Assembly (NCBI GenBank): GCA_976551045.1
Contig: CDPCPM010000022.1
Span: forward strand, 20,894,001 to 20,958,000
Direction of reading: 5' to 3'
DNA length: 64,000 nucleotides
From: Glaucostegus cemiculus
Taxonomy: Eukaryota
Position numbers and translations under genes: made by a program. Numbering within the stretch: the first letter of the stretch is position 1; each line of letters opens with the position of its first letter. This document shows, piece after piece, positions 1 to 64,000 of this stretch. The notes beneath the pieces are model-generated. The model ran no database searches, was not told the DNA's origin, and saw only the letters and a program-made list of their open reading frames with translations.

Positions 1-2360
1 CCGGCAAAGGCATGTGGAAACCAGGCATAAACAAATCTTGTACCAATTGCTTCTAAACATCATTGGCTCTTCCCCTTTGAAATGTGAGTTAGGTCATGAA
101 ATGTCCTGGTTGAGCTCTGCTTCGTAGCTGGCTAGAGTTACTATGATGCAAGAACTCTGTAGCTAGCAGATTTAGGAAGGTGAATGCAAAACACAGTGCA
201 AGCAGAGGGAATGGGTGAGTGCCTGACAAACTTGAGAGTTAGGCAGGTAGTATGAGAATCCCCTGTGAAAATCATGCTCACTAACAGAATTTCACTTTTG
301 GATAGTGCTGGGGCTAATGGTTCCTTGGGAGGGGTGCAGTCAATTAGGAGTGTGGAACCACGAGGGCATCATCTACATATGAGGGGAGGAAGGAATGTAG
401 GAGAGAAATAGCTGTAGGGTATTCAAAAGTTCAGGGGGCACCCAGCTGTTGGTGTGACTCTGGTATGGTGTGGACTCCCTAATGCTGGGATTAAGGATGT
501 TCCAGACCAGCTGCTGCAGAACATCCTGAAGGGGAAGGGTGTACTGCTGGAAGTCGCTGTACATATTGGTACAGATGTCAAAGGTAGAAAAATGAAGATG
601 CCCTGGAGGCAGAGTTTAGGGTGCTAGGAAAGAAGTTAAAAAGCAGGACCTCAAGCATAACAATCTCAGGATTACTCCAGTGCCATGTGCTAATTAGTAT
701 AGAAATAGCAGATAAGGCTGATGAATGTGAGGCTTGAAAGGTGGTTTGGCAGGCAGCTAGGACGTGAACAAATTGGATGGGGTGCACCACAGCAGGATCA
801 AAACCAGAGTCCTTGCGTGGAATTTGCTATTGGCAAAGGTTTAAACTAACATGACAGTGGAGTGGGAGCCACAAGAGAATTCAGGAAGGACAGTAAAAAA
901 AAAAAGCAGGAAGTGAAAGTTAATTGACAGTCTTTTTGTAAAGCGGCCTTTAGGAGAGAGTGCTCATAATATGCTAGATGAAGGTACAAAGGGAGAATTG
1001 GCTGTGGTTGATTAGGAAAACACGTTGTGAAGCCTGACACCATTAGAAAGGAAGATTCTGGATTCTATAATGAAGGACAATTTGAAAAGTATAACAGAAT
1101 CTATTAAAGTTCTTTAAGGATCTATGTAACTGCGAGAGTAGATAAGGGGAAACTCTTGGATTTTGGATTTTCAGAAGGTTTTTGATCAGGTCCCACATAG
1201 AATGTTGTTTAACATGGTTGGAGCACACAGAATAGTGGCTAATATACTGACATATTGAGAATTGGTTATTGAACAGAAAGTAAAGAATGGAAATAAATGG
1301 GTCCCTCTCAGAATGGCATGCTGTGGCTAATCCGGTAGCTATTTACAAATTATATTAACAAGTTGGCTGAGGCAATAACACGTTATGTTTCCAAATTTGC
1401 TGATAATAGTAAACTAGGTAGGATTCTGAGTTTAGAGTGGGATGTAAAAAAGCTTGAAGGAGGTATACACCAGCTCAGTGAATAGGTCACAGTGTGGCAG
1501 GTGGAATATGAAGTGGAAAACTGTGATCCACTTTGGTGCAGATGACAAAAAGGCAGAACATTTTTTTAATGATGAGAGATTCAGTAGCAGTGATGTTCTG
1601 AGGGACCTAGGTGTCTTTGCACACATATAATCAAAACCCAGCATGCAGATGTAACAAATGAATAAGAAAGTAACTGGTTTGTTAGCCTTTATTATGGGAT
1701 GATTTAAACACAGTAGAAATGGAGTTTTACTGAAATTATGCAGGATCTTGGTGAGACCACACCTGGAGTATTGTGTAGAATTTAGGTCTCCTTACCTATT
1801 TTTCTTAGGAACACAGGGATGGTGGGTTTACTGTATGAAGAAAGGTTGAGTATACTAGGCCTGCATTCTCTAAGGTCTTGAAGAATGAGAGGAGATCTCA
1901 TTGAAGCTTGCATAATTCTTACAGGGCTTGACAGGCTGGATGCAGGGAGGATGTTTCCACTGTAAATGAAAATCAAAACAACAGCAAATGCTGAAAATCT
2001 GGAACATGAGTAGAAAATGCTGGGAACACTCAACAGGTCAGGCAGCCGGGTTGATGAAGGGTTTTCAACTTGAAATGGTGACTCTGTTTCTCTTTCCATG
2101 ACCGTTGCCTGACCTGCTGAGTGTTTGCAGCATCTTCTGAGGAGATTTCCCCTCGGTGATGAGAAGGAATTTCTTCAGTCAGAGGTTGGGGAATCTTTGT
2201 AATTCTCTACCTTGGAAGGCTGTTGAGTTCATTCAAAACAAAGACCAATGGATTTCTGTAAATTAAGGGAATGAGGAGATAAGGAGATTATGCTGGAAGA
2301 AAGCACTGAGGCAGATGGTATTAATGAATGGTGGAACATGCCCAAAGGTTGAATGACCTT
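1..2360 (+). mobile_element. Degraded CR1-type LINE fragments (ORF1 esterase-like remnant ~400-800; RT and 3' end remnants ~1000-2360), interrupted by an antisense Penelope-type fragment at ~1975-2140
   Basis: CR1-like RT remnants: 'gattttcagaaggtttttgatcaggtcccacat' (DFQK.FD.VPH), 'tccaaatttgctgataatagtaaacta' (SKFADNSKL), 'gtgagaccacacctggagtattgtgta' (VRPHLEYCV). Many stops and frameshifts; boundaries approximate. Confidence 0.75.
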
Positions 2361-2894
2361 CTCCTCCTACTACTTTTGCTTTTAGTTTCACTTACCCTAT
2401 CTCAGTGTGTTAATTGTATCCCACATTGGTGTTCAAGGTAAGCAAACAGCCAGATTGTTTTTAGCAAAACGTATTTATTGAAATAATCCATGCTACAAAG
2501 GGAAATCCCAGTGTGTTGCAATGGGCCTTTACATACAATGCAACTCCTGGTCAAGTGATTAATTGGTGTGAGCAGTGGCTCATTGATTGTTAATGACTGA
2601 TCGGTCCATCCAACAATTCTCTGCTGTGTGTGCTAAAGTTCACAAGGTATTCAGGTTTGTAACTACCTTGGCTATTTGACCAAAATGTAACATTATTCAT
2701 TGAGTTCTTATGGATAGATGATTAGGCTGCTTCAGTGTCATCCTCCTTATAATACACTTGAAGAGCTGAACTTGAAACTTGGACTTGAAACATCTTTCTA
2801 TATTATTGCAATGTATTCAGAGGTGATTATTGTCAACCCAAGGATCAATCCATACTTCAGTCATATGAAGGTGTTCTTCAGATCATCCATCAGT

Positions 2895-3140
2895 TTAGTT
2901 CGCAACTTTACAGTTACAAGGTGCTCCAGTTTCCTCCATATCCCAAAACCATGAGAGTTGGTAGGTTAATAGGCCATTGTAAACTACTCCTAGTGCGTGA
3001 TAGAATCTCAGGAGCAGTTGATGGGAATGTCGAGTGAATAAAATGGGTTTCTGTAAGATTAGTGTAAAAGTGGTTGGTTGATAAGTCGGTAAAGACTCAA
3101 TGGGCAAAAGAGCCTGTTTCCATGCTGTATGTCTCTATTC
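2895..3140 (+). mobile_element. HE1-like V-SINE, 3' part
   Basis: 'ggtgctccagtttcctcc' core followed by a CR1-type tail 'gggcaaaagagcctgtttccatgctgtat'; recognised from memory of elasmobranch SINEs. Confidence 0.6.
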
Positions 3141-4399
3141 CTATAAAAAAGGAACCAATCAACCTATCAAGTCTATGTTCAGTTCTCAGAACTATGCTAT
3201 CAATCTCATTCCCCCCACTTACTTCCCTGTAACTTAGTCCCTTATATAAGCCTATTACCATTCCCCTGATTCTCTCCTGATCAGCCACCTGCAATGAAGC
3301 CACCAGCAGTACCCAGGAGAACATGCAAACTTGATCGAGAGTACCAGAGGTCAGAATTGTGAAGGAATAGAACAACCTCCTGGGCCGCTTCTGTTGCACA
3401 GAAACTCGGCACCCATTGGGCTACAATGTCAAAATAAAAGCAACCAAACAATAAACAATTCAATCAAATTTAATATAAAAATATAAAATTGCATACAAAT
3501 ATAATTAATCTGCGTATATCCAGAAGGCATTGATAGAACATAGGTCAAAATCCCTATTCCATTGTACCCGGCATTGCTATTAGTATAAAGGTCATGCATC
3601 TGTTGTCTTTAGCTCTGAATGAATAGAAATTGCGGAACCAAATTTTGTGGCATCCATTTCGTTGATCCTCAAACACAATGTTTTGAGGAAGCTCCAGATA
3701 ACCGCTGGGAGTCTACTTGTCAATTTACTCTCAATTAAAACATATGCACAAAATTGTCTTGTTGACTAGTATTTTTGGACAAACAAGTAATCTAAATCCA
3801 TGCCCTTTCCCTACCACCCTGCACCCCAGAAAAACTGGACCCAGGAAAGGTCGGGGAGTCATTTAGCTCTAGCATTCAGCAATGCTGGAAATCTTGGATC
3901 ACTGAATGGCAGGGGTCACCCACCGATATAAAGGCCGGGAGAATCCCCCTCCCAGCAAGGCACCGGTTTCATCAGCAAGAGGGCAGTTTGTTCAGCGAAT
4001 AGCAAGCACTCTGTAGGTCTAGGATCTGAAAGTTAGAGTCACAGAAAACAGCGGTGCCACAGTTGGACGATACAGCCCATGAGCCTACTAGTTTCTATGA
4101 TTCCCTCCTCTACCTCCTGAACCCATTTGTTTCTATGCTTGTCTCATCACAGCACTGCCCTTCCTGTTCTCCAATGAAAGGATGTTGTCATTAAATGTTA
4201 ACCATGTTTCTTTCTCTACAGATGCTGCCTGATCTGCTGACTATCCCCAATATATTCTGTTTTATCTCAGACCTCCAGAATCTGCAGTATTTTAATGTTG
4301 ACTTAAGTTAGATGGTGCAATTTAAAACCAAATACAGCAATTTCACAATCATATGAACGAATCTCTCGCATTATCTAAGTCTTCTCAGATCATGAGAGG

Positions 4400-5030
4400 A
4401 TAAGTAAATCGTGGTAAAGAAGGCATTTGGTATGCTTATGGTATAAAAGTCAGGTAGCCATGTTGCAGCTATATTAAACAATTTGGAGTATTGTGTGCAA
4501 TTCTGGTTGCTGCATTACAGGAAGGATGTAGAGGCTTTGGAGAGAATGCAGAAGAGTTTCACCAGAATGCTGCTTAGATTAGTGGGTATTAGACACACAG
4601 AGAGGTTCAACAATCTTGGATTGTTTTCTCTGGAGCATCGAAGGCTGAGGAGAGACTCAATAGAAGTATATTGGTATTTGTTTATAAAATTATGAGAGGT
4701 ATAGATATGGCAGATTGACCAAATCTTTTTCTTAGAATGAAATGTCAAATACTTGATGGCATAGCTTAAAGGTGAGAAGGGGAAAGTTTAAAGGAGATGT
4801 GCCAGGCAAGTTTTTTTTTACACGGAGAGTGGTAGTTGTCTGGAACGCACTGTCAGGGGAAGCGGTGGAAGCAGATAAGAAAGTGACAGTGATGTTTAAG
4901 AGAATTTTAGTGTCCTATGAACAGGCACTGAATGGAGGGATATGCAGACAAATGGGATTAATTTAATTTAGCATCATAGTTGGCACAGACATTGCAGGAG
5001 AAAGGATCTGTTCCTGCACCATGTTCTATG
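4400..5030 (+). mobile_element. CR1 LINE 3' end
   Basis: ORF 4483-4695 (LEYCVQFW..HYRKDVEALERMQKSFTRML...LGLFSLEHRRLRRD) and 4772-4966 (FFTRRVVVVWNAL) are typical of the CR1 ORF2 C-terminus. Confidence 0.85.
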
Positions 5031-5175
5031 ATAAGCTGTAGTTCTGTCACAGTGTCAGATGGCTTTTTTTATTTACAGCGTGGTAACAGGTCCTTTCGGC
5101 CCAACGAGTCCGCGCCACCCATTTTAAACCCCCAAATTAACCTACTCATACGTCTTTTAGAAGACCCGTACGGCT

Positions 5176-5830
5176 TCGTCAAGCACGGTCCGTCGTAACA
5201 GCCAGGATCTCCCAGTGGTCAACCATTTTAATTCCACTTCCCATTCCCACACCGACATGTCCGTCCATGGTCTCCTCTGCGGCCAAGTTGAGGGCCAGAT
5301 GTAGGTTAAAGGAACAGCACCTCATATTCCACCTTGGTAGTCTCCAACCTGATGGTATGAACATCGACTTCTCTCACTTCTGCTAACCGCTCCCCTCTGT
5401 CCCCCCACCCCTTTGTTTTCCCGTATCCCACTGGCCCATCACCCACACATTCCTCCCTCCGGTTCCCCTCCTCACCCCCTTCCCTTTATTCCATGATCCA
5501 CTGGCATCAGATTCCATCTTCTTCAGCCCTTTGTCACTTCCACTTCTCACCTCCCAGCTACTCACATCATTCCCACCCTCTCCCCTCCCCACTTGTCCAC
5601 CACTAACCCCCCTCACCTGGATCCACCGATCACCTGCCAACTCTTGCCTCACCCCTCCCCTCCCCTTTATATACCGGCTATCTCCCCTCTTTCCAGTCCT
5701 GGCGAAGAGTCTCAACGCGAAACGTCGACTGTCCATTTCCCTCCATAGATGCTGCCTGACCCGGTGAGTTCCTCCAGCTTTTTGTGTGTTGCTGCAGATT
5801 CCCAGCATCTGCAGAATCTCTTGTGCCTCC
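5176..5830 (+). mobile_element. Penelope-like element 3' fragment (GIY-YIG C-terminus plus pyrimidine-rich tail)
   Basis: Encodes HFNSTSHSHTDMS...EQHLIFHLGSLQPDGMNIDFS, homologous to the GIY-YIG remnant at 30040-30351. Ends with the recurrent 'cccagcatctgcagaatctcttgtg' terminus. Confidence 0.75.
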
Positions 5831-6708
5831 AAGGGCTGTCAGTGTAGCTTTATTCGACATCCGGAACTCTCTAACAACAAAATAATAATACATGGCATCC
5901 AGGACACAGTTTACGTTTGCTAAACACAGACAGATCTGCAGAACGTTACGCAGAGGCACCTCGTACCGTTCATGTATCAGGGATTTCCGAGCTAAAAAGT
6001 ACAGCAGCATTGCCACATGGTACGGCGTGAAGCAAACGAGGAAAGTCGACAGATTTGAAAGAACAACTTTCACGGATTTGTTGTACCTGTTCTCGTCTTT
6101 CAATGCGCCTCTTTTCCGCAGAGTTCTGATGATTTGAACAGAGCAGAAGATCATGGTGAGAGCGGAGGCAACAAAAATGGTTTGGAGGAATGCAATGATT
6201 GGCGTTGTCCAAACCCTAGAAGCATGATTGAAAAAACAGGTAGATCTGGGGAGAGTTCTTAAATAAATGCATGTGCTGCAAGACCAGACAAAAATCCAAA
6301 CTGTAGCGCAGGAGATGGCAGTTCTCTTGGGGGATCTGAAGCTCCTGGCCAAAAAGGGGTGTTTTATGGAGACGTAACGATCCAGACAAATCAGCGCTAT
6401 CATCAAAATGCTTGCATAGGTGTTCACGTAGTACAGGGATTCCAAAAACGTGCAGAATCCTTGACCCAGAGACCACTCGGCAGTCTGGTAGGCGTAGATT
6501 TTGAAAGGCAGCGAGAAAAGCAGCAGAATGTCCGACATGATCAGATTAATCATATAGATCACAGACTCGTTGTTTTTTCTAAATTTAAAGCACAGGCTCC
6601 ACAATGCAAATACGTTAAGAGCCAAGCCCAAAACAAACGTCGGCAAACTGACGAAAAATTGGAAGCGTCTCACAAATCCGTCCAATGATCTGTTGGCCGC
6701 ATGTCCCA
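5678..6708 (-). CDS. GPR55: GPR55/GPR35-like class A GPCR, main coding exon (spliced product about 350 aa)
   Basis: Seven hydrophobic segments; PTFVLGLALN (TM1), IYMINL..SDILLLFSLPFK (TM2), DRY, FRSPKR, CFTPYH (TM6), NCVLDAMYYYF (TM7), as in GPR55/GPR35. Acceptor 'cccttgctttctgcag|TG' puts the exon start at 6708; the ORF-track start at 6757 is intronic. The symbol is by resemblance and could be a GPR35/55 paralogue. Confidence 0.85.
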
Positions 6709-7153
6709 CTGCAGAAAGCAAGGGAATGAAAAGATGACTGGTTAACAGCGTAAACACACTTCCATGCCCACCTTACAAATCATGCTTTTTTTTTTGGGGG
6801 GGGGTGTCGGGGGGGGGGTGACTCTGTTGGGTTTCACGCCTTGAAGTCTCGGTTTTTAAATGCATGACATGTTTGATCAAAACTTTAGGTTGATAACCGT
6901 CATGCAACTATTCATGCTTATTCAGTATTCCCTCTTCTATGTTCATGCCCGCTTTACATTGGTAAGCACCTTCACTCTGCCCAGTCACATTGTATACTGT
7001 AACAGTTCAGAAGGAGACAAATCTGCCCATTGTGCTGTTGCGGGATCCACGAATTTGTTCTGAAATCGCACTCCCCTATAACTCTACGCCTCACCCCTGC
7101 AAAATCTCCTCACTTCAATCGACCCCCTAAAACGATCAGAAGCAAAACCTTAC

Positions 7154-7175
7154 CACTTGCGACAGTTTGATTCAT
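7154..7175 (-). CDS. GPR55: First coding exon of the GPR55-like gene (MNQTVAS + G)
   Basis: Minus strand aaaATGAATCAAACTGTCGCAAGTG|gtaagg. The phase-1 donor joins exon 2 in frame (G|TG = Val) and gives an N-terminal NQT glycosylation sequon typical of GPCRs. Confidence 0.7.
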
Positions 7176-7199
7176 TTTTGCTTAGCGATGAGAACTATC

Positions 7200-7310
7200 T
7201 GTCTACTTCCTGTTCAGTGCCGTATGTGGCAGAAATGCACGCAAGTTATAACTTACCAGAAGCTTTACTTCTCGTTTCGCTTTTTCTTCTGCAAATTGTA
7301 ACACCACAAT
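7200..7310 (-). promoter_or_regulatory. Putative GPCR promoter with ETS (ACTTCCTG 7205-7212), IRF/ISRE-like (GTTTCGCTTTT 7274-7284) and RUNX (ACCACA 7303-7308) motifs
   Basis: Motif matches directly upstream of the predicted first exon. The motifs are short, so chance matches are possible. Confidence 0.35.
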
Positions 7311-7914
7311 AAAAAAAACCTGAAATAAAATGTCTGGGTTGATACATAAGCAGAATCCAACACATATTCAGCAAAACAGTTGTTTTGACTTCCATCTAGC
7401 TCAAAATACTATCAGCTGAATTAATATTAATTAACAATTGCTGAAAGCTAAAGGTGTGAATAACACACATCATTACTAATGTACAAAGTGGCCAGCAATG
7501 TAGAGAGAAAGTGATATTATTAATGTGCACATTCATTAAACTCACAATACAGTAATGTCTGATAATTAACAGCATTATATCTTTTAAACAACCACCATGT
7601 ACTCGAATGTCTACTACTCAACGTTTCATACTTATAACCTAGGAATCTCATTTCATCAGGAACTGATGCAGATCTCAAAAATGTCAGACGTTAGATTTTT
7701 TTTCTTATTTTTCTTTTAGTTCTATTTTGTTCTATCTCCTTTCTTTTCCTCTTTATCCAACTGATTTTTTTTCTATCTTTATCTTGGGTAATGTAAACAG
7801 AGGTCTTGGAAAAGCTCAGCAGATCAGACAGTAGCAAAGAAGGAAGGAAAATTAACATTCCAAACATTTATTTCAAATTTCCAATGTCATCAATATTTTG
7901 CTGAATATTTATGC

Positions 7915-8930
7915 CTTTGTTAAATTTGCAGATGACACGACAGTGGTGGGTCTTGCCACGGATGACGATGAGTCCGACTACAGAGGGGAGGTGAAACAAC
8001 TAGCCGTGTGGTGCTATGACAACAACCTCTCCTTGAATGTGGATAAAACCAAGGAGATGATAGTGGATTTTAGGAGGGGTCACTGTGTGCACGCCCCGCT
8101 GACCATCAACGGGTCTGCTGTGGAACAAGTACGCAGCACCAAGTTCCTGGGGGTGCACATCACCAACGACCTGACCTGGTCCACTAACATTAAGGCCCTC
8201 ACGAAGAAAGCTCAGAAACGCCTCTACTTCCTGCGGAGACTGAGGAAAGCGAACTCCCATCCCTCCATCATGAAAACCTTCTATAGAGGGACCATTGACA
8301 GCATCCTAACTCAATGTATCACTGTTTGGTTTGGAAGCTGCTCAGCTGCTGGGCGAAAGTCCCTCCAGAGGATAGTTAGGGCTGCGGAGAGGATCATAGG
8401 TGTCTCGCTTCCATCCCTCGCAGACATATACAAAGATCATTGTGTGAGGAAGACCAAAAGCATAATGGCCAACCCTTCTCACCCCTCCCATCACCTCTTT
8501 ACAATTTTGCCATTAGGGAGGAGGCTTAAATGTATCAGAGCAAGAACGACCAGGCTGAACAATAGCTTCTTTCCACAAGCCATCAGAACTGCAAACTCTC
8601 TCATCCCTCCATCTTCCTCGTTAACACTAAGAGATGCTAGGTGCACATAAATGCACCAGCACTTTAAATGCCCGCCACCAGCTCATTCACTTTAATAACT
8701 ATTTATTTACTGGCCATTTTTAAATTAATCTGCGTATTAATTTAATTTTAACTTCTGTAGTTTTTAATGTTTAATGTTTTGTAATGTTTATTCTGTTAAG
8801 TGTGTCTGTGGGTCTCTGTTGGTTGTTATTTAATGGGACGAGTACCTGAGGAGGACGGTATCTCGCTCCTATGCATACTATGTATGTATATGGTTGTGAC
8901 AATAAAACTGATTCCGATTCTGATTCTGAT
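7915..8930 (+). mobile_element. 5'-truncated Rex1/Babar-type LINE with an uninterrupted RT C-terminal ORF (to 8650) and a short-repeat tail
   Basis: KFADDTTVVGL, WCYDNNLSLNVDKTKEMIVDFR, KFLGVHIT, KKAQKRLYFLRRL, RTTRLNNSFFPQAIR. The 3' end has aataaa followed by (GATTCT)n-like repeats at ~8909-8930. Confidence 0.9.
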
Positions 8931-10609
8931 TGGATGGTCATAGGAAAATATAGTCTATTTTCCCACCAATCCACTGCCCTTGAAGAAGTCTGGGGTTTAT
9001 AGTGTGAAGTTGGGGTGTGGATGGATACATATTGAAGTCGCTGTTACTCCTCCAAGGGTATATGTGTGGTGTGAAGAAGAAGTGAAGTATTTATCCACAG
9101 CCTGGACCATGTGGATTTTTCCTTTTTGGTGCTTTACTTGATTCCACTTTCAGTTCAGTTTATCTACCCCTCATTGAAGTTTAGGTGAGATTGTGAAGTT
9201 CACTGATTGCATGGTATTTTTCATGCATATGCCCAATCAGATTGCTCTCAAACTGGTCATCACCAACACCATTATGTTTCAGCAAGAAAAGTATTGAGGA
9301 AAACAACACAACCTTGTTTGACAGCAGTCTTCATGGAGAATTGGTTTGTGGTTCCCACATTCATTAGCCACCCCAGAGATCACAAAACTGGAGTTGAAGT
9401 AAGTCATCCTCAGTGCTAAAGAACTACCCAAGAATAGAAGACAGTGGCTGTAATATACTGGTCAGAGTGAACTGCTTCATTGTGAAAGTGTCATGACTAC
9501 TTCCCATTTATTTGATATTGTCCTTTATTATTTTTGCCTATTGTCACACACGAGCTGCATGTTGAGGAAATGATGCCCCCTTCAGTTCACAGACCTTGCA
9601 GGGTTCTGGTATGGAGCCTTACATGTGACATGGGTGCAGTTGACAGCTTTTTGTATGATTGGGAATCAGCTACTTTGGAAAATTACCAGGTTCACTCTAC
9701 CTGGTTCTCTCTTCCCAAAGAAAAGGAAATGGATCCAGCTGTTCTTGAGGTGACAGACTCTGTGACCTCCTGAACTCAGCAAAAGATGGCACATGGGGCA
9801 TGTCTCCAGCACCAGCTTGGGAAGAGCCATAGACCTGGAAATTCAGCACGACCATACCCTGCCACTGACAATGCGATCCAGACTCTATGGTCTGCCAGCA
9901 ATTGTGGCCGAAGCTTGTGGTTGATCTCTGGGCAGACTCTGGAGGAGTTGCTCAAGCATTGCTCCTCGCTGTTACTGTAGAAGTGCTCCTAGAAGCACCA
10001 TTGTGACCACCCCCGGATCACTTCTGCTTCTCCCCACCTCCTGTCATGACACACTACTTTGTGAGTCCTCTCCTCCTCCTCCTCCCCCCCCCCCCCTCCA
10101 CAAAACCTTGTCATTGAGAGTCCATTTAAATCCTGGAGATGGGATCCTGCTGCTAACCTATGGATATTAGTTGGATTATTGTGGCCCCTTTTGGCAGCAC
10201 ACACATCATATCAGCTTTACATGAAAGTTAGTGTCATGATCTGTCAGCTCTGCATTTTCCCAGCATCTATAGGCAACACATGAAATATTGTATTACCCAC
10301 TTCGCCAAACAATATGAGTTGCACTTAAAATGTGAAAGCAAATCAGTACCTCTGGTGTCCAAGAGTTGGCACCATAGAGCACAACTTTGCTGTCATTAAT
10401 TTCCACAAACAAGTGGCACTCTTTTTAGCCAAAGGCTTTCGGAGGGGTTGAAACTATGAGATTTAATTTTAACATTTTTCTTCTCCAGGCTCATCATTAC
10501 AGATGACTGGTTTCCATGGAACAATAATTAGTAGGTGATTTGGATTTGAGATGAAGAAATAGGAATGGTTTTCAAATTGCTTTTGTTAAAAATTGAACAT
10601 TCATTTTGT

Positions 10610-10910
10610 GCACAGTAGTGTAGTGGTTTGTGTAACACTGTTATAGCACCAGCGACAAGGGTTCGATTCTGGCCACCATCTGTAAGGAGTTTGTGCGTTC
10701 TCCCTGTGTGTGTGCGTGGGTTTCCTCCAGGTGCCCTGACTTCCTCCCACATTCTAAAAACAAAAATAAAAGACGTATGGGTTAGGAAGTTGTGGGCACG
10801 CTACGTTAGTGCCGGAAGCGTGGCGACACTTGCAGGCTGCTCCCAGAACATTCTCCACAAAAGATTCATTTCACTGTGTGTTTCCATCTACATGTGACTA
10901 ATAAAGATAA
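10610..10910 (+). mobile_element. tRNA-derived V-SINE (HE1-like)
   Basis: Pol III A box 'tagtgtagtgg' and B box 'ggttcgattct', then V-domain core 'ctgtaaggagtttgtgcgttctccctgtg...gcgtgggtttcctccaggtg...ttcctcccaca'. Confidence 0.8.
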
Positions 10911-11151
10911 TCTAGCCGCCCGCGAAACGTGGCTCAGAGAGACATGGAGATGTGGCAACTCAGTCAAACACATTTTATTAACTGATACAAAACGCGCGCG
11001 CACTGTGCGCAGAACTCCCTGAAAACCTCTTTGGCGGAAGTGTTATCAGTCTCCCACCGGAAATCCCGCCTCGCGATTCTACCACGCAGCCTCACGTGTT
11101 CTCCCGCGGCCGCTGATGGCAGTTTGGACATCGGTAACGCAGGTCGCTACA
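10911..11151 (-). repeat. 3' LTR of the gypsy element
   Basis: Direct repeat of 14940-15156 (aaacgtggctcagagag...ttttattaactgatacaaaac...ggaaatcccgcctcgc); ends in ...ctaca, with the other terminus degenerate (tc instead of tg). Confidence 0.85.
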
Positions 11152-11292
11152 CCACCCTCCCCCCCCCCAGAAACACCCATTGAAGGCGTGGGTTCATCGG
11201 CCTGAACGTCCATCTTGGGTAGCCTGCCCTTTCGGCATGGTGAAGGCACTCTGACCGGGTGCTCAATGTCCAGATGCGCCGGCTTTTGCGGT

Positions 11293-14115
11293 CTACCGTG
11301 AAAGTCTCCTCACAACACCAACCTCAATGACATATGTTGAACTGTTGTGCTGGACCACCCAGAAGGGCCCCTCGAACGGCTTCTGCAGGGGTGACTTGTG
11401 TGCTCCCCTGCGGATGAAAACGCATTCACAGTCCTGGAGGTCCTTTGGAATGAAAGAAGGCGTTGTGCCGTGCCTGGAGGTTGGGATCGGTACCAATATC
11501 CCTACTTTGGCCCGCAGCTTTGCTAGCACCTCCATCGGGGTCCCTGCTGGGTCTTGGGTTCCTGGTACGAACTTGCCTGATACCGTGAAGGGGGACCCGC
11601 AAACCAGCTCGGCTGAGGAGGTGCCCAGATCTTCTTTGGGGGCTGTGCGGATGCCCAGCAGGACCCAGGGGAGTCCGTCCGTCCAGTTGGGCCCCTGCAG
11701 GCAAGCCATTAGGGCTGACTTGAGGTGCCAGTGGAAACACTCCACCAAACCATTGGTCTGGGGGTGGTATGCTGTGGTGTGATGCAGTTGGGAGCCCAGG
11801 AGCTGTGCCAGCACCATCCACAAGCTGGATGTGATCTAGCCCCCTTGGTCGGAGGTAATGTTCACTGGGAGGCTGAAATGGGTGATCCAGTGGGCAGTGA
11901 GGGCTCTGGTGCAGGACTCGGTGGATGTGTCTGCCAGCGGCACTGCCTCTGGCCACCTGGTGAACCGGTGTGAAAATGTACCTGGCGCTCCGGGACACTG
12001 GCAGCGGTCCAACAATGTCCATATGGATGTGCTGGAACCTGCCGAGCGTTGGTTGAAAATGCTGGGGGGGGGGGGGGGGGGGCCTTCATGTGCCGCTGGA
12101 CCTTGGCCGTCTGACTGTGCACACAGGTTCTGGCCCAGTACCCAACCTGCTTGTGTAGACCGTGCCAGATGAATTTTTCTGCCACCATCCTGATGGTCAC
12201 CCTGATGGACGGGTGGGCCAGGCTGTGCAGAGTGTTGAAAAACCCATCGTCTCCATGCTGCAGACACCGCCGGCTGGGGTCTGCCAGTAGATGTGTCACA
12301 CAGGAGCCGGGTCGCCATGAGGCCAGCAGGGACATCTTCCAGCCGGAGTCCCGACATTGCCGTGCGTTGCGCCAGCGCCGTGTAGTCGACCCCCGTGGCT
12401 GGGTGGTTGCTGAATGGATGTGGGGGCGGGACAGTGTGTCGGCGACCACGTTGTTCTTCCTGGCGATATGGCGAACGTCCGTGGTAAACTCCGAAATGAA
12501 GGAGAGGTGTCATTGCTGACGGACTGACCATGGGTCCAATGTCTTTACCAGGGTGAAAGTGAGGGGCTTATTGTCCCTGTATACGGTAAAGTGCCTTCCC
12601 CTCGAGGAAATAGCGGAAATGGCGGACAGCCAGGTAAAGAGCCAGCAGCTCCCTGTCGAAAACACAGTACTTGACCTCTGGTGGCTGAAAAAGGCGAGCG
12701 GTCTCCACTGGCCTTCAATGAGTTGTTCCAACACCCCACCGACCGCTGCATCGGAAGCGTTGACAGTGAGTGCTGTGGGGACGTTGACTCTTGAGTGCAC
12801 CAGGAGGGTTGCCTTGGACAGTGCCTCCTTAACTCGATTGAAAGCCGCCGAAGCCTCCGCGTCCCAATCTACTTTCTTGGCCTTGCCGGCCATGAGTCTG
12901 AACAAGGGCCGCATGATGCGTGCTGCCGTGGGCACAAAACGGTGGTAGAAATTCACCATGCCCCACAAATTCTTGAAGACCCTTGACCGTGTGGGGCTTG
13001 GGAAATTGGAGGATAGCCTGTACCTTGTCAGGTAGCGGAGCGGTGCCATGCTGGTTCACCCTGTGGCCCAAGAAGTCGATCTCCCGCAGCCTGAACTGGC
13101 ACTTCGCCGGGTTGATCACCAACCCGTGGTCGCTCAGGCACTGGCAGAGCTGACGGAGATGGGCTGAGTGCTCCTTGCGCGACTTGCTGGCTACCAGGAT
13201 GTCATCCAGGTACATAAAAGCGAAATCAAGGCCTCTGCCCACCGAGTCCATTAGCCTTTGAAAAGTCTGGGCGGCGTTCTTTAGGCCGAAAGGCATTCGG
13301 AGGAACTCAAACAGCCCAAAGGGGGTGATGAGGGCTGTTTTGGGCATGTTGTCATGGTGTACGGGGATCTGATGGTATCCCCGGACCAGGTCGATCTTAG
13401 AGAAAATGGTTGGCCTGTGGAGGTTCGCTGTGAAGTCCTGGATGTGGGGCACAGGGTACCTGTCGGCAGTCGTGGCATCATTGAGCCTCCTGTAGTCTTC
13501 CCAGGGTCTCCAGCCCCCTGCTGCTTTGGGCACCATATGGAGCAGGGATGCCCATGGGCTGTCGGAACGGCGGATGATGCCCAACTCCTCCATCTTCTGC
13601 AACTCCTCCTTGGCGAGGTGGAGCTTGTCGGGTGGGAGCCTGTTGGCGCCGGCGTGCAGTGGTGGTCCCTGTGTGGTGATGTGGTGCTGCAGGCCGTGCT
13701 TAGGGGCCGTAGTGGAGAATTGTGGGGTGATAATGGAAGGAAACTCTGCCAGCATCTTAGCGAACTCGTTGTTGGAGAGTGCAATGGCGTCAAGGTGGAG
13801 GGCAGGTGACCGGGCCTTCTTGAGCTGGTAGCTTTGGAAAGTCTCTGCGTGGACCAAACGCCGGCCCCTCAGGTTGACCAGCAAGCGGTTGGCATGCAGG
13901 CAATCCGCCCCTAGCAGTGGCTGTGATACCGCTGCTACTGTGAAGGTCCAGGTAAACGAACTGGTCCCAAAGCGTAAGGGGATGGTGCACGGGCCATAGG
14001 TGGAGATGGTGGGTGCCATTCGCTGCAGTGAGTTCAGGGCCTGTGACTGTGTTGCGGGTGTCCATGTTGGAGGGGGGAAGGACGCTGATTTTGCTACCTG
14101 TGTCCACCAGGAAAC
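11293..14115 (-). pseudogene. pol: Gypsy pol (protease-RT-RNase H-integrase) broken into several frames
   Basis: ORF pieces 13790-14107 (DTG protease), 12829-14019 (RT), 12510-13049 (RNase H-like), 11862-12449 and 11293-11823 (integrase). Confidence 0.9.
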
Positions 14116-14315
14116 GCCGCCTGGTGAGCTGGTCCCAAAGGAAGAGTGGGCTGTCTCACTGGCCAGCTGCCGAAGCCACTAACGACGGTCGGCCTTGGCA
14201 TTTCCCGGGTAAGTGCATGGCAGTCGGCAGTGGCGTGCATTCATCCCCCACCTCTCGTGGTAGAAGCACCACTGCTCTGGGCCCTTGTCATTGTCCTCTG
14301 CGGGCCCCAACGATT

Positions 14316-14894
14316 TTAGTTGCGGGGCCCCAACGATTTTAGTTGCGGGGCCTTAGTCTGGGGCTGCGAGGCTGCTGGTATGCAGGCGGAGGCCACTCCT
14401 CGCTGCCGACTGCACCAAATGACGTCCGCTGTGGCCGCGAGGGCGCGCGGGTCGCTGAAATCCCCGCTGGCGAGGAGGGGGCGCATATCATCTGGGAGTT
14501 GCTCGAGGAATAGCTGCTCAAACAGGAAACATGGCTGATGGCCGTCCATGAGCGCCAGCATCTCGTCCATCAACTCGGAGGGCTTGCGGTCGCCTAGGCC
14601 GTCCATGTGGAGGAGCTTCATGGCTCTATCATGGGGGGAAAGGCCGAACGTGCGGATGAGGAGAGCCTTGATTCGGGCGTACCTGTCCTCCGTCAGTGGC
14701 TGGCGTAGGAAATCGATAATGCGCCCAGCTGTTTCCTGGTCGAGTGCGCTGACCACGTAGTAATACTTCGTGGTGTCGGCTATGATGCCGCTGATGCTGA
14801 ACAGGGCCTCAGCCTGTTCGAACCAGACTTGAGGCTGCGCGACCCAGAAAGCCGGGAGCTTGAACGCAACGGCGTTGTGGGAGTCAGTATTCAT
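14316..14894 (-). pseudogene. gag: Gypsy gag, truncated by a frameshift
   Basis: KLPAFW..QPQVWFEQAEA.F....I..DTTKYYYVVSALD gag N-terminal motif; the ORF ends inside a 23-bp tandem duplication. Confidence 0.85.
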
Positions 14895-14939
14895 GCTTCC
14901 AGATGCCGTCCGAAATCACGGGGGGGGGGGGGTCACCAA

Positions 14940-15156
14940 TGTAGTCGCCTGCAAAACGTGGCTCAGAGAGTCCCGGAGACTCAGTCCAACACGTTTTATT
15001 AACTGATACAAAACACCCACGTGCAGAACTTTCCTTAAAACCTCTCCGGCGGAAGTGACATCAGCCTCCCGCCGGAAATCCCGCCTCGCAACACTACCGC
15101 GTGTTTTCCCACGGCCACCAATGGTGGTTCAGACATCGGTGGCGCGGGTCGCCGCA
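14940..15156 (-). repeat. 5' LTR of the gypsy element
   Basis: tgtag...gccgca termini; adjacent to the PBS. Confidence 0.85.
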
Positions 15157-15499
15157 GTATCTTATGTTCTTCTGTTGCGGTAGAAGAAGCGACTGCCTAA
15201 GGCCACGGGAGGGCACCACACTCCGAATGTTTTCATTCATTGACACAATGTGCAAGGCTGCATCCGCAACTGGTCCCGGGAAGGTGGTGGTGAGTTTCAA
15301 CTGCTGCAGTCCTTCTGATGAAAGTACTTTTACACTATTATTAAGCAAGGAAATTCAGACACGGCGACGATGGAGGAGCACTGACATATGTCAGCCAGGA
15401 CTTCGTGTAACTTGGTATGGAATCTGTAGGTGGCGCCATTCCTTTGCCTGTGAAAATAGAACTTGTTTACATTTGGCCCTTGGTGACACAATTCACCAA

Positions 15500-15970
15500 G
15501 TGCCGAAAGAGATTGGGTGTGAGAAGAGATTGGGTTGTTTAGGTCAGTATTCACTGGAGTGAAGAAGAATGAGAGAGAATTTCATAGAAACCCATAAAAC
15601 TGTTATAGGATAGGACAGAACAGACTGGATTCGGGGAGGATATTCCCTATGACTGGAGAAACTAAAACTGGGGGGTGACAGTTTCATGATATGAAGTGTA
15701 CCTTCCTAGATCTTAGCTGTGGAGATATTTCTTCACACAGAGAAGATGAACTTGTGGAATTCTCCATCATATAAGGCAGTAAAGCCAAGTTAGTAATTAT
15801 ATTAGAACAAGATGTGGATATATTTCTTAATACTAAAGATATCAAGGGATATGAGGAGAAGGTGGGGACAGAGTGTTGAAATGAATGATCAGACATAGTC
15901 ATGTTGAATAGTGAAGTAGGCTCAAAGATCCAAATGGACTACTGATCCCCCTGTTTGTTATTTTTCTACA
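15500..15970 (+). mobile_element. Degraded CR1 LINE 3' end
   Basis: 'ttcactggagtgaagaagaatgagagaga', 'atttcttcacacagaga...ttgtggaattctc' and the CR1 3' UTR pattern. Confidence 0.6.
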
Positions 15971-16342
15971 TATCATTATCAGGTAGTTGATCTCATTTCA
16001 AATATATTAACCCCATTGTCTGATGGCACTAATTATTTTCATTTCTCCAATAAGCTAGAGGTCAAATAATAATTTTATTTTAAAAGGGTAAATTAGTAAA
16101 ACTAACAACTAAAGAAATTTGCTGACCTAATGCAATTAGATTCTGTGTATAATTTTATAATTTAAAAAATTATATAATAGCATGTGTGGTAGACACTTCA
16201 AGACATGGTTGTGTACCCAGCATAAAATCCATAAGAGTTCCAGGAAAGAGTGTGGTTCGCACATCACACACTCATTTTGTTACTTCTGGTCACCAGGGGT
16301 ATATGTTTTTTTTTCTTACTTAGCATTGGGGAACGTTTATAA

Positions 16343-16359
16343 GAAAATGAAACTGAAAC
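16343..16359 (+). promoter_or_regulatory. Tandem ISRE/IRF-binding element GAAAATGAAACTGAAAC
   Basis: Three GAAA cores with 2-nt spacing, matching the GAAANNGAAA consensus; about 1 kb upstream of the predicted USP first exon. Confidence 0.6.
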
Positions 16360-17281
16360 GACTACTGAAAACATTGTGATATCAAACATTGGCTCATCAC
16401 AGAGCAGAACACCTCCAAGGCGGTAAGATGTTAGAGTACTCTGCAAATATGGACATTGCAAATATGGAAAAAAATGTAATGATACGACTGATTTGCACTT
16501 AAAGAAGCTCATTGGAATTGTTGTGCGGCATTAACTACACAAATGGCAGGATATTGCTGTTACATTGCCTGTAATTTAGTTAATGGTGGTATTTAAAGAA
16601 AATCAAATAAATATAACTTACATGTATTATATAATTGCATTTTATCATCTGCAGGTAGAACAGGTCAATGATTGGCAAGTGGTAATTGCAAACCGAAAGA
16701 TGAAGATAACTTTTGTGAATAAAATATAGTTAATAAAATCATAATTTTCTAATGTATTGTGCCTCAGAGGCAGAGCGTTGGGATATCAAAGAGTTTTTCA
16801 TGGAATTGCTTATTGAAGAACTTTGAAAACTGTGAAGTAAAATTCCCTCCGCGATATTAAGAAATAAAATCGATGAGCTAATGTAATGTGCACTCAGAAG
16901 ATCAGTTGGTGAACTCCCAGGTTAAACTGTGCCAATTTAATTACAGCGTTTCTTGCATTTTCTGTTTTTATTTCACATTTCTAGCACTGCAGGTTTTTGA
17001 TTTTCGGTGAGATGTTATTGCTTGCCCCGTATTCACAGCTCAGTCTACTGTACATTACGAGCCCCCGAGCACCCCAATTGCCGTTGGTGTATTGCTCCAA
17101 TCTAACCTTCGGGAGTAAACATGAAATGACTGGTTTTGTTTCAATTTACACAATAAATTGAAGTAAGATGTGCAGAAAGAGCAAATTCGAACGGAATCCT
17201 GTATATTGTAGAGCCGATACTGGCTCCCCGAGTAACATTGCACCAGATTTGAATTCCAGCATATTTTCCTGGCATATTTTC

Positions 17282-17315
17282 AAACGAAACTGAAATTGCC
17301 TCCTAGCTGATTGGG
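17282..17315 (+). promoter_or_regulatory. Proximal ISRE (AAACGAAACTGAAA) and inverted CCAAT box (GATTGG) in a CpG-rich putative promoter
   Basis: Motif matches about 200 nt upstream of the donor at 17484; the region ~17.0-18.1 kb is visibly CpG-enriched. Confidence 0.6.
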
Positions 17316-17620
17316 CTTCCTGAGTCCGAAGCTTTTGCAATCAGACGACACTTCGTTCAACAGTCAGCCGAGAGCTGCGATTGTATTTGGGCTCAGACTC
17401 GGCAATCTCAACGGTGAACGTGCGAAGAAAGCTGGTCCGGGAGACGAACTCGGAAAAGAGAAGCCCAAACCTAAGTAACTCATGGTGAGGGAGTGAGTGA
17501 GCTTAATTTCCAACACGGGGGCAGGGCTAAAGGCATCCTGCCAATTAACGCGTTTTGTTTAATTTCAGATCAACAGCAAAGGGTCGAAATAAAAGGAAAG
17601 AAAAGCTACAGACGTGAAAA

Positions 17621-17660
17621 ATGAGCGAAGGCAAGACCCAAAGCAAGAAATATCCCAAAA
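17621..17660 (+). CDS. USP coding exon 1 (MSEGKTQSKKYPK; exon starts 17569)
   Basis: Acceptor tttaatttcag|17569; ATG with A at -3; donor A|gtaagc is phase 1, matching the next exon. Confidence 0.65.
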
Positions 17661-20600
17661 GTAAGCGATGGAATTATCACGCTGTGAATTTATTACGGAA
17701 CAGCGTTCCATCTCGTATTTAAATGTTACATGGGGCGATTTTTAATGCACCTCATTGCCAAAGACAGAAAAAAAGGAAAGTGCCTTTTTCTAACTGTTGC
17801 ATTCGGCTCCGCTGCGACTGGCCGCTCCTTTCTCTCGGTGACATGACTACAAGCTGCCGCTATCAGCTGCAGTCGGACCTCACAGTGAACTTGGGGCGGG
17901 GGTAGCACTTCATGGAAATATTATCTCTACACATGCATGTGCCTGGAACATAACCCCGGGGACAAAAAGCAACGTCTGCTGCCGCTTCTGGGGACATGGC
18001 TACAAACAACGTAAAAAAAGAACTAGAGGATTAGGCTGTGAGCTTTGGGGTGTCCGCCCCACTTTAAATCCTTCTTTGGGTTGGTTCACCCCCCGACGAG
18101 GATCCGGTGGATCTGCCAGATCCTCGTCTCCTCCTGGTTTCTCAGCTCCTGAAAGTCCTGGTTCACCAGGAAGAGGTAAGGATCCATCAAACCCCCAGCC
18201 ATATCTGAAGGGTCCTTGTGGATGACAAGGGTGAGGCTCCTCCTGGTGAACAAGGACGTTTTGAGAGTGGGTATGGGCACACCACCGAGGGAGTAGAGCC
18301 CAGCGTTCCTCAGGTCAGGCAGCATCTGTGGAGAGCGATACAGAATTAACATGACCTGAAACATTGACTGTTTCTCTTTCTATAGATCCTGCCTGACCTG
18401 CTGAAAGTTCAAAGCACTTTCCGTTCTTGCTTCAGATTTGCAGCACCTCCAGACTTTTTGTACATTTTTTGCCCTTTTCTTGACTGGCTGCTGGAACGAA
18501 GGAGTTGGCGTAATGTTAGAACTGCTGAGCCCGAGGCTTTAGCTTTTGGGCGGGTGGTTGGCCGGGAGTCAGGATGGGGAGTGGTAATAACGCATCTCCC
18601 GCAGGCCAGTGGCGGGTCTCCCACCCAGGTTGGTGAGTGTGGGAGCAGGTGTTCATGCACCTGAGGGAACATTAGTATAACTTGGTGCAAAAGTAATGAA
18701 GCCTTGGGACTACCAGCAGTATTAAAACTGTAAACATGTAAAGGATGTAGCTGAATGTAAATATTTATGTTCGCAACAAGTAAACTTTCAGTACCATTCA
18801 AATTAAAACAAGTATGTGATTTTTATCCAAATTCTTCAGGCTGAGGGAAGTGGTTACCTATTCATTTCACTTACCACACATCATCTGCTGATGGATGCGA
18901 GTGGGAATAAGGGAGGCCTAACCGAGCAGCCTCAGAAAACTCATTGCTCAAAACTCATTCTGCCTGCTCATTTACAGGTGGTGTGTGCAGTCTTTGGGAA
19001 CTGTACCATTCATTGTAATGATGTTTTTGCAGGTGGTCTCAAAGCTAGCCTGTAGTGCTTAAGATCCTTTAAAGTAGAGGGAATGACATCGAGTGATATC
19101 CCTTCATTACTGGATCATCTCAGAGCTGAAATACAATGGCCACAAAGATGTGCCTGCACTCATCAGCTGTTCCTGCACTCTGTCAAAATGTCTTTAAAGA
19201 GAAGATTATTGACTTCACTTTATAGTGAAAATATTCCAGCCTGGATCAGGCCTGACACAAAGTTCCAGTGACAACAGTTTCTGGCAGTGCTGCCTTTACG
19301 TAGTTCAAAGGTTGCAGTTGTGGCAGGAACTGATGGCAACTGATGCAATATGGATGTATCAACTGCTCAGGAGCCCATACTACTCTTCTAGACTGCCTAG
19401 CAGGTTCATCCGACAATGCATATCTCGTAATGGATGTGGTTTAAGAGGGACCAGTGGTATTTAATTGAGCTGCTTTTAAAATAAAGCTCCTTAATAAAGG
19501 TTGGATCATCTCACCCAATGTTTGCTGGACATAATGGGCACTGCTTGGTGAACCCACAACTGAGTTCAGCAGACTGACCTCTTGGTAGACTGTGCGTTTC
19601 AGTTGACCACAGCAGGCAGGGGGGAGTCCGTGACTGGCCAACAGGTGTGATAATGATATCAACATTGAAGCTGCGCTCTGCAGAAGCCTGTTTTTGGATG
19701 CAGTGGTCAGCTAGACATTTGATAAAAGATTCATACATAACCCTTCCTATCATTTTCTGCTCTGTCCGCAACAGTCATCTTGAGCTTCACGTTGCGTGTC
19801 ACTTCAACTCCCCTTCCCATTCCCACACCGACCTGTCTGTCCCTGGCCTTCTCCATTTTGACGGTGAGGCTAAACACTATCCAGAAGAAGAACACCTGAT
19901 GTTCCACTTGGGTAGCCTACAACCCATGGTAGAACACTGAATTTTCTAATTTCACGTAACCCGCTCCCCCTGTGTTCCTTACGCACTCCCTCCAGTCTAC
20001 CCAGGTACTCTCTCCCTTTGTTCACATTTTATATCCCTGCCCTCTTGTTACTAAGACCCTTCACCCTCCCCCACCTGCTTCCATCTGCCCATCACCTACA
20101 TACCTATCCATCTGGGTTTCTTCTTTCTTCTCCCTTAGTTCACCTTTCCCATCCCATCCCCCACCCGGTTCCATCTGTCATCATCCCCCACCTCATCTGG
20201 TTCCACTGATCACCGACCAGCCACTGTCTCACCTCTCCATCTCACCTCTTTATACTAGCTGTCTCCCCTCTACATTCTCAGTCCTGATTGACGGTCTCTG
20301 TGGTTGACCATCCCTTTGCCTCCACAGACGCTGCTTGACCCATCGAGTTCCTCCAGTGGTTTGTTTTTGCTCATTCTAATGTAAGTTTGGAGATGGTTGC
20401 TGAGGATGATGTGATGCAGGAGAAAATTTGGTTAATAGAGAAGTTACATGCAGAGTTTAATTAGGTTTTAAAATTTTATTTATATTATATTTTCAGCATT
20501 TTTTGTTTATTTACTGTTTCTAATTTAGGAGGTTAAAGTTTTTTATAGTTTTCATCTTACCATTCTGTCTCACTGGTTAACAGAACCGAACCTAGGATAA

Positions 20601-23600
20601 TACTTATTTTATATGATTTAATATAATGCCAGTTGGTGCACTGGACTATTTGAGTTCTCATTTTATTCTGTTAAACGATATCTCATTGTTGATCAAGGTT
20701 ACAGGCTGTAATTAGCATGAAATTTTAATAGGAAAAAGTCTCCATCTTGATAATCATTTCATTGAGTTTGTTGTATATCTTAAATAAGAATAGGTCAAAT
20801 CGACATTTTTCAGAGGATTGTACTTGTCAGGAATTACGCAACACTTACACTAGACCTTGTAACATATTTACACATCACCATTATCCCACCACCAAATCTT
20901 TACCCACCCAAAGTTCAAGCTGCAATACTGGAACTATTCCTAAAGAGGCTTGAAAAAAAATCAAAGCTTGGTAAGCAAATCCATTGCTTTCTCAGTAAAG
21001 CACCTTGGGACATTGTTATTCTTAATGACAAGGATTTTCCTTAATTTATTTTTGGCTTAAACTCAATTCACACCAATTTCATGAAATCTGTGATCTGTCC
21101 TAATTGGGTAAAATTCACAGCATAAAATTTGTCAGTTAATTGTAAATCACATTCAGATGGTGAAAAATTGTCTCTGGTTTAAAGCTGAATTATTGGTAGA
21201 AAGAGATTGTTTATCTGAGAATGGATAAAGATACTATATCAGTGTAAGGCAGTCAAAGTGTTAGCTTGTAATATCAATCTGCAGAATTGCTGACAGAACG
21301 TCCTTGATATTGCGACTGCATGCAAAGAGAAAGAAAATATTATATTCCACGGGAAAGGATTGTAGAATAATTAACTTTGTACCTCTAGGTAGAAGATTGC
21401 TTATTTATATTTATTTCATATTGTCAAATTAAAACAGATAGGAAATGTGAAACACATATTCAGATTTTTTTTGAAAATGAAGATAAGAGTTAAAGCAGAA
21501 GTCAGCAGCTGCAGGAAGTATATGGGTTAATAGCATGCTTGTGAAAATACATACACATATGCACACACACACGGACATGCACACACAACTTTGTTTATCT
21601 TTTGTACATGATCAGTGTTAACAAAGCTCTTATTGATGATTAGAGTTTGCTGGGATACATAACCAAGGAGCGACATGCTACCTGAACACACTGCTTCAAA
21701 CTCTCTACATGTCTCCTGAAGTGAAGGATGCTATCAAGAGGTTTGTACACCTAATAATAAACAATAATCAATATTCCAGCTATGAATTATTCAATTATTT
21801 TGATGCCTAACATGTATGTGATTTAATTGGATAATACTAAAAGTAAATACTGTATTATGTAAAAGTCCATACTGAAAACTGCAAATGCTTGAAATTGTTA
21901 ATCCTATGTCCCTCCTCTTAGATTATATATAAATCCAATTCAGTCAAAGGAAAATTTCAATAAGGACACCAGCATTGGCCACCAACTTAAAGAACTGTTT
22001 GAAATGCTAGATGCTAAAGAACCAGGAAATACACAGAGGATTACAAAAACCTTAGGCATAAATGGTAAGTGAGAATGGGCAAATAACTCAGGAAATTTCA
22101 GAGTGGATACAGTGTGTAAATTATATAACATAATATTATTAGAGTAAAAACATAAGTAGTAAAATCAGGAATGGGCCTTATATCTGCTGTGCCATTCGGT
22201 AGTATCATGGCTGATCTTCTACCCCGGAGGCACCTTTCTGCACTAACTCTATATCCTTTGATTCCTTTAAAATCTAAACACCCAGCAATGAGCGACTTAA
22301 CTTCAACAGCCCTTTTCAGCAGAGAATTCCAAAGACTCTGACTGAAGAAGTTTCTTCTCCTCTCGATCCTGATTTGCTGACCTGCTTGTTTTATGTTGGT
22401 GACTCCTGATTTTTAGATGCCCCAGTTATGAAAAACATCAACATCAGATCACCTCAAGTATTTTATACTGATCAGTAAGATCGCTCCTTAATCTGAATCA
22501 AAGTATAAATGCAAAATACTGCAGGCACTGGAAATCTGAAAACAGAAAATGTTGGATATATTTTGCAGGATAAGCAGCTTTTATGGAAAGACAGAAGTAA
22601 CACTTCAAGCCAACATCAAGTCAACCTGAAACATTTTTCTCTGTCTGCACAGAGGTTGCATAATTTGCTGAATACTTCCAGCACTTTATATTTTTATTTA
22701 AATATATTAAAAAAAACCTTTCTAAATATACTACATATGAATTGCCAAAATAGTGCAAGCCACAGTCTCTCGAATTGTGTGTTAAAGCAAATTCTTTTAT
22801 ATTGATTTGAACATTTCTGCTGTTTTATCAGTGCATTTCTTAAACTGAGTAAACTGTTGTGCATATCAGGCCATTGCAGAAAACATTTTCATGCCAGTAT
22901 TTCATAAGATAAATTAAAGGCCACAGTATACTCATCTAAAGGCTGTTAATCATAACAGACATTCTGCAACTCATTTACCAGAGAATAAAATCTCCAGCAG
23001 CTGAATTCAAATATTTAAGCTTTGAGAGCAGAACCCATAATATGCCAAGTTTCTTGTTTTCTGCCTATTAATGATTATTGATTGAGCACTTATTGGTAGA
23101 AATTCTTTAGAGTTGATAGTAGTATTTTCTTTTATGATTTTTATTGTTCCTTTCACTCTCCCTTTAAGAGTTCCTTCGCTGCACACTGACAGGCTCCCAG
23201 TGCCAGTGTTTAATGTTCCGATATCTCTCTTAATGCTGCCACTACTGTTTCCAATACTATCGTTAACTCCTGCATTTGTAGCAATGAACAATACTATTAC
23301 TCAAATCTAAATAACAAAGATAATTTCATCTTATCTTTAAGTTCGCAAACAACAAGATGCAGCAGAATATTTCCGAAAGATAATAAATAAGCTTGCTGAA
23401 GAAAGTGATGGGGAGACTTGTAATATATCTCAGGTTAGTTATAAAAGATTTCAAAACCTCATTCTCACATATCAATAAAATGCATCTAAGTGGGATATGA
23501 TTCTGATTTCTTTCTTTGGTTTGTATGCAAATAGTTTAGGTTGTCTAAATTAATATGAGGGAAAGTGATATAGCACTTGAATGTGAATGTATCTTTCATA

Positions 23601-26600
23601 GTGTAACATTTTTTGTATTATGATAAACTGGAGCTTGGACATTGATGTTTTCATTAAAGATATTATTTGAAGTAATGATGTGGCACTAGTCAATAATAAA
23701 TGCCATTTAGCCCTTGCTTACCATCCATTCCCTTCATATTGTGAAGATGCCAACATCTGAACATTGATTCTGAGCCTGAGGTCAATGACTTGCAATAGGA
23801 CTGCTTACTATCATTGCTGGCAGTTAGTTAAGAGCACAATGTATCAGAAGACAAATTCAATAACTGCACTCTGGCTGGGAAGAAATGCGTTTAAAGGGAC
23901 AACGACCTGGGAAGTTACTGCTGCACTGGTACCCTACTTGACACAGTGACAGTCCTGTTGCAAGATCCTCATGACAGGACATAGGAAATATCACTGTTAT
24001 TGTAAAGTTGATGAGCAATAGGAAAATCAAGTCAATCAAAAGATTCCAGTTTTGTCTGGTGGATAAGTCATCAGTGTGGATTTTACATGAGATAACAAGT
24101 GGGATTTTGCTTTTTCTTTGTTTCTTCTAATTCACTGAACTCACAAAGAATACAAGTTCATTGAACTACAAGTGTGTTGGCTGGTATGCAATGCCACCTA
24201 TGGCATGTAAAAGAAGAGAGAGAAAATGATGAAAACTAAGAATCTTTTTACTTCATTTTATCTTTGAGTAGATGCAGGGCTAAAGGTGGGAGAAGGGTAG
24301 TGGGACTGATGGTGGGAAGGGAAAGGTGATGAAAAGAGAAATAATGAAAAATAGAAAATTATAACCTTTTCCCCCAGATCTACCAAAGTAAAGCGATTAA
24401 TTCTCTGACATGTTTGGAGTGCAATGTTGAGGCCCCAGAAGAATGCTGCCTTTTGGATATTCCTTTGACAGTTCACTTAAATGATTGTGGTTCCAGCATC
24501 CAAAGTGTGGTAAGTAGCACACAAGTATTCTTATTTAAAGAATCTGACAAAGCCTGCTCAATAATGGGATTGCAATAAGGAACCAAAACAAACTTACAAT
24601 TGGTGAGTACTACACCTTAATTGGCTACAAATAACCATGGAGTCCTCTTGATGGCAGATGAGGGTTTCAGTCACTAATGGTCTTCAGTGAGGTTTTTTTG
24701 GTGGGATTCAATGTAAAGGACTATGGATCCATTAGGTGAGAGGGAGGTATTTGGTCTGGAAAATGATCAGTAGATGGTTTCCTTGTGCATATCTGCCCTG
24801 GTGCCATGGCACATCGTGGGGTGCAGAGACAACATTGAAGAAATTCAAGATTGCTCCATCCCAATCTGAAGTAATTTGTTTATGTTAGTTACTCAAGTGG
24901 AAATATTAATGATATTACATTGCTACAAGTTGCTGACTAATTAGTTTGTAGGCAAGGTCATCAGTTTTTCATTTAAAATGTATTGCAGAAAATCACATTT
25001 AAAATGTACCTTGTAATCTTTGTTTTCAGAATGCAGCCCTTCAAGATTTTTTGAAGGCTGTCATTTTGGATGGAGACAATTTGTGCTATTGTGAAACCTG
25101 TCAAAAGAAAACCAAGACAGAGATGGTGAGTACATTCTTTGCTCCTCTGATTCAGCATGTCCAGTTCCTAGTTTTGGTGGGCAGTTTCTCAGGTTGATCA
25201 GAAGACCAGGGACAAAATCATTATCAGCACTTTCCCACACTTTAAGCACAAAGGCTGATGGACAGTGTAGTCAAATCTCGTTCAATGTTTGTTTATTGTC
25301 ACATGAGCAAAACTCTACTGGACAGCATCTTTGGCAGTCCCATGGGAGTGAGAATAACTTGCTTCCACTCTGGTTTTGAGTCTTTTGAGGTAGCGGATGA
25401 GACCAAAGTTTGAATATAAAGCATACTTTTCCACAGATGGGGCAGTTGGTGACTGATAGGATGGGCTGGTGGGATGTTTGCGAAGTGGGATGCTCCTTCT
25501 GGTGCTCATGAAGGACTTCTGTGAATTCCTCTTGCAAGTCTTTTAGGTTCTCTTTACCACCCTTAATGTTCCTTCTCCCCTTTGTGAGGTCATGGACCAG
25601 AGATTTCCAAGTCAGTGGGGATGTTGCACTTCTTCAGTAAGGTTTTGAGTAAACCCTTGTAAGTTTTTCTCTGTCTACTTAGCAATCTCCTTTCACATCA
25701 TAGCTTGGAATAGAGTATTTGTTACAGTAGTCTGGTATTAGGCCTGCAAAATAACGTGGCCTGCCCAATGTAGCCAACAGAATAATGCTGGGATGTTGGC
25801 CAGGGAGAGGATGCTGACATTGTTCTGCTTATCTTTCCAATGAACTTGGAGGATTTTGTGGAAACATCATTTTTCCAGTGCCTGCTGGTTTCAGAAGAGT
25901 ATAGGAGGGCAGGATTCACTGTTGCTGGGAGTGCAGATTTGCAGGAACACTGAAGCTGGGTTTCATAGAGGGTTTTGGGTCTGCTTCAGCATTGGTTAAA
26001 AGGTCTACATTATCAGAGCTGTTGCTGAAGATTCTGTGGCATCTTTTAATCAGGTGGTTTTCTTAACTTTCCATCATTGCTGGTTGCTCCCAATTCTAAT
26101 TCACTGCCAGCAATCCTGCAATCCCCTCTCCTGCCCCTACTAGTACCTGTCCAATCCCAAACCTAACCATTTGTCTAACTTCCATCCCCAACTCTCCCTA
26201 CACTTGACATTTTCCAAAAATGGTGCCAATAACACTTTGGCTTTTGAGCTCAATTAGAAATGATTGATCATTGCTTTCCATCATACAGTACCAACCAACA
26301 CATAGTTCTGTGAGAAAATCCTCCAGTATAATAGATGGCCAGATCTTCACACCTACTTGTGCCACTGGCCCTGTTAAAACCCACATTAAGAACTAGAACA
26401 TTTAAGTGCACTAATTATATATGAAAATTAGATATTTCCTCTTGCACCTAGAGATGCAAGTGATCCTTTACTGAAGTACTGAGAACTCATATTGTTAGTT
26501 TCTTCAATCCACCCCCCCCCCCCCCCCTTTCACTTACATCAAAGCAGCTTGAATATGTGGGTATTTGTTCAGATGGGCAAAGAACTGTATGCAGGTAACA

Positions 26601-29600
26601 CACAGACACCTTATGTTATTTGGGTATTATAATAAGGTGTCTACTTCTCTCAAATGGGTAGTTTCTCCACCTGTGTGTCATATATGAAAGTAGTAGAGAT
26701 TGAGCTAAAATGTTTGTGGGACATTACAGATACAAATCAACTCTGCATGAGACTGAAGTTGAGGTGACATCTGTATTGATGATTTCTTGCCATCCTTTTA
26801 TTTACAGAGATACTATTTTGAAAGGTTGCCACAGATATTGGTTCTTCAGTTGAAAAGATTTGAGTTTGATTATTCCATGATGACTTTCAAAAAGTTGCAC
26901 GATGAAGTAGAGATTCCACTGAGCTTAAAATTTCAGAAGAAGCAGGTATATATTTAAATTAATTTTTAAGTTCTTCATCAAATTCTCAATTTCCATGGAT
27001 TGTTTACTGAAGGAGTCAGTGAATGGATTTTCTCCTGTTGTACTCCCAAAAAATAGATTTGCTTCCTTGCCTTCTTCAGTGTAGAAGTGAAAGCCACAAA
27101 CTCACCATATCTTCCTGTTTGCTGCAGTTGCCAACCCCATAGAGGAAGGTGGTAGTCACACTCTGTCCACATCATGCATGCTTACTGGTGGAAAAAAAGA
27201 TTAGATATCTGAACCTTTATATGTGATGTATAGCTTGTCAAATATCCCAAGTTAGGAAACATTTCTTATGCAGAGGGTGAAGAATTAATCTAATTCAGCT
27301 CAGAAGGATATGAAGGTTCAATCACTGAATTTATCCATAACAGTGATTGATAGATTTTTGGATACTTTGGGAATCAAATTATATGGGGTGTTGCTGGAAA
27401 ATGATGTTAAGGTAGGAAATCAGCCATGATCCTGAAGAATGTCAGAGTAGGTTTCAAGGCCAAATGGCCTACCACTGCTCCTATTTCTAATATTCTCATG
27501 CAAAGCTGCATGATGCACACTTGTACTGTTGTGAATGGATAGATCAATAGCTATAACCAAGAATGCAATGTGTCTGTCCAATCTCAGCACCAGCGTTGTT
27601 GCATAAAGTATGGCTCCTTTTTGTACTTCGTAATCAAGATTACCCCATACAAATAACCTCCTCAGCTTGAACTTCTGTATAAAACCAAAACAAGTCTAGT
27701 CAGCCAGGAAGTTCAAGTGGAGATAAATCATGAATTGTGAGCCTCTAAAACTTGCTGGTCAATTTACAGCCTCTGCCACTTGATTGAATAGATTGCCTCT
27801 TCTCCTTATCATTCTCCTTAAAGAGCTTGATAGTTTGGAATTGAATTACCCATTAAACTGGCTGAGAAAGTTACATTCGGCAATGAAGATTGCAAAGATC
27901 TATTTAGTATGGTTAATTGAATGGCAGTCAATCTGCATGGTATTCATGCTATGACATGCCATTCTTCCAGGCAGTAAACTTTTATATAAGATTTTTCTTT
28001 TCATGTCTTTCTTCCTCTCTGTCTCAGCCTCCCCATCCCCTTCCTTTGCCTCCTCTCCCTCTGCTACTCTTCCTGTAGGTAATTTGACTGCAATTCACAT
28101 GACATCTTTGTTATTGCCATTTCTTTCTCAGTTCTTTCATGTTGTTGTGTTCTTGCTGGTCACCATCTTAGTTGTCCCGTTGCCCTCTTCTATCAAATCA
28201 ACAAGTTACAACATAAAACAAAGTTTATTAGCTGAAGGATGCAGGAAAATCTTACCAGTGATGTTGTCCACAAGATGCCTGGCTTTAGCAAGATTGGGCC
28301 TAGTATGTGTCAAATAAGACATGTGGAGTAATCTGTGAATTAGAAGAAATACACTGTAAAAACCTGATTAATTATTGAAATTCTTATAGGACAAACAAAA
28401 TGTATAAGATTCAAACTTTATATTTTATTCACAGAATAAAAAGAATGGAAAAACGGAGTGGTGCCTCAATTCCATGGTAAGATACTTTTCTAATGATGTT
28501 TCTGTACAAATGTGACAAGATTTCTGTTGCTCTGATGTTAAAGGACTGTTTTGTCGCATGCAGAGAGATCTGACAATTCTAGGTAAATTGAACCAATAAT
28601 AAGGATAGTTTCAAAGTAAGTGTGTGATAGGTTGGTGCACAGTAGAACATGAATAAATGGTGTTGTACTGTGAAGGAATGAAACTTGAATCTATCTATGC
28701 TGAGTCCTTGATTTCACAGGCAGATTTACTATGTTGTCAATGCTATAATATGTGGACAGTGCTATAATAAGCATGATCATGCATGTACCTATAAATTGGA
28801 GTGAACAGTGAATGTGGACAGTGCAGTAAATTTCAACTATAGTTAAGCTATTGACAAAGTATTTCAAACAAATTAAACTCCTGTTCAATCTGGTGGCTTT
28901 TCATTTATACATTCAATGCTCCATTTCAGCAATGATGTCATGAAAAATATGTGGCATGAGAATCAACCACTGTGTTAATATAATTGTATTTTAATTTGAT
29001 GTCCCTGACTTGTCACAGATACAGTTTTCAAAGTACTTGAGATGAATTGTTCATGGCTTACTTCACTTTGTGTGTAGAAAGAATTTACTCCAAAAATAAA
29101 AGGCTAGTGCGACCAATTGTGCAGTCTGCTATTGAAGTACACATCAGACTGCAGATTTAGACAAGTGTAGATACATAATAAAGCACAAGTCTGTTGCTGT
29201 CCAAGGTATGCCTCTTCTTGTGGGCTGTATGAAAACAACACCTCACTGCCCAGCTCCCCATTCAAATGTATTGAAAGTGTAAAGTTCCTGTACTGAGTGT
29301 GTAGCTGGACACTAAAGTTAGCACAAAGTCAGGCTAATCTATTTTAGTCTAAGTAATCTTTAAATGGTTTAATAAGTCATATCATTGACAAACTACCTCA
29401 TTGACAGTGAAATTTAACTTTTGCATGTGTATAATTTCATTCCTTTAGCTTTCAGTTCTTCTTAGGGATTTGAATGTTTTAATTTTCACAGCTATTTTTT
29501 ATTTTGTCTCAATCCGTTCTTTCTTTCCCTATCATTTAGTCGAAGGTTGCATTCACCATTCTAGTTGACACTTCCAGGTTTAGATTCTATGACCTCTGAG

Positions 29601-32600
29601 CAAGGGTTACTGCGGATATGTTTCTGGATTAGTAATGTTAAGGACTGCACTATTGATCCTAATATGAAGAATTTAGAATTTGAATTTAGCTAATTGAATT
29701 AATCTGGAATAAAAAAACATGTATCTTGATGAGTGAGCTTGGAACCACTAGGTTAAAACAAACCCATCTGGTTCACTGTTTTCCTTCGAGGAATAAAATC
29801 TGTTAACATTAGGCTTGTGTATGGCTCCTGATTCCAGATCCAGTTTAATGCAGTCAACAATTAACTACCACGTGAAATGGTCAAATATGTGACTGAACAG
29901 CATTTTCTTTAGTGCTATTGAGACTGGGCAATAAATGGTTGTCATACCAAATTTCATAATGATCTGTTTACTTGATCTGTTTACAGCACCCCTAACCTGA
30001 AGCACTGCTGGGAGAAGGATTCCCACACAATCCTTCCAGGTGAGGCAGTGCTTCACCTCTGAGTCTGATGATGTCATTTATTGCATCCGGTGCTCCTGGT
30101 GCATCAGTGAGACCCAACGCAGATTGGGTGACCGCTTCATCGAGCACCTTCTCTCCATCTGCTGCAACAGCCAGGACCTCTCGGAGGCCACCCACTTCAA
30201 CTCCACAACCCACTCCCATACTGACATGTCAATCCATGGCCCCCTCCACTGCCACATTGAAGCCACACACAGGTTGGAGGAACACCTCATATTCCGCCTT
30301 GGGAGTCTCCAACCTGAAGGCCTCAACATCGATTTCTCTACCTTCTGGTAACCCCACCCTTTCTTTTTCTTCCCCACCCCCAGCCCCCTTCATTCCTATG
30401 TCTTCTCTTATTCCTGTGGCTCCTTTCCCCCACCTTGATGACCTGGCCATCTCCTCTCCTCCACTCTCCCATCCTTTATTCCATGGTCCACTGCCCTCTC
30501 CTACCGAGTTCCTTCTTCTTAAGACTTTTGCCTCTTCTACCAGTCACCTCTCAGCTTATTACATTTTCTCCCCCTCCCCCACCCACCTACTTGCCCCCTT
30601 TCACCTGGACTCACCTATCACCTAGACTGACCTATCACCTGCCTGTGTGTGCTCCTCCTCCTCCCCTCACCTTCTTATTCTAGCTTCTCCCCTCTTCCTT
30701 TCCAATCCTGATGAAGGCTCTCGGCCTGAAACGTCAACCGTTTACTTCACTCCATGGACGCTGACTGACCTGCTGAGTTCCTCAGGAACATTTTGTGTAT
30801 TGCTCCAGATTCCAGCATCTACAGAATTATTTCTGTCTCTGGGGAGAAATCTTCTTAGGTATGTCCGTCCTGCAGTTCTCCAAGGCTCCTAGATCATTTT
30901 CTGTCCTCCTATTGATCTTCCACTAATTCTAGCTCATCCTGCTTGTTTCACAAGAACCTCTTCCCAGTATTGAATTTTGGTTCTGATAAGACATCAGCAA
31001 CATGAAACACTAACACTTTTCAAACTCCACAGATGTTGCCTGACATGCTTTCAAGTTCTTTTCGTCAGTCCCCTCCCAGCACACTCATCATTCTCACCAG
31101 TCCCCTCCCTAACCCACTTGGTGAGAGGTTAGATTCTATCATGCAGTTTGTTTGAAAGCACTCGTTCATCACTTGGATTCTTAGATCATAGCTGTAACCC
31201 TTGGTGTCACTCTAACCTGCAGCAAGCTCCCTGTGTAGCCCACTCCCCTACATGTAAAAGTATTTTCAGCACCAAAGGAATTAAAGGGGAAGTCGATTAA
31301 ATAATATTGTTCAGTTCACCACAATCACCAACAGGATTTCAACCCAAAAGTGGAGCCCAGAATTTGCTGGGTGAGACATTTTGCCACTTTCGGTCAAAGC
31401 TGATTTGCCAGAGAAGTTGATAAGACTGCAATATGCTTATTTGTTGTTCTGTCTCGAGTAATTTTAGGAATATTTGGTGTTTAAGACCATCAGGAAATAA
31501 TGAATAGTTCCTTCTCTTCCCAGGCAGTCCCTGAGGGCTGAGGTATCTGATGAGGTCCACGTGGGACACATATTCCCCCAGAATGGCAATTATGATTGCT
31601 AGGAGGGTAGATATTCAAAGGCGCTGTACTCCTTCCAACATTTCCAATCAGCTTCCTTCTGATCCTGATGAAGAGACTCAATTCTTACAACCTCTATGGA
31701 TGGTCCTAAGTCCTCAGTGGTGGTCATGGCCCAGGAGTTGAAGAGGATGATTCAGTTATTCAAAACAATATTTGAGAAGATCCATCAGGTGTTTACCCTT
31801 TGCTCCAGATAATGATGCTGTGAAGGAGCCTGGAGTTGAGAACCATTTTGAAGTCCTGCGTTGGGCATGCAGACAAAGTGACCAGCTCTTTGAAGCTAGC
31901 TCACTATGATAAGAGACTTCTGGGAAAATTGTCCTGGGAGAGATGTTGATGTTGGTTCCCTTATCATGATTTGGAGGATATGGCAGAGCTAACATTGGCA
32001 GCATCTCTCCAGTGCTCTGAGGTGTCTATCCCTAGTCTCCCCTGCGATCCACTCCATGCAGATCGTTCCGCATTGACTTGCCCCTTCTCAGTGTTCCGCA
32101 GTGGTTTCCATCTTCCTAATTCTTCCTTTCCCCAACCACTACTCCTGATCAACCCTATTCCCCCTATGAATTTGGAAGCCTGTGGCATATCATACAGTTG
32201 GTTCACAAAGACATGATTAACATCGGTCATACCGGATCATAGATGTTCTACTGATTGGAATAGTGGCGAACTTTGAACCATGTTGACAGCTTGTTTTGGA
32301 TCCTGTTGTTATAAGGATGGTGAAGCCAGATCCTTGGTGATGGTTGACTGTGAGTGAAGGGTCGAAACTGTGGAAATTGGGAGAGTAACTGATGCTGCTT
32401 TACGGGTGCTGCTAATTAATTTGGTGGGTTTTGGGAGGTACCTCTGCACTGTATGAAGGTGCACATTGTGGCATTACTAGTCTCAAATAGATTAACGGGA
32501 GTTTTAGTGAATAATAAACCCTGGAATATTCAATATCACTCAAATCAAAACCAGAGCCCTCAAGTTGCTGGGCAAGTCATCTCTGTTGTACCACAGTCTG

Positions 32601-35600
32601 ATTCCCGCAAACTTTAGGCCAAAGCAGATTAGCAAGAGATGTGAAGGAGACTGGTATGTGTTGTTTGCTTCTCAGTCTCAGGTTATTTTTGGAATATTTG
32701 GTGTATAGGCCCAACAATCATTAAATAATCAATAGCTTGTTGGAAAATTCTTTCAAATGTGGACAATTTAATCTATTGTTATTGTCCATTGAATAAACTT
32801 TGGTTAATATTTGCATAACAATCCAAAGACGCAGCAATAGCACAAGGCAATCAAGAATCTAGGTCATTGGGATCAGCGCTTCCTGTAAGTTCTAGAGGCT
32901 AGGATTCAGAAGGAGTGCAGAAACCAGAGAAGGATGGGACTCATCAGGAAAGGAGTGTGGATAATTGCTCATAAAATGAGGCTTGCAGTTGGTTTTACAT
33001 ATGAGCAAATTTTATTCATGTACTTCTGGATCTATTCTATAGGCAGTCCCTTAGGGTTGAGGAGAATATTCTTCTGCTCCAGTTCTGTAGGTTGTGATGT
33101 TTCTCTTGAGTCCATGTGGGACATGTAGAGTCTTGCACAGTAGAGCAAACCTGATTGACAGGGTGCTAGATATTCAAGGTGCAACATTTCTTACAACCTT
33201 ACCAACCAGTTTCCTTCTGGTTCTAATGAAGAGTCACAATTCTTACAAACTCTATGGATGTTCCTCAGTACCACCATTTTTGGTGTTCAGGGGGAGAAAG
33301 TTTATGAGGAAAATTCATTTTGTCAAAACAAGTTTCAAGAATATCCATGATTTGTTTTCCCTTTGCTCCATATAACGCTGCTGTGAAAGAGCCTAGAGTC
33401 GAGAACCCATTTTAAATTCTTGTCTTGGGCATGCGGACAATGTGACCAATTCTTTGCAGCTAGATCACTATGAGTAGAGTGTTTTAGGGAAATTGGTCTG
33501 GGAGAGATATTGATGTTGGTTCCCTTATCATGACTTGGAGGATATGGCAGAGCTAACATTGGTAGTATCTCTCCAGTACTTTGAGGTGTCCATCCCCAGT
33601 CTCCTTCCCGATCCACTCCATGCAGATAGTTTCGCATTGACTTGCCCCTTCTCAGTGTTCGGCAGTTATTTCCGTCTTCCTAATTCTTCCATTCCCCAAC
33701 CACTAATCCTGATCTGTCTACTCCTTCACCCCTATTCCCCCCATGAATTTGGAAACCTGTAACCCATCATGCAGTTGGTTTACAAACACATGCTCAAAAC
33801 AGCCGTGCCAGATCATAGATGTTCTACTGATTGGAATAGTGGCCAACTTTGAGCCAAGTTGACAGCTTGTTTTAGATCCTGTTATTATAGGGATGGAGTA
33901 GCCAGATCCATGGTGATGGTTGACTGTGAGTGAAGTGTCGACGCTGTGGAATTTCGGAGAGTGATTGATGTTGTTTTATGGGCGCTGCTACTTAATTTGG
34001 TGGGTTTTGCGAGTAATCAGTGCACTGTACGAAGGTGCACATTGTGGCATTACCAGTCTCAAATAAATAAATGGGAGTGTAATGAATGATAAGCCCTGGC
34101 ACATTAAATGTCACTCAATCCAAAACCAGAGGCCTGAAGTTTCTGGGCAAGTCATCTCTCTGTTCGTACCTCTGACTTATTCCAGCAACCTTTGGGCCAA
34201 ATCAGATTTTCAAGAGATGTGAATGAGACTGTAATGTGTTTGATTGCTTCTCAGTCTCAGGTTATTTTTGGAATATTTGGTGTATAGGCCCAACAATTAT
34301 TAAGTAATGAATAGCTTGTTGGAATATTCTTCCAAATGTAGACAATTTTGAACTATTGTTATTATCCATTGAATAAAGCTTGGTTAATATTTTCACAGGA
34401 TTCCAATGACACAGCAATAGCACAAGGAATTGAAGAATGTAATTCTTTGGGCTCAGTGCATTCCAAAGGTTCTGGAGGCGAGGGTTTGGGTGAACTGCAG
34501 GAAACAGAGAGAAATGGGAGACCTCAGGTAAGGAAGGCGAAAAATGGCTCATAAAATGAGGCTTGTAGTTGGTTATGCAGATGAGGAATTTTCATACATG
34601 TACATCTTGATCTTCTTTTCCTAGGCAGTCCATTAGGGTTGAGGAGAACATTCCTCTGCTCCAGTTCTGTAGGTTGTGAGGTGTCCCTCGTGGGACATGT
34701 AGAGCCTTGCACAGAAGAGCAAACATGATTGGCAGTGGGGTCAATATTCAAGGCGCTGCATTTCTTCCAATGTTACCAATCAGCTTCCTTCTAGTTCTGG
34801 TGAAGATACAGTACTCTTACAACCTCTATGGATGTTCCTTAGTACCACCATTTTTGGTGTTCAAGGGGTGAGAGAACATGAGGATAATTCATTTACTCAA
34901 AACAAATTTTGAGATGATCCATGAGATCGATTCCCTTTGCTCCAGTTAGTGCTGCTGTGAAGGAGCCTGGTGTCAAGGACCCATTTTAGAGTCTTGTGCA
35001 GGGCATGCGGACAATTTGACAAGCTCTTTGCAGCCAGCTTTCCTTCATTTGAGACTTTTGGGAAAATTGTCCAGGGAGAGATGTTGATGTTGGTTTCCTT
35101 ATCATGATTTGGAGGATATGGCAGAGCTGACATTTGGTAGTTTCTATCCAATGCTGTGCAATGTCTAGCCGCACTATCCTCTCCGATCCACTGCATGCAG
35201 ATAGTTCCGCATTGACTTGCCCCTTCTCAGTGTTCCACACTTGTTTCTTTATTCTTTCGTTCCCCAACCACTTTTCCTGGTCCCTCTACTCCTTCAACCC
35301 TACTTCCCTCATGAATTTGGAAGCCTGTGGCCCATCATGCAGTTGGTTCACAAACACATGATCAAAATTAGTCGTGCCTGATCATAGATGTTCTACTGAT
35401 TGGAATAGTGGCCAACTTTGAGCCGAGTTGACAGCTGGTTTTGGATCCTGTTGTTATAGGGATGGTTTTGCGTGATCCTTGGTGATGGCCGACTGTGAGT
35501 GAAGGGTCGAAACTGTGGAATCTGTTAGAGTGATTGATGTTGTTTTATGGGTGCTGCTACTTAATTTGGTGGGTTTTGCGAGTTATCACTGCACTGTATG

Positions 35601-38600
35601 AAGGTGCAGATTGTGGCATTACCAGTCTCAAATAAATGAATGCGAGTTTAATGAATGATAAACACTGACACATTAAATGTCACTCAATCCAAAACCAGAG
35701 GCCTCAAGTTACTGGGCAAGTCATCTCTCTGTTCGAATCTCTGACTTATTCCAGCAACCTTTGGACCAAAGCAGATTTTCAAGAGATGTGAATGAGACTG
35801 TAATGTGTTTGATTGCTTCTCAGTCTCAGGTTATTTGTGGAATATTTGGTGAATAGGCCCAACAATTATCAAGTAAAGAATAGGTTGTTGGAATATTCTT
35901 CCAAATGTAGACAATTTTGAACTATTGTTATTATCCATTGATTAAAGCTTGGTTAATATTTTCACAGGATTCCAATGACACAGCATTAACACAAGGAAAT
36001 GAAAAATGTAATTCTTTGGGCTCAGTGCATTCCAAAGGTCCTGGAGGCGAGGATTTGGGTGAAGTGCAGGAATCAGATAGAAATGGGAGACATCAGGTAA
36101 GGAGTGCGAATAGTGGCTCATAAAATGAGGCTTGCAGTTGGTTATGCAGATGAGCAATTTTCACACATGTACTTCTTGATCTTCTTTTCCTAGGCAGTCC
36201 ATTAGGGTTGAGGAGAACTTTCCTCTGCTTCAGTTCTGTAGGTTGTGAGGTGTCTCTTGTGGGACATGTAGAGCCTTGCACAGTAGAGCAAACATGATAG
36301 GCAGTGGGGTCAATATTCAAGGCGCAGCATTTCTTCCTATGTTACCAATCAGCTTCCTTCTGGTTCTGGTGAAGACACAGAACTCTTACAATGTCTGTGG
36401 ATATTCCTTAGTACCACCATTTTTGGTGTTCATGGGGTGAGAGTACATGAGGATAATTCATTTACTCAAAACAATTTTTGAGATGATCCATGCGATGTTT
36501 TCCCTTTGCTCCAGATAATGGTGCTGTGAAGGAGCCCGGTGTCGAGGACCCATTTTAGAGTCTTGTGTAGGGCAACGGACAATTTGACAAGCTCTTTGCA
36601 GCCAGCTCACCTTCATTTGAGACTTTTGGAAAATTGTCCTGGCAGAGATGTTGATGTTGATTCCCTTATCATGATTTGGAGGATATGGCAGAGCTAACAT
36701 TTGGTAGTATCTCTCCAGTGCTGTGAAGTGTCAATCCGCAGTATCCTCTCCGATCGACTGAATGCAGATTGTTCTGCATTGATTTGCCCCTTCTCAGTGT
36801 TCTGCAGTTGTTTCTTTATTCTTTCATTCCCCAACCACTTTTCCTGGTCCCTCTACTCCTTCAACCCAACTCCCCCCATAAATTTGGAAGCCTGTGCCCA
36901 TAATGCAGTTGGTTCACGAACACATGATCAAAATTAGTCGTGCCTGATCATAGATGATCTACTGATTGGAATAGTGGCCAACTTTGAGCCGAGTTGACAG
37001 CTTGTTTTGGATCCTGTTGTTATAGGGATGGTTTCGCGTGATCCTTGGTGATGGTCGACTGTGAGTGAAGGGTCGAAACTGTGGAATCTGTTAGAGTGAT
37101 TGATGTTGTTTTATGGGTGCTGCTACTTAATTTGGTGGGTTTTGCGAGTTATCACTGCACTGTATGAAGGTGCACATTGTGGCATTACCAGTCTCAAATA
37201 AATGATTGCGAGTTTAATGAATGATAAACACTGACACATTAAATGTCACTCAATCCAAAACCAGAGGCCTCAAGTTACTCGGCAAGTCATCTCTCTGTTC
37301 GTACCTCTGACTTATTCCAGCAACCTTTGGACCAAAGCAGATTTTCAAGAGATGTGAATGAGACTGTAATGTGTTTGATTGCTTCTCAGTCTCCGGTTAT
37401 TTGTGGAATATTTGGTGAATAGGCCCAACAATTATTAAGTAAAGAATAGGTTGTTGGAATATTCTTCCAAATGTAGACAATTTTGAACTATTGTTATTAT
37501 CCATTGATTAAAGCTTGGTTATTATTTTCACAGGATTCCAATGACACAGCATTAACACAAGGAAATGAAAAATGCTCAGTGCATTCCAAAGGTCCTGGAG
37601 GCGAGGATTTGGGTGAAGTGCAGGAATCAGATAGAAATGGGAGACATCAGGTAAGGAGTGCGAATAATGGCTCATAAAATGAGGCTTGCAGTTGGTTATG
37701 CAGATGAGCAATTTTCATACATGTACTTCTTGATCTTCTTTTCCAAGGCAGTCCATTAGGGTTGAGGAGAACTTTCCTTTGCTCCAGTTCTGTAGGTTGT
37801 GAGGTGTCTCTTGTGGGACATGTAGAGCCTTGCACCGTAGAGCAAACATGATAGGCAGTGGGGTCAATATTCAAGGCGCAGCACTTCTTCCTATGTTACC
37901 AATCAGCTTCCTTCTAGTTCTGGTGAAGACACAGAACTCTTACAACCTCTGTGGATGTTCCTTAGTACCACCATTTTTGGTGTTCATGGGGTGAGAGTAC
38001 ATGAGGATAATTCATTTACTCAGAACAATTTTTGAGATGATCCATGCGATGTTTTCCCTTTGCTCCAGGTAATGCTGCTGTGAAGGAGCCCGGTGTCGAG
38101 AACCCATTTTAGAGTCTTGTGCAGGGCATGCGGACAATTTGACAAGCTCTTTTCAGCCAGCTCACCTTCATTTGAGACTTTTGGGAAAATTGTCCTAGGA
38201 GAGATGTTGATGTTGGTTCCCTTATCATGATTTGGAGGATATGGCAGAGCTAACATTTGGTAGTATCTATCCAGTGCTGTGAAGTGTTTATCCTCAGTAT
38301 CCTCTCCGATCCACTCCATGCAGATAGTTCCGCATTGACTTGCCCCTTCTCAGTGTTCTGCAGTTGTTTCTTTATTCTTTCATTCCCCAACCACTTTTCC
38401 TGGTCCCTCTACTCCTTCAACCCTATTCCCCCCATGAATTTGGAAGCCTGTGGCCCATAATGCAGTTGGTTCACGAACACATGATCAAAATTAGTCGTGC
38501 CTGATCATAGATGATCTACTGATTGGAATAGTGGCCAACTTTGAGCCGAGTTGACAGCTTGTTTTGGATCCTGTTGTTATAGGGATGGTTTCACGTGATC

Positions 38601-41600
38601 CTTGGTGATGGCCGACTGTGAGTGAAGGGTCGAAACTGTGGAATCTGTTAGAGTGATTGATGTTGTTTTATGGGTGCTGCTACTTAATTTGGTGGGTTTT
38701 GCGAGTTATCACTGCACTGTATGAAGGTGCAGATTGTGGCATTACCAGTCTCAAATAAATGAATGCGAGTTTAATGAATGATAAACACTGACACATTAAA
38801 TGTCACTCAATCCAAAACCAGAGGCCTCAAGTTACTGGGCAAGTCATCTCTCTGTTCGAATCTCTGACTTATTCCAGCAACCTTTGGACCAAAGCAGATT
38901 TTCAAGAGATGTGAATGAGACTGTAATGTGTTTGATTGCTTCTCAGTCTCAGGTTATTTGTGGAATATTTGGTGTATAGGCCCAACAATTATTAAGTAAA
39001 GAATAGGTTGTTGGAATATTCTTCCAAATGTAGACAATTTTGAACTATTGTTATTATCCATTGATTAAAGCTTGGTTAATATTTTCACAGGATTCCAATG
39101 ACACAGCATTAACACAAGGAAATGAAAAATGTAATTCTTTGGGCTCAGTGCATTCCAAAGGTCCTGGAGGCGAGGATTTGGGTGAAGTGCAGGAATCAGA
39201 TAGAAATGGGAGACATCAGGTAAGGAGTGCGAATAATGGCTCATAAAATGAGGCTTGCAGTTGGTTATGCAGATGAGCAATTTTCATACATGTACTTCTT
39301 GATCTTCTCTTCCAAGGCAGTCCATTAGGGTTGAGGAGAACTTTCCTCTGCTCTAGTTCTGTAGGTTGTGAGGTGTCTCTTGTGGGACATGTAGAGCCTT
39401 GCACCGTAGAGCAAACATGATAGGCAGTGGGGTCAATATTCAAGGCGCAGCACTTCTTCCTATGTTACCAATCAGCTTCCTTCTAGTTCTGGTGAAGACA
39501 CAGAACTCTTACAACCTCTGTGGATGTTCCTTAGTACCACCATTTTTGGTGTTCATGGGGTGAGAGTACATGAGGATAATTCATTTACTCAAAACAATTT
39601 TTGAGATGATCCATGCGATGTTTTCCCTTTGCTCCAGATAATGGTGCTGTGAAGGAGCCCGGTGTCGAGGACCCATTTTAGAGTCTTGTGTAGGGCAACG
39701 GACAATTTGACAAGCTCTTTGCAGCCAGCTCACCTTCATTTGAGACTTTTGGAAAATTGTCCTGGCAGAGATGTTGATGTTGATTCCCTTATCATGATTT
39801 GGAGGATATGGCAGAGCTAACATTTGGTAGTATCTCTCCAGTGCTGTGAAGTGTCAATCCGCAGTATCCTCTCCGTTCCACTGAATGCAGATTGTTCTGC
39901 ATTGATTTGCCCCTTCTCAGTGTTCTGCAGTTGTTTCTTTATTCTTTCATTCCCCAACCACTTTTCCTGGTCCCTCTACTCCTTCAACCCTATTCCCCCC
40001 ATGAATTTGGAAGCCTGTGGCCCATAATGCAGTTGGTTCACGAACACATGATCAAAATTAGTCGTGCCTGATCATAAATGATCTACTGATTGGAATAGTG
40101 GCCAACTTTGAGCCGAGTTGACAGCTTGTTTTGGATCCTGTTGTTATAGGGATGGTTTTGCCTGATCCTTGGTGATGGCGAAGGGTGATGGCGAAGGGTC
40201 GAAACTGTGGAATCTGGGAGAGTGATTGATGTTGTTTTATGGGTGCTGCTACTTAATTTGGTGGGTTTTGCGAGTTATCACTGCACTGTACGAAGGTGCA
40301 CATTGTGGCATTACCAGTCTCAAATAAATGAATGGGAGTGTAATGAATGATAAGCCCTGGCACATTAAATGTCACTCAATCCAAAACCAGAGGCCTGAAG
40401 TTTCTGGGCAAGTCATCTCTCTGTTCGTACCTCTGACTTATTCCAGCAACTTTTGGGCCAAATCAGATTTTCAAGAGATGTGAATGAGACTGTCATGTGT
40501 TTGATTGCTTCTCAGTCTCAGGTTATTTTTGGAATATTTGGTGTATAGGCCCAACAATTATTAAGTAATGAATAGCTTGTTGGAATATTCTTCCAAATGT
40601 AGACAATTTTGAACTATTGTTATTATCTATTGAATAAAGCTTGGTTAATATTTTCACAGGATTCCAATGACACAGCAATAGCACAAGGAATTGAAGAATG
40701 TAATTCTTTGGGCTCAGTGCATTCCAAAGGTTCTGGAGGCGAGGGTTTGGGTGAACTGCAGGAAACAGAGAGAAATGGGAGACCTCAGGTAAGGAAGGCA
40801 AAAAATGGCTCATAAAATGAGGCTTGTAGTTGGTTATGCAGATGAGGAATTTTCATACATGTACATCTTGATCTTCTTTTCCTAGGCAGTCCATTAGGGT
40901 TGAGGAGAACTTTCCTCTGCTCCAGTTCTGTAGGTTGTGAGGTGTCCCTAGTGGGACATGTAGAGCCTTGCACAGTAGAGCAAACATGATTGGCAGTGGG
41001 GTCAATATTCAAGGCGCAGCATTTCTTCCTATGTTACCAATCAGCTTCCTTCTGGTTCTGGTGAAGACACAGAACTCTTACAATGTCTGTGGATATTCCT
41101 TAGTACCACCATTTTTGGTGTTCATGGGGTGAGAGTACATGAGGATAATTCATTTACTCAAAACAATTTTTGAGATGATCCATGCGATGTTTTCCCTTTG
41201 CTCCAGATAATGGTGCTGTGAAGGAGCCCGGTGTCGAGGACCCATTTTAGAGTCTTGTGTAGGGCAACGGACAATTTGACAAGCTCTTTGCAGCCAGCTC
41301 ACCTTCATTTGAGACTTTTGGAAAATTGTCCTGGCAGAGATGTTGATGTTGATTCCCTTATCATGATTTGGAGGATATGGCAGAGCTAACATTTGGTAGT
41401 ATCTCTCCAGTGCTGTGAAGTGTCAATCCGCAGTATCCTCTCCGATCGACTGAATGCAGATTGTTCTGCATTGATTTGCCCCTTCTCAGTGTTCTGCAGT
41501 TGTTTCTTTATTCTTTCATTCCCCAACCACTTTTCCTGGTCCCTCTACTCCTTCAACCCAACTCCCCCCATAAATTTGGAAGCCTGTGCCCATAATGCAG

Positions 41601-44600
41601 TTGGTTCACGAACACATGATCAAAATTAGTCGTGCCTGATCATAGATGATCTACTGATTGGAATAGTGGCCAACTTTGAGCCGAGTTGACAGCTTGTTTT
41701 GGATCCTGTTGTTATAGGGATGGTTTCGCGTGATCCTTGGTGATGGTCGACTGTGAGTGAAGGGTCGAAACTGTGGAATCTGTTAGAGTGATTGATGTTG
41801 TTTTATGGGTGCTGCTACTTAATTTGGTGGGTTTTGCGAGTTATCACTGCACTGTATGAAGGTGCAGATTGTGGCATTACCAGTCTCAAATAAATGAATG
41901 CGAGTTTAATGAATGATAAACACTGACACATTAAATGTCACTCAATCCAAAACCAGAGGCCTCAAGTTACTGGGCAAGTCATCTCTCTGTTCGTACCTCT
42001 GACTTATTCCAGCAACCTTTGGACCAAAGCAGATTTTCAAGAGATGTGAATGAGACTGTAATGTGTTTGATTGCTTCTCAGTCTCCGGTTATTTTTGGAA
42101 TATTTGGTGAATAGGCCCAACAATTATTAAGTAAAGAATAGGTTGTTGGAATATTCTTCCAAATGTAGACAATTTTGAACTATTGTTATTATCCATTGAT
42201 TAAAGCTTGGTTATTATTTTCACAGGATTCCAATGACACAGCATTAACACAAGGAAATGAAAAATGCTCAGTGCATTCCAAAGGTCCTGGAGGCGAGGAT
42301 TTGGGTGAAGTGCAGGAATCAGATAGAAATGGGAGACATCAGGTAAGGAGTGCGAATAATGGCTCATAAAATGAGGCTTGCAGTTGGTTATGCAGATGAG
42401 CAATTTTCATACATGTACTTCTTGATCTTCTTTTCCAAGGCAGTCCATTAGGGTTGAGGAGAACTTTCCTTTGCTCCAGTTCTGTAGGTTGTGAGGTGTC
42501 TCTTGTGGGACATGTAGAGCCTTGCACCGTAGAGCAAACATGATAGGCAGTGGGGTCAATATTCAAGGCGCAGCACTTCTTCCTATGTTACCAATCAGCT
42601 TCCTTCTAGTTCTGGTGAAGACACAGAACTCTTACAACCTCTGTGGATGTTCCTTAGTACCACCATTTTTGGTGTTCATGGGGTGAGAGTACATGAGGAT
42701 AATTCATTTACTCAGAACAATTTTTGAGATGATCCATGCGATGTTTTCCCTTTGCTCCAGGTAATGCTGCTGTGAAGGAGCCCGGTGTCGAGAACCCATT
42801 TTAGAGTCTTGTGCAGGGCATGCGGACAATTTGACAAGCTCTTTTCAGCCAGCTCACCTTCATTTGAGACTTTTGGGAAAATTGTCCTAGGAGAGATGTT
42901 GATGTTGGTTCCCTTATCATGATTTGGAGGATATGGCAGAGCTAACATTTGGTAGTATCTATCCAGTGCTGTGAAGTGTTTATCCTCAGTATCCTCTCCG
43001 ATCCACTCCATGCAGATAGTTCCGCATTGACTTGCCCCTTCTCAGTGTTCTGCAGTTGTTTCTTTATTCTTTCATTCCCCAACCACTTTTCCTGGTCCCT
43101 CTACTCCTTCAACCCTATTCCCCCCATGAATTTGGAAGCCTGTGGCCCATAATGCAGTTGGTTCACGAACACATGATCAAAATTAGTCGTGCCTGATCAT
43201 AGATGATCTACTGATTGGAATAGTGGCCAACTTTGAGCCGAGTTGACAGCTTGTTTTGGATCCTGTTGTTATAGGGATGGTTTCACGTGATCCTTGGTGA
43301 TGGCCGACTGTGAGTGAAGGGTCGAAACTGTGGAATCTGTTAGAGTGATTGATGTTGTTTTATGGGTGCTGCTACTTAATTTGGTGGGTTTTGCGAGTTA
43401 TCACTGCACTGTATGAAGGTGCAGATTGTGGCATTACCAGTCTCAAATAAATGAATGCGAGTTTAATGAATGATAAACACTGACACATTAAATGTCACTC
43501 AATCCAAAACCAGAGGCCTCAAGTTACTGGGCAAGTCATCTCTCTGTTCGAATCTCTGACTTATTCCAGCAACCTTTGGACCAAAGCAGATTTTCAAGAG
43601 ATGTGAATGAGACTGTAATGTGTTTGATTGCTTCTCAGTCTCAGGTTATTTGTGGAATATTTGGTGTATAGGCCCAACAATTATTAAGTAAAGAATAGGT
43701 TGTTGGAATATTCTTCCAAATGTAGACAATTTTGAACTATTGTTATTATCCATTGATTAAAGCTTGGTTAATATTTTCACAGGATTCCAATGACACAGCA
43801 TTAACACAAGGAAATGAAAAATGTAATTCTTTGGGCTCAGTGCATTCCAAAGGTCCTGGAGGCGAGGATTTGGGTGAAGTGCAGGAATCAGATAGAAATG
43901 GGAGACATCAGGTAAGGAGTGCGAATAATGGCTCATAAAATGAGGCTTGCAGTTGGTTATGCAGATGAGCAATTTTCATACATGTACTTCTTGATCTTCT
44001 CTTCCAAGGCAGTCCATTAGGGTTGAGGAGAACTTTCCTCTGCTCTAGTTCTGTAGGTTGTGAGGTGTCTCTTGTGGGACATGTAGAGCCTTGCACCGTA
44101 GAGCAAACATGATAGGCAGTGGGGTCAATATTCAAGGCGCAGCACTTCTTCCTATGTTACCAATCAGCTTCCTTCTAGTTCTGGTGAAGACACAGAACTC
44201 TTACAACCTCTGTGGATGTTCCTTAGTACCACCATTTTTGGTGTTCATGGGGTGAGAGTACATGAGGATAATTCATTTACTCAAAACAATTTTTGAGATG
44301 ATCCATGCGATGTTTTCCCTTTGCTCCAGATAATGGTGCTGTGAAGGAGCCCGGTGTCGAGGACCCATTTTAGAGTCTTGTGTAGGGCAACGGACAATTT
44401 GACAAGCTCTTTGCAGCCAGCTCACCTTCATTTGAGACTTTTGGAAAATTGTCCTGGCAGAGATGTTGATGTTGATTCCCTTATCATGATTTGGAGGATA
44501 TGGCAGAGCTAACATTTGGTAGTATCTCTCCAGTGCTGTGAAGTGTCAATCCGCAGTATCCTCTCCGTTCCACTGAATGCAGATTGTTCTGCATTGATTT

Positions 44601-47600
44601 GCCCCTTCTCAGTGTTCTGCAGTTGTTTCTTTATTCTTTCATTCCCCAACCACTTTTCCTGGTCCCTCTACTCCTTCAACCCTATTCCCCCCATGAATTT
44701 GGAAGCCTGTGGCCCATAATGCAGTTGGTTCACGAACACATGATCAAAATTAGTCGTGCCTGATCATAAATGATCTACTGATTGGAATAGTGGCCAACTT
44801 TGAGCCGAGTTGACAGCTTGTTTTGGATCCTGTTGTTATAGGGATGGTTTTGCCTGATCCTTGGTGATGGCGAAGGGTGATGGCGAAGGGTCGAAACTGT
44901 GGAATCTGGGAGAGTGATTGATGTTGTTTTATGGGTGCTGCTACTTAATTTGGTGGGTTTTGCGAGTTATCACCGCACTGTACGAAGGTGCACATTGTGG
45001 CATTACCAGTCTCAAATAAATGAATGGGAGTGTAATGAATGATAAGCCCTGGCACATTAAATGTCACTCAATCCAAAACCAGAGGCCTGAAGTTTCTGGG
45101 CAAGTCATCTCTCTGTTCGTACCTCTGACTTATTCCAGCAACTTTTGGGCCAAATCAGATTTTCAAGAGATGTGAATGAGACTGTCATGTGTTTGATTGC
45201 TTCTCAGTCTCAGGTTATTTTTGGAATATTTGGTGTATAGGCCCAACAATTATTAAGTAATGAATAGCTTGTTGGAATATTCTTCCAAATGTAGACAATT
45301 TTGAACTATTGTTATTATCTATTGAATAAAGCTTGGTTAATATTTTCACAGGATTCCAATGACACAGCAATAGCACAAGGAATTGAAGAATGTAATTCTT
45401 TGGGCTCAGTGCATTCCAAAGGTTCTGGAGGCGAGGGTTTGGGTGAACTGCAGGAAACAGAGAGAAATGGGAGACCTCAGGTAAGGAAGGCAAAAAATGG
45501 CTCATAAAATGAGGCTTGTAGTTGGTTATGCAGATGAGGAATTTTCATACATGTACATCTTGATCTTCTTTTCCTAGGCAGTCCATTAGGGTTGAGGAGA
45601 ACTTTCCTCTGCTCCAGTTCTGTAGGTTGTGAGGTGTCCCTAGTGAGACATGTAGAGCCTTGCACAGTAGAGCAAACATGATTGGCAGTGGGGTCAATAT
45701 TCAAGGCGCTGCATTTCTTCCAATGTTACCAATCAGCTTCCATCTAGTTCTGGTGAAGATACAGTACTCTTACAACCTCTATGGATGTTCCTTAGTACCA
45801 CCATTTTTGGTGTTCATGGGGTGAGAGAACATGAGGATAATTCATTTACTCAAAACAAATTTTGAGATGATCCATGAGATCGTTTCCCTTTGCTCCAGAT
45901 AGTGCTGCTGTGAAGGAGCCCGGTGTCAAGGACCCATTTTAGAGTCTTGTGTAGGGCATGCGGACAATTTGACAAGCTCTTTGCAGCCAGCTTTCCTTCA
46001 TTTGAGACTTTTGGGAAAATTGTCCAGGGAGAGATGTTGATGTTGGTTTCCTTATGATTTGGAGGATATGGCAGAGCTGACATTTGGTAGTTTCTATCCA
46101 GTGCTGTGCAGTGTCTAGCCGCAGTATCCTCTCCGATCCACTGCATGCAGATAATTCCGCATTGACTTGCCCCTTCTCAGTGTTCCACAGTCGTTTCTTT
46201 ATTCTTTCATTCCCCAACCACTTTTCCTGGTCCCTCTACTCCTTCAAACTACTTCCCCCATGAATTTGGAAGCCTGTGGCCCATCATGCAGTTGGTTCAC
46301 AAACACATGATCAAAATTAGTCGTGCCTGATCATAGATGTTCTACTGATTGGAATAGTGGCCAACTTTGAGCCGAGTTGACAGCTGGTTTTGGATCCTGT
46401 TGTTATAGGGATGGTTTCGCGTGATCCTTGGTGATGGTCGACTGTGAGTGAAGGGTCGAAACTGTGGAATCTGTTAGAGTGATTGATGTTGTTTTATGGG
46501 TGCTGCTACTTAATTTGGTGGGTTTTGCGAGTTATCACTGCACTGTATGAAGGTGCAGATTGTGGCATTACCAGTCTCAAATAAATGAATGCGAGTTTAA
46601 TGAATGATAAACACTGACACATTAAATGTCACTCAATCCAAAACCAGAGGCCTCAAGTTACTGGGCAAGTCATCTCTCTGTTCGTACCTCTGACTTATTC
46701 CAGCAACCTTTGGACCAAAGCAGATTTTCAAGAGATGTGAATGAGACTGTAATGTGTTTGATTGCTTCTCAGTCTCCGGTTATTTGTGGAATATTTGGTG
46801 AATAGGCCCAACAATTATTAAGTAAAGAATAGGTTGTTGGAATATTCTTCCAAATGTAGACAATTTTGAACCATTGTTATTATCCATTGATTAAAGCTTG
46901 GTTATTATTTTCACAGGATTCCAATGACACAGCATTAACACAAGGAAATGAAAAATGTAATTCTTTGGGCTCAGTGCATTCCAAAGGTCCTGGAGGCGAG
47001 GATTTGGGTGAAGTGCAGGAATCAGATAGAAATGGGAGACATCAGGTAAGGAGTGCGAATAATGGCTCATAAAATGAGGCTTGCAGTTGGTTATGCAGAT
47101 GAGCAATTTTCATACATGTACTTCTTGATCTTCTCTTCCAAGGCAGTCCATTAGGGTTGAGGAGAACTTTCCTCTGCTCCAGTTCTGTAGGTTGTGAGGT
47201 GTCTCTTGTGGGACATGTAGAGCCTTGCACCGTAGAGCAAACATGATAGGCAGTGGGGTCAATATTCAAGGCGCAGCATTTCTTCCTATGTTACCAATCA
47301 GCTTCCTTCTAGTTCTGGTGAAGACACAGAACTCTTACAACCTCTGTGGATGTTCCTTAGTACCACCATTTTTGGTGTTCATGGGGTGAGAGTACATGAG
47401 GATAATTCATTTACTCAGAACAATTTTTGAGATGATCCATGCGATGTTTTCCCTTTGCTCCAGGTAATGCTGCTGTGAAGGAGCCCGGTGTCGAGAACCC
47501 ATTTTAGAGTCTTGTGCAGGGCATGCGGACAATTTGACAAGCTCTTTTCAGCCAGCTCACCTTCATTTGAGACTTTTGGGAAAATTGTCCTGGGAGAGAT

Positions 47601-50600
47601 GTTGATGTTGGTTCCCTTATCATGATTTGGAGGATATGGCAGAGCTAACATTTGGTAGTATCTCTCCAGTGCTGTGAAGTGTTTATCCTCAGTATCCTCT
47701 CCGATCCACTCCATGCAGATAGTTCCGCATTGACTTGCCCCTTCTCAGTGTTCTGCAGTTGTTTCTTTATTCTTTCATTCCCCAACCACTTTTCCTGGTC
47801 CCTCTACTCCTTCAACCCTATTCCCCCCATGAATTTGGAAGCCTGTGGCCCATAATGCAGTTGGTTCACGAACACATGATCAAAATTAGTCGTGCCCGAT
47901 CATAGATGATCTACTGATTGGAATAGTGGCCAACTTTGAGCCGAGTTGACAGCTGGTTTTGGATCCTGTTGTTATAGGGATGGTTTCGCGTGATCCTTGG
48001 TGATGGTCGACTGTGAGTGAAGGGTCGAAACTGTGGAATCTGTTAGAGTGATTGATGTTGTTTTATGGGTGCTGCTACTTAATTTGGTGGGTTTTGCGAG
48101 TTATCACTGTACTGTATGAAGGTGCAGATTGTGGCATTACCAGTCTCAAATAAATGAATGCGAGTTTAATGAATGATAAACACTTACACATTAAATGTCA
48201 CTCAATCCAAAACCAGAGGCCTCAAGTTACTGGGCAAGTCATCTCTCTGTTCGTACCTCTGACTTATTCCAGCAACCTTTGGACCAAAGCAGATTTTCAA
48301 GAGATGTGAATGAGACTGTAATGTGTTTGATTGCTTCTCAGTCTCAGGTTATTTGTGGAATATTTGGTGAATAGGCCCAACAATTATTAAGTAAAGAATA
48401 GGTTGTTGGAATATTCTTCCAAATGTAGACAATTTTGAACTATTGTTATTATCCATTGATTAAAGCTTGGTTATTATTTTCACAGGATTCCAATGACACA
48501 GCATTAACACAAGGAAATGAAAAATGTAATTCTTTGTGCTCAGTGCATTCCAAAGGTCCTGGAGGCGAGGATTTGGGTGAAGTGCAGGAATCAGATAGAA
48601 ATGGGAGACATCAGGTAAGGAGTGCGAATAATGGCTCATAAAATGAGGCTTGCAGTTGGTTATGCAGATGAGCAATTTTCATACATGTACTTCTTGATCT
48701 TCTCTTCCAAGGCAGTGCATTAGGGTTGAGGAGAACTTTCCTTTGCTCCAGTTCTGTAGGTTGTGAGGTGTCTCCTGTGGGACATGTAGAGCCTTGCACC
48801 GTAGAGCAAACATGATAGGCAGTGGGGTCAATATTCAAGGCGCAGCATTTCTTCCTATGTTACCAATCAGCTTCCTTCTAGTTCTGGTGAAGACACAGAA
48901 CTCTTACAACCTCTGTGGATGTTCCTTAGTACCACCATTTTTGGTGTTCATGGGGTGAGAGTACATGAGGATAATTCATTTACTCAAAACAATTTTTGAG
49001 ATGATCCATGCGATGTTTTCCCTTTGCTCCAGATTATGGTGCTGTGAAGGAGCCCGGTGTCGAGGACCCATTTTAGAGTCTTGTGTAGGGCAACGGACAA
49101 TTTGACAAGCTCTTTGCAGCCAGCTCACCTTCATTTGAGACTTTTGGAAAATTGTCCTGGCAGAGATGTTGATGTTGATTCCCTTATCATGATTTGGAGG
49201 ATATGGCAGAGCTAACATTTGGTAGTATCTCTCCAGTGCTGTGAAGTGTCAATCCGCAGTATCCTCTCCGATCCACTGAATGCAGATAGTTCTGCATTGA
49301 TTTGCCCCTTCTCAGTGTTCTGCAGTTGTTTCTTTATTCTTTCATTCCCCAACCACTTTTCCTGGTCCCTCTACTCCTTCAACCCAACTCCCCCCATAAA
49401 TTTGGAAGCCTGTGCCCATAATGCAGTTGGTTCACGAACACATGATCAAAATTAGTCGTGCCTGATCATAGATGTTCTACTGATTGGAATAGTGGCCAAC
49501 TTTGAGCCGAGTTGACAGCTTGTTTTGGATCCTGTTGTTATAGGGATGGTTTTGCCTGATCCTTGGTGATTGCGAACGGTGATGGCGAAGGGTAGAAACT
49601 GTGGAATCTGGGAGAGTGATTGATGTTGTTTTATGGGTGCTGCTACTTAATTTGGTGGGTTTGGCGAGTAATCACTGCACTGTACGAAGGTGCACATTGT
49701 GGCATTACCAGTCTCAAATAAATGAATGGGAGTGTAATGAATGATAAGCACTGGCACATTAAATGTCACTCAATCCAAAACCAGAGGCCTGAAGTTTCTG
49801 GGCAAGTCATCTCTCTGTTCGTACCTCTGACTTATTCCAGCAACAATTGGGCCAAATCAGATTTTCTTGAGATGTGAATAAGACTGTAATGTGTTTGATT
49901 GCTTCTCAGTCTCAGGTTATTTTTGGAATATTTGGTGTATAGGCCCAACAATTATTAAGTAATGAATAGCTTGTTGGAATACTCTTACAAATGTAGACAA
50001 TTTTGAACTATTGTTATTATCTATTGAATAAAGCTTGGTTAATATTTTCACAGGATTCCAATGACACAGCAATAGCACAAGGAATTGAAGAATGTAATTC
50101 TTTGGGCTCAGTGCATTCCAAAGGTTCTGGAGGCAAGGGTTTGGGTGAACTGCAGGAAACATCGAGAAATGGGAGACCTCAGGTAAGGAGTGCGAAAAAT
50201 GGCTCATAAAATGAGGCTTACAGTTGGTTATGCAGATGAGGAATTTTCATGCATGTACATCTTGATCTTCTTTTCCTAGGCAGTCCATTAGGGTTGAGGA
50301 GAACTTTCCTCTGCTCCAGTTCTGTAGGTTGTGAGGTGTCCCTAGTGGGGCATGTAGAGCCTTGCACAGTAGAGCAAACATGATTGGCAGTGGGGTCAAT
50401 ATTCAAGGCGCAGCATTTCTTCCTATGTTACCAATCAGCTTCCTTCTAGTTCTGGTGAAGACACAGAACTCTTACAACCTCTGTGGATGTTCCTTAGTAC
50501 CACCATTTTTGGTGTTCATGGGGTGAGAGTACATGAGGATAATTCATTTACTCAAAACAATTTTTGAGATGATCCATGCGATGTTTTCCCTTTGCTCCAG

Positions 50601-53600
50601 ATAATGCTGCTGTGAAGGATCCCGGTGTCGAGGACCGATTTTAGAGTTTTGTGTAGGGCAACGGACAATTTGACAAGCTCTTTGCAGCCAGCTCACCTTC
50701 ATTTGAGACTTTTGGAAAATTGTCCTGGCAGAGATGTTGATGTTGGTTCCCTTATCATGATTTGGAGGATATGGCAGAGCTAACATTTGCTAGTATCTCT
50801 CCAGTGCTGTGAAGCGTCAATCCGCAGTATCCTCTCCGATCCACTGAATGCAGATAGTTCTGCATTGATTTTCCCCTTCTCAGTGTTCTGCAGTTGTTTC
50901 TTTATTCTTTCATTCCCCAACCACTTTTCCTGGTCCCTCTACTCCTTCAACCCAACTCCCCCCATAAATTTGGAAGCCTGTGCCCATAATGCAGTTGGTT
51001 CACGAACACATGATCAAAATTAGTCTTGCCCGATCATAGATGATCTACTGATTGGAATAGTGGCCAACTTTGAGCCGAGTTGACAGCTTGTTTTGGATCC
51101 TGTTGTTATAGGGATGGTTTTGCCTGATCCTTGGTGATGGCGAAGGGTGATGGCGAAGGGTCGAAACTCTGGATTCTGGGAGAGTGATTGATGTTGTTTT
51201 ATGGGTGCTGCTACTTAATTTGGTGGGTTTTGCGAGTAATCAGTGCACTGTACGAAGGTGCACATTGTGGCATTACCAGTCTCAAATAAATGAATGGGAG
51301 TTTAATGAATGATAAGCCCTGGCACATTAAATGTCACTCAATCCAAAACCAGAGACCTGAAGTTTCTGGGCAAGTCATCTCTCTGTTCATACCTCTGACT
51401 TATTCCAGCAACCTTTGGGCCAAAGCAGATTTTCAAGAGATGTGAATGAGACTGTAATGTGTTTGATTGCTTCTCAGTCTCAGGTTATTTTTGGAATATT
51501 TGTTGTATAGGCCCAACAATTACTAAGTAATGAATAGCTTTTTGGAATATTCTTCCAAATGTAGACAATTTTGAACTATTGTTATTATCCATTGAATAAA
51601 GCTTGGTTAATATTTTCACAGGATTCCAATGACACAGCAATAGCACAAGGAATTGAAGAATGTAATTCTTTGGGCTCAGTGCATTCCAAAGGTTCTGGAG
51701 TCAAGGGTTTGGGTGAACTGCAGGAAACAGAGAGAAATGGGAGACCTCAGGTAAGGAAGGCGAAAAATGGCTCATAAAATGATGCTTGTAGTTGGTTATG
51801 TAGATGAGGAATTTTCATACATGTACATCTTGATCTTCTTTTCCTAGGCAGTCCATTAGGGTTGAGGAGAACTTTCCTCTGCTCCAGTTCTGTAGGTTGT
51901 GAGGTGTCCCTAGTGGGACATGTAGAGCCTTGCACAGTAGAGCAAACATGATAGGCAGTGGGGTCAATATTCAAGGCGCTGCATTTCTTCCAATGTTACC
52001 AATCAGCTTCCTTCTAGTTCTGGTGAAGATACAGTACTCTTACAACCTCTATTGATGTTCCTTAGTACCACCATTTTTGGTGTTCATGGGGTGAGAGAAC
52101 ATGAGGATAATTCATTTACTCAAAACAAATTTTGAGATGATCCATGAGATCGTTTCCCTTTGCTCCAGATAGTGCAGCTGTGAAGGAGCCCGGTGTCAAG
52201 GACCCATTTTTGAGTCTTGTGTAGGGCATGCGGACAATTTGACAAGCTCTTTGCAGCCAGCTTTCCTTCATTTGGGACTTTTGGGAAAATTGTCCAGGGA
52301 GTGATGTTGATGTTGGTTTCCTTATCATGATTTGGAGGATATGGCAGAGCTGACATTTGGTAGTTTCTATCCAGTGCTGTGCAGTGTCTAGCCGCACTAT
52401 CCTCTCCGATCCACTGCATGCAGATAGTTCCGCATTGACTTGCCCCTTCTCAGTGTTCCACAGTTGTTTCTTTATTCTTTCATTCCCCAACCACTTTTCC
52501 TGGTCCCTCTACTCCTTCAACCCTACTTCCCCCATGACTTTGGAAGCCTGTGGCCCATCATGCAGTTGGTTCACAAACACATGATCAAAATTCGTCGTGC
52601 CTGATCATAGATGTTCTACTGATTGGAATAGTGGCCAACTTTGAGCCGAGTTGACAGCTGGTTTTGGATCCTGTTGTTATAGGGATGGTTTCGCGTGATC
52701 CTTGGTGATGGCCGACTGTGAGTGAAGGGTCGAAACTGTGGAATCTGTTAGAGTGATTGATGTTGTTTTATGGGTGCTGCTACTTAATTTGGTGGGTTTT
52801 GCGAGTTATCACTGCACTGTACGAAGGTGCAGATTGTGGCATTACCAGTCTCAAATAAATGAATGCGAGTTTAATGAATGATAAACACTGACACATTAAA
52901 TGTCACTCAATCCAAAACCAGAGGCCTCAAGTTACTGGGCAAGTCATCTCTCTGTTCGTACCTCTGACTTATTCCAGCAACCTTTGGACCAAAGCAGATT
53001 TTCAAGAGATGTGAATGAGACTGTAATGTGTTTGATTGCTTCTCAGTCTCAGGTTATTTGTGGAATATTTGGTGAATAGGCCCAACAATTATTAAGTAAA
53101 GAATAGGTTGTTGGAATATTCTTCCAAATGTAGACAATTTTGAACTATTGTTATTATCCATTGATTAAAGCTTGGTTAATATTTTCACAGGATTCCAATG
53201 ACACAGCATTAACACAAGGAAATGAAAAATGTAATTCTTTGGGCTCAGTGCATTCCAAAGGTCCTGGAGGCGAGGATTTGGGTGAAGTGCAGGAATCAGG
53301 TAGAAATGGGAGACATCAGGTAAGGAGTGCGAATAATGGCTCATAAAATGAGGCTTGCAGTTGGTTATGCAGATGAGCAATTTTCATACATGTACTTCTT
53401 GATCTTCTCTTCCAAGGCAGTCCATTAGGGTTGAGGAGAACTTTCCTCTGCTCCAGTTCTGTAGGTTGTGAGGTGTCTCTTGTGGGACATGTAGAGCCTT
53501 GCACCGTAGAGCAAACATGATAGGCAGTGGGGTCAATATTCAAGGCGCAGCATTTCTTCCTATGTTACCAATCAGCTTCCTTCTAGTTCTGGTGAAGACA

Positions 53601-56600
53601 CAGAACTCTTACAACCTCTGTGGATGTTCCTTAGTACCACCATTTTTGGTGTTCATGGGGTGAGAGTACATGAGGATAATTCATTTACTCAAAACAATTT
53701 TTGAGATGATCCATGCGATGTTTTCCCTTTGCTCCAGATTATGGTGCTGTGAAGGAGCCCGGTGTCGAGGACCCATTTTAGAGTCTTGTGTAGGGCAACG
53801 GACAATTTGACAAGCTCTTTGCAGCCAGCTCACCTTCATTTGAGACTTTTGGAAAATTGTCCTGGCAGAGATGTTGATGTTGATTCCCTTATCATGATTT
53901 GGAGGATATGGCAGAGCTAACATTTGGTAGTATCTCTCCAGTGCTGTGAAGTGTCAATCCGCAGTATCCTCTCCGATCCACTGAATGCAGATAGTTCTGC
54001 ATTGATTTGCCCCTTCTCAGTGTTCTGCAGTTGTTTCTTTATTCTTTCATTCCCCAACCACTTTTCCTGGTCCCTCTACTCCTTCAACCCAACTCCCCCC
54101 ATAAATTTGGAAGCCTGTGCCCATAATGCAGTTATTTCACGAACACATGATAAAATTAGTCGTGCCTGATCATAGATGTTCTACTGATTGGAATAGTGGC
54201 CACCTTTGAGCCGAGTTGACAGCTGGTTTTGGATCCTGTTGTTATAGGGATGGTTTCGCGTGATCCTTGGTGATGGCCGACTGTGAGTGAAGGGTCGAAA
54301 CTGTGGAATCTGTTAGAGTGATTGATGTTGTTTTATGGGTGCTGCTACTTAATTTGGTGGGTTTTGGGAGTTAGCACTGCACTGTACTAAGGTGCACATT
54401 GTGGCATTACCAGTCTCAAATAAATGGATGCGAGTTTAATGAATGATAAACACTGACACATTAAATGTCACTCAATCCAAAACCAGAGGCCTCAAGTTAC
54501 TGGGCAAGTCATCTCTCTGTTCGTACCTCTGACTTATTCCAGCAACCTTTGGGCCAAAGCAGATTTTCAAGAGATGTGAATGAGACTGTAATGTGTTTGA
54601 TTGCTTCTCAGTCTCAGGTTATTTTTGGAATATTTGTTGTATAGGCTCAACAATTACTAAGTAATGAATAGCTTGTTGGAATATTCTTCCAAATGTAGAC
54701 AATTTTGAACTATTGTTATTATCCATTGATTAAAGCTTGGTTAATATTTTCACAGGATTCCAATGACACAGTATTAGCACAAGGAATTGAAAAATGTAAT
54801 TCTTTGGGCTCAGTGCATTCCAAAGGTTCTGGAGGCGAGGGTTTGGGTGAACTGCAGGAAACAGCGAGAAGTGGGAGACCTCAGGTAAGGAGTGCGAAAA
54901 ATGGCTCATAAAATGAGGCTTACAGTTGGTTATGCAGATGAGGAATTTTCATACATTTACATCTTGATCTTCTTTTCCTAGGCAGTCCATTAGGGTTGAG
55001 GAGAACTTTCCTCTGCTCCAGTTCTGTAGGTTGTGAGGTGTCCCTAGTGGGACATGTAGAGCCTTGCACAGTACAGCAAACATGATTGGCAGTGGGGTCA
55101 ATATTCAAGGCGCTGCATTTCTTCCAATGTTACCAATCAGCTTCCTTCTTGTTCTGGTGAAGATACAGAACTCTTACAACCTCTATTGATGTTCCTTAGT
55201 ACCACCATTTTTGGTGTTCATGGGGTGAGAGAACATGAGGATAATTCATTTACTCAAAACAAATTTTGAGATGATCCATGAGATCGTTTTCCCTTTGCTC
55301 CAGATAATGCTGCTGTGAAGGAGCCCGGTGTCAAGGTCCCATTTTAGAGTCTTGTGTAGGGCATGCGGACAATTTAACAAGCTCTTTGCAGCCAGCTTTC
55401 CTTCATTTGGGACTTTTGGGAAAATTGTCCAGGGAGAGATGTTGATGTTGGTTTCCTTATCATGATTTGGAGGATATGGCAGAGCTAACATTTGGTAGTA
55501 TCTCTCCAGTGCTGTGAAGTGTTTATCCCCTGTCTCCTCTCCGATCCACTGAATGCAGATAGTTCCGCATTGACTTGCCCCTTCTCAGTGTTCAGCAGTT
55601 GTTTCTTTATTCTTTCATTCCCCAACCACTTTTCCTGGTCCCTCTACTCCTTCAACCCTACTCCCCCCATAAATTTGGAAGCCTTTGGCCCATCATGCAG
55701 TTGGTTCACAAACACATGTTCAAAATTAGTCGTCGCCCGATCATAGATGTTCTACTGATTGGAATAGTGGCCAACTTTGAGCCGAGTTGACAGCTTGTTC
55801 TGGATCCTGTTGTTATAGGGATGGTTTAGCCTGATCCTTGGTGACGGCCGACTGTGAGTGAAGGGTCGAAACTGTGGAATCTGTTAGAGTGACTGATGTT
55901 GTTTTATGGGTGCTGCTACTTAATTAGGTTGGTTTTGGAAGTTATCACTGCACTGTAGTAAGGTGCACATTGTGGCATTACCAGACTCAAATAAATGAAT
56001 GCTAGTTTAATGAATGATAAACCCTGGCACATTAAAATTCATGCAGTCCAAAACCAGAGGCCTCAAGTTACTGGGCAAGTCATCTCTCTGTTCGTTCCTC
56101 CGACTTTTTCCAGCAACCGTCGGGCCAAAGCAGATTTTCAAGAGATGTGAATGAGACTGTAATGATTTTGTTTGCTTCTCAGTTTCAGGTTATTTGTGGA
56201 ATATTTGGTGAATAGGCCCAACAATTATTAAGTAAAGAATAGGTTGTTGGAATACTCTTCCAAATGTAGACAATTTTGAACTATTGTTATTATCCATTGA
56301 TTAAAGCTTGGTTAATATTTTCACAGGATTCCAATGACACAGCATTAACACAAGGAAATGAAAAATGTAATTCTTTGGGCTCAGTGCATTCCAAAGGTCC
56401 TGGAGGCGAGGATTTGGGTGAAGTGCAGGAATCAGATAGAAATGGGAGACCTCAGGTAAGGAGTGCGAATAATGGCTCATAAAATGAGGCTTGCAGTTGG
56501 TTATGCAGATGAGGAATTTTCATACATGTACATCTTGATCTTCTCTTCCTAGGCAGTCCATTAGGGTTGAGGAGAACTTTCCTCTACTCCAGTTCTGTAG

Positions 56601-59600
56601 GTTGTGAGGTGTCTCTTGTGGGACATGTAGAGCCTTGCACCGTAGAGCAAACATGATAGGCAGTGGGGTCAATATTCAAGGCGCAGCATTTCTTCCTATG
56701 GTACCAATCAGCTTCTTTCTAGTTCTGGTGAAGACACAGAACTCTTACAACCTCTAAGGACGTTCCTTAGTACCACCATTTTTAGTGTTCATGGGGTGAG
56801 AGTACATGAGGATAATTCATTTACTCAGAACAATTTTTGAGATGATCCATGCGATGTTTTCCCTTTGCTCCAGATAATGCTGCTGTGAAGGAGCCCGGTG
56901 TCAAGGACCCATTTTAGAGTCTTGTGTAGGGCATGCGGACAATTTGACAAGCTCTTTGCAGCTGGCTAACCTTCATTTGAGACTTTTGGGAAAATTGTCC
57001 AGGGAAAGATGTTGATGTTGGTTCCCTTATCATGATTTGGAGGATATGGCAGAGCGAACATTTGGTAGTATCTACCCAGTGCTGTGAAGTGTTTATCCCC
57101 TGTCTCCTCTCCGATCCACTCCATGAAGATAGTTCCTCATTGACTTGCCCCTTCTCAGTGTTCCGCAGTTGTTTCTTTATTCTTTCATTCCCCAACCACT
57201 TTTCCTGGTCCCTCTACTCCTTCAACCCTACTCCCGCTGTTAATTTGGAAGCCTGTGGCCCAACATGCAGTTGATTCACAAACAAATGATCAAAATTAGT
57301 CGTGCCTGATCATCGATGTTCTACTGATTGGAATAGTGGCCAACTTTGAGCCGAGTTGACAGCTTGTTTAAGATCCTGTTGTAATAGGGATGGTTTCGCG
57401 TGATCCTTGGTGATGGCCGACTGTGAGTGAAGGGTCGAAACTGTGGAATCTGTTAGAGTGATTGATGTTGTTTTATGGGTGCTGCTACTTAATTTGGTGG
57501 GTTTTGCGAGTTATCACTGCACTGTACGAAGGTGCAGATTGTGGCATTATCAGTCTCAAATAAATGAATGGGAGTTTAATGAATGATAAACCCTGGCACA
57601 TTAAATGTCACTCATTCCAAAACCAGAGGCCTCAAGTTACTGGGCAAGTCATCTCTCTCTTCGTACCTCCGACTTATTCCAGCAACCTTTGGACCAAAGC
57701 AGATTTTCAAGAGATGTGAATGAGACTGTAATGTGTTTGATTGCTTCTCAGTCTCAGGTTATTTGTGGAATATTTGGTGTATAGGCCCAACAATTATTAA
57801 GTAATGAATAGCTTGTTGGAATAGATTAACGGTTGTTTTAATGAATGATAAATTCTGGCACATTAAATGTCACTTAAACTGAAACCAGAGCCCTCAAGTT
57901 GCTGGGCATGTCATCTTTCTGTTCGTACCTCAGTCTGATTTCCACAACCTTTGGGCCAAAGCAGATTTGCAAGAGATGTCAATGAGACTGTAATGTGTTT
58001 GTTTACTTGTTTGGTTATTGTGGAATATTTGGTGTATAGGCCCAACAATCATTGAATAATGAATAGCTTCTTTGAAAATTCTTTCAAATGTGAAGAATTT
58101 AAACTGTTTTTATTATCAATTGAATAAACCTTTGTTAATATTTGCGTAGCAATCCAAAGACAGAGCAATGGCACAAGCAAATCAGGAATCTAGGTCATTG
58201 GGATCAGCGGTTTTTGGAAGTTCTAGAGGCCAGGATTCACAAGAAGTGCAGAAATCAGAAGGGGATGTGATTCATCAGGTAAGGAGTACGAATTATTGCT
58301 CATAAAATGAGGCTTGCAGTTGGTTATGCAGATGAGCAAATTTTATTCATGTACTTCCCGATCTATTCTTCCTAGGCAGTCCTTTAGGGTTGTGGAGAAT
58401 ATTTTTCTGCCCCAGTTCTATAGGCTGTGATGTTTCTCTTGAGTCCATGTGGGACATGTAGCGTCTTGCACAGTAGAGCATACCTGATTGACAGGGTGCT
58501 AGATATTCAAGGTGCAACATTTCTTACAACCTTACCAACCAGTTTCCTTCTGGTTCCAATGAAGAGACACAATTCTTACAACCTCTATAGATGTTCCTCA
58601 CTATCACCATTTTTGGTGTTCATGGGGAGGAAGTTTATGAGGAAAATTCATTTTCTCAAAACAAGTTTTGAGAATATCCATGAGTTGTTTTCCCTTTGCT
58701 CCAGATAATGCTGCTGTGAAAGAGCCTAGAGTCAAGGACCCATTTTGAGGTCTTTTGTTGTGCATGTGGACAATGTGACCAGTTCTTTGCATCTAGCTCA
58801 GTATGATACGAGTGTTTTCTGGAAATTGGTCTAGGAGAGATGTTGATGTTGGTTCCCTTATCATGATTTGGAAGATATGGCAGAGCTATCATTGGTAGCA
58901 TCTCTCCATTGCTTTGAGGTGTCTATCCCCACTATTCTCCCCGATCCACTCCATGCTGATATTTCCACATTGACTTGCCCCTTCTCAGTGTTCGGCAGTT
59001 GTTTCCGCCTTCCTAATTCTTCCTTTCCCCAACCACTATTCCCTATCCGTCTACACCTTCAACCCTATTACCCCCATGATGTTGGAAGACTGTGGCCCAT
59101 CATGCAGTTGGTTTACAAACACATGATCAACAACAGCCGTGCCATATCATAGATGTTCTACTGATTGGAATAGTCGCCAACTTTGAACCAAGTTGACAGC
59201 TTGTTTTCGATCCTATTGTTATAGGGATGGTGTAGCCAGGTGCATGGTGAGAGTTGACTGCGAGTGAAGCGACGACATTCTGGAATTGGGGAGAGTGATT
59301 GATGTTGTTTTATGGGTGCTGCTAATTAATTTGGTGGGTTTTGCAAGATATTACTGCACTGTATGAAGGTGCACATTGTGGCATTACTAGTCTCAAATAA
59401 ATTAATGGGAGTTTAATGAAAGATAAATCCTGGCACATTAAATGTCACTCAAACCAAAACCAGAGCCCTCAAGTTACTGGGCAAGCAATCTCTCTGTTCG
59501 TACCTCCGACTTATTCCAGCAACCTTTGGGCCAAAGCAGATTTTCAAGAGATGTGAATGAGACTGTAATGTGTTTGATTGCTTCTCAGTCTCAGGTTATT

Positions 59601-62008
59601 TGTGGAATATTTGGTGTATAGGCCCAACAATTATTAAGTAAAGAATAGGTTGTTGGAATATTCTTCCAAATGTAGACAATTTTGAACTATTGTTATTATC
59701 CATTGAATAAAGCTTGGTTAATATTTTCACAGCATTCCAAAGACACAGCATTGGCACAAGGAATTGAAGAATGTTATTCTTTGGGCTCAGTGCATTCCAA
59801 AGGTTCTGGAGGCAAGGATTTGGGTGAAGTGCAGGAAACAGAGAGAAATGGGAGACATCAGGTAAGGAGTGCGAATAATGGCTCATAAAATGAGGCTTGC
59901 ATTTGGTTATGCAGATGAGGAATTTTCATACATGTACATCTTGATCTTCTCTTCCTAGGCAGTCCATTAGGGTTGAGGAGAACTTTCCTCTTCTCTAGTT
60001 CTGTAGGTTGTGAGGTGTCTCTTGTGGGACATGTAGAGCCTTGCACAGTAGAGGAAACATGATTGGCAGTGGGGTCAATATTCAAGGCGCTGCATTTCTT
60101 CCAGTGTTACCAATCAGCTTCCTTCTAGTTCTGGTGAAGACACAGAACTCTTACAACCTCTATGGATGTTCCTGAGTACCACCATTTTTGGTGTTCATGG
60201 GGTGAGAGTACATGAGGATAATTCATTTACTCAAAACAATTTTTGAGATGATCCATGAGATCTTTTCCCATTGCTCCAGATAATGCTGCTGTGAAAGAGT
60301 CCGGTGTCGAGGACCCATTTTAGAGTCTTGTGTAGGGCATGCGGACAATTTGACAAGCTCTTTGCAGCCAGCTCACCTTCATTTGTGACTTTTGGTAAAA
60401 TTGTCCTGGGAGAGATGTTGATGTTCGTTCCCTTATCATGATTTGGAGGATATGGCAGAACTAACATTGGTAGTATCTCTCCAGTGCTGGAGGTGTCTAT
60501 CCCCAGTCTCCTCTCTGATCCACTCCATGCAGATAGTTCCGCATTGACTTGCCCCTTCTCAGTGTTCCGCAGTTGTTTCTTTATTCTTTCATTCCCCAAC
60601 CACTTTTCCTGGTCCCTCTACTCCTTCAACCCTACTCCCCCCATGAATTTGGAAGCCTGTGGCCCATCATGCAGTTGGTTCACAAACACATGATCAAAAT
60701 TAGTCGTGCCCGATCATAGATGTTCTACTGATTGGAATAGTGGCCACCTTTGAGCCGAGTTGACAGCTTGTTTTGGATCCTGTTGTTATAGGGATGGTTT
60801 CGTATGATCCTTGGTGATGGCCGACTGTGAGTGAAGGGTCAAAACTGTGGAATCTGTTAGAGTGATTGATGTTGTTTTATGGGTGCTGCTACTTAATTTG
60901 GTGGGTTTTGCGAGTTATCACTGCACTGTATGAAGGTGCAGATTGTGGCATTACCAGTCTCAAATAAATGAATGGGAGTTTAATGAATGATAAACACTGA
61001 CACATTAAATGTCACTCATTCCAAAACCAGAGGCCTCAAGTTACTGGGCAAGTCATCTCTCTCTTCGTACCTCCGACTTATTCCAGCAACCTTTGGACCA
61101 ATGCAGATTTTCAAGAGATGTGAATGAGACTGTAATGTGTTTGATTGCTTCTCAGTCTCAGGTTATTTGTGGAATATTTGGTGTATAGGCCCAACAATCA
61201 TTAAATAATGAATACCATGTTGGAATATTCTTCCAAATGTAGACAATTTGAACTACTGAAATACTGTCTACCTTCAGTCTCTTCTCCAATCCACTCCATG
61301 CACATTGTTTCCTATTAACTTGCACTTTCTCACTGTTCCGCAGTAGTCTCTGTCTTCCTATTTTTTCCTCTTCGACACCACTGTTCCTCATCTTCCTGCT
61401 CCATCATCCCCTATTCCCAGCATGATGGTTTTTCCTTGTGGCCCATCATGCAGTTAGTCCACAAACACATGATCAACATCAGCAATTTAAGATCATGGAA
61501 GTTCTACTGATTGGAAGAGTGTCGAACTTTGAACCGAGTAGACAGTTTATTTTGGAGTTAATGAATGGTATACACTTGCACTTTAAATGTTACTCAAACC
61601 AAACCCAGAGTCCACAATTTGGTGAGCAAGACAACTGTCTATTCGTACCCTAGACTTGTTCCAGCATCATTTTGGGCCAAAGCAGATTTGCAAGAGATGT
61701 CAATGAGACTGCAATGTGTTTATTTGCTTTTCAGTCTCACGTAATTTTTGGAATGTTTGGTGTTTGGGCCCAACAATCATTGAACAATGAATCACTTGGT
61801 AGAATATTCTTCCAACAAGTTTGACAATTAAAAATATTGTTATTATCCATTGAACAAGCCCTGGCTAATATTTTCATAGGAATCCAAAGACAGAGCAATG
61901 GCACATAGAAATCGACAATCTTGTTCATTAGAATCAAAGTTTGCTGTAGTATCTAGAAGCCATAAATTGGATGAAAGGCAGAATGCACAGAGGGATGGGA
62001 ATTGTCAA
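17621..62008 (+). CDS. Multi-exon ubiquitin-specific protease (peptidase C19, USP47/USP40/USP7-like), 3'-incomplete; model includes the tandem 129-nt exons
   Basis: Manual assembly of GT-AG exons with matching phases. GIHNQGATCYLNTLLQTLYM Cys box, QQDAAEYF, CLEC/CETC Zn ribbon, LPQILVLQLKRFEFDY. No His box was found in the window. Linkage of the repeat exons to this gene is inferred. Confidence 0.75.
19735..20372 (+). mobile_element. Penelope-like element 3' fragment (intronic)
   Basis: HVACHFNSPSHSHTDLSV.GLLH...EEEHLMFHLGSLQP GIY-YIG C-terminus plus pyrimidine-rich tail. Confidence 0.75.
21644..21740 (+). CDS. USP Cys-box exon (KFAGIHNQGATCYLNTLLQTLYMSPEVKDAIKR)
   Basis: Canonical USP Cys box; catalytic Cys codon TGC at 21676-21678; AG|gtttgt donor, phase 2. 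Confidence 0.92.
21922..22064 (+). CDS. USP exon (LYINPIQSKENFNKDTSIGHQLKELFEMLDAKEPGNTQRITKTLGIN)
   Basis: cctcctcttag| acceptor, G|gtaagt donor, phases 2/1 match neighbours; resembles the USP47-type SI..QL..LF...T..IT..G segment. Confidence 0.88.
23342..23433 (+). CDS. USP QQD-box exon (VRKQQDAAEYFRKIINKLAEESDGETCNISQ)
   Basis: QQDAxE motif; ctttaag| acceptor, CAG|gttagt donor, phases 1/0. Confidence 0.9.
24378..24509 (+). CDS. USP exon with the first Zn-ribbon CxxC (IYQSKAINSLTCLECNVEAPEECCLLDIPLTVHLNDCGSSIQSV)
   Basis: ttttcccccag| acceptor, GTG|gtaagt donor, 132 nt, phase 0/0. Confidence 0.9.
25030..25125 (+). CDS. USP exon with the second Zn-ribbon CxxC (NAALQDFLKAVILDGDNLCYCETCQKKTKTEM)
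   Basis: tttgttttcag| acceptor, ATG|gtgagt donor; LDGDN.CYCETC motif. Confidence 0.9.
25300..25990 (-). mobile_element. Degraded RTE-like LINE 3' end (intronic)
   Basis: Minus-strand remnants CPICGKVC ... GLI of a C-terminal Zn-finger-like motif and PALLYSSET, typical of RTE ORFs. Confidence 0.45.
26808..26945 (+). CDS. USP box-4 exon (RYYFERLPQILVLQLKRFEFDYSMMTFKKLHDEVEIPLSLKFQKKQ)
   Basis: LP..L.LQLKRF motif; tttacag| acceptor, CAG|gtatat donor, phase 0/0. Confidence 0.9.
28435..28476 (+). CDS. Small USP exon (NKKNGKTEWCLNSM)
   Basis: ttttattcacag| acceptor, ATG|gtaaga donor, 42 nt, open, phase 0/0. No motif support. Confidence 0.6.
29985..30838 (+). mobile_element. Penelope-like element 3' fragment with GIY-YIG endonuclease remnant
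   Basis: ORF 30040-30351: FTSESDDVIYCIRC...ETQRRLGDRFIEH...HFN...H...LEEHLIFRLGSLQPEGLN. Confidence 0.85.
32819..32947 (+). pseudogene. Dead copy of the repeat exon
   Basis: Acceptor AG>AA, donor GT>GA, in-frame TAG at 32900-32902. Confidence 0.8.
34399..34527 (+). CDS. Repeat exon 1, type A (DSNDTAIAQGIEECNSLGSVHSKGSGGEGLGELQETERNGRPQ)
   Basis: ttttcacag| ... CAG|gtaagg, 129 nt, open, phase 0/0. Confidence 0.8.
35968..36096 (+). CDS. Repeat exon 2, type B (DSNDTALTQGNEKCNSLGSVHSKGPGGEDLGEVQESDRNGRHQ)
   Basis: Same splice sites, 129 nt, open. Confidence 0.8.
37534..37650 (+). CDS. Repeat exon 3, type B with in-frame 12-nt deletion
   Basis: 117 nt, lacks NSLG, splice sites intact. Confidence 0.78.
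39091..39219 (+). CDS. Repeat exon 4, type B
   Basis: 129 nt, open, splice sites intact. Confidence 0.8.
40660..40788 (+). CDS. Repeat exon 5, type A
   Basis: 129 nt, open, splice sites intact. Confidence 0.8.
42226..42342 (+). CDS. Repeat exon 6, type B with in-frame 12-nt deletion
   Basis: 117 nt, splice sites intact. Confidence 0.78.
43783..43911 (+). CDS. Repeat exon 7, type B
   Basis: 129 nt, open, splice sites intact. Confidence 0.8.
45352..45480 (+). CDS. Repeat exon 8, type A
   Basis: 129 nt, open, splice sites intact. Confidence 0.8.
46917..47045 (+). CDS. Repeat exon 9, type B
   Basis: 129 nt, open, splice sites intact. Confidence 0.8.
48486..48614 (+). CDS. Repeat exon 10, type B (G18C)
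   Basis: 129 nt, open, splice sites intact. Confidence 0.8.
50054..50182 (+). CDS. Repeat exon 11, type A variant (E28K, E37S)
   Basis: 129 nt, open, splice sites intact. Confidence 0.8.
51622..51750 (+). CDS. Repeat exon 12, type A variant (G27V, E28K)
   Basis: 129 nt, open, splice sites intact. Confidence 0.8.
53191..53319 (+). CDS. Repeat exon 13, type B (D37G)
   Basis: 129 nt, open, splice sites intact. Confidence 0.8.
54756..54884 (+). CDS. Repeat exon 14, A/B mosaic (DSNDTVLAQGIEKC...QETARSGRPQ)
   Basis: 129 nt, open, splice sites intact. Confidence 0.8.
56327..56455 (+). CDS. Repeat exon 15, type B with a type A 3' end (RPQ)
   Basis: 129 nt, open, splice sites intact. Confidence 0.8.
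58150..58278 (+). CDS. Repeat exon 16, diverged type C (QSKDRAMAQANQESRSLGSAVFGSSRGQDSQEVQKSEGDVIHQ)
   Basis: tttgcgtag| ... CAG|gtaagg, exactly 129 nt and open despite divergence. Confidence 0.75.
59733..59861 (+). CDS. Repeat exon 17 (HSKDTALAQGIEECYSLGSVHSKGSGGKDLGEVQETERNGRHQ)
   Basis: 129 nt, open, splice sites intact. Confidence 0.8.
61880..62008 (+). CDS. Repeat exon 18, highly diverged type D (ESKDRAMAHRNRQSCSLESKFAVVSRSHKLDERQNAQRDGNCQ)
   Basis: ttttcatag| ... CAA|gtaagg, exactly 129 nt and open, although the flanking intron is heavily diverged. Confidence 0.75.
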
Positions 62009-63157
62009 GTAAGGAATGCTGATCATGGCTCACAAAATAACGCTTACAGTTGGTCTTGCAGATGAGGAAATTTAATACATGTACTTCTTGACCTTCTCTT
62101 CATAGGCACACCCTTCAGGTTGAGAACTTTCTTCTGCTCCAGTTTTGTAGGTTAAAATGTATTTGATGAGGTCCATGTGGGAGAGGTAGAGTCATTCATA
62201 GTGGAGCAGATGTTGATTAATAGTGGGGTTGATAATTCAAGGCGCTGCACTCCTTTCAACATTTCCAGTCAGCTTCCCTTTGCTCTTGATGAAGAGACTC
62301 AGTTCTCACTGGCTCTATGGATGGTCCTCTCCAGTGCTTTGAGGTGTCTCTCTCCAGCCTCCTCCCTGATCCTCTCCATTCACAATGCTCCATTTGACCT
62401 GGACCTTCTCAGTGTTCCCCAATAGTCTCCATCTTCCTATTTTTTCCTTTCCCCACCACTGTTCCGGATCTCCCTGCTCCTTCATCCTCTATTCCCCACA
62501 CGATGGTTAAAACTTGTGGCCCACCATGCAGTGTGTTCACAAACACATGATCAACATCAGGCCTGCCAGATCATAGATGTGGTACTGATTAGAAGAGTGG
62601 TGAACTTTGAACTGAGAAGAGGCCCTGTTTTGGAGACTGTTGTTATGTAGATGGTGTTGCCAAATCCTTGCTGATTGCTGAGTGTGATTGAAGCCTCAAT
62701 ACTGGGGAACTTGGGAGAGCAGCTGATGATGTTTTACTTGTCCTGCTAATTGATTTGGTGGGTTGCAGACTTATCACTGCACTGTAAGAGTGGACATTGT
62801 GTCATCTCTAGTCTCAAATAAATTAAAGGAAAGCTTTCTGCATGGTAAACTGCTGCACATTAAAGGTGTCTCAAACCAAAATCAGAGCCCACAATTTGCT
62901 GGGCAAGACATCTCTTCTCTTTGCTCCTCAGACTTTTTCCAGCACCTTTGGGCCAGAGCAGATTTGCCAGAGAAGTTCATGAGACTGCAATTTGATAAAG
63001 TGCTTTTCAGCTTGGCTAATGTCCAGAAATGTTTGGTGTTTTGGCCTTTAGCAAATGTTGCCATGCAATTATGAAGAATGTGGTGGAATATTCTTGGTGG
63101 ACATCATAAGATATTGTTTGTATCCAGTGAACGGACTTTAGTTGAAAATTTTCATAG

Positions 63158-63284
63158 GAATCCAAAGAAACAGCAAAGACATGTAGGAAGCAATGATCTT
63201 TTTCATCTGGACCAGAACTTTCCGTAAGATCTACAAGGTACAAAATTAAAGAAACCAGAAACCACAGAGGGATGGGAGTCCGAG
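63158..63284 (+). pseudogene. Dead copy of the repeat exon
   Basis: Acceptor retained, but TGA at 63194-63196, small deletions, and donor decayed to gttccc. Confidence 0.65.
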
Positions 63285-63489
63285 GTTCCCATCTAGAGAC
63301 CTGAATGGAAGGTGTGGCGCTCAAAATTCAAATTTCACTCCAATAGCCGGGAAAGTTAAAGTTACAAAACTAAATAATGACCTGGAACAAAAAGCTGGAG
63401 ACCCTGAAACTGCCGGATTGCCGCAAAAGAAAAAATCTACCTTGCTAAAGGCTTTTTGCCAAATCTGGCCATCTTTGCCTGTTTTCATA

Positions 63490-64000
63490 GACATACAGCA
63501 TGGAAACAGGCCATTTGACCCATCCTGTCCACACCGATCAGTGGGCACCTTCCTCTATTAATTCCATCTTCCTGCGCTTGGCCTGTAGCCTTCTATGCCT
63601 AAATGATTTAAGTGCTTGTTTAAACACTTCTTATATGTTGTCAGCGACTCTGCTTCCACCAATCTAGCAGGCAGTGTATTCCAGATATTTACCACACTCT
63701 GCGTGGAAAAAAGTCCTCCTCTGATCCTCTCTAAATCGCTTGCCCCTTGCTCTAAATCTATGTCCTGTAGTTTTATCTACCTCTGATGTGGGGAAAAGTT
63801 TCCTGCTGTCTCCACTATCCATAGTCCTCATAATTTTATGTACCTCAGTCAAGTCCCCTCTTAACCTCCTCCATTCCAGGGAAAATACACCTACTGTCTC
63901 CAGTCTCTCCACATAACTGTAATGCTCTATCCAGGACAATATCATGGTCAATCTCCTCTGCACTCTCTTCAGTGCTATCACATCCTTCCTATAGTGTGGT
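63490..64000 (-). mobile_element. CR1 LINE 3' end
   Basis: ORF 63664-63981: ALKRVQRRLT.I......SYVERL...GVFSLEWRRLRGDLTEVHKIM...TTGHRF. Confidence 0.85.

What the first reader, a model, noticed from the sequence alone, without database searches (positions are those of the whole stretch)
34399..56455. Differences among the 15 core repeat exons are all non-synonymous
Seen, by manual comparison: types A and B differ at 10 nucleotides and all 10 change the amino acid (I7L, A8T, I11N, E13K, S25P, G29D, L33V, T36S, E37D, P42H). The further variants (A6V, G18C, G27V, E28K, E37A/S, D37G, N39S) are also replacements. That is about 18 changes, none silent and none a stop; the first silent change I found is TTA>TTG in copy 17. 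If about three quarters of random changes are replacements, 18 of 18 has a probability near 0.6%. Inference: diversifying selection on the repeat peptide, as expected at a host-pathogen interface, although gene conversion complicates the statistics.
Basis: partly seen in the sequence, partly recalled or inferred. Interest (0 to 1): 0.75.

Follow-up and report, generated by a model that had tools for sequence, protein, structure and literature searches.

The report
Fast-evolving repeat loop in ray deubiquitinase
A 43-codon exon is repeated 18 times inside the catalytic domain of a ray's USP18-like deubiquitinase gene, and every base substitution among its 15 core copies changes the amino acid, likely because moderate selection for new sequence acts together with suppression of silent changes, which would make this predicted floppy loop a candidate immune-conflict surface.

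Summary
Observation confirmed: 18 substitution alleles among the 15 core exons, all replacements (P 0.004-0.009; 13 of 2336 intron windows do as well). The exons lie in 1.57-kb tandem units between the zinc finger and the His box of a USP47-like ("USP18-like") deubiquitinase of a sawfish-related ray. Older copies, including three in an inverted paralog, test it independently: dN/dS about 2.4-2.6 (LRT p 0.012-0.018; simulation 14-20 of 250). Against distant intron, silent changes run at 0.44x (p 0.01), as described for cassette exons, and replacements at 1.8x on branches of the acidic repeat type (p 0.002, grouping post hoc) but 0.9x in the basic type. A dead-exon control was inconclusive. Verdict: probably moderate, episodic positive selection plus synonymous constraint, reshuffled by conversion. 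The host-pathogen link is plausible (salmon clade member interferon-induced; ISRE-like motif) but unshown; splicing-in in this species is inferred from relatives.

The parts
17282..17295 (+). ISRE-like element about 335 bp upstream of the ATG (consensus recalled; function untested)
   Evidence: the 10-mer occurs 7 times in the window against 5.2 expected; the extended form occurs 6 times in 304 kb
17621..17660 (+). USP gene coding exon 1 (ATG), inferred
21644..21740 (+). Cys-box exon (box 1, catalytic Cys)
21922..25125 (+). Exons 3-6 (21922-22064, 23342-23433, 24378-24509, 25030-25125): QQD box and both CxxC zinc-finger motifs
26808..26945 (+). Exon 7, end of box 4 (LKRF motif); 93% identical to Pristis XP_051874681
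28435..28476 (+). Exon 8 (42 nt, phase 0), last unique exon before the array
32819..32947 (+). Dead edge copy u0: acceptor and donor lost, in-frame stop
34399..56455 (+). Core array: 15 units of 1557-1571 bp, each with one 129-nt (copies 3 and 6: 117-nt) phase-0 exon, types A and B and mosaics; acidic, net charge -2 to -5 per copy
36400..45700 (+). Higher-order repeat: 4692-bp three-unit block duplicated almost exactly (approximate bounds)
58150..58278 (+). Diverged intact copy u16 (open frame, AG/GT, weaker pyrimidine tract)
59733..59861 (+). Copy u17, core-like A/B mosaic with the first silent change
61880..62008 (+). Intact copy u18 of the older basic (ESK) type, like the paralog's copies
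63159..63286 (+). Dead last copy: stop and 1-nt deletion, shared with the paralog. The His-box exon follows 1.4 kb beyond the window end (L001:1410-1541)

Best explanation
The units are tandem duplicates of one in-frame exon of a USP47-like (USP18-like) deubiquitinase gene, predicted to encode a disordered loop between box 4 and box 5 of the catalytic domain, and the acidic repeat type has likely evolved under moderate, episodic positive selection while silent sites are held back. Shown: exon anatomy, position between the zinc finger and the His box, omega about 2-2.5, silent rate about half of distant intron, replacement rate about 1.8x on acidic-type branches. Inferred: (1) the copies are spliced in, all or in varying number, giving up to about 1270 aa with 766 aa of repeats; (2) copy number changes by unequal crossing-over and A/B blocks are shuffled by gene conversion; (3) silent sites are constrained by cassette-exon splicing signals; (4) the selective agent is most likely a pathogen protein that binds or cuts this exposed loop of an interferon-induced enzyme. 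Step 4 is the weakest.
For: Core 18:0, P about 0.006. Non-core copies u16, u18, p1-p3 alone: omega 2.44-2.58, p 0.012-0.018 under three frequency models; seven copies without the A/B mosaics: omega 2.3-2.4, p 0.003-0.006, profile interval about 1.3-4.6. Neutral simulations give a median pN/pS of 0.8-1.0 against 1.5-1.6 observed. Against intron more than 150 nt from the exon: n 1.49 (p 0.0017); acidic-type branches 1.81 (p 0.0024), 1.82 without the A/B split (p 0.01). The catalytic exons of the two paralogs show dN 0.025 and dS 0.051 in the N-terminal half. Pristis orthologues are 87-93% identical in the catalytic halves; acidic repeats are 44-60% identical and basic repeats up to 81%. RefSeq models of relatives include the exon in 0-4 copies, and 8 skate proteins of 585-593 aa on 1.8-2.4 kb contigs (inferred spliced transcripts) contain it. 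Repeats have pLDDT mostly under 50 in the Pristis model. A salmon member of the clade is induced by virus and IFN-gamma (PMC12234341, passages). ISRE-like motif upstream.
Against: Inside the 15 core copies replacements do not exceed intron (1.13-1.2x); the A/B split against intron gives p 0.06-0.12. Basic-type branches give n 0.89. With the core stem left out and no grouping, n is 1.28 (p 0.08). The acidic/basic grouping was chosen after seeing per-class estimates. The core stem is fast at silent sites too (s 3.2, n 4.4, omega not above 1, p 0.60), which points to converted flanks. Dead exons give omega 1.59, not distinguishable from 1 or from intact copies. The simulation count test on non-core copies is only 14-20 of 250 under the intron spectrum. 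The disordered tail between paralogs also gives dN 0.111 against dS 0.079. Only 43 codons; fixed trees ignore conversion (u18-p3 far intron 0.08 against near 0.19). Low pLDDT may reflect thin alignment. Splicing-in in this species and any pathogen partner are not shown.
Confidence: 0.55

Rival explanations
1. The peptide evolves neutrally as an unconstrained disordered spacer, and omega above 1 comes from purifying selection on silent sites of a cassette exon (splicing enhancers).
For: Core replacements at 1.13x intron with a silent deficit. Silent rate 0.44x distant intron (p 0.01) and 0.49x in non-core copies (p 0.03). Basic-type n 0.89. Near flanks diverge less than far intron in most deep pairs. 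PMC5678748 (passages) states that Ka/Ks>1 domains with low Ks tend to be alternative exons. The exon is skipped in a Mobula isoform model and is 63% purine.
Against: RNA-level constraint should slow replacement sites too, yet these run at or above the intron rate: 1.49x overall (p 0.0017) and 1.8x on acidic-type branches. Core versus old copies show dN 0.40-0.64 against far intron 0.18-0.28, with dS not depressed.
Confidence: 0.27
2. The exon is translated but drifts neutrally; 18:0 is a post hoc fluke among few independent events, and gene conversion distorts exon-versus-intron comparisons.
For: Only 9 haplotypes; A/B and rare alleles separately give P 0.066 and 0.11. The feature was picked after inspection. 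The core stem has both s and n raised. Dead-exon control inconclusive.
Against: Non-core copies repeat the excess independently (p 0.012-0.018); Fisher combination with the core gives p 0.001-0.004. Mutation spectrum, CpG context and codon frequencies do not produce it.
Confidence: 0.13
3. The core units are intronic satellite DNA whose exon-like segments are skipped, so reading frame is irrelevant.
For: Dead copies at both array edges show that skipping is possible. 0 stops among 18 changes is expected by chance (about 1 expected).
Against: All 18 array copies u1-u18 keep AG/GT and an open frame. The only exon indel is 12 nt, while 8 of the 9 intron indels are not multiples of 3. The silent/replacement asymmetry holds only in the coding frame: 0:18 in frame 0, 4:14 and 5:12 in the other forward frames, though 1:17 in one reverse frame. 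Homologous exons occur in relatives' proteins.
Confidence: 0.05

Closest known systems
Vertebrate 'USP47-like' = proposed 'USP18-like' clade (PMC12234341, passages read); nearest records Pristis pectinata XP_051874057-66 and XP_051874681
   Same: Gene 1 groups with both Pristis proteins (99/96) inside a clade with salmon, sturgeon and newt proteins that excludes the genome's own USP47 (100/100). Pristis models carry the same exon in 1-4 copies.
   Different: 18 intact copies here against at most 4 in any elasmobranch protein inspected; the teleost proteins listed there have no insertion. Interferon induction is reported for salmon only.
USP catalytic-domain insertions between the six boxes (Ye et al. 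2009, seen only as cited in PMC12906285); USP47 structure 8ITN
   Same: The array sits between box 4 and box 5; 8ITN has about 75 unaligned residues at the same place (327-402). Best fold match is the USP47 catalytic domain.
   Different: Here the insertion is built by tandem exon duplication, could reach 766 aa, matches no Pfam family (3 of 3 repeat exons) and evolves with omega above 1.
Concertedly evolving coding repeat arrays such as PRDM9 zinc fingers, abalone VERL and NBPF/Olduvai exon repeats (recalled; for Olduvai I saw search listings only)
   Same: Near-identical copies, higher-order three-unit block, conversion mosaics, replacement excess.
   Different: The repeat is a predicted disordered 43-mer inside an enzyme's catalytic domain; changes are spread over the peptide, with only codon 37 as a weak hotspot (4 of 18, p 0.03, post hoc).
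NLRP1/CARD8 protease tripwires (PMC7857732 and PMC8591160, passages read)
   Same: Fast-evolving, predicted disordered stretch in a likely immune gene; every core copy has Q-G with Ala or Val three residues before Q, and picornavirus 3C prefers Q followed by G or S (PMC8591160).
   Different: No death-domain output, no cleavage shown; a Q-G pair is common by chance in such peptides; basic-type copies lack it.

Membership tests
USP deubiquitinase (Pfam UCH PF00443) | Catalytic Cys (box 1), His (box 5), Asp/Asn (box 6) | tested here: met
   All present in the spliced model; His-box exon is in L001. Pristis orthologue scores 160 bits against a cut-off of 23.9.
USP deubiquitinase (Pfam UCH PF00443) | Two CxxC zinc-binding motifs in boxes 3 and 4; USP fold | tested here: met
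   CLEC and CETC; model of the Pristis orthologue matches USP structures at E 7e-24.
USP deubiquitinase (Pfam UCH PF00443) | Isopeptidase activity with the array included | not testable with these tools
   Needs an activity-probe assay.
USP47-like / USP18-like clade | Groups with fish and tetrapod USP47-like proteins, apart from true USP47 | tested here: met
   100/100; 24 rows, of which 20 were chosen from the proteins held; own USP47, USP7 and gene 3 entered as partial rows.
USP47-like / USP18-like clade | Sister group to USP18 | not tested
   No USP18 sequence was in the tree; taken from PMC12234341.
USP47-like / USP18-like clade | Interferon or virus inducibility | tested here: inconclusive
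   Only an ISRE-like motif at 17282-17295; by my arithmetic the chance in 700 bp is about 1% for the extended form and 10% for the 10-mer.
USP47 proper | Orthology with the genome's canonical USP47 | tested here: not met
   A separate locus on contig C60 has the USP47-type Cys box seen in 8ITN and falls outside the clade.
USP18 proper | Compact protein of little more than the USP domain | tested here: not met
   PMC6240716 (passages) describes USP18 so; this gene has a long insertion and a 160-aa tail.
USP18 proper | IBB-1 pocket, ISG15 specificity, IFNAR2/STAT2 binding | not tested
   IBB-1 residues were not mapped.
Positively selected concerted repeat array | dN/dS above 1 in data not used to spot the pattern | tested here: met
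   omega 2.4-2.6, p 0.012-0.018; weaker by simulation, 14-20 of 250.
Positively selected concerted repeat array | dN above neutral intron rate within the 15 core copies | tested here: not met
   1.13x, CI 0.67-1.79.
Positively selected concerted repeat array | dN above neutral intron rate over the repeat family | tested here: met
   1.49x, p 0.0017; but 1.28x, p 0.08 without the core stem, and 1.8x only on acidic-type branches.
Positively selected concerted repeat array | Dead copies fall to omega 1 | tested here: inconclusive
   omega 1.59; LRT 1.16 against 1 and 0.80 against intact copies.
Viral-protease tripwire or decoy | Cleavage by a pathogen protease with a functional outcome | not testable with these tools
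   Only the Q-G motif is seen.

The most novel reading that the evidence does not exclude
The array is a battery of diversified viral-protease baits spliced into the catalytic domain of an interferon-induced deubiquitinase. Each acidic copy keeps an AxxQ-G site while its flanks vary, so that infection cuts the enzyme between its Cys and His halves, or soaks up the protease, and cassette splicing tunes the number of baits. This would be a tripwire or decoy built by exon amplification in a non-inflammasome enzyme.
Probability: 0.1. Interest if true: 0.85.

Novelty: new variant of a known kind. Interest (0 to 1): 0.5.

Why it matters
It shows an enzyme's catalytic-domain insertion expanding to as much as 60% of the protein by exon duplication. 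The exon is also duplicated in Pristis, skates and several sharks, in a little-studied clade reported as sister to USP18 and interferon-induced in salmon. If selection is confirmed, it names a concrete surface to test for pathogen binding or cleavage in cartilaginous fish. It is also a clean example of 'all non-synonymous' being partly a silent-site deficit, visible only with the intron control.

Tried and rejected
No RNA holder was listed for window:28300-36000; this is no evidence on expression. The four runs laid on one unit were contigs that covered intron as well as exon. X2 shows two exon types (records 8 and 9, 10 and 1 other letters), but X1/X2 may be the assembly's own sample. A protein search with the repeat alone found nothing (3 candidates); Pfam found nothing for 3 of 3 repeat exons. 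Wrong reading frame rejected. Mutation bias, CpG context and codon frequencies rejected as the cause. Near-flank intron as neutral yardstick (n 1.7-1.9) was set aside because it is probably constrained; far intron was used instead. Absence of stops is not evidence (about 1 expected). A candidate exon at L001:4590-4636 was dropped because it breaks the frame and is absent from Pristis proteins. Mosaic copies u14, u15 and u17 and the private variants u10-u13 were left out; GARD, BUSTED, MEME and site models were not run. Earlier scan findings: none. Literature searches that found no description of this array; subscription journals are mostly not covered and no supplements were read (the salmon paper's tree SF1.13 was not seen).
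Full report
What is there. The finding lies in a tandem array of 1557-1571-bp units, 92-98% identical to the first. Each has one 129-nt exon between AG and GT. Upstream on the same strand are eight exons of a USP deubiquitinase (17621-28476): Cys box, QQD box, two CxxC motifs and the LKRF motif. The His-box exon lies 1.4 kb past the window end (L001:1410-1541), followed by two short exons and a tail exon. The model without repeats is an open 503-aa protein. All repeat exons are phase 0, so the array sits in frame between box 4 and box 5 (box scheme as summarised in PMC12906285, passages). Eighteen copies are intact (u1-u15, u16 at 58150, u17 at 59733, u18 at 61880) and the two edge copies are dead. 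Including all of them would give about 1269 aa; that they are spliced in is inferred.

Identity. The best relatives are Pristis pectinata 'USP47-like' proteins (91-93% over exon 7). A tree puts the gene with Pristis inside the vertebrate USP47-like clade and apart from the genome's own USP47 on contig C60. PMC12234341 (passages) calls this clade sister to USP18, proposes the name USP18-like, and reports the salmon gene induced by ISAV and IFN-gamma; I did not test the sister relation. The gene belongs to a four-gene cluster: an inverted paralog about 90-97% identical in DNA with three intact repeat exons (p1-p3), a more distant third gene, and a fourth with stops. The exon is old: one copy in Mobula, Hypanus and several sharks, two related segments in skates, Pristiophorus and Heptranchias, repeated segments differing between isoform models in Mustelus, and 2 and 1-4 copies in the two Pristis genes; one Mobula isoform model skips it. 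These are predicted RefSeq models. Eight of 11 unnamed skate-cluster proteins are 585-593 aa long on contigs of 1.8-2.4 kb, hence probably spliced transcripts, and contain the insertion. In the folded Pristis orthologue the USP core is confident and the repeats are mostly below pLDDT 50 (alignment thin there).

Check of the observation. Confirmed in full: 10 A/B differences and 8 further alleles, all replacements. P(no silent change) is 0.004-0.009 under several mutation models, and 13 of 2336 intron windows match it. There are only 9 haplotypes, and copies 3-5 and 6-8 are a near-exact 4692-bp duplicate.

The intron control. Within the core the exon is not more variable than its introns: 17 of 129 against 232 of 1426 sites (p 0.45). 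Replacements are 18 against 15.9 expected (1.13x, CI 0.67-1.79); silent changes are 0 against 5.0 (P 0.007). The core anomaly is therefore missing silent changes. PMC5678748 (passages) notes that Ka/Ks>1 windows are often alternative exons with low Ks and that the effect extends into flanking intron; it cites Parmley and Hurst 2007, which I did not read.

Independent test with older copies. Pairs between core and old copies give dN 0.40-0.64 and dS 0.26-0.35 for u1. A codon model on the five non-core intact copies alone gives omega 2.44-2.58 (p 0.012-0.018 under three frequency models); with A and B added, omega 2.3-2.4 (p 0.003-0.006, profile interval about 1.3-4.6). A counting statistic against neutral simulation is weaker: 3-6 of 250 for eight copies and 14-20 of 250 for the five non-core copies under the intron spectrum. 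Fitting exon and distant intron (more than 150 nt away) jointly gives replacements at 1.49x (p 0.0017) and silent changes at 0.63x (p 0.09). The branch leading to the core is fast at both site classes (n 4.4, s 3.2; omega not above 1, p 0.60), best read as flanks homogenised by conversion. Without it, silent changes run at 0.44x (p 0.01) and replacements at 1.28x (p 0.08), splitting into 1.81x on branches of the acidic type (p 0.0024; 1.82x, p 0.01, without the A/B split) and 0.89x in the basic type. That split was chosen after seeing the estimates, and the fixed tree ignores conversion. It agrees with proteins: acidic repeats are 44-60% identical to Pristis, basic ones up to 81%, catalytic halves 87-93%, though copy orthology is uncertain. 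Controls against: dead exons give omega 1.59 and cannot be told from 1 or from 2.64; the tail exon between paralogs gives dN 0.111 against dS 0.079. Catalytic exons between paralogs give dN 0.025 against dS 0.051 in the N-terminal half and 3 replacements to 0 silent changes in the His part.

How it most likely works. An ancestral cassette exon encoding a basic, low-complexity loop was duplicated; one lineage of copies turned acidic (net -2 to -5 per core copy against +3 to +6) and was amplified 17-fold by unequal exchange, with conversion making A/B mosaics (u14, u15, u17). Silent sites are slowed about twofold, probably by splicing signals, and replacements on the acidic lineage are sped about 1.8-fold, probably by positive selection. 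With the slowed silent rate about 2.4 silent changes are expected in the core, so 0 has P about 0.09 (my arithmetic). A pathogen as the selective agent is suggested by the clade's induction in salmon and an ISRE-like motif 335 bp upstream (consensus recalled; for PMC6954429 I saw the search listing only). Every core copy has Q-G with Ala or Val at P4, resembling picornavirus 3C sites (Q then G or S per PMC8591160, passages; the P4 preference is recalled). This is a lead only. Selection for charge, length or localisation of the loop would fit equally.

Novelty. USP insertions, cassette exons with low dS and positively selected repeat arrays are all known kinds. Their combination here, an 18-copy exon array inside a USP18-like catalytic domain, was not found in four searches of the open library. 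Other papers read in passages: PMC5381560, PMC6240716, PMC7857732. Verdict: observation confirmed, interpretation partly supported, new variant of a known kind, interest 0.5.

Noticed in passing
G000:C22 about 21,147,000-21,172,000, minus strand (L019-L022): Inverted paralog of the gene with three intact basic-type repeat exons; the acceptor and first bases of its tail exon are deleted in this assembly although the tail frame stays open.
   Followed up: partly
G000:C22 about 21,052,000-21,073,000 (-) and 21,106,000-21,129,000 (+) (L010-L018): Third, more distant USP-like gene with open matched exons and no detectable repeat exon, and a fourth copy with stops that carries a frameshifted repeat exon: a birth-and-death cluster.
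   Followed up: partly
window 5681-6772, minus strand: Single-exon GPCR, best match GPR55 (E 1e-44), then GPR35.
   Followed up: partly
window about 11300-14915, minus strand: GC- and CpG-rich LTR retroelement-like insertion with gag-, RT- and integrase-like frames broken across reading frames; assignment by eye.
   Followed up: no
window 37575-37586 and 42267-42278 (approximate), copies 3 and 6: The same in-frame 12-nt deletion in two exon copies, carried by the 4692-bp duplicated block, which could be a very recent duplication or an assembly expansion.
   Followed up: partly
P0015 (Pristis XP_051874066): A RefSeq isoform model ends just after the repeats and lacks the His box, which would give a catalytically dead protein.
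   Followed up: no
P0008, P0013, P0006, P0026: The single-copy or ancestral exon in sharks and rays has clustered basic residues resembling a nuclear localisation signal (pattern recalled); the amplified core copies lack them.
   Followed up: no
window 16343-16358: A second, tandem ISRE-like run about 1.3 kb upstream of the ATG.
   Followed up: no

What the first reader, a model, noticed from the sequence alone, without database searches (positions are those of the whole stretch)
34399..62008. The 1.57-kb 'satellite' is a tandem array of coding exons: 18 in-frame 43-aa cassettes apparently inside a deubiquitinase catalytic domain
Seen: 18 units contain an acceptor (core copies ttttcacag), a 129-nt open frame (117 nt in two copies) and a |gtaagg donor, all phase 0/0. 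The only exonic indel in intact copies is 12 nt (in frame), whereas the surrounding unit sequence carries 1-2 nt indels. Two strongly diverged copies (58150, 61880) keep exactly 43 codons and both splice sites. The USP exons upstream on the same strand (26808-26945, 28435-28476) also end in phase 0. Established: USP domains tolerate insertions between the LKRF box (box 4) and the His box (box 5), and USP47 has one there. Inference: this gene carries up to 766 aa of G/S/E/Q-rich, probably disordered repeats at that site. Because the exons are symmetric, any subset could be spliced in frame, giving a length- and sequence-variable DUB. I know of no USP with such an exon array.
Basis: partly seen in the sequence, partly recalled or inferred. 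Interest (0 to 1): 0.92.

Follow-up and report, generated by a model that had tools for sequence, protein, structure and literature searches.

The report
Eighteen tandem cassette exons in a deubiquitinase
A shark-or-ray gene for a ubiquitin-removing enzyme carries 18 tandem copies of a small coding exon that relatives have in one to five copies, which could put a floppy loop of up to 766 amino acids inside the enzyme's catalytic domain.

Summary
Eighteen units of a 1.57-kb tandem array each hold AG | 129-nt open frame | GTAAGG; two copies are 117 nt. All are phase 0/0 and sit downstream of seven intact USP exons on the + strand.

A profile of the 18 peptides, run against 1.84 billion proteins, found only two relevant hits. 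Both are sawfish 'USP47-like' proteins with the same 43-aa cassette at the same site, between ...NGKTEWCLNSM and the His-box strand. Gene models there carry 4, 3, 2 or 1 cassettes, a houndshark gene carries 5 to 2, and skate contigs of 1.8-2.4 kb carry two.

The cassette is therefore an old coding exon of this gene family. What is new is the scale: 18 intact copies plus two decayed flanking ones, against at most five in the 31 relatives I read.

An AlphaFold2 model of the closest relative folds as a USP domain, with the cassettes as a low-confidence loop. Within the array there is no purifying selection on sequence (dN/dS ≥ 1), only modest evidence that the frame is preserved.

No RNA run was listed, so how many copies are spliced in is unknown. 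The His-box exon lies outside the window.

The parts
21644..21740 (+). USP exon with the Cys box (FAGIHNQGATCYLNTLLQTLYMSPEVKDAIK-)
   Evidence: Pfam UCH E 3.3e-07. Cys-box motif. AG/GT borders read. Colinear with P0007 and P0001.
21922..22064 (+). USP exon (…PIQSKENFNKDTSIGHQLKELFEMLDAKEPGNTQRITKTLGIN)
   Evidence: tblastn 72% to P0007. Borders read.
23342..23433 (+). USP exon with the QQD box (RKQQDAAEYFRKIINKLAEESDGETCNISQ)
   Evidence: Ends in phase 0.
24378..24509 (+). USP exon (IYQSKAINSLTCLECNVEAPEECCLLDIPLTVHLNDCGSSIQSV), first zinc-ribbon CxxC
   Evidence: tblastn 85% to P0007. Borders read. Phase 0/0.
25030..25125 (+). USP exon (NAALQDFLKAVILDGDNLCYCETCQKKTKTEM), second CxxC
   Evidence: Phase 0/0.
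26808..26945 (+). USP exon with the LKRF box (box 4)
   Evidence: Pfam UCH E 6.7e-08. 93% identical to P0007. Phase 0/0.
28435..28476 (+). 14-codon exon NKKNGKTEWCLNSM, the last fold element before the cassettes
   Evidence: The homologous residues form strand 247-251 in the model of P0007.
31387..63285 (+). Whole tandem array of ~1.57-kb exon-plus-intron units: 20 units, the outer two decayed
   Evidence: blastn of one unit against the window. Identity matrix.
32819..32947 (+). Decayed cassette copy: acceptor AA, in-frame stop, donor GA
   Evidence: 85% identical to the 58150 copy.
34399..34527 (+). Cassette 1 (type A, ...RNGRPQ)
35968..36096 (+). Cassette 2 (type B, ...RNGRHQ)
37534..37650 (+). 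Cassette 3 (type B with a 12-nt in-frame deletion, 39 aa)
39091..39219 (+). Cassette 4 (type B)
40660..40788 (+). Cassette 5 (type A)
42226..42342 (+). Cassette 6 (39 aa). Same deletion as cassette 3, copied with the three-unit block.
43783..43911 (+). Cassette 7 (type B)
45352..45480 (+). Cassette 8 (type A)
46917..47045 (+). Cassette 9 (type B)
48486..48614 (+). Cassette 10 (type B, G18C)
50054..50182 (+). Cassette 11 (type A variant)
51622..51750 (+). Cassette 12 (type A variant)
53191..53319 (+). Cassette 13 (type B variant)
54756..54884 (+). Cassette 14 (A/B mosaic)
56327..56455 (+). Cassette 15 (type B, ends RPQ)
58150..58278 (+). Cassette 16, an old diverged type (QSKDRAMAQANQESRSLGS...), 69% nt identity to the core consensus
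59733..59861 (+). Cassette 17 (HSKDTALAQGIEECYSLGS...)
61880..62008 (+). Cassette 18, an old type (ESKDRAMAHRNRQSCSLES...). 68% aa identity to the first cassette of sawfish P0007 and 64-68% to those of paralogue P0004.
63157..63285 (+). Decayed cassette copy with several stops

Best explanation
The array is part of a 'USP47-like' deubiquitinase gene of a cartilaginous fish close to sawfishes.

This gene family carries an old phase-0/phase-0 cassette exon of about 43 codons. In the protein it lies between the short strand after the LKRF box (...TEWCLNSM) and the strand that leads into the catalytic His box. It encodes a polar, acidic, unstructured loop at a site where USP domains commonly tolerate insertions.

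In this genome the 1.57-kb unit, made of the exon plus its intron, has been multiplied by unequal recombination to 18 intact copies. The multiplication includes a very recent copy of a three-unit block. One decayed copy sits at each end of the array.

Every copy keeps strong AG and GTAAGG sites and is symmetric. Any number of copies can therefore be spliced in without breaking the frame, and the enzyme could carry a loop of 0 to 766 residues.

Shown here: the exons, their sites and frames; their homology to coding cassettes at the same site in relatives; the USP fold and the low-confidence loop in the closest relative.

Inferred: that the copies are actually included in this species' mRNA, how many are included, that the 3' half of the gene is intact, and any function of loop length.
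For: Array anatomy.

Upstream USP exons are intact, with canonical sites and continuous phases. Pfam UCH matches the Cys-box and LKRF exons.

The cassette profile hits only sawfish USP47-like proteins, at E 2e-23 and 3e-22 among 1.84e9 proteins. The cassettes sit at the identical position. The window is colinear with P0007, at 72-93% HSP identity for the six exons from 21922 onwards.

Isoform series differ by exactly one cassette. Pristis proteins are 689, 646, 646, 603 and 560 aa. Mustelus proteins are 802, 763, 724 and 685 aa.

In the skate cluster, eight Logan contigs of 1.8-2.4 kb encode 585-593-aa proteins. The two I read (P0009, P0197) carry two cassettes. An uninterrupted ORF of that length on a contig that short means spliced RNA (the RNA origin is my inference).

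AlphaFold2 model of P0007: pLDDT is 75-95 over most of the core and below 50 for cassette residues 255-332, which are flanked by strands 247-251 and 336-351. The fold's best match is the USP47 catalytic domain, E 3.8e-25. The USP47 sequence has its own insert at the same site.

Frame preservation: 0 indel runs in 129 exon columns against 21 in 824 flanking columns across six diverged copies, so about 3.3 were expected and P is about 0.04. The two old intact copies keep their ORF and both splice sites. A crude neutral simulation gives 0.14-0.18 for the ORF and 0.37-0.47 for the sites, per copy. The two outermost copies lost all three features.
Against: No RNA run of this organism was listed, so no junction was seen.

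The His-box and Asp-box exons are not in the window.

Among the 14 core units, exon diversity (0.0485) equals intron diversity (0.0434). Of 22 variable exon sites, 20 change the amino acid. Type A versus type B shows 10 nonsynonymous and 0 synonymous differences. The young copies therefore show no purifying selection, and their open frames follow from their youth.

The relatives' isoforms are automatic XP_ gene models that I could not check against reads.

The most conserved cassette motif (SLG) is deleted in two copies. The basic K-R-x-R cluster of other species' cassettes is absent from the core copies.
Confidence: 0.8

Rival explanations
1. The cassette is a true exon of the family, but most of the 16 young core copies are passengers of a neutral intronic amplification and are usually skipped. 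The mature protein then carries only a few cassettes, as in relatives.
For: Core copies evolve like their introns, and dN/dS is not below 1. None of the 31 family proteins I read has more than five cassettes. Symmetric exons can be skipped without cost. Isoform models with fewer cassettes exist in sawfish and Mustelus.
Against: All 16 core copies keep identical strong acceptor and donor sequences, so the splicing machinery has no evident way to tell them apart. Not one of the 18 has a stop or a frameshift, although the expected number is small. Only 22 of 387 possible single changes create a stop.
Confidence: 0.3
2. In this species the gene is a decaying pseudogene, and the array expanded because nothing constrains it.
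For: The 3' catalytic exons are unseen. The flanking cassette copies are decayed. There is no purifying selection on the core cassettes.
Against: All seven upstream exons are open with canonical splice sites and correct phases, and the LKRF exon is 93% identical to the sawfish protein. All 18 cassettes are open with intact sites.
Confidence: 0.07
3. It is a non-coding satellite in an intron, and its open frame and splice-like sites are chance.
For: Open frames of 40 codons or more are common in the unit (15 of them), and the opposite strand is also open over the exon.
Against: The same 43-aa sequence is annotated coding sequence at the same position in sawfish proteins, E 2e-23. It lies in contigs that must be spliced RNA in a skate relative.
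Confidence: 0.02

Closest known systems
Pristis pectinata 'ubiquitin carboxyl-terminal hydrolase 47-like' genes (XP_051874057/-059/-060/-061/-064/-065, XP_051874681, XP_051874683/-685)
   Same: Same gene family and exon order. The same 43-aa phase-0 cassette sits between ...NGKTEWCLNSM and the His-box strand. The cassettes are tandemly repeated and are included in varying numbers in the gene models. The terminal peptide of isoform X9 matches an intronic segment about 225 nt upstream of each cassette in the window, so the intron part of the unit is shared as well.
   Different: The sawfish proteins have one to four cassettes against 18 intact here. They are automatic annotations. I found no paper describing the cassettes.
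USP47 (catalytic domain structures 8itn / 8itp)
   Same: Closest solved sequence (E 5e-39) and closest fold (E 3.8e-25). It also has an insertion between the LKRF box and the His box (alignment).
   Different: The USP47 insert aligned shows no cassette repeats. From recall, it is not built of repeated exons. True USP47 proteins are about 1300-1400 aa with C-terminal USP47 domains (PF19718 and PF25985), which this family lacks.
USP18 and the fish 'USP47-like = USP18-like' clade
   Same: USP18 is the next-best solved relative (E 1e-27). A salmon paper places sequences annotated USP47-like as sister to USP18 and reports that the salmon member is induced by virus and interferon-gamma (PMC12234341, passages read). 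USP47 and USP18 are described as ohnologues (PMC5381560, passages read).
   Different: I did not test whether the shark and ray family belongs to that clade. The paper's tree is in a supplement I could not open. No cassette repeats are mentioned in the passages I read.
LPA kringle-IV type 2 coding VNTR
   Same: A multi-kilobase tandem unit made of exon plus intron, repeated many times inside one gene, so that copy number sets protein length. The abstract in the listing (PMC11462820) gives 5.6 kb per unit and 1-40 units per allele.
   Different: From recall, the LPA unit holds two exons encoding a folded kringle domain of a secreted protein. Here the unit holds one exon encoding a disordered segment inside an enzyme's catalytic domain. 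Copy-number polymorphism was not tested here.
Insertion points of USP catalytic domains (Ye, Scheel, Hofmann, Komander 2009)
   Same: The cassette site corresponds to the gap between the LKRF box and the His box, one of the common insertion points.
   Different: I saw only the reference to that paper, in PMC12440824. The box numbering, and examples such as the USP25/28 insertion, are recalled and were not read. Those inserts are single domains or loops, not exon arrays.

Membership tests
USP (peptidase C19) catalytic domain | Cys box with the catalytic cysteine (G-x-x-N-x-G-N/A-T-C-Y) | tested here: met
   GIHNQGATCYLNTLLQTLYM at 21652. Pfam PF00443 E 3.3e-07, above the cut-off.
USP (peptidase C19) catalytic domain | QQD box, zinc-ribbon CxxC pairs and LKRF box in order on one strand | tested here: met
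   The LKRF exon matches PF00443 at E 6.7e-08.
USP (peptidase C19) catalytic domain | His box (G-H-Y) and Asp/Asn box | not testable with these tools
   Not in the window. There is no motif hit and no tblastn hit to residues beyond the cassettes of P0007, P0001 or P0004. Both boxes are present in all relatives read.
Chondrichthyan 'USP47-like' subfamily with a cassette exon | Colinear exon series with high identity to named members | tested here: met
   Seven exons match P0007. HSP identity is 72-93% for the six exons from 21922 onwards; the Cys-box HSP scores 58% because it runs on into the intron.
Chondrichthyan 'USP47-like' subfamily with a cassette exon | Cassette(s) between the ...TEW... 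strand and the Y-x-L-F-A-I-C-x-H-x-G strand | tested here: met
   The profile hits P0001 and P0002. The insert was extracted from 26 of the 29 proteins scanned; the search motifs were not found in the other three. The downstream border in the window is unseen.
Coding tandem exon array (LPA KIV-2 kind) | Tandem units that each hold a complete exon with its own splice sites, in frame with its neighbours | tested here: met
   18 of 18 copies have AG / open frame / GT at phase 0/0.
Coding tandem exon array (LPA KIV-2 kind) | Repeated exons present in mature mRNA | not testable with these tools
   No RNA run was listed for this sequence. The only support comes from relatives.
Coding tandem exon array (LPA KIV-2 kind) | Copy number varies between individuals | not tested
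   There is only an indirect hint: a three-unit block copy that is 99.6% identical.
True USP47 | C-terminal USP47 domains (PF19718 / PF25985) and a length of about 1300-1400 aa | tested here: not met
   The family members closest to the window list only PF00443 and PF13423 and are 419-813 aa, whereas true USP47 proteins list PF19718 and PF25985. The window's own C-terminus is unseen.

The most novel reading that the evidence does not exclude
The cassette array may be a fast-evolving, copy-number-variable and combinatorially spliced hypervariable loop in an interferon-linked, USP18-like deubiquitinase or deISGylase. It would be kept diverse by selection, for example as an interface or decoy in a host-pathogen conflict.

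Three observations point that way. dN/dS is 1.0-1.9 between old copy types, and type A versus type B shows 10 nonsynonymous and 0 synonymous changes. Length is strictly conserved. Cassettes have been duplicated in several shark and ray lineages.

One gene could then produce a population of enzymes that differ in loop length and sequence.
Probability: 0.12. Interest if true: 0.8.

Novelty: new variant of a known kind. Interest (0 to 1): 0.58.

Why it matters
Enzyme catalytic domains rarely tolerate hundreds of residues of repeat. Here a deubiquitinase would carry a loop two to three times the size of the roughly 300-residue structured part of its USP fold. The loop's length is set by a recombination-prone exon array and possibly by splicing.

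The family shows the same site expanding in several shark and ray lineages, to one to five copies, and to 18 here. This gives a natural series for asking what loop length at this USP insertion point does to activity, localisation or partner binding.

It is also a clean non-mammalian example of a kilobase-unit coding tandem repeat. Short-read assemblies and automatic annotation tend to collapse or truncate loci of this kind.

Tried and rejected

Earlier findings. The search of earlier findings was not open at three tries.

Tandem Repeats Finder misses the array because its longest period is 500. Rfam found nothing in the window. Pfam finds nothing in the cassettes themselves.

Purifying selection within the array was sought and not found.

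Faster divergence of the exon than of its flanks looked strong in pairwise alignments of 300-nt flanks. It shrank in a multiple alignment of 400-nt flanks: P 0.018 and 0.035 in two pairs, none in the other four. I do not rely on it.

Longer annotated family members were sought with P0025 as query, which admits candidates up to 1841 aa. The two long close relatives I read (P0025 1052 aa, P0110 1106 aa) owe their length to C-terminal repeats, not to cassettes. P0111 and P0114, both over 1200 aa, were not read.

I considered that the terminal exon of sawfish isoform X9 might also be usable in the window. The homologous segment exists in every unit, but it is preceded by TG, not AG.

Each exon was handled on its own, and the fold was done on the database protein P0007.

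Papers. 'USP47-like' and 'USP18-like' each occur in one paper of the library, the same salmon paper. Searches gave nothing on these cassettes. The supplementary tree of PMC12234341 could not be seen and may bear on the clade assignment.
Full report
**What is in the sequence**

GTAAGG occurs at 19 places after position 30000. At 18 of them it directly follows a stop-free frame that begins just after an AG, 129 nt upstream, or 117 nt upstream at 37534 and 42226. Sixteen acceptors read ttttcacag. The two diverged copies read tttgcgtag and ttttcatag.

The units are 1554-1571 nt apart in the core and 1823, 1583 and 2147 nt at the 3' end. Tandem Repeats Finder does not report the array, because its longest period is 500.

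A blastn of one unit against the window shows that the array is longer than the finding says. A further unit at 31539-32947 holds a cassette copy at 32819-32947 that has lost its acceptor (AA), carries an in-frame stop and has lost its donor (GA). A partial unit after 62009 holds a copy near 63157-63285 with several stops. There are thus 20 copies in all. Eighteen are intact and the two outermost are decayed.

**How the array is built**

The core units (u2-u15) are 93-100% identical to one another. The 4,692-nt block 36097-40788 recurs at 40789-45480 with 4674 of 4692 bases identical. The two 117-nt exons are therefore one deletion event copied along with the block.

The array is a mosaic. Units 16 and 18 are about 95% identical to the core over their first ~1300 nt and then drop to 58-74% across the exon. 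Units 1 and 17 are diverged over their first ~1000 nt. An older set of cassette types (32819, 58150, 61880, 63157) is thus interleaved with a young amplified set.

**The surrounding gene**

On the same strand, upstream, lie seven exons of a USP catalytic domain:
- the Cys box at 21644-21740
- 21922-22064
- the QQD box at 23342-23433
- 24378-24509
- 25030-25125
- the LKRF box at 26808-26945
- the 14-codon exon at 28435-28476

All have AG/GT borders and continuous phases. Pfam UCH matches the Cys-box exon (E 3.3e-07) and the LKRF exon (E 6.7e-08). No His box exists anywhere in the window.

**The decisive comparison**

I aligned the 18 peptides as separate rows (A1) and searched the profile against 1.84 billion representative proteins. 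There were three hits:
- P0001, E 2.2e-23
- P0002, E 3.4e-22
- a bacterial repeat protein at 2.9e-04, which I regard as spurious

P0001 and P0002 are 'ubiquitin carboxyl-terminal hydrolase 47-like' proteins of the sawfish Pristis pectinata (XP_051874064, XP_051874685).

In P0001 two 43-aa cassettes lie exactly between ...DKNNGKTEWCLNSM and IYSTYNLFAICDHSGEFGFGHYVAYI. A tblastn of the sawfish proteins on the window shows all seven upstream exons in order. HSP identity to P0007 (XP_051874681) is 72-93% for the six exons from 21922 onwards; the Cys-box HSP scores 58% because it runs on into the intron. Nothing matches residues beyond the cassettes.

Cassette 61880 is 68% identical to the first cassette of P0007. 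It is 64-68% identical to the cassettes of the more distant paralogue P0004, whose LKRF-box exon is only 54% identical to the window's.

**The cassette across the family**

Searches with P0001 and with P0025 returned a family of shark, ray and chimaera proteins, mostly named USP47-like. I read 31 of them and scanned 29 for the segment between the LKRF box and the His-box strand. It was extracted from 26; the search motifs were not found in the other three.

| Cassettes | Proteins |
|---|---|
| 1 | Scyliorhinus, Cetorhinus, Mobula, Hemitrygon, Hypanus, one Mustelus gene |
| 2 | Skates, Heptranchias, Pristiophorus, sawfish P0007 and P0004 |
| up to 4 | Sawfish locus of P0001 |
| up to 5 | Mustelus asterias LOC144491367 |

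The isoform models step by exactly one cassette. Sawfish X1 is 689 aa with 4 cassettes. X3 and X4/5 are both 646 aa with 3 cassettes, but different subsets. X7 is 603 aa with 2 and X8 is 560 aa with 1. Mustelus runs 802, 763, 724 and 685 aa.

These are automatic models, and I could not check them against reads.

There is independent support that cassettes reach mRNA. The cluster containing Leucoraja erinacea XP_055502415 holds ten Logan contigs. Eight of them, 1.8-2.4 kb long, encode 585-593-aa proteins. The two that I read carry two cassettes. An uninterrupted ORF of that size on so short a contig must come from spliced RNA; that is my inference.

Eighteen intact copies is therefore far beyond anything I saw in relatives. 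Neither search returned a protein of the window's own species.

**Structure**

An AlphaFold2 model of P0007, built with a 30-sequence family alignment, has a confident USP core, with pLDDT 75-95 over most of it. pLDDT is below 50 for residues 255-332, which are the two cassettes.

The residues homologous to exon 28435-28476 form strand 247-251, and the His-box exon starts strand 336-351. Foldseek's best match is the USP47 catalytic domain 8itn (E 3.8e-25), followed by USP7, USP46, USP2 and USP18.

By sequence, USP47 is also the closest solved protein (E 5.2e-39), and its alignment shows USP47's own insert at the same site. USP18 and USP7 follow at about 1e-27.

The 766 residues of the window's cassettes are 72% disorder-promoting residues, with G 15.7, S 12.3, E 10.2 and Q 7.7 %. 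Net charge is -57.

**What the array itself says about selection**

- Among the 14 core units, exon diversity (0.0485) equals intron diversity (0.0434).
- Among 16 copies, 20 of 22 variable exon sites change the amino acid.
- Type A versus type B differs by 10 nonsynonymous and 0 synonymous changes. Between the old types dN/dS is 1.0-1.9.

There is thus no purifying selection on the sequence. The data fit either relaxed constraint or diversifying selection.

An apparent excess of exon divergence over flank divergence largely disappears in a multiple alignment.

Frame preservation has modest support. Across six diverged copies there are 21 distinct gap runs in 824 flanking columns and none in the 129 exon columns. 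About 3.3 were expected, so P is about 0.04. In the core there are nine intronic indels of 1-3 nt against one 12-nt exonic deletion.

A crude simulation gives a neutrally drifting copy a 0.14-0.18 chance of staying open at the observed divergence, and 0.37-0.47 of keeping all four splice-site bases. Two old copies kept everything and the two outermost lost everything.

An open 43-codon frame alone means little. One unit has 15 ORFs of 40 aa or more, and the antisense strand is also open over the exon.

**What could not be done**

No RNA run was listed for 56300-62100 (none was listed, which is not the same as none exists). Read laying was therefore not used, and no junction was seen in this species. 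No eukaryotic genome collection was available to fetch the sawfish locus.

**Context from papers**

USP47 and USP18 are described as diverged ohnologues (PMC5381560, passages read). A salmon study places sequences annotated USP47-like as sister to USP18, proposes the name USP18-like, and reports induction of the salmon gene by ISAV and interferon-gamma (PMC12234341, passages read). Its tree is in a supplement that I could not open, and I did not test whether the shark family belongs to that clade.

The paper on common insertion points in USP domains (Ye et al. 2009) I saw only as a reference, in PMC12440824. The box numbering is recalled.

I found no paper describing these cassettes. 'USP47-like' and 'USP18-like' each occur only in the salmon paper, and searches gave nothing relevant.

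**Verdict**

The cassettes are real coding exons of a USP47-like gene, at a known insertion site of the USP fold.

What is new is the scale of the expansion, not the cassette itself. Whether all 18 copies are used, and to what end, is open.

Noticed in passing
window 5678-6757 (-): An intact single-exon 359-aa rhodopsin-type receptor (Pfam 7tm_1, E 4.7e-40). Its closest solved relative is GPR55 (E 6.7e-47), followed by GPR35 and LPA receptors 5 and 6.
   Followed up: partly
window ~11293-14894 (-): A GC-rich (52-58%) LTR-retrotransposon remnant. Its reverse-transcriptase (E 1.4e-32), RNase H, weak integrase (E 0.007, below the Pfam cut-off) and DUF7041 gag-like pieces are split over several frames.
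   Followed up: partly
window 7898-8650 (+): A 250-aa ORF holding the end of a reverse-transcriptase domain plus an ALKBH8_N-type segment (E 5.6e-17). It looks like a non-LTR retroelement fragment.
   Followed up: no
window 19578-19937 (+) and 30001-30348 (+): Two similar ORF fragments (...HFNS..HSHTD.S..G.LH......H..EE.L.F.LGSLQP...) followed by proline/serine-rich open frames. Probably copies of one dispersed repeat. No Pfam match for the 30040-30351 copy.
   Followed up: partly
window, ~225 nt upstream of each cassette (e.g. 34175-34225, 35744-35794, 59509-59559): Every unit holds a segment translating to TYSSNLW(A/T)KADFQEM*. It matches the C-terminal peptide of sawfish isoform X9 (449 aa: four cassettes, then an alternative terminal exon and no His box). 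The sawfish unit therefore shares the intron too. In the window the segment is preceded by TG, not AG.
   Followed up: partly
P0004 / P0002 (Pristis pectinata paralogue, same chromosome record as P0001 and P0007): Its LKRF-box exon is only 54% identical to the window's, yet its two cassettes are 64-68% identical to cassette 61880. This suggests that cassettes were exchanged between neighbouring paralogues, or that these paralogues' cassettes diverged more slowly than their core.
   Followed up: no
P0021, P0022, P0110, P0025 (Stegostoma, Rhincodon, Hemiscyllium, Scyliorhinus proteins): In the two carpet-shark proteins, the same insertion site carries a long E/Q-rich coiled-coil-like stretch after one cassette. 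Hemiscyllium has three ~30-aa cassettes of another type. Hemiscyllium and Scyliorhinus also have large C-terminal repeats (three copies of about 190 aa in Scyliorhinus). The family appears to be generally prone to repeats.
   Followed up: no
window cassettes vs other species (A1): Cassettes of most other species keep S-L-G followed by a basic K-R-x-R cluster that looks like a nuclear-localisation signal. The window's core cassettes have SKGPGGED there, and the 12-nt deletion removes NSLG.
   Followed up: no
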